This document shows, one piece after another, positions 1 through 64,000 of a stretch of DNA of 64,000 bases. Both the position numbers and the translations under genes were made by a program. Positions within the stretch are counted from its first letter, which is position 1; every line of letters starts with the position of its first letter. This DNA comes from Blasia pusilla (taxonomy: Eukaryota): NCBI GenBank assembly GCA_050084515.1, contig CM114271.1, positions 18,786,001 to 18,850,000 on the forward strand, written 5' to 3'. A model generated the notes under the pieces. It saw only the letters and a list, made by a program, of their open reading frames with translations. It did no database searches and was not told the origin of the DNA.

Positions 1-12334: not shown

Positions 12335-12982
12335 AAGGAAGTCTTTGGTCAGTTCATGTTGGGATCCTCCCTCTCTTGGTGTAATAGCTATCTTGAGGCT
12401 TTCAACTTATTGGATATGGGTTTTAGGGCATATCATTGGGTAGGGCCTTTAGGGACACCACTTTTGGGTTTTAGTGGAAGTTGGAAATTTGATGTGAAAA
12501 TATTGGAGATCTTCCCTATGATGCCAGAGGATATTTATTTTCCGGTAAATTAATTCTAATTTAGTGTGTCCTATGTGAAACCCCACTCACTTGAGTGATA
12601 GAAATTCAGGTTTGTGTGAGCACACGCCTTTTTTTGGGCCAAATAAAGTGTTTTGGGGTAATAATTTTACTGGGGCATTGTAGTTGATAGTGTTTTAGAG
12701 GGTTCGATCGATTTACAAATTTGCCCCCCATAATTGCGGAGAAGTCTTTGACCCAACTTTGTGCAGTGGTGCACTACTAGGTTTGAGAAAACTAGTGGAC
12801 ACTCGTGAGATGCACCGGATAATATAAATTAAGTACTATAATTACCTATGACTAATGACTTAACTAACCCCCAAAAATTTTAATTGACCTTTCAAACGAT
12901 CTTATTGGTTTAGAGATTGAACAATACTATTAATACTGTGAGCGAAGAGGGCCAAGTGTCAAGAGGAGAGATGTTTGAAATT

Positions 12983-13726
12983 TGTCGTGCGCATACACAT
13001 CGCTACACAACGTACATGGCTGGTCACATCCACACCACACAACACCGATCTTCCCCACACACGGTAGATCCGCACATGAATAGAAATCAACTCATACATA
13101 TACATGGAGATCACACAACAAAAATAAAGAGTAGTAAAAACGGCAGACCCAGCCTAAAACTCCACTCCTCAATCTCCATCGGCATATCGAGCCTCGTCCA
13201 CCCTGTGCTATCAAGGAATCCAGACGCTAGCACCTAGTTCTAACTCACACACACGAGCAAGAATGGTACTCCAACGGCCCAACATGAAAAAGATGGCTTG
13301 GGAAAGCCATCTTCCTCCCTTATATAGGGTTGGGAAGAGCCAAAAGGCTCTTCCCCTAAACATAGCTATCCTCATGGTAACCTACGCGCACAGGTTACCA
13401 GAGGCAAGTGACTTGCTCAACAAGTCACCCGGCTGTGAAAGACTCCAACAGGAAAGTTGTTAGAAAAGACGTTACTGACACAACGGACCTATCCTCAACC
13501 TCATCCAACACCGCGGGACAAAGTTACACTCAAGAAAGTCCTCTGGCTCCTATGCCCTATCCACGATAGATCTCCGCCTATCGGCTACTCAGATGTGACA
13601 GTTGTCCTGCACATACACATCGCTACACAACATACATCAACACCACACAAAACCGATCTTCCCCACACACGGGTAGATCCACACATGAATAGAAATCAAC
13701 TCATACATATACATGGAGATCACACA
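12983..13726 (-). repeat. 3' terminal A-B-A repeat block of copy 1
   Basis: A' 12983-13117 and A 13603-13726 are ~125-135-bp direct repeats around B (~13120-13600). On the element strand the A/B junction reads GGACA-AC-TGTCA and the terminus ends ...CGACA. The purine tract CCAGCTAGGGGGGCGGT precedes A. Confidence 0.85.
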
Positions 13727-13947
13727 ACCGCCCCCCTAGCTGGCAGTTGGATCCCCCTAACTCCAGATAGAAAATATCACGTCTCCTTGACATGACCTAC
13801 TATCCTATACACATCTCAGACACATCCATCCTCCCATGGGAACTACATCAAGAGGGGGGGTCAGACATCACATATGCCACCCTTGAGAACAACCATCACA
13901 TACCAACACGGTGGTTGCATCCCTCGCAAAGCCCCACAACATACACC

Positions 13948-14850
13948 TCAAGCAGGTATCACTGCCAAGCTCGGATCCACTATCCCATCCACGTTCGCAA
14001 GATGATATGGCGCACAATTACACACATGATCCTTCCAAACCATACAATCCCGTCCCTCCAACATGAGGACTCCGGTCGGTGATACCTCGAGCACATGTAG
14101 GATTATGCGCCCTATAGTGACATCTAGCTTCGTGGGTGCCACCTCTTGTAAATACACGTAATCTCCAGGATGCAACATCCTAATCCCTGGATGATAACCT
14201 CCTCCACGAATGGTCGCGTACCTCAATGTATCTCTATGTTGAGCAATAGCTAAGTTCTCAAAGGCCATAGGCATAACTCTATGAAAAATCTCCGCCCTGT
14301 GAGAACACGCTAGATCATTAAGATCTAACACCTCTGCCATGTAACATCGAATAGCTGCAAGTAAGTCTGGCTCTCTCCCAAAGAGCAAAAAGTATGGTGA
14401 AAATGACGCCAAGGATGTCTGCCAACTAAAGCAATAACCCATAGCCAACCATGGCAACTGTAGGTCCCACTCCCTCAACTGTCTCCGGTGCAAGCCATAC
14501 TTGCGCAATCCTCTCTTCACCGTCTGTACTGCTCTCTCCGCCAACCCATCCGCTTCAAGATGATCTCTGGATGTGGTGCGGTGATCTATCAACGCTTGAT
14601 CACACAAGGCTTGAAACTCTCCCCTGAACTCGGTACCCTGGTCAATCAACACCTCCGCCGTTGCACTAAAGTGACTAAGCACACGATCTAGAAATGCATA
14701 AGTTGTTCCCTCACTCGCCTTGTCCGGTAGTGCCACCCACTCTCTCCACTTGGAGAAATGCTCCATCATGACCAACACGTACATGTGATGATGCCCCATC
14801 ATTGGCAAAGGTCCCGAAAAGTCTAAACTCCACCGATAATCTAAACCCAT
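13948..14850 (-). pseudogene. Copy 1 integrase core (rve), followed by a frameshifted PHD finger at ~13810-13945
   Basis: WSLDFSGP..VLIDQGTEF..EADGLAERAVQTVKR; downstream CMLW...VLVCDGCSQGWHM*CLTPPL..VPMGGWMCLRC. Confidence 0.9.
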
Positions 14851-15364
14851 TTTCATGTCTTTTAGGATAGATCGGTGAAATCTAGTAGAGCGCCTTCATG
14901 AGTAGTGGAGGATAGGCTTAGTAGGTTGATGATGACCCGCTGAGGCCCCGGGAAACATGAGAGAGCAAGTTTCCCCTTTGTTTCCGCTCATTTGGAGCGA
15001 TATTGAGGAACTTACTATTTTAGGTAAGTACCATTTTGAGTATATGATCGACTTTCTATTTTTGTTAAGTGACTCTTGACCTCCTACATCACGTCAAGAG
15101 CCCAGGAGGTGACTTGGGAGAATAGGTTACCATGGAGAGAGCTTGGGAGAGGAGAGGGGTATACCTCAAGGAGAGAGAGCTTAAGAGCTCATTCTCTCTT
15201 TGTTGAATCTCTTGGCATGAGGCATCGCAGCTATGGTCCCTTGCATTGTGAGTGTAACCCAAGCCTCTCATTAGGAGAGTGGGTTTGGTTTGACATGAGA
15301 AAGAGTGCACACCTTTGAGAGCTATGGTGTGAGATGGTGTAGAGAGATATTGGATCTTACTTTA
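14851..15364 (+). repeat. 5' terminal repeat B of copy 2 (~514 bp)
   Basis: Closely similar direct copy of 23901-24410. Neither preceded nor followed by repeat A, and no recognisable tRNA PBS follows it. Confidence 0.9.
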
Positions 15365-18300
15365 CAAAGAGAGAATGAGAGAAAGAGAGAATGAGAGAAT
15401 GAGAGAGTGACAGAGCTTCATGGGGGAGCTGGCTGGTCACTCGCTGTTTTTGCAGGTTGGGGACCGTGTTTCCCATTCAGTGGCTCATGGAAGTGCTCAC
15501 CGGAGCAAGGGCTACTTTGATTGGTCTTTGCATTTGCGAGTTTTTCGTGTGGAAGAGTGGCGCGCGGAAGCGTTGCCCAATTTCTGATAGGGATTGATTA
15601 TGGGGGTGGATTGCCCCATGCTAGTGCTCTCGAGAGCACCATGACGCTTGCTAATGTGTATTTTTACACGTTTCACATTTTGGTTGGGAGTAATCAGCGC
15701 GGAAGTGCTGCCAAATTTTGTGTAGGAGAAAGAGACATTGGGCTTTGTGACAATCCCCGTCAATTTTTACTGAAATGTCCAATTCAAAATATTTTTTGAC
15801 ATTGTCATAGATGGTGAAGCTGTGCACGTGGTGCAACAAACAGTGTGCAATTTGGAGTTACAAGTAAAAAGTTCTGGTCAATCTTGCAAAATTGCCATTG
15901 CTAGGCAATTTTTAGGGTTAAATTGTTCAAACCCTAAACCAACCGCCACGCCGGCGGCGGCCATCGCCGTCATAGTCATAGTCACCGGTCAACGGTCAAC
16001 TTTCATAGTTGACGGTCAACCGACCACCGACCATCGTCGGCCGTTGCCGTTGCCCAGCGTTGCTCAGAGCCGCATTTGGCCGTTGTCCATCCTTTGGTTG
16101 TCATTGCTGACATTACGGAGTGGAGGGTCTTCCAGAACGTTCGTTGATTCTGTGACTTGCGTCACCACCACATACTTTGTTTCGGCCGCCAACGTCATCG
16201 AAGTTTTGTCATCAACCAGTGATGGCATACGACCTCCGGTTATGGTGTTTGAGTTTTGATTTCATGTTGGTATGTTGTGATTGGTAGGTGCTCCACGATG
16301 ATCGAGTACTGTGTCGTGACGCCTGTAGCCGCAACGCGCCGCCGATTGCCGCGCCGTGCCGCTCGTGGCCGCACGGCACCGTCTCGATCGCGGAGCCACA
16401 CCGTCATTGTGGAGCAAAGTGTGGTTTTATTGTTGATGGAGAAGGGTATGCCGCCGAGTGCCGCATCCCACCATCGAGGTTCGTGTCGTTCGTAGCCGTT
16501 CCGTGCCGCCTGCAACGCCGCACCGTTCCCTTGGAATTGCACTGCTTATCGAGGAGTTTTGAGCAGCGTCAGTACAAGAGGATTATGGCTTGCTGATTGG
16601 AGGAGTTGTCTCCACGACCGAGTTGGGGTTGAGATTTGCAGTTGCTGAGGAGCGACATCGACATGTGTTCAGGTTACCCATTCTAGTTCTTTACCCTGCA
16701 CGTGTGAGGGATTCTGGGATTCGGGTAGTTTATTTGGGGATATTGGGTTGTGTGGATGCTAAGAGCATCATTTATGTATGTGGTTTAGGGGACATAGACC
16801 TGTGTGAGATGTCCGGAGTTGAGGGTAGGTTGTCGATGAGATGATAGCCTGGTCGATTTGCCGCACCATGCCGTTTGTTGCCGCACGTTACACGTCTCGG
16901 GGAGGGAGAGTGTAGATCGAGTACCGCATGTTTGGGATGAGTAATTGAGGGATTACTTACGAGGTTGAGAGTGATTGTGTGAGAGGGGCACGAGGACCAT
17001 CACGGCGTCCTTTCAGGATTTTGAGAGACGAGGTAGTGGACCTGAGAGTAGCTCTGGAGGGTTTACCTGGAGTGGTGCGAGGTTTCTAGGGTCTCCACGT
17101 GAGAGACCACCTCGATCTCCTTCTATGTCATCTTCAAACGAGGGGGAACATGTAGAGGAGTGTGTTAGTGATCCACCGTACACATTGAGTAGTCCTACTA
17201 GTTGGGTGTACGAGATGGAGGACCGGGGTAGAGGATCGCGTAGGTTTTCACGAGTTTGGAAGGCGCCCGGATGAGAGTTTGCGTGAGGCTTACACTCGCT
17301 TGCGCTAGTTGATCAACGTCACTCAGGGGGTGACAGGGGCTTAGGCTATCCAATTATGGTACACGATGCTGGACCAAACCCTGCGGACACGGGTGCGGGA
17401 GGGGGTGCTTCTTATGAACACCTCCCCTACGTTGAGAGATGTTATTAGGACCGCCAAGAACATTGAGCGCAACATGGCGGAGGAGAGCGTAGCCACCATG
17501 GGTTATGGGCGAGAGCAGTCACGATTGTCTGCACTACCTGCGCAGCAACGTGGACTGCGAGATAGGTTGACAAGGGCACCACGAGCTTAGGGAGGATACT
17601 GGAAGGCCGTTCCACAGAGACTTGCACCTTCATATGCGGCTCAGCAGCAGCCGCCTACTATTTCTTGTTGGTCATGTGGTGGAGCCCATCATCAGCGCAA
17701 TTGCACTTGTCAGGGTCATGGACATGTGCCTCAACATGGAGGAGGAGATGGTGCTGCACCAGGAGGTTATCTCTGTGACTTTTGTCAGGGGTATGGTCAT
17801 ACACGTGCCAAGTATTTCAATTTACATCTTGAGTTACGTCAAGACCGAGGGCGAGAGAGGGCGCCAGAGCGAGTAGTCGGTCTGGGTGGGCCTAGAGATC
17901 GTGCACCAGGTGGTCCCGTTGGGGGACGAGGAGCTGGAGTTGCCTGACACGGTGGTGGAGCTGCCCGTGGAGGAGGTAGAGTACCACCACCTAGACGCGC
18001 CGAGGGAGACACCGGGCATGAGGCTAGGATGGATGCTCAGATACAACAACTAAACAAGCAGATTGCAGTTATGGCATTGAGGTTACCCGATGCCGGATCC
18101 GTGGCATCGACATCATATGGAGCAACCAGAGATCTGGAGGATCCTGGTTGGATGTGCAAGGTTGCCCAGATGGAGGCAGCCGCAGTTGTGACGCGTGGAG
18201 CAGCCGCAGAGTTTGATCCACAGCGAGGGGAAGCCATGAAACAGACTAGGCTTCCTCAGTCTTTCACGTTGTCCGGGGCGATGAGGACCCCATTGATGGG

Positions 18301-19499
18301 CCCTGATCAGAGTTCTTGGAGAGTTGGTGATGTTGTTGGTGTGCAGGCACTGAGGGCGATGGGAGAAGCGAGTACAATGACTCCTATTGTTGATGCTCAG
18401 GAGGGGCATGTGTCGAGCACGTTGTTGGGGGTGGCCACCGTTGTGTACCGCACTCCTTTATTTTTTGCTTCGGATGTTATGACGTTGGGGGTATGTCCGC
18501 CAAGGCTTTTCGGCTGGCCGCTATGCTATGTGAGCGTGGAGTTCCTCCATCACATTCAGAGGTGATTACAGAGGAGGTGATGGACCTGCCCTTGGAGCGG
18601 ATGCTGAGGCCGTCCATGTCAGATTCATGGCAGGCTCTGATTGCTAGGATGGTGGAGATGCCCGCTAGACCCGCGATAGAGCGTGCCATGGATTCTCTTG
18701 GTGTTGTATTGCTAGATAACCAAGGAGAGGTCTTTTTCAGTTGGTGAGTTCCAGAGGTAGAGCTTTTAGTCCGCAGCATCTTGTTGGATTCTGGAGCGCA
18801 ACCCCTCATGTTGGGGAAAGCGTCATTCAGAGGATTGGGCTTGACGAGAGCCGATGTGGAGCGTTGTCCATTCCGGATACAGACATCCTTGGGTGGAGTG
18901 AGTACCACACAGTATATCACCCGACAGGAGGTCGTGGTGAGGATTTTCCCGGGACATCCTACAGATGAGTCCGTGGTGCGAGTCAAGGCGATAGTGACTG
19001 ATGCAGAGTCCTACGACGTCTTGGTTGGTGGAGCAGTGTTATATCCGATGGGGTTTTCCCTGGATTATTGGGAGGAGTCAGCATCCTACAGACGAGGATG
19101 GAAGTCAGGTGATGGGCGCCTTAGCTCATTACCCGTTCGATTCATAGGTGCAGTGATCGAGCAACGGCCAAGAGAGATGGCGACCTTAGCAGTATTTAGC
19201 AGTGCCATCACTTGGCCTAGTGATTTGATTGAGGGACATGTCCATGTAGAGGATACTCCCATTCCTGACATTTCTATTGAGAGGAGTGTTATGGTAGCCG
19301 CATCATTCCGTGGAGGAGAGATGCCGTTGTGGGGCTCGACTAAGGAGCTTGGACAATTGGCACATGAGCACGTGCAGACCGCGTGGAGCGAGGCGTTTGC
19401 ACCAGAGGGTGACGGGTCTGAGGAACCTAGGGAAGCAAGGAGTGCTACGATGACACCCTTGGATACCACACCCATTGTGTGGTGTATCCCGGAGGAGGG

Positions 19500-20460
19500 T
19501 ATTCGAGTGTTAGATCTCTTTGGAGGGATTAGCATCGAATTAGCTTCTATTTAGCAAGTAGGAGTGCAAGTGCAGTAGTATCTGTATGTGGAGAGTGATG
19601 ATGTTGCGAGGCGCATCTCACCACGACATATGGCGTAGTTATGCCTACGTTTTCTTGACTTATTGTGTGCGTCCGCGGTACACGGATACCAGAGTTCCCT
19701 ACCGAGGAATATTTCCTTGTTAGGGACGCAGGACTTAAAGCGGGTAGGGACCATTGATTTGGTCATTTCCGCTTGGCCATGTTAGGGCCAATCGAGTGCT
19801 GGACGAGGCATCGGGTTGGCTGACACTCGGTCGAGGTTGTTTTGGGAGATGTTGAGGGTCTTACGCCAGTTACAAGAGCACCAGTCTCGTTCTCCAGCCT
19901 ACATTCTGGAGAATGTGCCGATCTTAGGAGACTCCAGGTCACAGGTGGTGACAAGTGGTCATCATGTGCGTGCCTGGATCGGCCTAGCAGCGTTCTTAGA
20001 TGCGGCGAGTGTAGGTTCTAGAGCCCATCGCCCGCGACTATGGTGGACCAACTTGGTGCCCCATGCGGTGTTACGAAGGGCGTATGCGAGAGTGGAGCGC
20101 CCCTCCCATTTGTTAGTGGATTCCATTCTGGATCCAAGTCGTCGCTCACACGCAGTGAGGCACAATGATCGACCACCGTTGACTGTGGTCAATAGGGTAG
20201 GCAAGCGGCGGGTAGCCTTTCCCACGTTTGTGAGTTTTCCCGCTTCCTATGCATACAAGGAGGCCGGTCCTGGCTTGGTTTGGGATGACCAAGTTTAGAG
20301 GTTGGTGGAGCCCAACGCTGACGAGAGAGAGCGGGCCATGGGATTTCCCACAGGAGTGACAGCAGTACCGTCAGTATCAGAGGCATCACGACACCATGTC
20401 TTAGGTCAGGCGATGGACCTCAACTTCTTGACATGGATCTTCAGCTTGGGAGTGGCTGAG
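19500..20460 (+). pseudogene. C5 cytosine DNA methyltransferase domain (DNMT3-like) of copy 2, in frame with the protease
   Basis: Motif I IRVLDLFGGIS, II YVESD, IV AWPC*G, RSRLFWE, VI YILENV, VIII HRPRLWWTNL, IX ERERAMGFP, X HHVLGQAM. Several in-frame stops. ORF 18781-19554 contains both the protease and motif I. Confidence 0.9.
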
Positions 20461-22456
20461 CAGCGTCGGATGAGATCGCGACAGATCACAGTGGTTGCAT
20501 TGGTGAGCCCCATGCCTACCAAGACGGTGGAGGCAGTGGCTGGGGACGAGACCCAAGGAGATCGACACACCAAGGGAGATCGGGAGAGACACCCTTGGAC
20601 TTCTTGGGATGTTTTGCAGGTACGCCAGGAGATGATAGCCACAGCATCGAGCGTGGTTCTGGGGACTGCATGTGGAGGAGATCAGAGTTTGCACTTAGCT
20701 GCAAGAGAGCGGTTGAGTGTCATTTTTTGAGATGGGGTTGCACCATAGCAACCACCGATATCCGCGTCGGAGAGTCCTACCGTAGTCACAATGGAGACTT
20801 GGGAGCTAGATATGGGCCCTAAGTTGACAAGAGGAGAGCGGCGCCAAATACATCAGTTCCTCAGGAGTTAGAGGAGCTGCTTTGCGTTTAGCATGGAGGA
20901 TTTGGGTACGGCGAAGGGACCAGGGATCCGCATTGAGTTGTCGAGTGATACGCCGATCTTCCGACGATCCTACACGTCCAGCGATATGGAGAGGGCTCTA
21001 ATTCAGAGTAGGAGCCAAGACTTGGTCAGAGCAGGACTAGTGGAGATGTCGCATGGGGAGTATGCATCTGCCACTGTCATGCCCACCAAGAAGGATGTGC
21101 ATGGCAACTAGACGAATAGGCGGATGTGTGGGGATTATCGACCGATCAATCGGCAGACGAAGTCCGATATTGATGACATCGTAGTCATCAGCGCTACGGT
21201 TGAGGAGCGTGAGCGACATCTAGAAGAGGTATTTCGACGATTGCAATTACATGGGCTGAAGCTATATCCAGGCAAGTGCAAGTTCTTCTATGACCAGATT
21301 GAGTACTTGGGTCATGCGATATACCTAGGGGGCCTTGATGTTCAGTAGACGAAGATAGAGGCTATCTCATGCATTCCACGCCCTACACATGTGAGCCCAT
21401 GGGATTGGCGAACTTCTATCGGCGGTATGTCAAGGGATTCAGTTTGATTGCGAATCCGCTGACCTTGCTGACCAAGATGGATCACGAGTGGCACTAGGGG
21501 GATGAGCACGAGCAAGCATTTCAATTGCTCAAGGATAGGTTGACGTCTGCGCCCATCTTGAGGAGACCGATCAGGGGGCATCCTTTCCAGTTGCACACAG
21601 ATTGGAGCATGTTGGGGCTTGGAGTGGTGCTCACCCAACATGATGATGAGGGTAGAGAGTTTGTGGTGGCTTACACTAGCCGGTTGAACAACGCTACAGA
21701 GGCAAAGTACAGCTCGTATGAGGATGATTGCTTGGCTGCAGTGTGGGTTATCGCGCATTTCAGGTGTTACTTATTCGGCAACCCCTTTACCATCATCACT
21801 GATCATCAACCACTGAAGTGGTTGATGGAGTCCGACAAGCTTACAGGGAAGCTTGCAAGATGGGCTCTGTTGTTGCAAGAGTATGATTTTCAGGAGGTAC
21901 ATAGACCTGGGATGCTCAACCAGAATGCATATGGGTTGAGTCATAACCTATGCCTGAGTCAACGAGATGCGACTGGAGCTCGATGGCATGGAGAGAGTGA
22001 TGAGGAGTCAGTGCCAGGATGGCACGGATCAGCCTATTTAGGCATGTTGGCTATGGAGAGCCAGAGTGTGGAGACTTCAATGGCGAGGTCAGTGAAGAGT
22101 CCTTGGATCCCCAGGCTAGTGAGGAGACCATAAGTGGCCGAGATATTCATGATGATGGAGTAGTCTTGGAGTACCTTTGTACTAGTAGCGTTGCGAGCAC
22201 CGTGGGTGCTAGAGAGCGGGATCGGATCCTACAGCGGGCCAGACGGTTCCGTTGGGAGGGGACACATGTTTTGAGGGTTTGGGAGGATAGTAGAGTTCGC
22301 ATAGTGCCGCATCCTTTGCAGAGAGCACGACTAGTGTAGCATGCCCATAAGGAGTTGGGTCAATTTGGGATGAAGCGGACGTACAGCTTGCTCTAGATTC
22401 AGTATTGGTGGCGAGGCATGCAGACTGACGTTCAGTAGTTTGTTGCCAGGTGCATA

Positions 22457-23584
22457 GTGTGTGATCAGATCCGAGCATCGTTCAATGCTCCGACTCCACA
22501 GTTGCATCCATTACCGATCATGGACTTAGGATATAGATGGAGTTTGGATTTTGCACGACCTTTGCCTTTGACGGAGCGTCACAGTCGTTATGTGTTGGTG
22601 ATGGTCGAGCACTTCTCGAAGTGGATCGAGTTGGTTGCATTGCCTGACAAAGCGAGTGAGGGAGTAGCTTATGCCTTCCTTGACAGAGTGTTGAGTCATT
22701 ATGGTGCACCGGCTGAGGTTTTGATAGACCAGGGTACCGAGTTTCGCGGTGAGTTCCAGGCCTTGTGTGATCAGGCGCTCATCGACCACTGCACGACCTC
22801 GCGAGATCATCCCGAGGCGGATGGATTAGCAGACAGAGTTGTGCAGACGGTGAAGAGGGGTTTATGCAAGTATGGCTTGCAGAGAGGTCACCTAAGAGAT
22901 TGGGACCTCCAGTTGGCCTGGTTGGCGATGGGATACAGATTCAACGAGCATGCATCCTTAGTGTCTTTTTCACCGTACTTGCTACTTTATGGCCGAGAGC
23001 CAGATTTACCTACGGCCATTCGTCGAGATGCTGGTGAGGTCCTGGACCTTGATGACCTAGATGTATGGATACGAGCATGTTCTCAAAGGGCTGAGTTATT
23101 TCAGAGAGTGATGCCCATGGCATTCGAGAACTTGGTGATTGCGCAGCATCGGGATACATTGAGGTATGCGACTATTCGGGGTGGTGATTATCGACCAACT
23201 ATCCGGAGGTTTCACCAGCGAGATTATGTCTACTTGCAGCAGACAGCACCGATGACGTTGGATGTGACTGCATGGCGCACTATCCCGAGAGTGCGTGACG
23301 CTTTGCCATCCGGTGTTTTCTTGTTGGAGGGACCCGATGGTATGGTATGGAAGGACCATGTGCGTAATTGTGCACCATGTCACCTTCCTAACATTGATGG
23401 TATAGTAGATCCAAGCTCAGTAGTAGTTCTTGCAGGCTTGCGTTGTATGTTGTGTGGTTCTACTCGTGGTGCGGCCAGGATGCTAGTCTGTGATGGATGT
23501 TCGAGAGTTTGGCATATGGCATGTTTGACGCCACCTCCCACTAGGGTTCCTTGGGGACGATGGATGTGTCCCAGATGTACATAG
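22457..23584 (+). CDS. Copy 2 integrase core with C-terminal PHD finger (open part of a disrupted pol)
   Basis: WSLDFARP, LIDQGTEF, EADGLADR, then the C4HC3 motif CMLC...MLVCDGCSRVWHMACLTPP...VPWGRWMCPRC at the C-terminus. Confidence 0.92.
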   Translation: MCDQIRASFNAPTPQLHPLPIMDLGYRWSLDFARPLPLTERHSRYVLVMVEHFSKWIELVALPDKASEGVAYAFLDRVLSHYGAPAEVLIDQGTEFRGEFQALCDQALIDHCTTSRDHPEADGLADRVVQTVKRGLCKYGLQRGHLRDWDLQLAWLAMGYRFNEHASLVSFSPYLLLYGREPDLPTAIRRDAGEVLDLDDLDVWIRACSQRAELFQRVMPMAFENLVIAQHRDTLRYATIRGGDYRPTIRRFHQRDYVYLQQTAPMTLDVTAWRTIPRVRDALPSGVFLLEGPDGMVWKDHVRNCAPCHLPNIDGIVDPSSVVVLAGLRCMLCGSTRGAARMLVCDGCSRVWHMACLTPPPTRVPWGRWMCPRCT

Positions 23585-23772
23585 AGGAGATACTAGGTAG
23601 GTTTCAATTCTGACTCTTTCTGTGACATGGATGATAGGAAGGCGACTAACGATGGGGCCACATGAGCACCCGACCTTTCTGCTCTTAGCGTCCTAGAGAT
23701 GTATATCATGGTAGGTAGGGATAGATGGCTATCTGAAGTTAGAGGGACCTAACCACCAGCTAGGGGGGTGAT

Positions 23773-24539
23773 TGGAGATATTTTGGTACTTCTTGTCTCG
23801 TTGTTTGGATGCCATGAGTTAGCATGGGATCGTGCGTGTTTGTGTTTGTGTACGTTGACATCGATGTATGTTGTGTAGCGATGTGTATGTGCACGATAGT
23901 AGTCACGTCTTTTAGGATAGATCAGTGAAATCCAGTAGAGCGCCTTCGTGAGTAGTGGAGGACAGGCTTAGTAGGTCGAGGATGACATGCTGAGGCCCCG
24001 AGAAACCTGAGAGAGCAAGTTTCCCCTTCGTTTCCGCTCATTTGGAGCCATATTGAGGAACTTACTATTTTGGGTAAGTACCATTTTGAGTATATGATCA
24101 ACTTTATTTTTTTGGTAAGTGACTCTTGAGGACATCAGGAAAAGAGCCAAGGAGGTGACTTGGGAGAATAGGGAACCATGGAGAGAGCTTTGGAGAGGAG
24201 AGGGGTATACCTCAAGGAGAGAGAGCTTGAGAGCTCATTCTATCTTTGTTCAACCTCTTGGTATGAGGCGGCGGAGCTATGGTCCCTTGCCTTGTGAGTA
24301 TAACCCAAGCCTCTCATTAGGAGAGTGGGTTTGGTTTGACATGAGAGAGAGTGCACACCTTTGAGAGCTATGGTGTGAGATGGTGTAGAGAGAGATTGGA
24401 TCTTACTTTATTGGAGATATTTTGGTACTTCTTGTCTTGTTGTTTGGATGCCATGAGTTAGCATGGGATCGTGCGTGTTTGTGTGTGTGTGTTCGGTGAC
24501 AACGATGTATGTTGTGTGGCGATGTGTATGCGCATGACA
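23773..24539 (+). repeat. 3' terminal A-B-A repeat block of copy 2
   Basis: PPT-like CCAGCTAGGGGGGTGAT (~23756-23772); A1 23773-23898; spacer GT; B2 23901-24410; A2 24412-24539 ending TGACA. Confidence 0.9.
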
Positions 24540-26795
24540 CCATAATCAACAAAGGATGTAACTTCGGAGTGGGAGCATTGAAGGATGCTCATACTTTGTC
24601 ACATACCATATATCTGGCCACAAACCGTTGTATCCCACTATGCATGCCGCGCCATCGATACTGAATTTGGAGTAAGTTGTAAGTAAGCTTTACTCCAAAA
24701 TGCCCCAACTCCTCATGGCATGTCACACTACACGTGCTTGATGGGAACGATGAGGTACCACTCGTATCCTACCATCTCCCCATACCCACAAAATGTGAGT
24801 CCTCTCCCACCTGAACCTTCTGGCTCTCTATAGGATCCGGTCCCGCTCCCTAGCACTCACTGTGCTCGCTATGACGCCAGTGCTCAAGAACTCCACAACC
24901 TCTATGTCGTCATGGATATCATGACCACTTGTCGCCTCCTCACTGACCTCTGGATCCAAAGACTCATCATCCAACCCCACCATTGGAGTCATCACCTGCG
25001 GTTGACCTACCATAGTCAACCAACAAAGATAGGCAGATGCATGCCAATCGGGCACCATCTCCTCATCACTCTCTCCGTGCCATCGAGCTCCTATGTCGTC
25101 TCTCTGACTCGGACATGGGTTACGACTCAACCCATCCGCATCATGATTCAGCCGACATGGCCTGTGAACCACCTCAAACTCATACTCATGTAGTAATAGA
25201 TCCCACCAGGCAAGCTTTTCCGTAAGCTTGTCGGACTCCATCAGCCACCTCAATGGCTGATGATAAGTGTGAAAGGGTTGCCAAATAAATAGCATGTGAA
25301 ATGTGCCACAGACCACACAGCAGCCAAGCACTCTCTCTTGTAGGAGCTGTACTTTGCCTCTGCAATGTTGTTTGATCGGCTCGCTTAAGCCACAACAAAC
25401 TCCTTCTCCTCGTCATCCCTCTGAGTAAGCACTGGTCCTAGACCTAATATGCTCCAATCTGTATGTAACCAGAATGGGGGACTCCTAATCGGTCTCTGTA
25501 AAATGGGTGAGGATGTCAACCTATCCTTGAGCTCTTGAAAAGCCCGCTCCTAATCATCTCCCCACAACCAAACCTGATCAAATCTTGTCAACAAGGTCAA
25601 AGACTTCGCGATCGCACTAAAACCCTTGACATACCATCGATAGAAGTTCTCCAGTCCAAGAAATGCTCTGACTTGACTCACATGTGTAGGACGTGGAATT
25701 TGCGCAATTGCCTCCATCTTTGACTGCTGAACACCTAACCCACTGTGGCATATGGTGTGTCCCAAGTACTCAATCTGCTCTTGAAAGAATCTGCACTTGC
25801 CTAGATGTAACTTCAATCTATATAACTGCAATCGCCAAAACACCTCCCCTAGGTGTTTTTCATGATCCTCAACCGTGAAACTGAAGATGAGAATATCATC
25901 TATGTAACATCGTACAAAATCCAAGCTAGCCAAAATCCTATCCATCACTCTGTGAAACTGTGCAGGTGCGTTCTTCAACCCAAATGGTAAGAACCGGCAC
26001 TTATACAAGCAATCTCTCCTGAACGGATCTATCCCCCAGAATGTTGTCTTCTCCCTATCTTCCAACCTGATAGGAAGCTGTTGATAGCCAACACGGAGAT
26101 CTAAAGTACTCAAGATCTTTGCATGCCCCACCACATCAAAGATCTCCTCAGGAGTAGGCATGGCGTACCGATCTGACCTCGTATGTCGGTTGATAGGACG
26201 GTAATCTCCACACATCCGCCTATCCGTCCAATTGCCATACATATCCTTCTTCGCCGGCATGATTGTGGCAAATGCATACTCCCCATGTGATAACTCCACA
26301 AGTCATGACTCCTGCTTTGAATCAAGGCTCCCTCCATATGAGAATACCTTTAGGGTCGACAAAAGATTGGCATATCACTAGCTAACTCAATCCGTATCGC
26401 GAGACCCTTCAACATACCCAAGTCTCTCATACTGAAGGCAAAAAAACTAACATGCCTTCTCAGAAACCTATGAACTCATCATCGCTCTCCACCTATCAAC
26501 TTGAGACCTATCACAGGCTCCCAAGTCTCCATTGTGACCTCACTCGGAGAGGATGCAACCTCCGACTTTGGTTGCTATGTAGCAATCCTAGCCACCTCCG
26601 CAATAGCCACTCCACTCTGACCTCCTACACCATGCTCCACATCCAAAAATGAACATGTGCTGCTCTCGCCTCCTTTGGACTCTCTGCTCAAACAACGTCC
26701 TAGTAAGTCCATGGGTGCCTATCTCTCCTCATCCTACCCCCAGCCAATGCCTGTACAGACCCTGTAGGCAACGCTCCAACTCGTGGACGTGACGG

Positions 26796-28068
26796 TGTCG
26801 TGTCGAGAGTCTTTCTTTGAGCAAGGGCGGGCCTTCTAGCTGCGGTAGATGCGGTCGATGCAAGGTGAACTCTCTAATAAGTTCTCATTTTTCAATACAA
26901 AATTATGATGTATACTCTCCATTCTCTCACGAAAGGTATCACAAATGGAAGTGCCGAGGCGATCACTTCTTCGTAACATCGGACCCCAAAATTCCTAACT
27001 ATAAAATCCCTATAAACTATTTTACGCTTGTACACGAGGAAGATAGCACAACTAGTGTTAAACCCTACTTGAGCAGGCCTATTGACATCCATGGATCGCT
27101 ATATAAGGACATACAAAGTACAATCCCATGTCCTTCCATATGTGACAATAGGAAGAATCACCGAAGTTGGAGATTGCATGACCTGGTTCATGAACTCCTC
27201 CCCAAAGTGATAAACTAAATAGCGAGTGAACCAGTGCCTATCTACAAAGAGTACCTTGACATGGTAAGGATTGAGGAAAGGAAAGTCGGGCACAGCTCGT
27301 GCTCCACCCCTATCCATGCTTGACACACATTCTCTACTCTCCTCAAGAATAGGTTTTGGCGGAGTTATTCTCCCAAGAGGGGTAATCCACTCTCATTGGG
27401 GAAGTAACAAGCCAAAACATCCACTATTTTAGTATGACTAAACTCCTCTACGGTGACAAACCTCTCATCCCCACACACACACACCACACTCTAGAAATCT
27501 CTCGAAGAATAGACCATGGTCAAGTTACTCTCCCAAGAGGGGTGATCCACTCTCATTGGAAGAGCAAGCAATCCCAAAGCCATACACTCAAGAGAGACAC
27601 GAGAGACTCAAGATGTGGAATAGAAGGTGATGAACCCTTGAAGGTCCCTCCTCTTTATATACTCACAAGGGATCCACAAGAGTACGAAATAGAGCTTATC
27701 TTATCTTGTGCCACATGGCTTCCTCTCAAGGCTTAGCCAATCACATTTTGACACAAGTAGATTTCCTCTCATCTCTTCCAAAATATCCTCTTTTACCCAC
27801 ATGATATTTTCCAAATTACCCCAACTAACCTAGCCACCAACCAAGACTACTTTTGCTTTTCATTAAAGCAACTATTTTACTTTTATAAAGTCATCTTTTA
27901 TTTATTACCTCCTTTTCCTAAAGTTGGGCCCGCATAAAAGAGCCACCATAAAGAGGTTTAAACATAAGAATCTCCTTTTTCTAAGCCAATTTACTTAATA
28001 CTAATGAAACTCTATCTAACACTTAATGACGAAGGAGTTTACACACTGGTTGATTTTACTATACGACA
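26796..28068. mobile_element. Solo-LTR-like insertion (~1.27 kb) in copy 1, between DNMT and RT
   Basis: Termini TGTCGTGT...ATACGACA. Flanking 4-mers ACGG/ATGG differ by one CpG transition. Internal ~35-bp duplication (TCTCCCAAGAGGGGT.ATCCACTCTCATTGG) near 27365 and 27525. No coding domains. Confidence 0.7.
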
Positions 28069-28094
28069 ATGGCATGGATGATACTCGCATCCGT

Positions 28095-29060
28095 CTGTGC
28101 TCAGCTATACCTAGGCCGACTATCCATTTGAGATAGTTAAGGTCCATCGCCTGCCCCAACACCTATCTCCGAGATGCCTCAGTCCTATCTGGCACCGCTA
28201 TAGTACCCGTAGCGAACCCCATGGCATGCTTGCGCTCATCTGCTGTAGGCTCCTCCAATGCTCAGGTCACTTCTTCCCAAATCATGCTTGGCCCTCCCCG
28301 AAAAAAAGGCATGGGATGTTGGGAAGCTCACCAAAGTAGATAAGGTTGCCCTCAACTCCCCCACCCTATTCGCCATTGCCAACGGTGGTCTATCATCCCG
28401 CGTCACCACCTGAGATCGACAACTAGAGCCCAAAATAACATCCAGTGTGAGATGTGGTGCTCTCTGGACTCCATCGTATGCTCCACTCAGTACTTTTGAT
28501 GGTATCAGGTTTGTCCACCACAATCGTGGACGATAGGCGCGTGATCCAACTCTCGCTGCTTCTAACGACACAATAGGTCCCAACTAGGACCTCACCTGAT
28601 GCACACTCATCATCACACGTGCACGAGTGTCTCCCAACAATGGCACGTTCTCCAAAATGTACGGCGAAGAACATGTCTGACTCTCGTGCAAGTGTCGTAC
28701 TACTCGTAGCATCTCCCAAAACATCCCTGACCTCGGATCATGCAATCCAAACCCTTGTCCAGTTGATGAATGACCCTGACATGGCCATCTAGCAATCACC
28801 AAATGAATGGTGGCAACTCTATTCAGATCCTGTGCCCCCACCAAAGAGATGTTGGCGGGTAGTGTATGCTGATATCCCCGTACTGTAGATATCGGCAACA
28901 ACTCATGATACCTCTGGATCAATCTCGTCATGTGATGTAATGATACTTGCCGCGTGGTCTCATCTCTCTCCACATAAAGATACTCATGCACCCGTATGCC
29001 TGCCTGTAATACCGTAGCCAATCTAGTGCTAATCCCTCCGAAGAATTCTAACACCCTAAC
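28095..29060 (-). pseudogene. DNMT3-like methyltransferase domain of copy 1 (catalytic PC motif retained)
   Basis: LEFFGGIST, YVERDE, IARWPCQGH, DPRSGMFWE, YILENV, YRPRLWWTNL, then AMGF..G and RRxVLGQAM beyond frameshifts or stops. Confidence 0.9.
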
Positions 29061-32000
29061 ACCCTCCTCTCAACACTGCCACACAACGGGTGTGGTATCC
29101 ACTGGGATCAACGTCTCCATTCCAGGAGCCTGATCGCTAGGTGACTCTCGGTGCTCTGGGATAAAGGCATGACTCCACGCCTGCCTCACGAGGTCTTCGG
29201 CACTCCTCTGTAGCTCTCGAGTCGTATCCCAAAATGGTGAAGAGGTCTCGCCAACATGGGAAGAGACACCCGCCATGGCCTGTCTCTCCGTGGGACTATC
29301 CGCTATTGGGACATCCTCCGCATGTGTGTTCCCCTCCTACAACTCTCCTTGCTAGCTAACACTACCTGTGAAAGCTGCCAACGTGGTCACAAACTCGTCT
29401 TGTGCTCGACCACCTCGTCCCGCAAACTGCACAAGTAATTGACTCATCCGCCCGTCACTTGACCGCCACCCTGGCCAATAAGCAACGGTCTCCTCCCATA
29501 AGTCAAAGATGAATCCTAGGGCATATAACATTGTACTCCCCACCAACACAACGTACGACTCAACTGGTGTCGTAATCGCACATGTGCGTACCACAACACT
29601 ATCTGTCGCATGCTCTAGCTGGACTCTGATAATTATCTCTTGTCGAGTCATATACTGCGTGGGTGACACGCCCCAAATCAAGGTTTGTATCTGGAAGGGA
29701 CAAGGCTCAATGTCGGCCTTCCGTAACCCCAACGCTAAACACGCTGCCTTCCCTAACATTAAGGGTTGCGCTCTTGAATAAAGTAGGATGCGTTGCGGGT
29801 GGTATACTGTCCCCGTTGGACTAACCAAGTAAAATACTCTAGCTCGGTTATCCAATAACACTACGCCAGGTGGCATCACTGCTCGCTCTATGGTTGAGCG
29901 ATCTGTCATATTAACCAACTTCGCCACCGCCGCATACCATGACTCTATGGGAGACGTCCCGATCACCTACTCCGAGGGCAAGTCCACCACCTCCTCAAAT
30001 GCCTTTGAACAAGAGGCAGTCACCTCTCCACGCTCATACAACGTGGCGGCCAGCCGGAACACCTCAACTGGTCCAACTCCCAACGTCGCCAACTTTATGG
30101 CGGAAAATAGCAGAGTCTGGCTCACTCTAACGGCTACATCCAACACTATGGTCGACATTGACTCCACTCGAGCCAGCATAGGAGTTGTCACTCCAACTCC
30201 TCATGACATTGACGCATCTATCTGACCTGTAGGCACCGCTGGTCGTCGAGGCACCATCGATGGTGTGTGTAGTGCCTCCGACAATGTGAATGATTGTGGA
30301 ACCCTGGCTTGCCGCCCATTAGACTCCTTTGGTGGGTCAATCTCAACTTCACCTCTGAATGGCTCAAGTGCCTTTCGCAGCATCCCAAGTCACCACTACA
30401 GCAGCCTCAACCTGAGCGACACTACACATATACCCCATACTAGCAAGATCCACACCCGGGTAAGAGGTAGAAGCTGGAGCTCGGTAAGAGATGGAAGTTG
30501 GAGCCACACTAGATGCTCGCGGCTCCGTGCCTTCCCAAAGCTGCATCATCGTCATGGCAACAATCCTCTGCTCCAACTGATCGATGTGTGAAAGAAGTGT
30601 CGGCTCCAGTGCTCCTGCTCCAACTCCTCTGGTGGTGGTCCTCTTCTGTCACGTCCATGAACAACTCCCCAACCTCCTCTAGGACGACCGTCCCTAGGCC
30701 CTCAGCCTACCTCTCGACGTGCCTCTCAACAAAGGTCAAAACATCTATCCCTAGTGTGACCATATCTGTGGCAATAGTCATACTGGTACTGTGTCATGAC
30801 CATACGGATTATGTCGTAGAGTATAGTGTGCTTGTAGAGGCCATACCTTATGAGGGCCATAGTGTCAAGGTAGAGATGCCGTTTCATACGTAGGATTGGG
30901 GGTTACTCAGTTGAGGGTGACTTTTCCAATAGGGCCCGCTCTTAGGTTGGAGGATATAGTGTGGAGTGCACTCAAAGAATAATTAGTCCTTTGAGTTGAG
31001 CTTGTTGCGTTGGGAGTTAGCCTTGGTAGTGAGTAGAGCTCTTGGCTATGGTGGTTCCGTAAGCTTTGACCTAGATTCTCCCATCGTGGAGTGGGTTTGG
31101 CTTGATTTGATGTGATTCTATATGTGTTTTATGACACTAGGTCTTTCACGGATTTCACTCAAAGAACTAGAGTAGATCGATGGTAGCTTCGATTATGGAT
31201 TAGTAGGTTATGATTGATTGTGTACTCAGCCGTGGATGTTCATGAATTTTGGCCTATGTTGGAGGTGGGAATCTGGTGTGTGGTTGGTTGGGAAAGAAGC
31301 GCCTTGCTGAGAGCTTTCCAACGCGCTTTAGATCGCCGGATTTTGTCAATGGAGTTGGAAGTTATCAAGGATTGAAGATTCTGGTTTGTGTTCGACGGTT
31401 TTTTGATGTGGAGAGCTTGGAGTGCGGAAGCTCTGTTGAAGTTCATCTAGATTGGGTGAGAGGTTCCTGTTGCTACTTGTATTGTGATCTCATGTGAAGC
31501 TATGTGCTTGAGTGTGTGGAGCGTTTCCGATTTCTGCGTGCATGAATCTGGGCGGAAGCGCTGTTGGATTTACGATTCTGGAGGTGTATGGACAGCAAGT
31601 TTGTTTGATTTTTAGCTCGGAGTACAGAGCTCTGTTGTAGCAGATTTTTGTGGAGAGATAGCTATGGTGGTTAACTTCGAGGCTTCGAGGCAACTCGTGG
31701 TAGCTTGGGGCGAGTGGGCGTGAGAGGCGGAGCAAGGAGCAAGCAAGCAAGCTTACTTGCTTGGGCGTGAGGCAATTTTTGCAGGATTTGTGATTTGAGT
31801 GTTGCATAACTGGTCACCCATCTTTGAGCTATTCTGCCTGGAAGACGCTTAACTGCCGAGTTCTTAACTATGCCAGTGTACACACTGGTGTAGCTCATTT
31901 GGTGCTGATTGGAGATGTGTTTGGCGCTTTATGCATCTTAGTTTTTTGGTTGATGGACCTCTAACGCATAGTACGGTGTAGCCTCTCCATGCAGGTAATA

Positions 32001-35000
32001 TTTTCAGGTGCTACGTGTCAGACTAGCATGTCATCGACCCGCGGCGGAGTAGCTATTGCGTTAGAATTGTGTGGTGGGTTCTGTGGATTCAGGGGACGCC
32101 ACGTTTGGTGGATTTTGTAACCTTGATTTCCATTTGCGATTGGAGGGTTGTCGTTGGACTTCTTGTGTTTGGATCCCCTCCATCGTTGCTTCTTGCTTGC
32201 GCGCTCATTGTTAGGGTTGAAGCTGATTTCAAGAGTAGTGTTACTCCTGTGTGCTACCGGTAGTGAGGCTGGAGCGATGACCAGTAGACCGTGGGAGGCT
32301 TCTTGTGGTGATGACAGGTTAGGTTGCCTACATCCATAGCTAGTAGAGCTAGAACAGTATAGCGACATCGACGCCATTTGGTTACTTAGTGGTGGTAATT
32401 TGATGGTGGTGCGGCATCGGCGTTGCTCATCACGGAGCTGTCTGGTGGTCAGGTTGGGGACCTTGGTGAGGACAATGGTGGTTTCACACGGAGTGGATTG
32501 AGGTATCGGCTACCTTTTCCACTTCCGACGGTTGATGAAGAGGAGGACGAAGGTGTTCCAAACACCGAGTCTTCTACGTTGTTATTGAGTGTTGCAGCTC
32601 CATTGATTTGGGACATGGACGGGATATATGGGGCCATGAAGGGCCCACGACGATACTCGGGTGCAATGGGCACCATTGAGTTGGAGGACTTCATGCAGGA
32701 GTTTGATACGTGGTGTGATATGCAAATATTGCGGAACTCCACGTTGTTGACATCCTTCTTGGCTTGGAAGGGGTTGTTTCAGCACTTGGAGGGACCACCC
32801 ATGGATGATTACCATGAGTTTAGGAAGGACCATGTTGTTGAGATTGAGGCGTGAAGAAAATATTGGTCTCCAGGCTATGTGTCTATTACCCATGGTGGTA
32901 TTGGTAGTAGTGCTCCTACTATGCCAGCCAACCCGACGTTGAGTGGTACGAGTACGAGACGGAGTGGGGGTACCAGTGGAGGTACCCATGGAGGTACCAG
33001 TGGGGGTACTAGGGGAGGTACTAGTGCCCCACCATCGTTCAGCCCGGTTGCAGAGTTCTTCAAGAGGTTGAAGAAGAACTATCAAGGAGTGAAGATAGAG
33101 AAGTTGAGGAGTCTTCAAGAATTTGAGCGAAAGACTGGTAAGAGTCTTCATGAGGCATACATTCGTATGCGACGCTTGATTTCAGTTACCCAGGATTGAC
33201 TGAGGCTCAGGCAGTCGAGTTTTGGTATGTGATCTTGGATAGAGAGTTGCGTCGTAGGGTACGTGATGCTACTCTTATGAGTGATGATTCACCCACATTG
33301 ACCCATGTGTTTGCTCTATCTGAGAAGATTAAGCTTAACATGGTGAAGGAGAGAGTAGTGACATCCGCATTCAGTAGGGATACAACTACTACTTCTCGTG
33401 TTGAGCAGTCCACCTCATAGTCTCGTAGTAGTGGTGGTGGTAGTAGTAGTGGGAGTCGTGGGGGTACACACGACCTCAGTCAGGTCCTAGAGGGACACTT
33501 GCGCAGAGACCATTGCCTTCATTTGCTGCCCCGCAGCAAGGACAGTCATGTTGGACATGTGGAGGTGATCATGTTAGGAAGTTTTGTCCCCAAGAGGATG
33601 GGAGACGAACTTTGGAGGATGGGCCTCAGTCGGCCCCAAATCAGTGTGATCATTGCAGGAGAGCAGGTCATCCTCGAGAGCGTTGCTTTGATCTTCATCC
33701 AGAGTTGAGATCAAGCCGCGGCCGTGGTGGAGTAGCTCCAAGAGGCCGAGGTGGTAGAGGTGGTAGGGGTGGACCAGTGGTTGGAGAGCCTACTGTGGCT
33801 ACCCCTACCACTACGACAGAGTCAGCAATGACTGCCAAGATTGAGCAATTGGAGCAGAAGTTGGCTACTATGGCACGTATCCAGCATAGATCACGTTCGG
33901 GAGCAGGGGCTTCCACCTCTTATAGACGGGATGATCTCTCTTATATGGCGAGTGCAGCACAGGTTGAGGCATCAGCTGCAGTTTCGAGAGGAGCCACTCG
34001 AGCGTCAGAGCCACATGGAGTTGGATCCACAGAGGGGTGAGGCTGGGAGGCAAGCTAGGCTTCCCCAGTCATTCTTGTTGTCTGAGGTGCTTAGGACTCC
34101 ATCCATAGTTCCTACGTAGCCTATTGAGCTGAAAGTAGAGACTGAGGCATCTACATCGCGTGTAGTAGACACGGATGCAGCATCGAGTGCAATATTGCAG
34201 ATGGCAACTTTAGTGTTGGGATCCCCATTGTTTTTGGCCACGAAGCTGATGGCTTAAGGAGTTGACTTAGCTCCTGTATTTCAGCTAGTAGCCACGTTGT
34301 GTAAACGTGGGGATGTTAGTGCTACACGTGCTGAGGTGGATGAGGATGTTGCGGTGGAGTGACCCTCTATGTCAAGTATAGCATTGAGTACCAGTGCTAC
34401 TTGGCAAGCAGCAACGGCGAAGATGGATGCATTACCAGCCCGGTCAGCCATTGATCGTGAGAGGCTTACACCTCGTGTATGTATGTTGGACAACTGGAGT
34501 GGGATATTCCGATTGGTGAGTCCTACATGACAGGTGTATAGACCATATAGAGTCTTGTTAGACTCTGGTGCCCAACCTTTGATGTTGGGATAGGTGGCAT
34601 GTATTGGTTTGGGTATTCGAACGTCAGAGCTTGAGCCTTGCCCATTCCAGATTCAAACATCACTTGGAGGAGCCAATGATAGGTCTCAATTCATGACACG
34701 GGAGAAGTTTTCTGTATCGTTGAGACTAGATCATGCGACTGATAGCTCCCGGTTGGGAGTACCTGCAGTGGTCACATCAACCGAGTCGTATGATGTACTA
34801 GTTGGAGGAGCAGTATTGTACCCGAGGGGTTTTCAGATGGATTACTAGATTGAGATAGCGTCTTATAGACTTGGTTGGCAGTCCGGGGATGGACGTATGA
34901 GCCAGGTTCCTGTGAGATTTATTTATGGGGCTCGACCAGGAGGGTCTTCCCCAACAGTGTTAGCATCTGTGGTTTGTTTTAGTGGAGTAGTCACTAAGCC

Positions 35001-35269
35001 AAGAGACTTTTTGGAGGGTAATGTTTATGCTATGGATTCTCCTGTGCACGAGGAGGTAGAGGAGGTCCCTAGTTTTGCAACAGTGGCATCCTCATCGTTG
35101 GATGTGCCACTTTGGAGTTCAGGCGGTGCGCTACGGCAAGAGGCTTGGTGTGAGGCTGTTATACCTCAAGAAGAAGAGGAGGCCCTACGGCGGACTCCTA
35201 CTTCTGGTCCAGTTGGGTTATCCCCTTTGGATACTACACCCATTGTATGGCAATATCCGCCGGAGGGCA

Positions 35270-36240
35270 TTTGTGTGTTAGATCTCTTTGGTGGGATTAG
35301 CACCGGTTTGGCTGCAGTGTTGCAAACCGGTATTCCTGTGCAGAGATACGTGTATGTGGAGCGAGATGAGACGGCCTAGAGAGTCTCATCCCGACATATT
35401 GGTCAGTTGATGCGGAAACATCCTGAGTTATTGCCGCCATAAGCTATTCATGGGTACTAGCGTGCTTTGCCGTCACATATTGCATTGTTGGGGGCGCAGG
35501 ACCTTGAGAGGGTTGGTCATGTGGATTTGGTGATTGCTGGATGGCTATTTCAGGGTCATACACATGCTGGTCGTGGTGAGGGATAACATGATCCTAGGTC
35601 TCGATTTTTTTGGGAGATGTTACGGATGTTACGACATCTTCGGGTTCATCAGGCACGTGCTCCAGCTTACATTCTGGAGAATGTTCCATTGTTGGGTGAC
35701 ACTCGGACCCGGATGATGGCGAGTGTTCATGAGGTGCGGTCTTGGATTGGACCAGCGGTGTTGTTGGATGTAGCGCGAGTTGGCTCGCGTGCACATCGTC
35801 CACACTTGTGGTGGACAAAGTTGTTGCCTAGGGAGGTTCTACATCGAGCATATGATGTAGTGCAGTGGGATCCTTGCCTTACAGTGGATAGTAACTTGGA
35901 TACTGAACGACTTTCTCAGGTGGTGAGGGTTATTGATCGGTCACCCATGGCAGTGGTGAATTGTGTGGGCCATCCTAGGATGGCACTACCCATATTTGTG
36001 AGTTTTCCCTCGTCACATGCCTATAGGGAAGGTGGTCCCGGGCTTGTATGGGATTCTCATGTGCGACAGTTGGTGGAGCCTAACGCTGATGAGAGAGAGC
36101 GTGCAATGGGATTTGCTACTGGTGTGACAACGGTTGCTTCCATTTCTGAGGCTTCACGACGTCATGTGTTGGGTCAGGCCATGGACTTAAATTGTTTGAC
36201 TTGGATTTTGAGTCTTGGTATGGCCGAGCATCGTCGACTT
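35270..36240 (+). pseudogene. DNMT3-like methyltransferase domain of copy 3 (catalytic PC mutated to LF)
   Basis: ICVLDLFGGISTG, YVERDE, VIAGWLFQGH, YILENV, HRPHLWW, ERERAMGF, RRHVLGQAM. Confidence 0.9.
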
Positions 36241-36296
36241 CGGACTATGTCTGTGGGTCTTCCACCCCTTGTGATGAGCTCGATGGCTACCGAGAC

Positions 36297-37297
36297 TGTC
36301 GCGACCCTCATGACCAAACAAGTGCCAAGCGGAACATTGGAACATTAGCGGGCTCACGCTAAGATGGTTTGCGCGTTGGAGTTGTCTCAAAGAGGAGACA
36401 AGAGACGAGATGCGAGCGAGAAGTCGCGTTTCAGATGTGATGGTCGCGACTCAGAAACCTGGACCAAACGCGGAATGAGACTTGAAAGAAGTCGAGTCTA
36501 GGAAGTGGGTTGCCAAAGGAAAGATCCGGATTTGGAACGCCACTTGCGTTTGAGAGTTTCCGACTGTATTTATGGCCATAACTTTTAGCGCCAAGATGCG
36601 TTTGGAGCAAATAAGGGTGCGTTGGAAAGCTTATGGAGAGCCGGTCAAAACGCACCAAAGATCGCTGCAAACGCATAAGCAGCGGCCGAGATACGACCCG
36701 AAAACGACTGTAAGTGGAGTCGGGTTGAGGGCCACAATGAAGGGCCCGACCCTCTTTTCCCAAAGGGGAGGGGTTATTGGAGAACCCAGAAGTACTAGTA
36801 AGGGGAAGGTCTCGAGAGTGCTTGGAACCCAAACCCCACTTTGGGCGCCGCGGGGCGGCTCAAGGGCATGGAACGGAACGCGAGTTTGGGCGTTGGGTTG
36901 GAAAACCTGCACCAAGTCCATTGAGGCGATTTTAGACATCCCTCTTGGATTTCACGCCGCGACTCAATTACTTGGGTCTCGGTTCGGAACTCACACGAGG
37001 ACCGTTGAAACAGTTGGGATCGCTAGGCGTGCAAGTGCCGTTTCAGATCCCTGGACTAACCAGGAAGTCTGTTCCAAGTCTTGAAGGACTTGCCATGTTT
37101 TGGAAGCTAGGAACTAAGGAAGGTTGAGCTTGATGAGACGCCGAGTCGAGGACTCGGTGGGTTGGAACGCCGGTTGGCCCAGACCCGACTAACAAGAGTG
37201 CGTGTTTGGGTGCAGATCGGCGATGAGTTTGTGACCTACTGAACGCACGCTTCCGCAACACTAAAGATTGACGTTCAACGGGAGTAGGGGCGCGACA
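36297..37297. mobile_element. Solo LTR (~1001 bp) of an unrelated family inserted in copy 3, between DNMT and RT
   Basis: Termini TGTCGCGACCCT...AGGGGCGCGACA (11/12 inverted). 5-bp TSD GAGAC/GAGAT. The host reading (..MATET / MVEASAGGE..) resumes after it. Confidence 0.85.
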
Positions 37298-40200
37298 GAG
37301 ATGGTAGAGGCATCAGCTGGGGGCGAGGAGAGTAGTATTTTGCATCCTTGGAGTAAATGGGATGTAATGGCTGGGCATGTGGAGTTGGTTGCTCATGTTG
37401 GTGGAGGAGTTATTTGCTCAGGTGATGGTGTAGCTAAGGGTGTACTATCTTGTGAGGGGGTTGCGTAGCAGCCAATGGCATCGTCCTCTCCCTCTAGTGT
37501 GCTAGTGGAGGAGACTTGGGAGCCATTACTTGGGCCCAAGCTTACGCGAGGTGAGAAAGGACGCTTGACAAAATTCCTACGTGCTTATAGGAGTTGTTTT
37601 GCCTTTAGCATGAAGGAGTTGGGTGCTTTGGTTGGACCCGGTATACGGATTGATTTGGCTAGTGATACGCCAATCTTCCGTCCTCCCTACCAATATAGTG
37701 ATATAGAGAGGGACCTGATTCAGAGTAGGACGTTGGACGTTGGACCTTTTGGAGGCTGGATTAGTGGAGTTGTTGCATGGAGAGTATGCATCAGCCACTG
37801 TCATGCCTGCTAAAAAGGATATGCATGCCAACTACACGAATAGGCGGATGTGTGGAGATTACCGTCCTATCAATCGGCAAACCAAGGCCGATAGGTATGC
37901 CATGCCTACACCTGAGGAGATCTTTGATGTGGTGGGACAGGCAAAGATTTTCAGTACTTTGGATCTTCGGGCAGGATACCATGAGTTGCCGATTCGGGAG
38001 AGTGACAAGGCCAAGAAAACATTTTGGGGTGTCAATTCTCATGGCAAGGATTGTTTGTACCAGTGGAAATTCTTACCCTTTGGGTTGAAGAATGCACCTG
38101 CCGAGTTTCAGAGAGTGATGGACAGGATCCTAGCAGGGTTGGATTTTGTTCGGTGTTACATTGATGATCTCTTGGTGTTTAGTAACACGCTGGAGGAGCA
38201 TCAGATACATTTTCAGATTGTGTTTGAGCGGTTGAAAGCTCATGATCTACGTTTGCATCCAGGAAAGTGTAAGTTCTTCCATGAGGATGTTGAGTACTTG
38301 GGTCATGTGATCTATCCAGGTGGTTTGGGATTTCAGCAAGCAAAGGTGGAGGTTATTGCACTTATTCCGCGTCCGGTAGATGTGAGTAGAGTTCGGGCAT
38401 TCATGGGATTGGCAAACTACTATCGGAGGTATGTGAAGGGATTTAGTGATATGGAAAAGACTTTGAACCAATTGCTGAAATCAGATCAAGAGTGGCACTG
38501 GGGAGATGATCAAGAAAGAGCTTTGTGGAGCTCAAGGCCCAGTTGGTGGCGGCGCCTACCTTGAGGAGACCTATCAGAGGGCGCCCATTTCAGTTACACA
38601 CTGATTGGAGTAGGTCGGGACTTGGAGCGGTGTTGACACAACATGATGATGAGCACATGGAGTTTAATTTGTGGTGGCCTATGCAAGTCGTTTGAATAAT
38701 GCAGCGGAGTTGCCCTATAGTTCATATGAGGGAGAGTGCTTGGCAGTAGTGTGGGTTGTGGCACACTTTAGGTGTTACTTGTTTGACACACAGTTTACCC
38801 TTGTTACTGATCACCAGCCGCTCAAGTGGTTGATGGAGTCTGACAAGCTTATAGGGAAGCTTGCACGGTGGGCTCTTATCTTACAGGAGTATGACTTCCA
38901 GGTGGTACATAGACCTGGAGTTTCCAACCTTGATGCTGATGGGTTGAGTAGGAACCCATGTACTAGTCAAGAGGATGCAACTGGGGCTAGATGGCAGGTG
39001 AGGTTGATGAGGAGATGGTGCCAAGTTGGCATGCATCCGCCTTTTTATGTTGGTTAGGGGTGGACTCTAGTATGGAGGACCACATGACATCTTACTCTAG
39101 TCAGAGGATAGATGGCCATCCTTCAGATCCTAACGTTGGAGATGGTGGTACGGATCAGCGTGATATTCATGATGATGCGTTGGTGTTGGAGTTCCTACGG
39201 ACCAGTAGGATGCCAGACATAATGAGTGCCAAGGAGCGAAACCATGTTCTTCAACGTACTAAGAGGTATCGATTGGAGGGACGCACGAGAACAAGACCGG
39301 TGCATCCGGTGTGGACGCAATGTGGGAACCGGTAATAGTGCCACTTGAGTCGTGATAGTTCCGGTGGGGGCCTTTGTAGGGACAATCGTTCCGTCAGGGA
39401 TGACCGACGGCGAGTGTCCCGACATGATTGGGCCGAAGTCCCGCGCTTGCATCGGATGGTGGGGCGGCGTTGAAGGAAGGGAATCTGTGGTTAGGAAGAC
39501 GGACGTGGCAAGACACAGTCGTATACGAATCGGACAACCAATGAAGAGGGGCCGGTGGGGCGGAGTGTGGGGCCCCCGCATCATGGCTTGATTTGATTTG
39601 ATTCACGTGAGATCGCCCGTGTGCATGGGTAACGTTCCCGAGTCGGGACTCGGGACGTTCCGTGCATGATGATCTGGTAGAACCACATGGGTGACCATGA
39701 AGGGGGAAGAGGGGTCCACGACGGCAGTGCCGGATGGTGGGCCGACAGATGGTTGACAGGAGCGCTTTACGGAGTGTGGACACAGATAGGTGGCGCACAA
39801 GAGCCCGTGTCTGTGAGATCTCGTCGACTGGTGTCACTGTCAGATTGCGCTAGTAAGCGCCGTTGAGTCATCAACTCGCCGTCCTCTCCCACTGGAGTCG
39901 ATGATTTTTCTCTGGTTATTTTCGCCGGCGTGGAATACTTGATGTATTTTCCTCTCTGCCTTTCCCAACTGGTGCTGTTGTTTCTGTCTTCCAGAAGAGA
40001 GGTATTTGGGGGCTCTTCTACACCATCCATAAAAAAACCTCTCCGTAAACCCTCTGACCCTCCTAACACAACACCTACACTTCATCACACGGGAGGGACC
40101 CGTGAGGTTTACAGGATTTTTCGACCCCTGGACGACCGGCGAGTCGACCTTCCTGCCACACTTCGTGCAAGACGCGAAATTTGGATAATTTGGACTTTTT

Positions 40201-42156
40201 CGATTCGGGTTCGTTTCCATTAACCAACTCCTCACTTCACAAATTCGTTAGTTTTCCGGGCCGACATGAGAAAGAATTGACGGTCCTGTGTGCGCATAGG
40301 GACCGTCATTCCTTGTAATGGCTGAAGTCAAACAGACTGGACTGGACTGACTACCTCAATACATACTGACAGTCCAAGAGCTACTAGTCATTATTGAGGT
40401 TGCAGTCATCAAGTCATGCCTGTGAATATGCTCATCACCATGGGCCTGGCGCACAGGTTGAATGCTGATGGTTAGGAGAGACAGAAAGAGGGATCAGGAC
40501 AGAAGCACTGTGAAATAAGGGTTCATATGAGCATTGAAGCAGACTTGAGAAATTAATCGAGAGAATCTCAGGGAAAGAACACAGGAGGGGGTTAGAGTGG
40601 GGACTGGCATATGATGAAATTATGAGTGGGAGCTTGTAAAAAAGGTCCGAAAGATTATTCAAGAAAACCTAAGAGAACAAGAGGGGTATGCCGTGAGGAC
40701 AGTTGTAGGGAAATATCAAAGGGGGCACTGAAACTTCAGTACTTTGCCACACTCGAGTAGTTACTCGGTCTGAATTGATGAGAAAGTGATTGAGCTGGCA
40801 AAGCAGATGAAACTCCTTTCAAAGGACAAAGGTCTCAACTGGAGTCGTACACCAAAACAACCAACCGAACACTTCTTCAAGACTAGTAAGTATACGACCT
40901 TACAAAAAAGTAATCCTTGTGGCTTCGCTATTGCACTTTCTTCACTACAACATAAGAAGGCCTTCTCACCTTCTGCACTCATCTTCTGGTCCCCGTTGAG
41001 TGTCCCCTCAGAATTCCTCGCGCACCTGGGCCGGCTATACCTCCATGTCAGTCCTACCTTCACGGAGAGTCCCAACTTTCCTCTCTGAGCCCACATGGGT
41101 TCACAGGAAGGATCCATCTACTATTTCAACCAACTGGTGCTGATCAGGAGAAGCTCCTTGCTAGACAATTACTGGCATGAAACCCACTTGACTTCCTTGA
41201 TGCCAGCTTCAGTGATACTCAAAACATGAGAAATCCCAATTTCAAGTTATAGAATCCAGAGAATCTATAAACTTCACTTTATCATCAGGGAATTTTCTTT
41301 TCAGAACTACAAACCAGAATTGGGGAATGTTTCCCGTCTTGGATGTGCAGAAAACTGATTCTAACAACATCCAAATTTGTAGAACTGTCCAAAGCAAAAT
41401 GGTATGCTTAGAACTTCAGAAGAAAGAGGTCTGAGAGCTCCTAACGGGACCCACTTCACCGGAATGTTCAATTTTTTTGACAAAATGCCCCTATCAAGCC
41501 CTCTCTTAGGATACTGAAGAAACAAATACAAGGTACACCGGGCACCCTTTTCAAGCTTGTAGGTCTGTAGGTCTTAGAGATGCAGTCTTCGTGAGCTCAA
41601 TCCTGCACCCATAGCAGATCCAGGCCTTGGAAGACTGCTGAAGCTCTCATTGGTGGAACACATCAGTAGGGACACTGGAACTCCACCATATTATGGCCGA
41701 GAGAATCTGTTTGCCCTCTCAGCATCCAGCTAGAGAAGCTGAACTGCCAGCGAGCAAAACTGTTACTCCGGGGATGTCATATTCCACACGGGCCACCAGA
41801 CAAGGAAGAAAAAGGAAGGGTGAGAAACACATTAACTGCACATGACTATCAAAGAATTTTGCTTGGTTGAAGTGTGGTTTCTTCGAGAGAACCCCACAAA
41901 GCAGGGAACTCTCTGCTCTGGAAGGACTCAAGCCCAATAATGCACAATAGCAAGCCACTGTCCCCTGAACACAAAAGCTCAGTGGACCTAAAGTGTCAAG
42001 CCGCTCTCTACCCTACAATTGAAGATCTTCGTGAGCATGAGTGCTTCGCTGATTGAACCATACAAAAGGATGTGCAAACCAGGCAACGTAGATGTGCAGA
42101 TAAAAAGAACCAGGGCTTTATCTACATCTCTGGAAGTGGAAGAGCAACTGCCACAT

Positions 42157-44136
42157 CTATGGTTGTCTGTTTGCCTGCAAAGCTGCACTCAATTGCTTTA
42201 ACCCTTCTCCAATGTTGTTCAATGCACTGATGTAACCACTCCCAAGCTCCATTGTGCCCCTAAACTTCTCCTTCTCGAACTTCAGTTTGATCCTTTCCAT
42301 CTCCATATCCTCCTTATGCCTCTTGTCTTTCCTCTCCTCTGATTCCATCATTGCGTCAACTACCTTCTTGTTATTCCTTTCAAGAATTGGAGCCATTCTG
42401 TCTGAAGATTTTGGTAACAACTTCCGCTTCCTTAATGTGCTAGGCCCATTCATGTTCTCAGCATCATCTCCTTCTGACTCAGAAAACTCCCCGTTACTTC
42501 CAGCAGTATTGTCTGGACTTCCACCTGCTCCTGCATCAGATCCATATGAACAAGCTACAAATAACTTCAGTTATTACCATCCGTGTTGATTATGGACAAG
42601 ACTGCACACAAAATATGTTTACAATCAGCTGCCACCAACCTTGGATTGCAGACATAGCAAAAAGTTAGCTCTGAGTACACTTCAAGCCTAGGCATCGTCT
42701 AGAGTAAAACCTTTGCATACACTGACTTCCTCGATGAAAGAGCCACAACATGGCCATCCACTTGAACAAGCCGCATTGGATCAGACATGAACCTTCAAGA
42801 TGTTCCGTGTAAAAGAGCTCGAACTGGTATCAGTAATTACAAACAGAACAAAGGGCCAGTGAACAATTAAAAACCGATATTTTTGCTCTTACAGTGCCAA
42901 TGGTGGGCTACTTCATAACAAACTGATCAGTACTCCTATATATGCCAGTCTTCAGAAAAAGGGAATTGGATAGAGGGCGGACAGGGTTCACATACTAGGG
43001 CAGTAATCACGTTCTCAAATCAGGTCAAAGAAACTGATTATCAGCTTGAATAATTTATCAAGTTTCCGGAACATGATACACTGATCATCACTCCAATGCT
43101 TAGTAAGAGAGATAAACACGTTCCAAACACTCTATTACCCTCTTGATCGTTTCTTTCTGAGGAAGATGGAACATTGAACTGAACATAGTTTGATTCAATG
43201 TGAAGAAAGTAGAGAGCATTAATTTGCAATAACGATGCCGTTGCAAAAGGATATTGAGGGCAATGAAAAAAACATCAACTGAAGTAACAGAAAATTTCTT
43301 ATGTTCAAGGTACTCAGGTTTAAGAAATTTACTGGAGATTATCAAGGACGAGAAGTACTTAATCTTCTACTTGGAGATGAGGACTATTCTGCCAATTTGC
43401 TTTGACTCTTAAGCCAGAATCTCACAACATCCAATGACCCAACCATACATATCTGACAACCTCAAATGAGACAAGACGTGCATATGCATGCATTCCAGAT
43501 ATCGTAAACTATCACCAGGCCCTGCAACCAGGACCCTGGAAACTAGACAGCTACTTGTCTCAAACTCTCTGCGAGTATGCACTTACCAATGCGCAGCACA
43601 GGAGCTGGGGTTGATGTATCCACAGCAAGTTCACCAGGATCTGCAGCTTTGCTCTTGTTGTACCATTCAGTGAGAGCTTGAAAAACCTCTTTGTAAAAAT
43701 TTCGAGGAAGTCTATGTTTCTTCCTCTCATCCCCCAGCATCTCCCAGTATGACCTTTGCCCGCTGGGTATGTTCTTTTCGTAGTCGTTTACCTTTTTGAA
43801 CTCTGAGGCTAGGAGTTCCCACTTGTCCTGACACTGCTGAGCACTTTTCTGCACCCCTTGAGCCCAACAGTAATCTTCAATCCACTGCCATCGTTCTACC
43901 GCCGTCTTCTTCTTCTCTTTCAAACCCCCTTTATTTTGCCTGTCGAAGTCCTCGCGCCTGGCAGTCTGTAAAATTACCATCTCTGCAGGCGTCCAGTTGC
44001 TTTTCTTATAATTACGCCCCTTTCTTGAACCTTCAGGCTCCCCGAACAGGACCTCGTCATCCATATCCTTGCTCTGATCATCGTTCACCTGCACAACGGC
44101 CCGGGGATCCGCCATGGCGACCTCCTCGCTCGTCAT
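42157..44136 (-). CDS. Trihelix / Myb-SANT-like transcription factor (ASR3/SH4-like); exons 44136-43587 and 42530-42157
   Basis: NWTPAEMVIL...ERWQWIEDYCWAQGVQKSAQQCQDKWELLASEFKKVNDYE...SYWEM...ERKKHRLPRNFYKEVF. A phase-1 GT-AG intron joins in frame to an acidic/basic and coiled-coil C-terminal exon. No disruptions seen. Confidence 0.85.
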
Positions 44137-45211
44137 CCCAATCGGAAGCCGGAGAAAATGCCTTTCGGCCAGATTGCCCGGCTGTCTGGAGTCAAAATTT
44201 TGCTTCCCCTAAGCCTCAACCCTAAACCATCATCTCCAGCTTTTCAGTACTTAAGTCTATATGATGCTCGTGGGTGCGATACACAGAAAATAAAGTTTCT
44301 CCCGTCAACACTCACTCTGTCCTCCTACCATTAGGGTCTGCCTCTCGCCCTGCTTCCCGCCCGCTCGAGCTCCTCAACAGCCATTCCTTTCCGCCAGAAG
44401 TGCATTTGAGCATCGGAGGAACAGCAGGAAAAACTCTGAAACTATCCTGCACCTGGAATTGGCCAACGGCCCCGAGCCTCCCTTCATGAATGCCTCAAAC
44501 AATCGTACCGGCAATGATCCCCCTCCCTGCTTCCGAACACGATTTCCTCCTCTTTCACACTCGGTCTCCACCACATTTCGGCCCGTCTAAGCTTCCTTTT
44601 CCAACCCTCCACCTTTGTTTCCTCTCCTCTACTTCCTTCCCCTTCCCACGTTACCCTCACGCCAAAGCACTCTCGACACCTCCTCGTTCTTCTCCGCCCG
44701 AGAGGTCCAACCTCTCAGACCGACCACAACCTGCACAAGCTGCAAAAATCACCTGTCACTCTCCATCAGTGCCCAAGGTCACACACCTGCCAACGATAAA
44801 GGATACGAAAGAGCACCACGGACAAGAGCCAAAGAAAAAGAGCCCCCGACTTCTCCAACAGAACAACGAACCCACCTTCGATCCGCCCTCCCTAGTTGCA
44901 GCGCCGCTAGTACGTGAGAGCCACCGCACCTCACCACCCTCTTTCTCCTCTTCCTCTTCCTCACGGAAACCCTCCACAACCTCCGAAGAAAGACCGAAGA
45001 AACCCAAGCACGCACGACCGGAAACCAAAGGCACCCGCACCCCAAAGACAAACCCGAACAGGAGCAAAAGGGACGGGGGAGGGGGGAAATGAAACAAAAT
45101 CAGAAAAGTGGACCCAAGAACGATAGGTGGGAGCGACAGGAATAATCCAAACGCCCGCCAATCCCTACACCCAAAAGAACCCGTAAAAATTATAGCGCTA
45201 ACCCCACACAC

Positions 45212-45214
<3 letters not shown>

Positions 45215-45247
<33 letters not shown>
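45215..45247. repeat. (GA)n microsatellite, (CT)n on the trihelix gene strand; probably 5' UTR or promoter
   Basis: Pure GA run ~1.1 kb upstream of the trihelix ATG in a GC-rich region. Confidence 0.9.
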
Positions 45248-45249
<2 letters not shown>

Positions 45250-46655
45250 GCAGAATTCCTCGCGAGCGCACCGGAATAGGGCAGTCAGATCCTTCTTCTC
45301 CCCAATCCTGAAAGAAAAATACTACTCGATCTTCGAGCCCGCCAGGTCCGTGGTCCCTCCGGATCGTTCCGAGGAAAGATTGCACAATGCACACAAGTTG
45401 CACCCGCACGAGGAGGAGAGCGAACACGACGAAAATTAAAGAAAGCGAAGCAAACGAAAGCAAAACTCTTCTTCCTCGAAGGGACGACAAGTAAGGGACA
45501 CCCACACCCACACTCCTCCCGAGTCCCGACTCCCTTACCCGTCCTTCGTGGCTTGGGGCTGCTTTCCACTCTAACCTCTCCCCGCTCGCTCGCCGGCGTG
45601 CGAGCGTCTCGCTACAAGAGCTTGCGAACAGGCGTTTCCGTGTTTCATCCATCCGACCGACTCCGGGAAGGACCTATCCCTGACCGTAACCCGCTGATCA
45701 GACCGCTCCGGAGTTCGTGGTGTGGCCCACGCGCTCCCCGGACCTGAACCCATACGACCGCTGCGGAGTTTGTGGTGTGGCCCACCCGAGCACCGAGGCT
45801 GCTGGATTGCCTATGCGGCTGGCGGTCGGCGACGTACAGCTATGGAGCGGAGCCGGTGCTCATCGTCGGCGGGCAGGGAACCACGATGGCTATTTTGTTC
45901 TTTTTGTTAAATAAATAAATAAAGATATTTCTGTGGCTATATTTCCTCTCTCTCGCTCTTTCTTTCTTGAGTATACCCATTTTAATTGACCCTTTTTTGT
46001 CCTTTTGCTTACCTTCCTCTACATATACGGTCCACCTGATGAGCCCCCTCTTTCATGCGGTCCTCGCCAAACTAGTGCGCATTTAAACTCGTTGCATTGC
46101 TTGCAAAAAACTCCACGTGGGTTTCTAATGAGCGCCCTGTGGTCGTTCGATTATCTCTCCATCTCGTCATTCTTTATTTTGTTTCTAACAAGCACGCCAC
46201 ATAAGGCAAGGCGGCTAAACCTCTCCAAACGGCCTCTTTTATAGGACCTTTATTCATCCAGGAGCCAGGAAATAGCAACCTCTATATCCAAACCAACTTT
46301 AATCAATAATAGTATTTCTGATCATTGAAATCCTTTCGGCAGTCGCACTAAAAAAAGGCGGACTTTATTTCAAGCATATCCGGCGAGAGCTGTATTACAT
46401 GCATAATAGTGGGGTTCGCATACAAAATTATCACCTGATCATCTTGTGTAATATTGAAAGGTGTCGCATATAGGAAAGAAGATGCATCAAACCTCGTCGC
46501 TTTACAAGGTTTGAACAAAAGAGGGAAGATTTCTTTCCTTTTGAAGAAGATCCATATTCTTTTTTTAGTGTAGATTGTTTCACGTCATAGGAATATCCAC
46601 TCTTCAATATAACGGATTCAATCTCCCATATTAGAAAATAAAAGTATTAATTTTA

Positions 46656-46910
46656 CTAATGACATGCAACGTGCATTTTGGTGTACGTTATATTATATGG
46701 TGACGGTGCTCCTCATGGGTGAAAAACATCCAAACCGGAGGAATAATACGAATTAAAAAAATATTCTGTTGGAATTGAAGTTCTAACAATTATGTTAATT
46801 CAATTTTTTATTACGTGTGTTGTAAAGGGAAGAGACTCAAATGCATACGTGTCATCAGTCATCACGGAAGGAAGGGGTTCTCAAACCCCTTTCTCTCTTA
46901 ATAATATAGA
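46656..46910 (-). mobile_element. Probable short non-autonomous Helitron
   Basis: Minus strand begins TCTATATTATTAAGAGAG, a typical plant Helitron 5' end. It ends with a hairpin (AACGTACA..TGCACGTT, 46668-46689) ~8 nt before TTAG|T, a degenerate CTAG. The 5' flanking base is C rather than A. Confidence 0.5.
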
Positions 46911-49900
46911 GTTCGCATGCCCATCCTTCACATGAAAATTTTTTATTTCAAAATTTGCATATAATTTTTATTTTCAAATGAATAAGAAGATTCCTATCTT
47001 TTAAATAATTTTCTTTTTTTAAAATTTAAATAAGACCCCACTCGCCTAAATAATTCCACAAAAGCTTAAATAATACTTACTCATCCCCCTCCTCTCCTCC
47101 ACCCAGAATACTACGCAATAATTAAATAAATAGTTAATTTTAATTTATTTCCCTCTCCCTTTCATTTTTCCTTCCCAAATTATCAAATGTGAATTAAGGG
47201 ACGAAATTTCAATCTTGTTACTATTTTATATTTTTAATTCACTATTTTTCTTTTAGTGCATATAGGGTCACCAAGTTTACATATATATTCATAATTCACC
47301 AATTTGGATCATATTGAAGTTGAATAAGTAATTTATATTTACAAAGAAAGAAAAAAAATAAAATTTGACATGACATGAAATTGTAAAATTATTTTTTTAT
47401 TAAAAAAATTTGAAAGAGTACAAAGAAAGGCAACAACATCCCAAGAAGGGAACAAGGTTGCACGAAAATTGACATCTCCACGGACATGCCATCCGAGTAC
47501 CCGCGCATCGCATCTGAGCCCGTTGAGCCCATAGCGTAGACCCAGGCTGGCCGAGCCCGCATCGGTTTTGTGGCCCGCGGTCAGCCCGCCCTACGAGCCT
47601 AGTTATGGGCTTGACGAGGTCTGCTGCAGCCTCCGTGTGGACCACAAAACCGATGCACGCTTGGCCAGCACACACCGATTTCTGTGCACCATTTCATTGA
47701 TTATAATCCCTTGTTACATGACATTCCACCACTAGATGGATGTGCAAGTCTTAAGGAAATTTATTTACATATTTTTAAATTTGATAAACACTTTAGATGT
47801 TGAAATTTTCCAATAAAGATATTGCGATTTAGACTTGGTATTTTCCATTGATTATTTTTATTTTCACTTTGGAACAATATTTTCCCATGAAAAAAAATTC
47901 AGCCACATCCTCATGCTTCCATCCATGAACTGAAAAAGGTTTCAAATTTTTTTTATAACTTGAAGTAAAGTGGAATACTCACAATTCTTCAATCTTGTAG
48001 TTTTCAAAAGCTACCATTACTTTTATATTAAAGAAAGTGGATGGTCTATGTATGATATAATTGAATACTAAATTATGATTTTTTATTTCTGAAATATATT
48101 TGGGTTTATTTTATTATGACCAATAATAAAATGACACGTCGCAACATGGGATATCAAGTTCCCTATTGCCCTATATTAGATTTTCAACCATTTATATCGG
48201 CCTACCAATAATTTGGACCCTATATTATAGTAGGACCTTACAAAATTCCAAGCCCCTTCACAACCAATTGCTTAAATATAATTTGATTATGTTTTAAATT
48301 TTTTTTAAAAACCCCTTTTCACCAAACTCATATGAAATGCTAATATCCTTGTGTGATGTCTTCAAGATAAATTGATCTATTGCATGTCTCATCCCATAAC
48401 TTAACTTTTTGATTCTTGTTACTGCACCCACCATAGAACCTTTAGTTTGTGCAACTAAAGGTTCATGGTGCAATGAGTTGATGTGTCGAGTTGCATGGTT
48501 GCATTGCACACCACATCCAATGTTTGAGGCCATAAAGAATGAGGTAGACATTGGTGATAGGATTGACTTTAAATCAAAGTCTTAGAGTCTTATTGCAGTC
48601 CATATAGCACCACATCTTTGCAAGTTAGATAGACTTAGGAGATCTTGAGTGTTCAAGCTTATTGAGTTAAAATATTCTTATATTTGGTTTTCTTAAAGAG
48701 AATTGCTATCCTTAACGTTTTGAAGAGACCTTGGAGGTTCAAGAGCAAATGAAGTGGATGCTTGTTATGGAAGAAAACTTCAAGGCCACATTAGAGCCAC
48801 AGATTGTGAGTCAGATTCTTAGTCTTGTGAGTCAATTGCGAGCGCAACTCTAACAACATTGCAACTAGAATACAACTATGGTTTACTTCTTAGGACCTCC
48901 CAATGTAATTGTGGATAGGATCCTCTAAGTCCATGTTGGGTGCAAAGGCTACGTAAGAAGCACAATGCATATTTGTCTAAGGATGGTTCAAATTACAAAG
49001 TCTGACACTATCTTCAAATTGTGTTGAATGTCTTCCTCCTTTGGCTCTTAGAGATTGATGCCTGCCAAAAACCAATGAATTCCTCATTCTATGCGTTTGA
49101 GTCGAAGAAATTGAACATACCATGTGCCCCCAACAAGGTAGCTAGGCTACATACTTAAAAAAGTTGAAACAATCTTTGAAAATCTATCTCTACTTTCAAA
49201 CATTCGTACACAAAATTTGATGCAACTTCCATTGTAGGATGAGTTGATTTCAACTTCAAAGATGAGAAGTATTTTGTGCTTCCTTTGGGAGATGTGGAGG
49301 GTTTTATATTGTCTTCACTTAGAAGGGTCATTTCTTCAACAATCGATGCATATCCTCGTGTTGATTTTCCTTAGGATGAGATTGCTTGCTATGACCCATC
49401 CTCTCCAAGAAAGGTATGGGTCATACCATGTTTGGTCATACTCTAGTTTCTGAGATGTCTTGGAGAGGATGGGTCCTACCTTTGTTTGGCCTACGGCATA
49501 GCAAGGATGTTCGGTATGTTTGGTCATACCATGGATGTTTGGTCATAACATCCATGGTATGTTTGGTCATACCATGGATGTTTGGACGTAGGACCCATCC
49601 TCTCCAAGAAAGGTATACAAGACATCAATATTTTCGGAGGTTTCAACATGTTGATCTCTTACTTTGATGATTCAAGGCACTATAAGGGATTTCTGCTTGC
49701 TTGTGTGTGTCTTGCAAATCAAAATTTCAGATTTGTGGTTGCTTTGCAGCTGTGCACATCGTGGGATTATGATGCAACTATTGCCTAAATTGCAACTAAT
49801 ATCTTGATCCTGACTTCTCACAATCACATGATGTTTGAAAGTCCCCATAGCCACAAGATAATTGCAAGCTACCTTTCAATTGTCAATCGCAAGGTAGTGG

Positions 49901-51173
49901 AGTGGACTCGAAAGAAAATTGGAAACCATAGTCACAAACAAAAAAAGCAGACTTAACACCACCACCACACCCCCCTCCCCCCCCCTTCAAGCTTAGAGAA
50001 CAAGACATTCGATTAATATTGGAGGGCATCTAGATTAGTATTGGAGAGTGTCCCTTCATTTAAAAAATTCCCTCTTGTCCACATTTGGCCCTCACGACCA
50101 ATAAGATTGCTCAATTTCTCAACTAACGGAATCATTTAAGGTTGATTAAAAAATCAACAATTTTGGATGTTAATTACACATTAATCATTTACGCCGAATG
50201 CACATCCGTACACTAGTGTATGTTGAATGCAAATCAAGAAGCCCTAGAGTGATGATAGTTCCAAAGATAACTCTTAATGAGAATTTCATAAGGGGTCTCT
50301 TAAACAGTTTCTTCTTAAAAAAAGCCTTGGCTCATAGATTACACCCCTTCAAGTAATGATGCAGATGTTGACTATGGCCCTCTCTAGATTAGGCACTCAC
50401 ATGAGGATAGTTTCAAATGCAACCAAACATCCATGGAGAGTCTCAAAATTCGGTAGCAAATGAGATTGCAACATCATCATTGTTGATCAATACGGATGAC
50501 TTTACATAATTACTTGTAGTCGACTTGCAGAGAAAACCCTTTGATTGGTGGAGAGAAACTCCAAACCCTATTGGACTTGATTGCTACGTAACTCCCTCGA
50601 ACATTGGAGAGCTGGATGCTCAAGCAACCCAGTTGATTGTGGAGAGAAAAACTAAACCTTCATATGCTGTGAAGCCCGAAACCCTTATGCGCTTGAACGC
50701 TCGCACAGCCATTTCTTGAGTGAAACCCTAGGCCCAGGTTCTACTCGGACCGAAATGCCTGCTACATTAGAAAACCCTTTCATTGCATAAGTCCAACTTC
50801 AGAACTCGTGTTCTTGGAGGCTTGCATGCTGGGAAAACCCTAAACCATCCTGTCCTAAAGACCTGCAAGCTCAAAAAACCCCTTTTCGACTGCTAGGGTG
50901 AAACCCTGAAAAATGTTGTACGTGGGAGGCTTACATGCTTAAGAAACCCTTCCACTGCTGGGGTGAAACCCAACATCATCTTTTGCTTCGATGCATGAGA
51001 ATCTCCTTGCAACTGATGAGCTTTAATACCCATTAATTCCTGCAGTGAAATCTTAATCCCAGATTCTGTCATGCGCTCGGAGGTCAGCTTGCTGCCAATC
51101 TGGAAACCGAGAAATGAAGTTTCGGGTTTCATCCTCGGAACCAACGACTGACTAATTCAACATCTGCTAACCT

Positions 51174-54100
51174 CTAGTTAGACTTGCTCCTTTCCAGCTC
51201 CGCACTCAGCATGTGATTAAGAAGGTTTTCCACTCGTGTATCTCGCCCCCTACACAAAGCAAAGAAGGAAAAAGGACAAGATATGTAAGGTATTGGAACC
51301 AAGAATAGTTATAAAAGTAACGATATGATGTTACTTCGTTCAAATGCGGAAAATATAGCATGAAATCTTCAAAACATAATGTAACCAAGAAAAAGAAAAG
51401 CACTTGTTTCAGTTTTGTAGGCGAGAATTGTTTTGGGCAGTGAAGACCACAACAGAGTTTACAGATCATGTCAGTTTCCTAGCCTTGTATCCGGGGTTTG
51501 GAGGATGTCTCAATAACACTAACCTTCTTGCTCTCTCTCGTTTTGCGAGTTGTGGATCCTTCCTTGCCTACACACAAAGAGAGGAGGTGGAAAGTTTCAG
51601 CCCGCACCTTTCAACACATTCTTTCTTATTATCTGGAATCTGAAATTATATCTGGTTATCAATGCTTGGCAACAAGTCTCTGAATTGCCAAGGGTTCCTG
51701 AAGTCCAAAGATCTTCCCATCAACTAGGAAAGGAAATGAAATGAAATCATAAGGGGCAATCAGAGTACATTCTAACAGCCCATCACTGCTTTCTTTCTTT
51801 CAGCTGATGACATAAGATCACTAGCCCAGTGCTGACCATAACTTCGGAATCCATCTGGACCAACCACAAGATATGGAAAATTCGCAGCCTTTCAATGACA
51901 TTTTGGAAGACCATGGAAACTGAACAGGAGAAGTCAGAGGATATGGAGCATGTCTTCATATTATTGCGGAAATCCACTCCACTCTCAATTTTACAGTATC
52001 TGACAAAGGACATACCGTATGCCTCTCATCACTACAACTGGCGTCATCAGAATGTTTTGATTCCTCATTCATGTCTATCTCAGCAAAGAATGCCTCCAGA
52101 ACAAACGCTACGACCTGTCGACAAGAAATCCACGAAAAGAACCCAAAGATGAGAACAAACATTGTACCACTCATTTGCAAGGTCTAAATGATCAAATGAC
52201 ATTCAAAAGTAGAGATCATTACTGGAGCACCACTCCAGTGGGGGTGGGGGTGGGCTCCCTATGAGACAGTAAGATATTTTTCCCATACCAAATTGAGAAT
52301 GACGAGTATGCCAAAAACGTAGAAGCTGATAAAATAAGCAGCTGCCCACCATTCTACTGTTAGAGCTCCATAGGTCTGCAAAGCAACTACCATCAGTGGT
52401 TGAAACGAGGACTTCACAGGTCAAAATTACTGGCGAATAATAGAAACTCAACATGAAATGGGAATTTCAAATCTTTAACAGACTCGTGCTTAGCAAAATA
52501 GTGGGCTCAAAGTTTAATGTACAATCATCACAAGTAGGGTCATTCTTTGCAATCAGCACTATTCCAGCACCCAAGGTCACCTGCACGAAACCAGCTAATG
52601 GCGTACCTCCATCCAAACTTGCCAGTTTCCCATGACAAGAACATTGAATAAGGTCACCATGCCTGATGGATAATCATTGAAGTTGTGCACCATATAGCTG
52701 TGATATTTGTCAAGGTTTAGTTCTCTTGCTAGTCTTCTTCAACAGATTTGAATGTTCATGTCAAATTCCATTTTAGAACATTGTGACGATTGGTCCACAA
52801 GGAGTATTGAGTGATGGGTAATTTCCTAGAGAAAAGTTGGTTAGTTGTACAATCTTAGATAAAAATGAATGCACAAATATCCGATCAAGCATATGAGAGT
52901 TCTTTCGCATCTACTTACAACAAAAAATAAACGTAAATGTAGCTCTCAAAGAAAGCTTCTTAGCAACATCATGAGTGCTAGAAAGTTGAAAAGTAAGAAC
53001 TGGAGCTGGATACTCATTCTCCATCATAGATGTTCCCTCCAACTTGGGATTTCCTACATACACATGTCCACCAAAGACCTGAAGATACACATCAACCACA
53101 GGCCAAAATCCACGTATTAGTTAATGTCAGCTATCATCTGACTAGTCCACACCTGAATATGTCATTTAAGGACTTCAGTACAGATTCCAGAATTGATCAA
53201 AATTAAGCGATTGGTCAAAACGTAGTTGAAATGAATATGAAGGAGTATATTTGAACTTCCAAGGAGACTAGGGGCTGAGTGACAGACGATACCAGGACAG
53301 TAGATGTTCATGATGGAACTGGATCTGGGCAAGCATACCAAAGAAAGCAAGCTATTTCTCAGAAATCCTTCAGAAATCTAGTTTTAAGCTCTTCAGGGTG
53401 GTCGTCCTTGGACGTAGACCTCTGTTAAGCAGTCCAGGCGCTTCGGATTGCTTAGCTGAGAAAATTATCGGTAGGACAGAGTCTTTCTGAAAGTGAAGGA
53501 GATCTCCCTCTTATCTCAGAACATTGAGTAGACGAGGAGCCTGTGACTTTCATCTTCAACTATGTGAAGAGGCTAAGGCGGGGTTAGAAGACCCTTGGGA
53601 ATTTGAGGTGAATCTAAACGAAGTGTGAGATTCACCTGTACGCCGATACTGCAATAGATACACATGAGAAAAAAGTTGATGCCCAAATATGGAAGAAGAT
53701 TTGGAATGAGGCTGATAAATGTCGCCACTTTCACACGGTACCTCTCCACCAGCATTAGCACTCTCACGAGTCTCAAAAGTCGTGCGATGAGTAGATAACG
53801 AATCCTGCATCATGGCAGAGTTCACGGACATTTAAGCAATCATAACTCTACTGGGATCAATACTCTCACGAATCCAGCAAGATTCCAGTCACTTCATGCC
53901 ACCTATCACCTAGTTCCCTTAGTTGTAACCCAGCTTACGTGTTGCGCTTGTATGTGGCGAGTCTAGACAGATCATTTGATATCTTTGTCCAGATTTTGTT
54001 AATCCTTGTAAAGAGGGAATAGACAGCCAAATAGACAGCCAAATATAAAAGAGGATGCGGAAACCCAGTATGGAAAAAATCAACTAGGGGGACTCGATGA

Positions 54101-57100
54101 CTCAACCACCAACAAAGCCACAACTGGACAGCAGGAGGTGACAAAAAGACACTTCAAAGACCCACAATTCCAACCTAGAAGTAGATTGTAAAGAGGGAAA
54201 TGTTACCATTCTGTGTTTGTTAGTATGGGCAGACCGTTGGGCAAGGCCATTGCAAAAGTTTCACCGATGACTGCAAGAATGGTACAGGTCAGCTCTCTTA
54301 TACCATTGCATAAACAGTTTTGAGATGCAGTTACCAAGCGTAATGGCATCTGATATATTAAGTTGTCAGTCCTACACTAGGCAGTCCATGCACGCATAAG
54401 ATATCATAACCAATGGAGCCTGAAAGATAGAAGGTTACTAAACCTGCTCTTAATTACCAGGGCATTTCTCAAGAAAGACAACTCATGGGCAAGTATTTTT
54501 GCTACCTGCAACTTCTAACCCTGCGATAGGTATTTTCCCCAGAAGGACTGGAAAAGGATTTGAAGTGATATATCAAGTTCAATTTTTTTTGCAATTACCA
54601 ATAATCCATGTAATGACAAAGTCAAATCGATTTTGACCAGAACGCCAGTAGTTCTGGAAGCCATAAACCAGCACCTTAAGGGCCAACTCCACCAGGTAAA
54701 CCCATCCTGCAACCAACATCCATATGAAGACAGTTCGATCGTGTTGTTTCCCATGATCCCTCCGCCAAACTTACGTTCAATTCTTTGTGAACTGAAAGAC
54801 AAGCCCTGTGTCTTAACTTAGGTGTTTGAGGTGAGTATGCTCAAAGGCGACTTGCCGTTGTATAGATTGCTTCTTGGAAGGCTACCACGAATTGTTCCCA
54901 TGCCCACAGTTCACACAATGAGCATGAATACAGAAAACTTCACACACCAATTTTCACGGAACCGCATTCCAAGGTCCCTTCAAGTGTGTCATACTGTGGA
55001 TAAATAGCTACACCTTAGTATATGATCTATATCACGCTTTCACAACCACTCCATAGAAAAACTCGGGTAAAATGCACTGTACCAAATATGAGTTCAAATT
55101 CCTGCCAGAACTTTTGAGATTTGTCGTTCTCTAAATCCAGCTGCAAACAGGAAGACAGTAAGAGAAATCATTGGCAAATTTAGCCATTATAGTCTTCTAT
55201 GATGACAGTGCTACGTAAATCGCAAATGAAAGTAAAATCCTTACATTCGTAAGGCAAGTGAAAATGTTACTATCTCAGAAACTAGAGAATGACCTGGTTT
55301 CAGAGGACTACGGAAGCAATCATGCCACATGTCCTGACTTCTGTCCCACTCGTTGAAACAAATTGACACTTGGACCTGTGAACTACATACTGAGAAGAGT
55401 CAGAAACAATGCTAATAGGAACAAGCAGGAGTACAAATGATTGGAATCCATTCCAAGCGATCAAAGTTCATACCGTGGTTTCCACAACAACTGTTATCAA
55501 ATTAAGCATGAGTATTCCAACAATAATGTACTCAAAATATCTGCTCCTCACAAACTGTCGGAGTGCCCCAAAAGTGCGGGAGTTGTAGAATGCAGGAAAC
55601 TCCTCGAGCCACTGTGGCTGAAAGTATCAGGGACACCCGATACTGAATTAGTAAAAGACTACAAGTACACAAGGTAGCAACAATGGTAGTTAGCAGCACT
55701 ACTGATGGGTAATCAGATCAGCTGCTGTACCATCTCTTGTTTGTCAAACTTAAGAGAGATTGCTCCACAAAGATCTGCAAATTCATCCTTGTTGATCTGC
55801 ACGGAACAAGATTCCTAGTTATTTGCGTGTAAAGAAACTTGACAGTACAAAATACCAAGCCATCCCCCAATAGAGAGATGTTTTTCCGGTTCAGCTATTT
55901 GTATGCAACTCATCACCATTTCTAAGCCAAAATTTCTGCTAGGAGTGACCTAACCATAAATGATATAACCAGCTGAATTGAGATCCGATCCAGACAGGGC
56001 ATTCAATCTGTATTTTGATAGAGTTGAAATCTACACTTGAACCATTAAAAGAAAGCTAGAGCAGCCCATTAGTGAGTGCTTCTCCTTGTTCCTACTTCGC
56101 CTCCTTACAGATTTACAGTGGAACAACTACAATCACCAGTTCTTATGAATACTCTAAGATAGGTTTACTCAATTTTCTTTGTACAGGTTCGAAAGTGACT
56201 TGCTTAAGCTCTGGACAATCCAATGCCTAACAACTCCCTCGCTAAACTTTACCTTAACTCTCAAGGATCATTCAATTTCTACGAGCGACTAGTTTAGAAT
56301 GTGAGTGTCTGATAAGTACCTTGAAATCACCGCTATCATCCAAAGCAAGGAAGACAGCTTCCATATCACTCTCATCGATTTTGGGAAGCGTTCTGCAATT
56401 TCGGTCCAGCCAGACGTCTAGCTGTTAACCCTGGTTTGAATGCATACACAAGATATGACCATAAAGTAAAGATGACAAACCTAAGAAACTCTCCCGCTGT
56501 TCGAAGTTCCAAAGGCCACAGAAATCGACGTCATGAGATCCCTCCAAAATTTCAAAACCTTCTCAAACCGAAGTCTTTTGACACATTCCACACTTGTACC
56601 TGTAATTGTTTAACTGTCCAAAAAGTTTTGAACATTGATAAAGGTCGAGATAGCCTCGTTTCTGTAGCAAACAATGTTGTCAGGTTCCTAAAATGAGTAG
56701 TGTTTCATATTAGAGATATGAATGTATCCACAGAATATAATTCTTGCAAACAACAGTTTATATGGTTACTCACATAAGACATTTAACATATAATAACCAG
56801 AGGTATGCTTTAAGTCAGAAGAAATGCCTAAGGACATGAGAGATCCCACTGGCACAAAGATTAGCAATTTTTGACGGCTTGACTAATGTTGGCACCTCAC
56901 AATCAAGATCTTTAACCAGATTGAACAGGGAACTGCATTCCCTGTTCTGGATATCCTACTTCATGACTCCAAATTCTGAAAGCTGAGCAATTTATGACCA
57001 GTGCGCTAAATAGGGTATCTATCTTCTATCTTTTTACATTTCCTTCCAAGATCTGCCACATGATTCAAGTTCAGGTGGCCTCACTTCCTCATCAAGAAGG

Positions 57101-60100
57101 TTGAATGTGGACTCCAAAATGGAGTTCCTCTTATCGTCCATTCGTGCCAAATGTGCTGCTAGCTGAATACATTTTTAGCACAAAAAAGTGAGAACCATAA
57201 ACCTATCATTTAAGCCAAGAAGATGGCAATCAGTACGAACTTGGAAAATCTAGACATCGACGTGCACGTGAATAAGTTTACAAACTACATAAATGTCGGG
57301 ATCGCCAACACAGACCAACCAAAGTGAAGTGAAACTACAGATCATGATTTACAGATAACAGAATGAGCAGGCATAACTCATGAAATCCTATCCTTCGAAT
57401 TCTTCCAAGTGACGACTATTTCATCGCATGATCAATAACCAAACTTGGGAATGAAATTTTGTCTCCCCTAAAATTTCTTCCATTTAAAATAGAGAGATTC
57501 GAAGTGGTATTCAATGTGAGCACGATGCACTTACCTGACCCTTGAAGCTATCATACACAACGGCAAGGACTAGATTAGTGACAAAGTACACTCCAAGAAG
57601 GATGTACAGGATGAAGAATGTACACGAGAAGCGCGACGATCTGGCAACCAACTGATTAAAGTAAGTTGATGGAAGACAAATCTACTCCACAAAGGCCTCG
57701 TCACATTGACAAATCGTCACCATAGGATGGCAAATTTTTGAGCCAAGAACATCTTTGAACAAATATTACTTAGTGCAACCCTCCAGACATCTTCCCTTGT
57801 AGAACACATGTTGATAGCTTAAGCAAACCCTAAAAAGGATGATAGTACTTTCGCTAGGATAGTCAAATAAGCTGCTTGAACGTAAGAGTGCAGAAAATTG
57901 AAAGAAGTACAATTCTGCTGCACTTGCTCTCCACCAACTCAACTATGCAACCAGATAACTCCAACAGCTTATGAAGTCACATAAACCAGTATAAATATAG
58001 ATGAGCATGAATCTGCGGTCAATTACCCAAACTATTCAGAAGAGAAACATTTTGGACTTTCTCATGCAGTAGATTTGAATTTGGTGTGGCTTACTTATAA
58101 GCTGGCAGCCAAACATCAGGGTTGTTTGATGTTGTAAAGAGAATTGACATGCTGTAAAGCGTTGCTCGAAAGGAGGTAAAAACCTCCTTTCCTTGAACCG
58201 TATCCTCGAAAAGGATGTAACCCAACCAACTTGAGAAGAGTAAGAACAACGCCAAGAGAGCCTGCCGTTAAAAGAATACTGTTATTGGTAGGAGAAGCTC
58301 AAAGAGAAAAAGGAAAAATGTGAACGTTGGGGTATGAGAAGAAGAACGTCTTTGTAATCTCTGGGAAGGCAGACAGTTCTGAAGGTGAGTGAAATACGTT
58401 TAGAGTCCCTAAACCCACAGAGATCAAGATCGCCTACAATCTGCTGAATCAGACTACGAAGGAAAAATGCAATTATCACCCAGCATTAATGAAGCAACTT
58501 ATGCCCAACTAGTGGTTTACACCCGCATCAGGGTATCAAATTGTGGAAGATTGGGAATACTCACCGCCACATCAATAAAGTCTGGCATGATTTGTATCAA
58601 AGTCTTCACACTGTCTCGTACTTCACTGCACGCAAACGACTTCCCCATTGTAAGCACATTCCCAAGGGCTTCTGTTTCCGAACAACAGTTGAAGTAAAAC
58701 TTCAAAAAATGAACTAAATTTTTTTTACTGACAGATGGACGATGGTATTGACGTCCAATCACAATAACCAAGGTCGAGGTTGGACTTGCATGCTGTAATG
58801 GCTTAAGTTAACTAACTTAAGAGTCTGCATGCCTCTTGTTGTCACTTAAACGAGATACTGAGTATGTGCAGCTATAAGTCAAGGAAAAGTTGTTTCTTGG
58901 TATGATAGCTAAAACGAGCACATGGAGATAAGTCCTGAGGTTCTACTTCCTCATGCAGGAAATAACAGAATGGTGTGGTTGAACTTTCATACGATTCTCC
59001 TGAGTGATGAGTGCGAAACCTACTGTTGACATTTGGGGGCTGTTGGAAGTGGTGTACCCTATTCTAGCCAAGCTATGGATGATTCATGCTCAAGACATCC
59101 GTTGCACATACTATGTGACAGAAAGCCTTGTTCATCGGAAGTCGAAGCATACAAGTTTTGAATCTAGTCATGAAAGGCGCCTGATGGATGGGATCCTGAG
59201 TTACAACCATAGAAGACACAAAGACTTCCGATGGAGTAAAATAAATTCAACAAATCAGGTCCACGTCTTTTAACATCAGTGTACATTCTATATTTGTGCT
59301 CCACATCCTTATTAACTAGGGCTTTTATTAGTTGGAGTACCAGGTGTATCAAATTTCTATCTCAATCATTTCTCATTTCACCTGGGACAGTTAGAAATGC
59401 ACTAAATGCCATGCCCATCTGTCCACGATCCTTTTCTGGTAGTGCAGAATGAGGGAGATGAAACTACAGAAGGACAACGAGGGCTAATTAACACTTCCAA
59501 TTCACTGGTTTGTGTACTCAAGTGTCACATTAAAGTAGGGACTATCAGCTGGCCAGCTGGGACTACTTGACCTTGAGCTACCCGACAAAAAAGTTGCTAA
59601 AATGCCACTCAAAGAGGACATCACCATTCAAAAACCACAAACATGGATAAAAAATTGCCGAAAGTGTTGACTGGGACTGAATAGATATTGTACCCGAGAT
59701 TAGCAGCGACAAGAAAAACCCGGACATAAGGAGCAAAACGGAACGGCAGGCTGCTGATAGGCCCCGATGGTGTGACATAAATGAAATTTGCCACCGTATC
59801 GAGTGCTAGTATTACCAACAGAACTACCTGTACATGATTATGGACGATCCGATTTAAGTCAGCTCAATAAGAGAGAGAAGAGGAGAGCCTATAGTATTAA
59901 AGATACCTAAGGATTCATTGATAAAAGTTCAAGACCAAACAGTTCTACAAAGGCATCCAAACACTGGGGAAGGAAGAGTTCCTACTTTGAAAATGTTCAA
60001 ACCGGTGCTCCAAAACAACTTACTCCCCGAGAATAAAATGGGAAAGAAAGTGTAGACCACAAGTATCACGAATATAATCACCTGAGAAGAAGCAATTGCC

Positions 60101-60342
60101 AGATCTAGTTACATAGCAGATAGTGACACACTCATGATAATGATCAAAATCCTCCAAACCGTCCCCCTAGGAATCTTCTGTACAACATGATCATATTAGG
60201 AAAAACTCGAAGCCCCAAGGGGGAGAATTGAACCTCAAAGACAAGTGATTGTTCTCGGCTCAAGTAAGGCAGATCTCCCAGATAGTACTTGGATTTTGAA
60301 CCACAAGGATCAGGAAAATTGCCATCACACCACAGGGGTACC
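51174..60342 (-). CDS. TPC1: Two-pore channel TPC1, multi-exon; 5' exons lie beyond the Copia insertion and window edge
   Basis: Exon peptides: VPLWC...YYLGDLPYL (~60230-60342); [11 protein letters not shown] (~59700); [16 protein letters not shown]...[16 protein letters not shown] (filter I, ~58095-58262); [18 protein letters not shown] (~57540-57640); EF-hand LDDSGDFK / [26 protein letters not shown] (~54600-54710); [25 protein letters not shown] (filter II, ~52605-52690); [11 protein letters not shown] (~52050-52115); [14 protein letters not shown], stop at 51176-51174. Confidence 0.95.
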
Positions 60343-60470
60343 TGCATCCCATGCAACAGTGAAAAGCAGATTCTCAACCAAGCTGCACCTTCTTCTATAG
60401 GTCCTGCCTGATGGTTGCTGACAATCCATGAACCCAGATCAACTATTACAAGCCTCAGTTGGAGACATAG

Positions 60471-61106
60471 TGTTGTAAAACATAGTAACTTGGAGTTTAC
60501 TATAGTGAAAAGTAACTGATAGAATTACTATAATAACTTAGTGTTTTACCACAGTAAACAGTAATTTCTTGTTACCATAGAGTTACCTCAGTAATTCTGA
60601 GAAATACTATGGGCGGCAGGCCCTAACCCTAAAAACCCTAAAACTTAGAAACTCATTCTCTTGGCTGTATATAACCCTCTGAGGGTGCCCTGCGAATTTA
60701 CATTCTCTTACACCTTTCTGGACACAACTCTCTGAGCTGAGGAGCTGATTGAGAAGCACTGAGTGTGCTTTGCTTACCTGAGTGGATTGTGCTTCTCACC
60801 TTAGTAGTTCAGTGTGCTAAGCACTGAGTGTGCTGCTGCTTACAGACTGAGAGGTCTGCTGACTTGAGGAGTTCAGTGAGTCTTGTGATACAAGGTGTAT
60901 AGTAGTACTAACCTGAGTGGTTGCTATTGAGATGTCTACTGCTGCTAACCTGAGTGGTTGCTATTGCACTAAGTGTGCTTGAGAATGCAAGGTGATCTGG
61001 TGATGCAGGTTGTCTAGCTCTTTCCTCTACAATCTAACCTGAGTGGTTGCTATTGCACTAAGTGTGCTTGTAATAGTTAGGTTGTAGAGAAACTCTGATT
61101 CTAAAA
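60471..61106 (+). repeat. Copia 5' LTR (636 bp)
   Basis: Starts TGTTG and ends CTAAAA (probably a mutated ..AACA) directly before the PBS. TATA-like TATATAA near 60668; three copies of AACCTGAGTGGTTGCTATTG. Confidence 0.75.
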
Positions 61107-61120
61107 GGCTATGGGCCCAC
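61107..61120 (+). promoter_or_regulatory. Primer-binding site of the half-tRNA-iMet type, overlapping the gag ATG
   Basis: GGCTATGGGCCCAC resembles the Drosophila copia-type PBS GGTTATGGGCCCAG (internal tRNA-iMet complement) rather than TGGTATCAGAGC. Confidence 0.75.
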
Positions 61121-64000
61121 AGGGCATGATATCAGGCAATGTCTCAGGATACCCTGGTGTTAATCTGACCATAGCACCTTTTGATGGGACTAACTATAGA
61201 CATTGGTCATTCCAAATGAAACTCCTTCTTCAGCAGAAGAGACTATGGGAGTTTGTGTCTTCTGAGGTGAAAGACCCAGATGAAATCAAGGATTTTGAAA
61301 ACAAGAATGGTGATGCTTACTCTACCATTTGCCTTCATACAGAGTGGTCTATTGCTGAAACTCTTAGGGATGAGAGTCTAGCTTGGAGGGTTTGGCAAAT
61401 CTTGCAAAATCAGTATGAGAAAGTTGTTGTATGTGAAGGGTTACAACTCTGGCGAGATTTCAGAACCATTGAGTTTGAGGAGGGTCAGAGCATGCAAGCG
61501 CATGTGGTACAGGTTCGAGCCATGTAGCTGAAGGTGAAAGCTGCACTACAGCTTGACTTTGAAGGTAAGAATTCCATCTTGCACTTCCTGGGGACATTAC
61601 CTCCTAGGTTTAATACCATCATCAAAATCCTTCACAACAAGGATGCAGAGCTGTCTTGGGAATACGTCACAACACAAATCATTCGAGAGGATGAAGAATG
61701 GAAGAAAGATCAAGAGGCAGATTCAGCTCTGTTAAGTTCAAACCTGCAAGGTGGACTCCTAATGAGAGGAGAGACACAAAAACAGATACACGAATCTGTT
61801 ACACTTGCAGGGAAAAGGGACATCTATCTCCTCAGTGTCCCAAGAATAAGAACTACAAGATGAAGAAATTCATCAAGAGATCTCACAAGGAGGGTGCAAT
61901 GATTGCTGAGCATGTTGCTGATGCAAATTACTCAGAATGGGGGTTAGTTACCAGCAAGGAGGCCACTCTCAAAAGTAAAGGTTGGTTTCTCGATTCTGGA
62001 GCTACTGCTCACATTTGCTATGACAAAGATCTTTTTTGTGAGTTTCATCCTGTGTCAAGTGCACAGTATGATGTTAAACAATGTCCTTTACGTACCAGAG
62101 TTCACAAAGAACTTGGTATCTGTGCATCAGCTTACAGAGAAAGGCATTCTTGTATTATTCCTTGACAAAAGATGCATCCTTCAAAAGGGAGAAGAAGTTC
62201 TCTGCCAGGGTGTGGCAGAAGACAAATTGTTTCGATTGGTGGAAACAACAAAAGTTGAAGCGATGGTGGCTGCTGATGCCATGGTAGCTGAAAACTCCAA
62301 CAACATGAAACTGTGGCATCTTCGACTCGGCCATTTATCAGAGATCAACCTTCGTTCTCTACAGAAGATGGTGGAAGGGTTAAAACTACATGCTGATGGT
62401 AGATTGGACTTTTGTAGAGCATGTGCTGAGGGTAAATCTCACAAATTGTCATTTCCCAAGAAATCTTTGAGTAGATCAACAGGCCTTCTAGATCTCATCC
62501 ACTCAGATGTTTGGGGTTACATGACACAGAAGTCTCTAGGAGGAGCTGCTTGGTATGTGTCCTTTGTGGATGATTATAGCAGAAAAAGCTTTGTGTATCT
62601 GATGAAACACAAAGGTGAGGTTCTTGATAAGTTCAAGAACTTTGTGGCAATGGTGGAGCTACAGACAGGAAGAAAAGTGAAGAAAATTCGCTCAGATGGA
62701 GGCAAGGAGTACAGGAACAAAGAGTTCTCCTCCTTTTTGCAACAAAAGGATTTTGGCTGATGTCACAGCCAGAGACAGTCCCTCTCAGAATGGAGTAGCA
62801 GAGAGACTAAACAGAACTCTGTCAGAGAAGGCGTTGAGCATGCTCCAGCATGCAAATCTCAGGAAAAGCTTTTGGGAGCTGCAATCAAGACTGCAAACTT
62901 TCTGAGGAATGTAAGTCCTACTAGTGCTTTGAATGGGATGACTCCAGAAGAATGCTGGAGTGGTAAGAAGCCAGATATCTCCCACCTGAGAGTCTTTGGT
63001 TGTCCAGCTTACGTACATATCCCAAAGGAGCAAAGATCAAAATTCAGTAAGAAGGCTGAAAAGCTCATCTTTGTAGGATATGAGACTGGCTTGAAGGGAT
63101 ATGTTCTCTACAATCCAAAGACTGGACAGTGTGTCACAAGTAGAGATGTGCAGTTTGATGAAACCTGGGAAGGAGATCAGAAGAAAATTTCTGAAGTAGA
63201 GGGTGAATCATCATCACAACCGCAAATTACTTTTCATGCAGGAACTCCAACAACTGATCTAGAAAGAGATGCAGATCAAACCTCGAGACCATCTCGTGGA
63301 GAATTCCGTTCAGAAAATCTGAAGGTATATGTCAGGAGAAAGCAGAAAGTTGTCCAAACTGAGGAGAATCATCAGGAATCCAACTTTCAGCCTGCTGAAG
63401 TACCAGGTACCTCTGAAGATGCACAAACTGAAGAAGTGGCAGAGACATTGCCAAGGAGATCCGGAAGAACGAGAACACCTATTGACAGGTTGGGAGTTCA
63501 TCATGAGAAACAGGCTCACTCCTCAGTGGATGAAGAAGCTTGTCTTACTATGGATGGAGAGGATGAACCTCAAACACTTGCACAGGCTATGAGTAGACCT
63601 GATTGGAGCAAGTGGGAGATTGCCATTGATCAAGAGAAAAAGTCTCTTGCAAAGAATGGCACATGGGAGTGGACTGATCTTCCCAAAGAGAGGAGATCCA
63701 TTGGTTGCAAATGGGTTTTCAAGATCAAGAGAGGAGCTAACAATGAAGTGGTGAAGTACAAAGCTCGTCTTGTAGCAAAGGGTTTCAATCAGCAAGCTGA
63801 AGTTGATTATACAGAGACCTTTGCTCCTGTAGTACGGTATGGTTCCATAAGGTTGCTTTTAGCTCTAGCTGCTGAAGAAGATTGGGAGGTGGAGCAATTA
63901 GATGTGGAGACTGCTTTTCTGAATGGAGACCTGAAGGAAACCATCTACATGGATGTTCCAGATGGGTATGGTGGACATAGGGGCAATGCATGTTTGTTGA

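Follow-up and report, generated by a model that had tools for sequence, protein, structure and literature searches.

A cytosine methyltransferase encoded inside a retrotransposon polyprotein raises the question of whether the enzyme is an inherited part of the element or a gene fragment caught at a single locus. The window considered here, a 64,000-nucleotide stretch of the genome of the land plant Blasia pusilla, had been given a preliminary description as holding, between 12983 and 39280, a Gypsy-like family with its own DNMT3-like domain. Those limits fit, since 12983 is the 3' terminus of one copy, element A, and about 39281 marks the last homology of another, element C. We find three degraded Ty3/Gypsy copies, A, B, and C, of one family but from at least three diverged subfamilies. 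We consider it probable, at roughly 85%, that these are dead copies of a Ty3/Gypsy family with a DNMT3-like domain in Pol that represents the bryophyte branch of a streptophyte Gypsy-DNMT3 lineage.

Three degraded copies of one family

Self-blastn resolves the copies into two separate loci and one nested insertion, with B lying inside the integrase of A, whose integrase homology runs uninterrupted across 14850/24540. The DNA of their methyltransferase regions is just 65-67% identical in pairwise self-blastn comparisons. The order in Pol is gag (CCHC), protease, DNMT3-like methyltransferase, RT, RNase H, integrase, and PHD finger, and the ends of the family are split direct repeats in the arrangement A1-coding-B1-A2-B2. 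A primer-binding site (PBS) was not identified in the window elements. Every copy was described as disrupted, and stops do interrupt the methyltransferase of all three.

Element B (14851-24539, + strand throughout) is complete but dead. Its termini are near-inverted, reading TTTCATG...CATGACA, and CCAT flanks it on both sides (14847-14850 and 24540-24543); B integrated with a 4-bp target duplication. The 5' terminal direct repeat A1 (14853-15364) matches A2 (23903-24410) at 91.6% by blastn, with a K2P distance of 0.081 over 508 aligned nucleotides. A pattern scan places a gag zinc-knuckle region at 17666-17815, with one CX2CX3HX4C knuckle and a degenerate second one, and a motif scan places a protease-like region at 18748-19446 (LLDSGAQP at 18781-18804). 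Neither gag nor protease has a Pfam match on the window ORFs. In phmmer, the protease-like region matches residues 598-714 of the Klebsormidium nitens protein GAQ93235.1 (P0088), the zone where Pfam places Asp_protease_2 (598-691), and zf-CCHC lies upstream of the methyltransferase in the relatives P0088, P0013, P0028, and P0322. The DNMT3-like C5-methyltransferase domain of B (19447-20475) carries 5 in-frame stops, one of them within PCQ, and is followed by an RT remnant (20785-21321) with a 268-nt internal deletion; the RVT_1 match in Pfam covers only profile positions 153-205 of 205, and the tblastx offsets of B against A and C shift by 268 nt at position 21169. RNase H (21501-21884; RT_RNaseH E 2.8e-33, RT_RNaseH_2 E 4.9e-28), an integrase with H2C2 zinc finger and rve core (22319-22813; Integrase_H2C2 E 9.9e-12, rve E 4.2e-12), and a PHD finger (23444-23578; E 2.2e-10) complete the coding region. 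The rve core and the PHD finger share one intact ORF of 381 amino acids (22439-23581), so that the PHD finger sits at the integrase C-terminus. Repeat B1 (23771-23896) matches B2, the 3' terminus (24410-24537), at 92% by blastn; A2 and B2 are placed by self-blastn. B1 is preceded by the purine run AGGGGGG, which is conserved in A, and CAGCTAGGGGGG upstream of B1 is likewise common to B and A.

Element A lies on the - strand, split by B. Its 5' part (24540 to about 30800) contains a protease-like region, the DNMT3-like domain (28085-29237; interrupted by 4 stops and one frameshift but with PCQ preserved), roughly 1.3 kb of additional sequence, RT (RVT_1, 25751-26221), RNase H (25265-25564), and the start of the integrase (Integrase_H2C2, 24592-24720), the last three from Pfam. 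Its 3' part (12983-14850) continues with the integrase core (14569-14838; rve E 5.3e-11), a PHD finger (13811-13921; E 7.2e-8), and repeats B1 (13591-13728; 85% match to 12969-13119 by blastn), A2 (13120-13590), and B2 (12983-13119), where the terminus of A matches that of B. The 5' repeat of A was not found, a second copy of 13120-13590 being absent within the window. Element C (about 33100-39281, + strand) extends from gag knuckles (33549-33686) to RNase H and is cut off before the integrase, its 5' end being undefined. It has a protease-like region from the motif scan (34555-34578), a DNMT3-like domain (35224-36252) with 4 stops and the PC of motif IV replaced by LF, and Pfam matches to RT (37833-38312) and RNase H (38510-38892). 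Some 1 kb of additional sequence (36287-37307, strand unassigned), bounded by 22-nt inverted arms that are 77% complementary, separates the methyltransferase from RT; it is missing from B by tblastx and is possibly a secondary insertion.

The methyltransferase and PHD domains

A six-frame motif scan recovers the methyltransferase at about 19510-20415 (+) in B, 35278-36183 (+) in C, and 28973-28145 (-) in A. The motifs stand in unpermuted order in all three copies, as had been described, although not every motif has the listed form everywhere. In read-through translations, motif I is LDLFGGIS in B and C and LEFFGGIS in A; motif II is YVERD in A and C and YVESD in B; and motif IV, WPCQG, is intact in A only, with a stop at the Q codon in B and WLFQG in C. 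Motif VI (ILENV) and motif X (LGQAM) are found in all three, motif VIII reads HRPRLWW in B, YRPRLWW in A, and HRPHLWW in C, and motif IX is ERERAMGF in B and C but ERKHAMGF in A. In each copy the domain follows the protease-like D-S-G region and precedes RT, and in B a single ORF (18748-19554) covers both the D-S-G motif and motif I, which bears out the shared reading frame of protease and methyltransferase. With a cut-off of 22 bits, PF00145, whose absence had been named as evidence against the proposal, is matched in B (30.3 bits, E 3.7e-7) and in A, where it falls at 28620-28814 (27.7 bits, E 2.4e-6 on ORF 28587-29069; 21.9 bits on the whole frame). It is not matched in C, either on the window ORFs or on the read-through frame. 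The C domain is 61% identical to that of B over 352 amino acids (tblastx) and 75% identical to Marchantia P0279, and it has 224 homologues at E<=1e-8.

The label DNMT3-like is supported by sequence, profile, and fold searches against the PDB, in all of which cellular DNMT3A, B, or C comes first; plant DRM too is among the best matches. In phmmer, DNMT3A is found at E 2.5e-10 and DRM2 at 3e-3. A profile built from 18 sequences finds DNMT3A (6.5e-26), DNMT3B (9e-24), DNMT3C (2e-23), and DRM (8e-17), with HhaI and DNMT2 at about 3e-10 to 4e-10. The AlphaFold model of the B domain has a pLDDT of 90.5, and all Foldseek matches listed, down to rank 47, are DNMT3A, B, or C, with TM scores of 0.78-0.82 on the target for methyltransferase-domain chains. 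Since our DNMT trees were built without canonical DNMT1, CMT, DRM, and DNMT3 sequences, the label reflects PDB and fold ranking, not phylogeny. The motif order is that of DNMT3, whereas it is rearranged in DRM. In contrast to cellular DNMT3, to which it is about 20% identical, the window domain forms part of a retrotransposon polyprotein and has no PWWP or ADD beside it; the sole histone-reader-like domain is the PHD finger at the far end of Pol.

The best PDB matches of this PHD finger are PHF12, CHD4, KDM5B, KDM5A PHD1, PHF21A, DPF2/3, AIRE, and UHRF1, and several of these fingers read unmethylated H3K4. Chromoviruses, a group of Gypsy elements, likewise have a chromatin reader fused to the integrase C-terminus, presumably guiding integration, but theirs is a chromodomain rather than a PHD finger.

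Inheritance, relatives, and transcription

Between the copies, the DNMT NG86 dN/dS is not near 1, the value that had been named as evidence against the proposal, but 0.155 (B-C, 343 codons), 0.187 (B-A, 373), and 0.223 (A-C, 341), figures that are rough because dS is saturated (1.4-2.3). The pN/pS of the domain is 0.34-0.41, with bootstrap limits of 0.30-0.47. Set beside the RT-RNaseH dN/dS of 0.10-0.16, these values argue that the domain has been retained by selection in the family. Nesting does happen here, B within A, yet it is very improbable that the domain stems from a single capture event, from a chimeric assembly, or from a piece of a host DNMT3 gene nested in just one Gypsy copy, an origin contradicted by the shared place and frame in three copies this diverged, by the dN/dS, by the single ORF of B, and by the protease-DNMT-RT order in 52 of 193 related database proteins. 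With dozens of relatives elsewhere, the methyltransferase is best read, as first described, as an inherited Pol domain.

These relatives have gone unremarked in public protein sets from Marchantia, Riccia, Calypogeia, Sphagnum, and Closterium. Among the 37 matches of a homologue search, the 15 that are named comprise 12 from Marchantia polymorpha and one each from Calypogeia, Sphagnum, and Closterium. The search with the C domain gave bryophytes only among the 14 named in the 120 matches listed of 224 (5 M. polymorpha, 1 M. paleacea, 1 Riccia, 4 Calypogeia, 3 Sphagnum). Our full-text literature search turned up no paper that deals with the members from bryophytes. The kind of element is already known, since the domain order gag-protease-DNMT, the repeat layout, and the DNMT tree link the family to KnitGypsy-Dnmt3 of Klebsormidium nitens. 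The novelty claimed in the preliminary description was therefore overstated: the Klebsormidium element that it cited is of this very lineage, and public annotations of bryophytes already list relatives under the label of hypothetical protein. What is new is the integrase-terminal PHD finger and the sense transcription of related copies, and a kind of DNMT-carrying Gypsy element that had been described only in an alga is now placed in land plants.

Like the window family, KnitGypsy-Dnmt3 (de Mendoza et al. 2018, PMC5890265), with which the lineage was first described, is a Gypsy element with LTRs whose Pol includes a Dnmt3-type domain in unpermuted order; it has an A-coding-B-A-B repeat structure according to the Fig. 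4c legend, and its DNMT is under purifying selection with a reported Ka/Ks <0.2, compared with 0.16-0.22 here. GAQ93235.1, in which zf-CCHC is followed by Asp_protease_2 and then by DNMT, falls in one DNMT clade with the window copies, apart from a type ordered RT-RNaseH-DNMT-integrase (SH-like 93 in a 173-row FastTree tree; SH-aLRT 97 in a 43-row IQ-TREE tree), and the bryophyte copies form a clade of their own (SH-aLRT 97, IQ-TREE). The two differ in that the host of KnitGypsy-Dnmt3 is a charophyte alga and that of the window family a land plant, probably a liverwort, and identity between the window domain and its K. nitens counterpart stands at only 33%. In addition, the window integrase ends in a PHD finger, a term absent from the main text of PMC5890265, which reports few copies in K. 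nitens, whereas placed reads suggest an abundant family here.

The second type accounts for 78 of the 193 proteins and forms a 110-row sister clade in the DNMT tree. It includes the 'pol' protein KAF8056149.1 of Scenedesmus sp. PABB004 and many metagenome contigs, with a homologous DNMT (31-41% identity across assigned matches, 37% for Scenedesmus); several of them also have a PHD finger downstream of the integrase, but the DNMT of this type lies between RNase H and integrase rather than between protease and RT. SymbioDIRS-Dnmt3 of Symbiodinium also has a Dnmt3-type domain in Pol and split direct repeats, and its domain carries out de novo CG methylation in yeast; its acquisition is held to be independent (PMC5890265). 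Being of the DIRS type, it encodes a tyrosine recombinase, in contrast to the DDE integrase and 4-bp target duplication found here.

Related copies are transcribed in sense. In three stranded RNA runs bearing the species label of the host, sense depth is 36-69 on DNMT bins, 88-155 on RT-INT bins, and 3-36 on ESF1, a host gene at 9476-12112 with 62-63% identity to Riccia and 49% to Sphagnum, a pattern that speaks for a liverwort host. About 92% of the placed RNA reads are less than 95% alike and thus come from other copies; reads from relatives carry the RT segment lost in B, running into it at 21169, and one B stop is replaced by another letter in 39/40, 29/29, and 42/43 reads. For RNA as for DNA, the DNMT bins are covered about half as deeply as the RT-INT bins, a difference that lower conservation, or the absence of the domain from some members of the family, could explain.

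What the domain may do

If the methyltransferase is synthesized within Pol, it would, as the preliminary description proposed, be carried along with RT and integrase and could methylate the new cDNA of the element; alternatively it could act on the newly made insertion, in either case probably at CG. The integrase-borne PHD finger would direct the integration complex toward chromatin with unmethylated H3K4, and the polyprotein would combine a reader and a writer, mirroring cellular DNMT3 (ADD plus methyltransferase). Taken as a whole, this mechanism of in-Pol methylation of the element's own DNA and PHD-guided integration is a tentative reading of domain content, to which we give somewhat less than an even chance. 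The window copies are no longer capable of it, as all three are broken and the catalytic PCQ is lost in two. Nor do they bear a signature of special methylation, with CpG observed/expected at 0.61-0.79 in the elements against 0.43-0.78 in the flanks.

An active enzyme might instead work mainly in trans, methylating host DNA or resident copies and thereby slowing transposition or altering host chromatin. This possibility is raised in the Discussion of PMC5890265, and a diffusible enzyme could matter in a family that appears abundant and transcribed, but the position in Pol beside RT would favor an enzyme working in cis, inside the particle or the pre-integration complex, and we consider a mainly trans role unlikely. 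Slightly less probable again is that selection has kept the domain for something other than DNA methylation, as a pseudo-enzyme or scaffold for Pol folding, processing, or DNA or chromatin binding. Methylation by the KnitGypsy-Dnmt3 domain was undetected in yeast, a result its authors held inconclusive since DNMT3B failed too (PMC5890265), and the absence of PCQ from two of the three window copies falls in elements that are dead anyway. Against a pseudo-enzyme, the stop-free aligned relatives from Marchantia, Calypogeia, Klebsormidium, Closterium, and metagenomes retain FxG, PCQ, ENV, RxR, ERERAMGF, and LGxAMD, and E155, N156, H194, W200, and G320 are invariant in the 18-sequence alignment.

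Organization of the copies

Three copies of one retrotransposon family lie between 12983 and ~39281 of the window, as seen in a six-frame motif scan and in Pfam searches of read-through frames, in which the stop codons of disrupted frames were read as X. Self-blastn places the copy we designate B (14851-24539, + strand) inside the integrase of copy A (− strand). The homology of A to the integrase of B is unbroken across the 14850/24540 junction, which establishes the nesting, and A therefore comprises 24540 to ~30800 plus 12983-14850. CCAT stands on each side of B as a 4-bp duplication, the termini of B are near-inverted (TTTCATG...CATGACA), and the 3' terminus of A at 12983 matches that of B. 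The third copy, C (~33100-39281, + strand), ends immediately ahead of the integrase.

Read along the + strand, B opens with a direct repeat, A1 (14853-15364, by blastn; the repeat names are distinct from the copy names), followed by gag zinc knuckles (17666-17815), a protease-like D-S-G region (18781-18804), the methyltransferase (DNMT) domain (19447-20475), a reverse transcriptase (RT) remnant with 268 nt deleted (20785-21321), RNase H (21501-21884), integrase (22319-22813) and a PHD finger (23444-23578), and closes with repeats B1 (23771-23896), A2 (23903-24410) and B2 (24410-24537). One uninterrupted ORF of B, 18748-19554, covers both the protease motif and methyltransferase motif I, which bears out the claim of the preliminary description that the two domains share a frame in this copy. 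DNMT and RT remnant also lie in one frame, and a second uninterrupted ORF, 22439-23581, contains the integrase core together with the PHD finger. Pfam finds the Ty3/Gypsy Pol order in both B and A (RVT_1, RT_RNaseH, Integrase_H2C2, rve). The Pfam check proposed earlier succeeded for PF00145, RVT_1, rve and PHD but not for the protease: neither gag nor protease has a Pfam match in the window ORFs, and the protease is visible only as the D-S-G region, which is homologous to the Asp_protease_2 zones of relatives.

Set against the hallmarks of LTR elements, B has direct repeats that are 92% identical and a 3' end in ..CA, but its 5' end is TT where TG would be expected, and its repeats are split (A1...B1-A2-B2) rather than forming two full LTRs. 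A1 and A2 of B are 91.6% identical by blastn (K2P 0.081). A purine run, CAGCTAGGGGGG, common to A and B, lies just ahead of B1, and B1-A2-B2 is also the arrangement at the 3' end of A. Nothing tRNA-like that could serve as a primer binding site is evident in the B sequence after A1, and searches within the window found neither the 5' repeat (A1) of copy A nor terminal repeats of any kind for C.

Between DNMT and RT, copies A and C each carry an extra 1.0-1.3 kb in the same place (26780-28085, − strand, and 36273-37343, + strand), which B is without. By tblastx these segments are dissimilar to each other; that of C is bounded by weak 22-nt inverted arms, and a search for such arms in that of A found none. 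Two independent insertions into one linker would be a coincidence. Given the short DNMT-RT spacing of the Marchantia protein P0286, which is like that of B, a fast-evolving native linker is an unlikely explanation for the segments.

The methyltransferase domain and its selection

The preliminary description had proposed that a DNMT3-like cytosine methyltransferase resides inside the Gypsy polyprotein, and the presence of the domain in Pol is confirmed: PF00145, with a Pfam gathering cut-off of 22 bits, is matched at 30.3 bits in B and at 27.7 bits in A (ORF 28587-29069). C has no PF00145 match of its own; its DNMT is 57-61% identical to those of A and B by tblastx (61% to B over 352 residues). 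Alignment recovers the C5-MTase motifs I, II, IV, VI, VIII, IX and X in unpermuted order in all three copies, as had been described, but the PCQ motif is intact in A only. The DNMT of A has 4 stops and one frameshift, that of B has 5 stops, one of them within PCQ, and that of C has 4 stops, with PCQ changed to LFQ. All three copies are dead.

The affinity of the domain was judged from the ranking of its matches. A phmmer search of the PDB placed DNMT3A at the top (2.5e-10), ahead of DRM2 (3e-3) and HhaI, and an 18-sequence profile gave DNMT3A at 6.5e-26, DNMT3B at 9e-24, DNMT3C at 2e-23, DRM at 8e-17 and HhaI and DNMT2 at ~4e-10, with no DNMT1 or CMT chain among the matches of this profile at E<=0.01. 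An AlphaFold model of the B domain, with its stops as X, reached a pLDDT of 90.5, and the Foldseek matches listed for it, down to rank 47, include only DNMT3A, B or C. By this ranking, which is not a phylogeny, the domain is DNMT3-like and nearer to DNMT3 than to DRM, DNMT1/CMT, DNMT2 or bacterial methyltransferases. The published DNMT tree for the Klebsormidium nitens elements places their DNMTs in a divergent Dnmt3-related clade (PMC5890265). Pfam did not find the PWWP or ADD domain that is a DNMT3 hallmark beside the methyltransferase of the window family; its neighbors are protease and RT, and the only reader-like domain of the element is the PHD finger after the integrase.

Pairwise Nei-Gojobori estimates over gap-free tblastx blocks give DNMT dN/dS of 0.155 (B-C, 343 codons), 0.187 (B-A, 373 codons) and 0.223 (A-C, 341 codons), rough ratios since dS is saturated; pN/pS is 0.34-0.41, with bootstrap limits of 0.30-0.47, and dN/dS of the RT-RNase H region is 0.10-0.16. 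A ratio near 1 had been named in advance as grounds for abandoning the proposal, and even as rough values these are far from it: the domain is under selection. DNMT nucleotides differ by about one-third among the copies, against 8% between the repeats within B, so most of the divergence arose while the lineages were replicating.

Relatives, phylogeny and transcription

A HMMER search of 1.84 billion representatives with the DNMT domain of B returned 2867 proteins at E<=1e-3, of which 202 reach E<=1e-30; many of the matches sit within proteins of 1000-3400 residues. Marchantia polymorpha contributes at least 12 gene models among 37 matches listed, at 52-65% identity, and at least 5 more in a second search; the cluster of Mp_4g09160 has 18 members, and near-identical copies occur among gene models of 1151-1333 aa in this species. 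Further named relatives come from M. paleacea, Riccia sorocarpa, Calypogeia fissa and three Sphagnum species, and algal ones from Closterium NIES-53 and NIES-68 and from K. nitens (GAQ93235.1). Among 120 matches listed of 224, all 14 that carry an organism name are bryophytes, and there are no vascular plants among the matches listed.

The domain order of 193 hit proteins (P0001-P0313) was assigned by phmmer with the window's own domains. DNMT lies between protease and RT, as in the window, in 52 of them and between RNase H and integrase in 78, and the other 63 could not be placed in either class; both orders were confirmed by Pfam on full-length examples. A 173-row DNMT tree separates the two orders into sister clades (63 and 110 rows; support 93) with a single long-branch exception, P0313, and a 43-row IQ-TREE tree recovers the same split with an SH-aLRT of 97. 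With the DNMT tree rooted on the RNase H-DNMT-integrase type, Closterium and K. nitens GAQ93235.1, the one protein by which K. nitens is represented, occupy deeper branches of the protease-DNMT-RT clade that holds the window copies. Scenedesmus is the only organism named for the RNase H-DNMT-integrase type; the clusters of 10 proteins of this type yielded no further organism names.

The 43-row tree contains a bryophyte clade of 12 rows that includes A, B and C (SH-aLRT 97). The M. polymorpha rows (8) of the bryophyte clade form a group of their own, as do the Sphagnum rows (4) and 4 of the 5 from Calypogeia. The three window copies do not cluster together, so the genome holds at least 3 old subfamilies. 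Four Sphagnum proteins (P0306, P0329, P0333 and P0383) group with M. polymorpha and window copy C at a weak SH-aLRT of 89, with M. paleacea, Riccia and Calypogeia falling apart from this grouping, a placement that suggests either sorting of old subfamilies or transfer between bryophyte lineages.

Expression was assessed with reads aligned to 9400-23700 at >=85% likeness, from runs that share the species label of the best DNA-matching runs. In three stranded RNA runs the sense strand of B is covered at a depth of 36-69 over DNMT and 88-155 from RT to integrase, and the sense strand of A at 8-24. Reads over ESF1, a neighboring host gene, fall on that gene's own strand (depth 3-36), confirming that strands were read correctly. 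Aligned reads that are >=95% alike make up only about 8%, and the transcripts therefore come from related copies rather than from the window loci. Loose read ends extend into the RT segment missing from B (21169) and, at 19534, into a version of the sequence following motif I that is free of stops, and at one stop of B the reads have another letter in 39 of 40, 29 of 29 and 42 of 43 cases in the three runs. Relatives of the window copies are transcribed, although transcription is no proof of transposition.

In the low-coverage DNA run X2, 31,220 short contig pieces aligned to 9400-23700, a figure that is not a copy number, and summed word depth is 2,800-25,900 over bins of the element (12739-23700) and 0-2 on ESF1. 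This suggests that the family is very abundant, with the same reservation that depth does not translate into copies. Some RNA reads (14, 23 and 12 in the three runs) skip 795 nt at 20909-21705, spanning the junction of RT and RNase H; 4 other letters stand in between, the ends are GG..CA, and the DNA contigs give this skip no support. The skip is not a canonical intron; either a template switch or a deleted form among the transcribed relatives could account for it.

Known elements, possible roles and neighboring genes

A Dnmt3-related domain in a Gypsy Pol is known from KnitGypsy-Dnmt3 of K. nitens, for which de Mendoza et al. (2018) report a Ka/Ks <0.2 and a DIRS-like repeat structure, A-coding-B-A-B (Fig. 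4c legend), and assign the acquisition to "the K. nitens lineage" (PMC5890265). Like that element, the window family has a Dnmt3-type domain inside the Gypsy Pol ORF, A-coding-B-A-B repeats in B and a B-A-B 3' end in A, and a comparably low dN/dS of the DNMT (0.155-0.223, dS saturated); like GAQ93235.1, it has the order zf-CCHC, aspartyl protease, DNMT. The family shares every feature of the KnitGypsy-Dnmt3 lineage that was tested, and so is of a known kind, of which it is the bryophyte branch. Full-text searches, whose view stopped short of supplements and subscription journals, found no description of bryophyte Gypsy-DNMT3 elements. A 2026 preprint mentions "streptophytes (Gypsy-DNMT3)" (10.64898/2026.05.21.726589), and the portions seen of PMC11982613, PMC8616336 and PMC6453930 contain nothing on such elements in bryophytes or land plants.

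Taken together, we give a probability of roughly 0.4 to the reading that an ancient streptophyte Gypsy lineage, already equipped with a DNMT3-type writer in Klebsormidium-grade algae, brought this writer into bryophytes, where it is accompanied by an integrase PHD reader that may recognize unmethylated H3K4, and that the lineage is still abundant and transcribed in liverworts, with near-identical copies in Marchantia polymorpha gene models.

Hosts rely chiefly on cytosine methylation to combat transposons, so a de novo methyltransferase encoded by a transposon itself is paradoxical. Since 2018 this paradox has rested on two algal cases, the Gypsy one without detected activity. In land plants the Gypsy-DNMT3 lineage has been maintained by selection and produces transcripts. 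Its presence in Marchantia polymorpha, a species with mutants, methylomes and transformation, opens the role of a transposon-encoded DNMT to experiment. If the reading of an ancient streptophyte lineage is true, that role is genetically testable in a tractable land plant, and the elements could feed into the unusual methylation machinery of bryophytes or have swapped domains with it.

The best PDB matches of the PHD finger, at E values from 4e-14 to ~1e-8, are PHF12, CHD4, KDM5B, KDM5A, PHF21A, DPF2/3, KAT6A, AIRE and UHRF1. Several of these proteins bind the H3 tail with unmethylated K4. A PHD finger after the integrase also occurs in several elements of the RNase H-DNMT-integrase type, and none was found in the two full-length protease-DNMT-RT metagenome proteins scanned. 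This finger adds the hypothesis of a reader and a writer split across one polyprotein, in which integration may be aimed at chromatin lacking H3K4 methylation.

In the window family a DNMT3-type domain under selection is embedded in Pol, integration is of the DDE type and the PHD finger is fused to the integrase. In the mechanism we propose, the methyltransferase would be translated within Pol and would remain with RT and integrase, the enzyme would methylate new cDNA or the fresh insertion, probably in the CG context by analogy with SymbioDIRS-Dnmt3 of Symbiodinium, and the PHD finger would tether the complex to chromatin without H3K4 methylation. We advance this mechanism as a whole tentatively, with the odds leaning somewhat against it.

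An enzyme that acts in trans or as a form of self-restraint is unlikely, though it is the strongest of the rivals. A non-catalytic role is a little less likely still. In its favor, methylation by KnitGypsy-Dnmt3 was undetected in yeast, a result its authors call inconclusive (PMC5890265); against it, all motifs are retained in those relatives that have no in-frame stops in the aligned stretch. A one-off capture is highly improbable for a domain with this dN/dS and these relatives. CpG observed/expected (0.61-0.79 in the elements, 0.43-0.78 in the flanks) does not discriminate, and CpG depletion does not help decide between the Pol-borne mechanism and its rivals.

The remainder of the window holds a few other features. 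ESF1, a host gene of pre-rRNA processing with a NUC153 domain, occupies 9476-12112 (− strand) in two large exons, and the terminus of element A lies within 1 kb of its 5' end. The ESF1 product matches Riccia sorocarpa and R. fluitans best, at 62-63% identity, against 49% for Sphagnum and 37-47% for vascular plants, so the host is probably a liverwort. A pair of DDE_Tnp_4 ORFs with one stop between them (2470-3627, − strand; E 3e-14 and 1.8e-6) looks like the remnant of a PIF/Harbinger-type transposase. Downstream of C, a Myb/SANT-like domain (Myb_DNA-bind_4, ~43740-44000, − strand; E 1.3e-11) could belong to a host trihelix-type gene or to the second ORF of a Harbinger element.

Follow-up and report, generated by a model that had tools for sequence, protein, structure and literature searches.

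Split direct repeats of the order A1-genes-B1-A2-B2 are known from PAT-like and Ngaro retroelements, for which integration from a circle junction has been proposed (PMC7192593). According to the same account these elements have a tyrosine recombinase; the element analysed here, from Blasia pusilla, shares their layout but has a DDE integrase, TG...CA termini, 4-bp target duplications, a primer site, a polypurine tract and an A2-B2 joint that is not inherited. KnitGypsy-Dnmt3 of Klebsormidium nitens is credited with DIRS-like repeats and Gypsy domains in the legend of a figure (Fig. 4 of de Mendoza et al., 2018; PMC5890265). Likened by description only, it has in common with the Blasia element a Gypsy Pol accompanied by a cytosine methyltransferase and DIRS-like repeats of the order A-genes-B-A-B, while the passages on it in that paper describe no junction, primer site, target duplication or mechanism, and no PHD finger (PMC5890265). 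The layout was noted earlier, in that legend; no account of the mechanism was found in print, in a literature search conducted outside subscription journals, theses, Repbase reports and supplements. The primer site of the Tf1/Sushi and Tcn1 chromoviruses is complementary to their own 5′ region and not to a tRNA (PMC6317226). As described there, they have ordinary LTRs and a chromodomain, whereas in the Blasia lineage the repeats are permuted and a PHD finger and a methyltransferase are present. Gypsy-7a_cRei of Chlamydomonas reinhardtii, reported as an active Gypsy element with a PHD finger, has a left LTR without the final 8 bp of the right one (PMC9940879). Compared by description only, this difference is what an A-genes-B-A-B layout predicts for a B of 8 bp, and Gypsy-7a_cRei may be a member with such a B.

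The DDE enzymes of the IS3 and IS30 families integrate from abutted ends separated by a short spacer; their junction is made in every cycle and its spacer is drawn from the donor flank, in contrast to the RNA-templated, fixed GC of the Blasia element. The integrases of HIV-1 and foamy virus nick a palindromic LTR-LTR junction after CA on both strands in vitro (PMC1905944, PMC1180852), so the chemistry of a junction cut has precedent. As those papers present it, the viral junction arises where the cDNA ends are ligated, and its use is a side path; in the Blasia element the cleavable junction is inherited within the LTR, the ligation point lies elsewhere, and use of the junction appears to be obligatory. 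The CA ends are 4 bp apart in the HIV-1 junctions described (PMC1905944) and 2 bp apart here.

Elements in the window

The window, a stretch of 64,000 nucleotides of B. pusilla contig CM114271.1 (assembly GCA_050084515.1, positions 18,786,001 to 18,850,000), holds two nested retroelements that share one repeat layout, and a third, truncated element. Copy 2 (family 2) is complete at 14851-24539 (+) and sits within the integrase gene of copy 1 (family 1), the remainder of which resumes at 24540 and continues to about 30790; the 5′ repeat of copy 1 lies outside the window. The order of copy 2 is A1 (513 bp), genes, B1 (128 bp), 2 bp, A2 and B2. The repeats and their adjoining signals are:

12983..13119 (-), repeat B2 of copy 1, with the terminal CA at its end (self-BLAST)
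13120..13600 (-), repeat A2 of copy 1, with a TATA box at 13326-13320
13295-13282 (-), stretch of copy 1 A2 complementary to the primer-binding site of family 1
13603..13728 (-), repeat B1 of copy 1 (self-BLAST against B2)
13729..13741 (-), polypurine tract of copy 1, abutting B1; motif present, with point changes, in 30/30 family-1 loci
14847..14850 (+), left target duplication of copy 2, CCAT, 4 bp
14851..15363 (+), repeat A1 of copy 2, its left end decayed to TT
15158-15165 (+), TATA-like box in A1 of copy 2
15190-15203 (+), self-primer stretch in A1 of copy 2
15364..15377 (+), primer-binding site of copy 2, complementary to 15190-15203 at 14/14 positions, which 0/500 shuffles reach
23758..23770 (+), polypurine tract of copy 2, abutting B1; 873 exact genome matches together with the start of B
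23771..23898 (+), repeat B1 of copy 2
23901..24409 (+), repeat A2 of copy 2
24405..24415 (+), A2-B2 joint of copy 2 in its precise form, a putative end-to-end joint of cDNA
24410..24539 (+), repeat B2 of copy 2, with the terminal CA at its end
24540-24543 (+), right target duplication of copy 2
30792..39330 (+), third-family element, 3′-truncated, with methyltransferase, RT and RNase H
30792-31156 (+), A1 of the third-family element, beginning TGTCA; primer site from 31157

The A repeats of families 1 and 2 cannot be aligned, yet the layout is common to both. Across 13 copies, A1 and A2 diverge by 2.3% within copies and by 4.9% between them; for B1 and B2 the contrast is less clear (2.6% within against 3.2% between, 13 copies). 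The left end of the third-family element (TGTCATGACC) and the start of its primer site are nearer to the metagenome family discussed below than to families 1 and 2. No 3′ end of this third family was seen among the eight short stretches examined, all of which are 5′ ends.

The surroundings include a 194-bp inverted repeat (8772-8965, 84% self-complementary), possibly a MITE or a hairpin, and a Myb/trihelix-like frame at 43546-44208 (-). Frames at 2473-3627 (-) carry what we take to be a PIF/Harbinger transposase-like motif. An intact-looking host gene at 9479-12112 (-), which presumably resembles the pre-rRNA processing factor ESF1, is separated by 870 bp from the end of this copy 1. Ty1/Copia-like Gag-Pol fragments occupy 61105-64000 (+) and extend past the window edge.

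Coding domains and class assignment

A Pfam scan of 11 frames returned cytosine methyltransferase, RT (in the third element), RNase H, rve and PHD domains. Five of the 11 frames had no Pfam match, and none of the 11 matched a tyrosine recombinase. The domains of copies 1 and 2 are:

13951..14850 (-), integrase core of copy 1 (family 1), split by copy 2 (Pfam rve, E 5e-11)
19786..20295 (+), degenerate C-5 cytosine methyltransferase fragment of copy 2 (PF00145, E 8e-4, below the curated cut-off)
21498..22130 (+), RNase H of Ty3/Gypsy type (Pfam RT_RNaseH, E 4e-35)
22439..23581 (+), DDE integrase core with C-terminal PHD finger, copy 2 (rve, E 2e-13; PHD, E 2e-10)
28587-29069, methyltransferase fragment of copy 1 (PF00145, E 2e-6, above the curated cut-off)

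The D-D(35)-E triad is intact in copy 1, and in copy 2 its third acidic residue has decayed to D. The best non-PHD matches of the integrase among solved structures are Ty3 Gag-Pol and foamy-virus integrase. The methyltransferase has motifs that we take to be Dnmt3-like. Several features place the element with Ty3/Gypsy: the Pol order RT, RNase H, integrase with an integrase of the DDE type; TG...CA termini with a short target duplication, here of 4 bp; and a primer site after the 5′ repeat with a polypurine tract before the 3′ repeat, although the tract precedes B1 and not A2. Two full, identical LTRs with the cDNA ends outermost are not found, the layout being A...B-gc-A-B. The direct repeats are split in the DIRS order known from PAT and Ngaro, without the tyrosine recombinase that goes with it. 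This is a Ty3/Gypsy-type element that does not pass the usual two-LTR test; most likely its integration proceeds from a pre-built junction inside it.

Element termini and target duplications

Termini and target duplications were called by eye. In family 2, 13 of 20 upstream stretches gave the left end TGTCAC (11 exactly, 2 with one change), and comparison with the right end ...GACA yielded 4-bp target duplications, 9 perfect and 4 with one mismatch. Five of 14 stretches were resolved in family 1, with three perfect duplications and two with one mismatch, which brings the total for the genome to 18 resolved end pairs from 34 stretches (12 perfect, 6 one-mismatch). The duplications embrace the entire A...B-A-B unit. 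The 2-bp spacer found between B1 and A2 is missing at the integrated ends, which bear 4-bp target duplications as with a DDE integrase.

Solo A-B units with duplications also occur (L117, L125) and could have arisen by A1-A2 recombination. At the left ends of L153 and L095, a shortened B and an uncut junction stand ahead of A and the leader, with an inverted B end outside in L095; both are possible relics of an uncut left LTR.

The B1-A2 junction and its 2-bp spacer

The boundary between B1 and A2 had been singled out in the first-pass annotation as the right end of the element abutting its left end across a 2-bp spacer. Its letters were re-read as claimed in both copies, and its flanks match the real element termini:

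13607-13603, 13602-13601 and 13600-13595 (-), B1-A2 junction of copy 1: GGACA, spacer AC, TGTCAC
23894-23898, 23899-23900 and 23901-23906 (+), decayed B1-A2 junction of copy 2: CGATA, spacer GT, AGTCAC

In the B. pusilla genome (390 Mb, 26 contigs), a degenerate family-2 junction pattern has 589 exact matches, and 590 if a gap of 0-20 nt is left free; the reversed pattern, used as a control, has no genome match. The junction is real and beyond chance. Spacer length and the CA/TG dinucleotides might have varied freely among copies, an outcome that the annotation had named as contrary to its reading. Instead, the spacer is 2 bp long in 99 of the 100 free-gap matches listed (590 in all), and it is a 2-bp purine-pyrimidine pair in all 60 best matches (30/30 in family 2, 30/30 in family 1). 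The description of the site as CA-NN-TG holds for the CA/TG and for the length of 2 bp; the spacer itself is not a free NN but ancestrally GC.

After 120 loci had been filtered by score, by anchor and for duplicates, 68 distinct copies remained; their spacer states are GC (19), AC (23), GT (17) and AT (6), with three of other length. Copies with GC are the least diverged (2.7%, against 4.7-5.9% for the others). Across the repeat unit cytosines decay fastest in CTG context (mean 20%), compared with 10% in CAG and 7% in CG context, and the spacer decays at or somewhat above the top of the CTG-context class. The states do not follow the A2 tree, which, with the low divergence of GC copies and the fast CTG decay, indicates that the spacer is GC by descent. 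The site is thus an ancestral palindrome, GACA-GC-TGTC, of which AC, GT and AT are the products of CHG deamination. A spacer that is free or inherited by lineage was considered and rejected, the states requiring 21 and 19 tree changes against shuffle means of 21.6 and 19.3.

Purifying selection on the CA/TG of the junction was not detected, their decay of 12% comparing with a mean of 10% for CAG-context cytosines. Both the pattern lists and family 1 (window 13598-13607) seem to have more AC than GT spacers, though a palindrome would be expected to decay equally on its two sides; a strand bias in methylation or deamination is a possible cause of the excess.

Primer site, polypurine tract and the A2-B2 joint

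The sequence adjoining A1 is not B; it is a 14-nt site with 1058 exact matches. In three families, with differing sequences, this site is complementary to a stretch of A about 25-30 nt behind the TATA-like box. The complementarity in family 2 is 14/14 in 11 of 13 copies, 13/14 in one and 10/14 in one; in family 1 it is 12-14/14 in all five copies; in the metagenome family it is 11-14/14 at one position in five of seven copies scored, is lacking in the other two, and one further copy is unscored. Judged from sequence, the complementarity reads as the signature of self-priming of the Tf1 type. The polypurine tract lies immediately 5′ of B1 in families 1 and 2. With a primer site after A1 and a tract before B1, reverse transcription should yield LTRs of the form B-gc-A in which the att sites are internal.

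At the A2-B2 joint, the 100 matches listed (794 in all) comprise 66 precise joints, 25 with an extra A, three with an extra G, one with an extra T and five with longer additions. The tally was made by hand, with a search pattern blind to deletions over 3 nt. The extra A is the first base of the primer site and the extra G the last base of the tract, three of the five longer additions are primer-site sequence (2, 4 and 11 nt) and the other two are hybrids of primer site plus tract, so that 33 of the 100 copies listed have primer-site or polypurine bases at the joint. Deletions of 1-3 nt were not found among these 100 joints; host end joining without small deletions is unusual. Elsewhere, the joints of L146 and L160 retain 15 nt of primer site, that of L091 has 7 nt of tract behind a filler, and that of L150 contains about 4 kb of leader. 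The leader in the joint (L150, L217-L219) contains several repeats of a unit about 550 bp long. Given the positions of primer site and tract and these leftovers, TG and CA are not the ends left by reverse transcription, and some nuclease must therefore open the junction.

On a tree of A2, the joint with one added base requires 12 changes for the 12 of 62 copies that have it, close to the shuffle mean of 11.1. An inherited variant of B requires 3 changes on the same tree, against a shuffle mean of 14.6 (0/300 shuffles as low). The joint, being off the tree where the B variant is on it, would be made anew in each cycle, and the junction inherited. A2-B2 looks like a joint of cDNA ends that is remade every cycle. 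The junction was listed near 16 joints and lies upstream of 15 of them; the other is a rearranged locus.

A proposed route of integration

Since the left end has to lose B, and the junction has no purine tract, an internal cut seems unavoidable; that some cut at the B-A junction is obligatory is very likely. We consider it probable, with real room for doubt, that the att sites of a Ty3/Gypsy element have shifted from the cDNA ends into its LTR, and we lean to about the same degree towards a full path in which a circle is formed first. On that path, the RNA would begin within A1 and stop within A2. It would prime itself, Tf1-style, at the site after A1, and plus-strand synthesis would start from the tract before B1. 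Ordinary reverse transcription would then give [B-gc-A]-genes-[B-gc-A], with ends that have no TG or CA and att sites placed head to head as GACA-GC-TGTC. Ligation of the cDNA ends would create the A-B joint of a two-LTR circle, a step to which the joint signature points. The integrase would nick after CA on both strands at the junction of the left LTR and join the ends to the target with a 4-bp stagger, the GC being lost, in keeping with the termini observed. The product, A1-genes-B1-gc-A2-B2, would have its promoter in A1 and its 3′ repeat in A2, and one junction would be spared for the next cycle. The inserted form can be read as a two-LTR circle opened at the junction of its left LTR.

The first-pass annotation had predicted the geometry of such a cut, and this is supported: if each strand of GACA-GC-TGTC were nicked after its CA, two recessed CA-3′OH ends with 2-nt 5′ overhangs would result, which fits the integrated ends. 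Its view of the junction as integrase substrate needs amendment. Opening by some nuclease is required, and the integrase is the presumed agent, but the junction is inherited in the LTR and not formed by circularisation. Likewise, the type of junction was correctly named, but the one used would be the left LTR copy and not the copy that survives in the 3′ repeats of the integrated element.

A free circle would offer two identical junctions with roughly equal chances of use, so the absence of the mirror form (A-B-gc-A-genes-B) demands an additional asymmetry. No clean case of it was found in 30 tract-anchored and 30 primer-site-anchored loci: 28 of the tract-anchored loci run into A2, one ends at B1 (L172) and one is deleted, and none of the 30 primer-site-anchored loci has a mirror start. 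The sole candidate at the level of coordinates was rejected as a rearranged locus. The most likely reason for a preference for the left junction would be its earlier conversion to duplex, directly upon plus-strand transfer and some 9 kb of synthesis ahead of the right one; it would also be nearer to a cDNA end. A bolder, speculative guess places the source of the asymmetry in strand-specific methylation by the element's own enzyme, the methyltransferase marking which of two CHG-containing junctions is cut.

The missing mirror form is accounted for directly if the same buried att sites and internal cut operate with no free circle. The integrase would then cut the left junction on linear or unfinished cDNA, and the A-B joint would come from an end-to-end template jump of reverse transcriptase or from repair of a break left after insertion. 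Joint additions without small deletions, as among the 100 listed, suit such a protected or polymerase-made joint, and L153 and L095 begin with B, junction, A and primer site as if the left LTR had been inserted uncut. The filler joints of L091 and L160, on the other hand, look like host end joining, and if every insertion broke the chromosome, many would be expected to fail, yet in most intact loci A2 is followed by B2. We regard this course of events as a whole as rather unlikely.

Improbable by comparison is a splint of the DIRS/Ngaro kind, in which RNA spans A-genes-B-A-B and the internal junction only templates the rejoining of the outer ends into a circle that integrase opens. The repeat layout is that of PAT and Ngaro, the ICR of DIRS-1 has been proposed to act likewise (PMC7192593), and sense RNA does span the junction. 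Under this scheme A2-B2 would be inherited through RNA, but it varies off lineage and holds primer-site and tract leftovers; a primer site after A1 and a tract before B1 belong to the standard LTR cycle, and the 11 scanned frames have no tyrosine recombinase while 4-bp duplications are present. Nested and rearranged loci are common in this genome, and an ordinary element with an LTR of A plus B might acquire the layout by nesting, tandem recombination or assembly error, leaving the junction as a relic. This can hardly be the case, as the primer site and not B follows A1 in 1058 exact matches, the duplications enclose the complete A...B-A-B unit, and the layout is found again in other organisms and in two families whose A repeats cannot be aligned.

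Spread and transcription

Of 138 loci from a metagenome scan, 80 were retained; their integrases are 63-81% identical. Among the 56 loci with enough 3′ sequence, 27 show tract, B and junction, 22 end at B1 and 7 are not classifiable. All 27 junctions have a 2-bp purine-pyrimidine spacer, some of them being the same insertion in different assemblies. Duplications flank three metagenome copies of the complete form A-genes-B-A-B (L223, L238, L273); among four A-genes-B copies in which both ends are visible, three have them as well (L234, L282, L296; 4 bp). Elements ending at B1 (L234, L282, L296, L290 and 18 more) make up 22 of 49 resolved metagenome loci, compared with 1 of 30 in the B. pusilla genome (L172). 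Possible origins of the A-genes-B copies are one-LTR circles, B-B recombination, and collapse of the assembly or of short reads. Relatives of the integrase with its PHD finger reach the volvocine algae (43-47% identity), and relatives exist that combine PF00145, RT, rve and PHD. Viral contigs scanned with an algal relative gave no match.

Three RNA runs from one study, linked to the window by the shared species label alone, indicate that the family is transcribed along its full length, with reads that cross the junction. If the library was prepared in the common stranded way, the RNA is mostly sense. For most reads the similarity to the window copy is 85-95%, and the junction read found most often corresponds to a decayed copy; the reads of these three runs did not pin down where the element's RNA starts or ends. 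Two segments, of 795 and 490 bases (window 20909-21705 and 23713-24204), are skipped by reads in each of the three runs, which reflects either deleted copies or splicing.

Implications

We judge it about as likely as not that one green-lineage branch of Ty3/Gypsy, ranging from algae to land plants, has separated its att sites from its cDNA ends and can integrate only through joined cDNA ends and a cut at a pre-built palindrome in the left LTR, with an obligatory two-LTR circle. Annotation tools that require two full LTRs with outer duplications will miss such families or misplace their boundaries. The proposed route offers a way for split-repeat layouts to arise without a tyrosine recombinase, and the integrase that it implies would accept a short internal palindrome as donor. 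The two-LTR circle of retroviruses is treated as a dead end for integration; whether such circles can serve as genuine integration precursors has been debated since the 1980s, and the matter bears on HIV under integrase inhibitors. With a natural, transcribed, high-copy family that has hundreds of junctions in a 390-Mb genome, the question of two-LTR precursors becomes testable with a dedicated enzyme.

Follow-up and report, generated by a model that had tools for sequence, protein, structure and literature searches.

Permuted B...A-B-A terminal repeats in a Ty3/Gypsy clade with a DDE integrase, and a candidate integration site inside U3

We describe a Ty3/Gypsy retroelement whose integrated copies carry one repeat, B, at the 5' end and three repeat blocks, A-B-A, at the 3' end. 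It was found in the window, the whole stretch of 64,000 nt of Blasia pusilla DNA that was analysed (GCA_050084515.1 CM114271.1:18786001-18850000), and a survey of related loci establishes the B...A-B-A layout as a family trait. We favour, with a probability of roughly 55%, an explanation in which the ends that integrate are out of register with the repeat that reverse transcription produces, so that joined cDNA would be cut at an internal palindrome. This mechanism is read from integrated copies only.

Repeat layout and termini in the window

Copy 2 (14851-24539) reads B1 ... PPT-A1-B2-A2 and is the sole copy in the window with both ends. Its features are the following:

14847-14850 (no strand): left target duplication CCAT, from colinear copy 1 flanks with a 4-nt overlap
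14851-15363 (+): B1, the sole 5' repeat, begins TTTCATG; 91.6% identical to B2
15159-15165 (+): TATA-like box GTATACC within B1, position 309 of B
15188-15203 (+): predicted transcript 5' end and proposed self-primer CTCATTCTCTCTTTGT, from complementarity to 15364-15379
15364-15379 (+): putative self-priming PBS ACAAAGAGAGAATGAG, directly after U5; pairs with 15188-15203
18640-20466 (+): protease and DNA methyltransferase region of the polyprotein, decayed (tblastn)
20791-22133 (+): reverse transcriptase and RNase H, frameshifted (tblastn with L018 ORF2; Pfam)
22439-23584 (+): DDE integrase core and C-terminal PHD finger (Pfam rve, PHD)
23760-23768 (+): PPT CTAGGGGGG, 2 nt upstream of A1; the motif also stands before other A1s
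23771-23898 (+): A1, ends CACGATA (decayed CACGACA); 92.2% identical to A2
23892-23907 (+): internal A/B junction CACGATA-GT-AGTCACG, a decayed CATGACA-NN-TGTCATG palindrome
23901-24409 (+): B2 (repeat alignment with B1)
24409-24410 (+): B2/A2 joint, last U5 base and first A base (sequence reading)
24410-24539 (+): A2, right terminus, ends CATGACA (repeat alignment with A1)
24540-24543 (no strand): right target duplication CCAT, from the copy 1 flank overlap

The identities refer to a 512-nt alignment of B1 with B2 (14853-15364 and 23903-24410) and to 128 nt of A1 and A2 (23771-23896 and 24410-24537). No A was found beside B1 on either side. We read B1 as the 3' part of U3 followed by R and U5, and A1 as the 5' part of U3. 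The 5' terminus differs from TGTCATG by one change. Copy 2 was inserted into an older copy on the minus strand, copy 1, and split it: positions 22520-23598 of copy 2 align to the copy 1 part in the left flank (14850-13795), and 21196-22523 to the part in the right flank (25876-24540). Because the two parts overlap by 4 nt (22520-22523), the CCAT on both sides is a duplicated target, and it directly abuts B1. The features of the other copies are:

12983-13739 (-): 3' end of copy 1, PPT-A-B-A, older copy with the same order as copy 2
13739-13731 (-): PPT of copy 1, same motif as before A1 of copy 2
13728-13591 (-): A1' of copy 1, followed by the spacer AC
13590-13120 (-): B' of copy 1, containing CTATATAAGG
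13119-12983 (-): A2' of copy 1
30792-31156 (+): 5' repeat of copy 3, which is B; begins TGTCATGACC, then ACTCAAAGAACTA

A1' and A2' of copy 1 are 85% alike. An earlier note on this DNA had proposed that copy 2 is a B...A-B-A element bounded by a target duplication and that copy 1 has the same 3' end, and the repeat alignments, the CCAT and the order from 13739 to 12983 bear out both. Its suspicion that copy 3 may start with an ordinary LTR at 30792-31136 was mistaken: the repeat is B, no A lies upstream of it, and it is followed by a putative primer site of the same kind as the one after B1. Copy 3 stops near 39000 within RNase H and offers no 3' end for comparison.

Proteins, class membership and recurrence in the family

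The fullest relative, locus L018, encodes a polyprotein in the order PR-DNMT-RT-RH-IN-PHD, with Pfam matches to Asp_protease_2 and DNA_methylase, then RVT_1, RT_RNaseH, Integrase_H2C2, rve and PHD. DNA_methylase in its ORF1 has an E of 2e-13, and the domain also occurs in P0131, P0154 and P0197. The copy 2 remnant of this domain was recognised by tblastn with residues 664-1260 of L018 ORF1 (40% identity, E 1e-120); its own DNA_methylase match (19786-20298) is weak, with E 8e-4, below the curated cut-off. Copy 2 also matches RT_RNaseH (21498-22133, E 4e-35), and its integrase region rve (E 2e-13) and PHD (E 2e-10). Homologues of the integrase-PHD region were found in liverworts, Sphagnum and Klebsormidium, where K. 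nitens proteins with rve and PHD match it at 46-52% identity. No tyrosine recombinase (Phage_integrase) was found in L018, for which the two long ORFs and the remaining 7 of 120 aa or more were scanned, or in 10 scanned ORFs of copy 2; those 7 gave no Pfam match at E<=0.1 save one weak zinc-knuckle. The DDE integrase and TG..CA-type ends that the earlier note had claimed stand.

Ty3/Gypsy characters present are the protease-RT-RNase H-integrase order with a DDE (rve) integrase, TG...CA termini, a short target duplication, a PPT preceding the 3' repeat and a PBS following the 5' one; two equal LTRs in the integrated copy are absent. Copy 2, now decayed, belongs to a Ty3/Gypsy clade of the green lineage, of the same kind, as compared by description, as KnitGypsy-Dnmt3 of Klebsormidium nitens, for which the Fig. 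4c legend describes repeats arranged as in DIRS elements (de Mendoza et al. 2018, PMC5890265). Both have a DNMT inside the Gypsy Pol, one 5' repeat and a three-part 3' side (PMC5890265), whereas the host of KnitGypsy-Dnmt3 is a charophyte alga and that of the present clade is liverwort-like. The layout is thus not undescribed for Gypsy elements, as had been supposed; the accessible text on KnitGypsy-Dnmt3 is silent on target duplications, termini, PBS, PPT and mechanism (PMC5890265). Our clade adds a liverwort-type member to a kind that has hardly been described and whose layout was already known, without mechanism, and what is new here is the putative self-priming PBS after B1, the PPT abutting A, the register reading and a short form. 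Gypsy-7a_cRei of Chlamydomonas is likewise a green-lineage Gypsy that has an integrase and a PHD finger; the published drawing divides its LTRs into 'subparts', the left LTR is without the last 8 bp of the right one, and it is described with two near-equal LTRs, unlike the present clade (Craig et al. 2022, PMC9940879).

The survey covered 80 related metagenome loci, most of them from a handful of related records that may represent few host species. A-B-A follows the integrase gene in 29 of the 80 (23 distinct sites), and all 6 loci having both ends and both repeat pairs read B...A-B-A. B stands alone at 14 of 14 distinct 5' ends, with unrelated sequence upstream and A at none of them. A search for full copies with two equal LTRs, which the earlier note had suggested, found none among the 80. 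A short form, B...A, was found at 23 loci (21 distinct sites). The family termini are TGTCATG...CATGACA, and perfect 4-bp target duplications flank 5 of the 7 long elements with both ends (window CCAT, L001 AAGG, L028 CATA, L043 CATA, L068 ATGT); in L056 the duplication matches at 3 of 4 positions and in L054 there is none. Short forms with both ends have a perfect 4-bp duplication in 2 of 4 cases (L004 TACA, L030 ACTA), while in L036, whose 5' end is damaged, a TGTG duplication is likely, and L063 has none. The long form recurs across families whose integrases share only 48-75% identity, and it is therefore the propagating form.

Priming site, PPT and the register of the LTR

The 16 nt directly after B1 are a perfect reverse complement of 15188-15203, a length reached by 0 of 300 control windows (largest, 9). 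Perfect complementarity to a site in B is also found after B1 in L001 and L022, which are the same (17 nt), and in L054 and L056 (15 nt); these matches of 15-17 nt represent 4 distinct elements, and for each none of 300 control windows is that long. Weaker matches occur in L068 (10 nt) and in L029 and L030, again the same (9 nt), and 4-5 of 300 controls reach them. The complementarity does not exceed control in L028, L004, L036, L039/L040, L043, L063 and copy 3, all decayed. Primer sites vary among families and the pairing is maintained, which amounts to covariation. A TATA box precedes the complementary site in B by about 30 nt: the distance is 29 nt in the window, it ranges from 24 to 33 nt for the TATA-like boxes of the window, L054, L056, L068 and L029/L030, and related families have TATAAA at the corresponding position. 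In the predicted fold of the window, 15364-15379 pairs with 15188-15203 in both MFE and centroid structures (z -3.7), and the folds close R-U5 by the primer/PBS duplex (z -3.7, -4.4 and -2.9), with fold windows that began at the predicted primer and so favoured the duplex.

The transcript 5' end is a prediction from TATA spacing; the sole start listed in the RNA data is at 14912 (X23), with none at 15188, and B1 and B2 are indistinguishable in RNA depth across B. No tRNA-type PBS was seen by eye. Taken as sequence, the site after B1 is strongly indicated to be a Tf1-like self-priming PBS. Self-priming Ty3/Gypsy elements are known from Tf1/Sushi and, in plants, from the Tcn1 clade (Neumann et al. 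2019, PMC6317226). The likeness lies in the lack of a tRNA-type PBS and in a post-U5 site complementary to the element's own transcript start, here a predicted one; Tf1/Sushi and Tcn1 elements differ in carrying a chromodomain and a pair of equal LTRs, whereas in the present element the repeats are permuted and a PHD finger takes the chromodomain's place.

At the other border, A begins 0-4 nt past the G-run of the PPT in 7 of 7 full elements and in the aligned junction rows, and the PPT motif precedes A1' of copy 1 and A1 of related loci. With the PPT before A and the putative self-primer PBS after B1, the canonical LTR, U3-R-U5, would be A-NN-B, and the expected product of reverse transcription would thus be AB-internal-AB.

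The internal A/B junction of copy 2 matches what the element's right and left termini would form if they were joined. Its consensus is a palindrome of about 16 nt, CATGACA-NN-TGTCATG, lying inside U3, and CA-NN-TG with a 2-nt spacer was found in 26 of 26 readable junctions (27 rows); the palindrome with this spacer is also present in copy 1, L018 and L010. The B2/A2 joint of copy 2 is made of the base that precedes the PBS in B1 and the base 2 nt after the PPT G-run, and in related families the B/A joint consists of the U5 end, 0-5 nt of PBS sequence and the U3 start. B2/A2 thus reads as a U5-to-U3 joint. Within a family the joint is fairly uniform, which may reflect inheritance by some other route.

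A possible route of integration and its alternatives

In the explanation that we favour, reverse transcription, self-primed at the PBS and with the PPT before A, would yield AB-internal-AB. Integrase would ignore the ends of this DNA and use TGTCATG/CATGACA at the A/B boundary within U3. Before integration the two cDNA ends would be joined, most simply in a 2-LTR circle, and integrase would then cut, in the manner of a restriction enzyme, at the palindrome in what had been the 5' LTR, leaving processed CA ends. The full genomic product would be B-PBS-internal-PPT-A-NN-B/A with 4-bp target duplications, and the short form would arise by cuts at both palindromes of linear cDNA or by later A1/A2 deletion. 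Only the long form would be able to propagate, because its transcript has R at both ends and the whole U3, and the short form is expected to be dead on arrival. Integration at the internal palindrome seems to be the obligatory route. A precedent by analogy comes from the integrases of PFV and HIV-1, which cut at an internal position in the palindrome formed where the two LTRs of a 2-LTR circle meet and leave processed ends (Delelis et al. 2005, 2007; PMC1180852, PMC1905944). In retroviruses the palindrome is the U5-U3 joint and its cleavage at most a side path, whereas here it lies inside U3 and the joint would survive integration.

The earlier note had proposed a non-canonical route, for example one in which a circle carrying AB-AB is opened at A/B. 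The opening at A/B gains independent support because the PPT abuts A, the putative PBS abuts B1, B2/A2 reads as U5-U3 and A/B is palindromic; this support does not extend to the closed circle. If a circle held two equal palindromes, a B-A-B...A form would be expected as well; it was observed in none of the 7 long and 4 short both-ended elements or the 14 distinct 5' ends.

A less probable alternative keeps the same register and sites and needs no closed circle: the plus strand at the U5 end would switch end-to-end onto a U3 end, giving linear AB-internal-AB/A..., which would be cut at the first left palindrome and the added right one. Such a switch would account for long and short forms without B-A-B...A, and for the variable 0-5 nt of PBS at the joint, as if part of the primer were copied. 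In L010, positions 2-181 of B follow A-GC-B in reverse complement, and the sequence ends CATGACA beside the flank; this fits a fossil intermediate in which strong-stop plus-strand DNA (A-B-PBS) folded back onto its R and was cleaved where the site lies inverted. L010 speaks for the favoured explanation, and for the alternative it would exemplify integration of aberrantly strong-stop-primed DNA. A few extra PBS bases are known at retroviral 2-LTR junctions, from incompletely removed primer. Those at the present joint may just as well reflect incomplete removal of the primer before the cDNA ends were joined, and the present data fit the switch and the circle route alike.

It is rather unlikely that the short form is the primary product, from linear AB...AB cut at both palindromes, with A-B-A rare or secondary, or that all insertions are long and the short forms are A1/A2 deletions. 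The short form is nearly as common as the long one and half of its both-ended examples have perfect duplications, but direct insertion and A1/A2 deletion leave the same target duplications. Moreover, a short-form transcript would lack R at its 3' end as well as the section of U3 that holds the promoter and could not found a lineage, and the form that recurs across diverged families is the long one.

The earlier note had rightly likened the topology to the split direct repeats of PAT, Ngaro and TOC, A1-internal-B1-A2-B2 (PMC4157794, PMC5890265): with letters swapped, both have one 5' repeat, a three-part 3' side and an internal junction equal to the joined termini. A circle inserted in trans by a tyrosine recombinase, the A/B junction only restoring the ends, is nevertheless highly improbable here. 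Those elements encode the recombinase, while ours has its own DDE integrase, with no tyrosine recombinase in L018, the most complete copy, as well as TG...CA ends, 4-bp duplications and a PPT and putative self-priming PBS exactly at the repeat borders. A copy-specific accident or assembly error, in which a 5' A was lost and a tandem 3' A gained, might be suspected from the single both-ended copy in the window, but it is refuted by the recurrence of the layout, which 23 distinct sites spread over independent assemblies and several diverged families share, and by the duplication directly against B1.

The family is transcribed in the sense direction in organism A, where RNA reads spanning the junction of A end and B start number 18 (X22), 52 (X23) and 15 (X24).

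Split repeats in the window and in related loci

Copy 2, a nested retroelement on the plus strand, begins with one repeat segment (B1) and ends with two kinds of segment arranged as A1-B2-A2. Self-comparison of the window gives 91.6% identity between B1 and B2 (512-nt alignment) and 92.2% between A1 and A2 (over 128 nt), and no A was found adjoining B1 in its flanks. The element was inserted into an older minus-strand element, copy 1, whose halves align with it (copy 2 22520-23598 with 14850-13795, and 21196-22523 with 25876-24540). The flank alignments of copy 1 overlap by 4 nt, which identifies the CCAT found at both edges of copy 2 as a target duplication; since this duplication bounds copy 2, the inserted unit is exactly B...A-B-A. 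Its termini are TTTCATG at the left (TGTCATG with one change) and CATGACA at the right. The layout that the earlier note had claimed for copy 2 is thus borne out, as is its claim that copy 1 ends likewise in polypurine tract (PPT)-A-B-A. A 5' B of copy 1, which is interrupted by copies 2 and 3, was searched for across the whole window and none was found. Copy 3, a further plus-strand copy truncated near 39000 within RNase H, had been suspected of starting with an ordinary LTR; its lone B with an adjoining primer site rules this out.

Family features in the window
14851-24539, plus: copy 2
14853-15364, plus: B1
23771-23896, plus: A1
23903-24410, plus: B2
24410-24537, plus: A2
14847-14850 and 24540-24543: CCAT target duplication of copy 2
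13739-13731, minus: PPT of copy 1
13728-13591, minus: A1' (first A of copy 1)
13590-13120, minus: B' (B of copy 1)
13119-12983, minus: A2' (second A of copy 1)
30792-31156, plus: 5' repeat of copy 3, a B followed by a primer site of the same kind, with no preceding A

Related loci (L numbers) were collected from metagenome contigs scanned with an integrase alignment, which gave 553 confirmed stretches, the best 80 being kept. Self-comparison found both ends and both repeat pairs in six of them (L001, L028, L043, L054, L056 and L068), and all six are B...A-B-A. All 80 were then annotated against a collection of A and B segments and sorted by their 3' ends. The loci come from few related metagenome records, and several are one site assembled repeatedly.

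3' ends of the best 80 of 553 stretches
A-B-A after the integrase gene (long form): 29 loci, 23 distinct sites
Single A, then unrelated flank (short form, B...A): 23 loci, 21 distinct sites
A-B, then something else or the contig end: 3 loci (L010, L025, L076)
Deletion form: 1 locus (L033)
Contig terminating within or just past A: 2 loci
Unannotated: 22 loci, mostly contigs that stop shortly past the integrase gene, with six of greater length or divergence (L011, L012, L018, L038, L067, L078)

Sixteen 5' ends could be annotated, 14 of them distinct, including window copies 2 and 3 and two neighbouring elements in L049 and L078; in 14/14, B follows immediately after unrelated flank. No AB...AB, BA...BA or B-A-B...A copy was found among these best 80 of 553. 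The layout therefore extends well beyond one copy, and the count of B...A-B-A against equal-LTR forms falls wholly on the former side; B...A-B-A is a trait of the whole clade.

Predicted priming sites and the register of the repeats

In these elements A starts 0-4 nt past the G-run of a conserved PPT, which is CTAGGGGGG in the window family and a run of 6-9 G in the L054 family. By-eye inspection revealed no tRNA-type primer binding site (PBS) after B1. We found instead that the sequence immediately 3' of B1 matches the reverse complement of a central segment of B without a mismatch.

Complement after B1, with control windows reaching its length
Copy 2, 15364-15379 versus 15188-15203: 16 nt, 0/300 (largest in controls 9-10)
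L001 (= L022): 17 nt, 0/300
L054: 15 nt, 0/300
L056: 15 nt, 0/300
L068: 10 nt, 4/300
L029 (= L030): 9 nt, 4-5/300

The complement does not rise above control in L028, L004, L036, L039/L040, L043, L063 and window copy 3, all of them decayed. The complementary sequences vary between families while their pairing is retained, and a TATA-like box precedes the complementary segment of B by 24-33 nt; B' of copy 1 contains CTATATAAGG. Folds of the predicted R-U5-PBS RNA close with the PBS duplex in both MFE and centroid structures (z -3.7, -4.4 and -2.9, with window starts that we chose and that favour the duplex). Complement, box and fold together make up the predicted signature of Tf1-type self-priming. 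Such priming is known in Tf1/Sushi elements and has been predicted for the plant Tcn1 clade (PMC6317226); judged from sequence, the present elements would likewise carry a PBS of the self-priming type.

Plus-strand priming just before A and minus-strand priming just after B imply that the LTR of reverse transcription is A-NN-B, that is A, a 2-nt spacer and B. The promoter and R-U5 would then be located in B, where the putative transcript start has been placed, at 15188 in the register of copy 2, while the 3' end of the transcript is predicted within B2, ahead of A2. The expected cDNA would be AB-PBS-internal-PPT-AB. The genomic copy, B-PBS-internal-PPT-A-NN-B|A, reads as a permutation of this cDNA.

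Element ends and a proposed route of integration

Perfect 4-bp target duplications flank B1 and A2 in five of the seven long elements with both ends (window CCAT, L001 AAGG, L028 CATA, L043 CATA, L068 ATGT), the exceptions being L056, with 3/4 matching, and L054, with none. Short forms with both ends have a perfect duplication in 2/4 (L004 TACA, L030 ACTA); in L036 TGTG is likely, its 5' end being damaged, and L063 has none. The termini form a 7-nt inverted repeat, TGTCATG...CATGACA, and the internal A1|B2 junction consists of the right end, exactly two bases and the left end. This spacer (GC, AC, AT, GT or AA) is kept in 26/26 readable rows of 27, the row of L045 being off register, and also in copy 1 (AC), L018 (GT) and L010 (GC); a spacer of GC or AT makes the junction perfectly palindromic over 16 nt. 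At the B2|A2 joint the final U5 base is joined to the first U3 bases (24409|24410 in the window). In L054-type families 0-5 bases of PBS sequence stand at this joint (A, AA, AAT, AATTC), and in L055/L056 5 bases of U3 are missing. The integrated element thus appears to hold an LTR-LTR joint, with its own ends at a palindrome within U3.

The best reading of this arrangement is a route in which cDNA ends are joined and a palindrome is then cleaved. Two cDNA ends would first become joined; the integrase would then cut the palindrome of the former 5' LTR, leaving CA ends, which would then insert at positions staggered by 4 bp. Internal cleavage at a palindrome has a precedent: the integrases of PFV and HIV-1 are described to cut inside the palindromic LTR-LTR junction (PMC1180852, PMC1905944). 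The model is read from integrated copies, and no extrachromosomal form was seen. The earlier note had proposed a non-canonical route of replication or integration, for example through a circle: the route is supported and sharpened by the permuted LTR register, the U5-U3 joint and the palindrome, while the circle itself is a step that we still infer. A linear route, with a one-sided template switch of the plus strand and no symmetric circle, would explain the data too. It accounts for the PBS bases at the B2|A2 joint and also for the missing B-A-B...A form, which a symmetric circle predicts and which was not found among the annotated loci.

A fossil intermediate may be preserved in L010, a locus whose 3' end (3242-3885) reads PPT-A-GC-B to the end of U5 and then continues with the reverse complement of B positions 2-181. 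The inverted segment comprises the promoter part and the 17-nt primer stretch (156/176 in alignment) and ends in CATGACA at the flank. This looks like an integrated snap-back of plus-strand strong-stop DNA (A-B-PBS), in which the PBS end would have folded back on its own R, been extended and then been cut at the inverted end sequence. In this sense, L010 supports the existence of an A-B-PBS unit and, putatively, an integrase that cuts its own site wherever this is located.

The short form is nearly as common as the long one (21 versus 23 distinct sites; for example L004:2794-11433, L030:59-6641 and L036:2362-12246). It may be a primary product in which both palindromes of the linear cDNA are cut, or it may derive from a later A1/A2 deletion; the target duplications do not discriminate between the two. 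Propagation requires a transcript that has R at each end together with a complete U3, and the long form alone yields one.

In retroviruses the tandem-LTR form is a dead end. We propose, at rather less than even odds (about 0.4), that this green-lineage Gypsy clade integrates productively only from cDNA with U5 and U3 pre-joined (a 2-LTR circle or its equivalent), the DDE integrase then acting like a restriction enzyme on the palindrome inside U3. If true, this would be the first retroelement lineage with the tandem-LTR form as an obligatory precursor, and a DDE-integrase counterpart of the DIRS/Ngaro strategy that evolved independently.

Relatives, transcription and neighbouring features

Copy 2 is decayed, with no long frames and 103 stops in whole-frame translation, and its domains were searched on single ORFs.

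Domains of copy 2
21498-22133, plus: RT_RNaseH
22439-23584, plus: rve integrase core with C-terminal PHD finger
19786-20298, plus: weak match to DNA_methylase (E 8e-4, under the curated cut-off)

A search with the integrase-PHD frame found 237 relatives at E<=1e-3; those with a named source belong to liverworts (Calypogeia fissa, 76%; Marchantia; Riccia), to Sphagnum and to Klebsormidium nitens (46-52%). Longer relatives, including named ones from the green algae Pleodorina, Volvox and Chlamydomonas eustigma, encode RVT_1, RNase H, integrase and PHD, and in some cases DNA_methylase; domain order was verified on four of them. L018, the locus with the longest open frames among those compared, has protease, DNA methyltransferase (DNMT), one in-frame stop, RT, RNase H, integrase zinc finger, rve and PHD in this order. 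The stop (5083-5085), between a protease-DNMT frame (976-5082) and an RT-RH-IN-PHD frame (5086-8226), could be programmed readthrough or a single mutation. No tyrosine recombinase was found in the 7 other ORFs of at least 120 aa in L018, where the sole match at E<=0.1 is a weak zinc-knuckle.

The earlier note knew of no such layout in a Gypsy element. This did not hold, as de Mendoza et al. remarked on the same layout in 2018, likening it to DIRS, in a single sentence of the Fig. 4c legend on KnitGypsy-Dnmt3, a Gypsy-type element of Klebsormidium nitens; mechanism, target duplication, PBS and PPT are absent from the section and legend that describe the element (PMC5890265). Within the openly available main texts searched, no other Gypsy element with split repeats and no further mention of 'KnitGypsy' was found. 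A search with the DNMT part of L018 matched named Marchantia proteins and none from Klebsormidium, and so did not tighten the link to KnitGypsy-Dnmt3. 'LTR subparts' have been drawn for a PHD-bearing Chlamydomonas Gypsy element, whose LTRs are near-equal, in contrast to the permuted repeats of the present clade (Craig et al., 2022; PMC9940879). Copy 2 adds a new member, of liverwort type, to a kind that had previously been noted a single time.

Split direct repeats are thus not bound to tyrosine recombinases, which bears on the evolution of DIRS-like layouts. The textbook LTR retrotransposon has two equal LTRs, and its recognition, dating and annotation depend on them. The present clade breaks this rule: LTR finders will miss or mis-cut its elements, and LTR-pair dating must use B1/B2 or A1/A2. 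The one-line remark of 2018 has grown into a model that can be tested, in which an intermediate with joined ends is integrated. Points of test are offered by the PBS of self-priming type, the PPT, the shifted register of the LTR, the U5-U3 joint retained in the copy, the palindrome with its 2-nt spacer, the 4-bp duplications, the abundant short form and the snap-back fossil. Such tests are practical because the family is transcribed in the sampled host.

For transcription, three raw stranded RNA-seq runs of the same species label were placed on the window at 85% likeness. Over copy 2, which lies on the plus strand, first mates map mainly to the minus strand (bin 22900-23303: minus depth 154.5, 171.9 and 131.7, plus 11.6, 3.1 and 6.8); over copy 1, which has the opposite orientation, they map mainly to the plus strand (bin 14416-14819: plus 18.2, 20.9 and 17.8, minus 0.2, 0.6 and 2.5). 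Such a bias is consistent with sense transcription of the family. With few exceptions the reads match at 85-95% (identity classes in X22: 6/260/3163/3036) and so derive from related copies rather than from the window copy, which makes B1 and B2, or A1 and A2, inseparable in them. Reads that run from the end of A (24534) into the start of B (14853) number 18, 52 and 15 in the three runs; transcription therefore crosses the A|B junction, as it should if this lies in U3. Neither transcript starts nor poly(A) sites were discernible in these data. Reads in all three (14, 23 and 12) skip 795 nt of the RT region (window 20909-21705, ends GG..CA), probably a deletion variant among transcribed relatives and not a canonical intron.

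The DNA run consists of contigs of only ~100-130 nt with summed depths, in which repeat arrangements are unresolvable. Its summed k-mer depth, an unreliable measure that we did not use, runs ~6-10x higher over B (14820-15223, 24112-24515) than across the interior, for which a large number of solo B(A) units or other B-sharing elements may be responsible.

Other features of the window
9479-12112, minus: ESF1 RRM and NUC153 domains in two frames, which appear to be exons of an ESF1-like host gene; this gene ends ~0.9 kb away from the copy 1 3' end
61948-63999, plus: Ty1/Copia element (gag_pre-integrs, rve, SH3_retrovirus, RVT_2), continuing past the window end
2968-3627 and 43546-44208, minus: DDE_Tnp_4 (PIF/Harbinger-type) transposase fragment and Myb/SANT-like DNA-binding frame, remains of mobile elements
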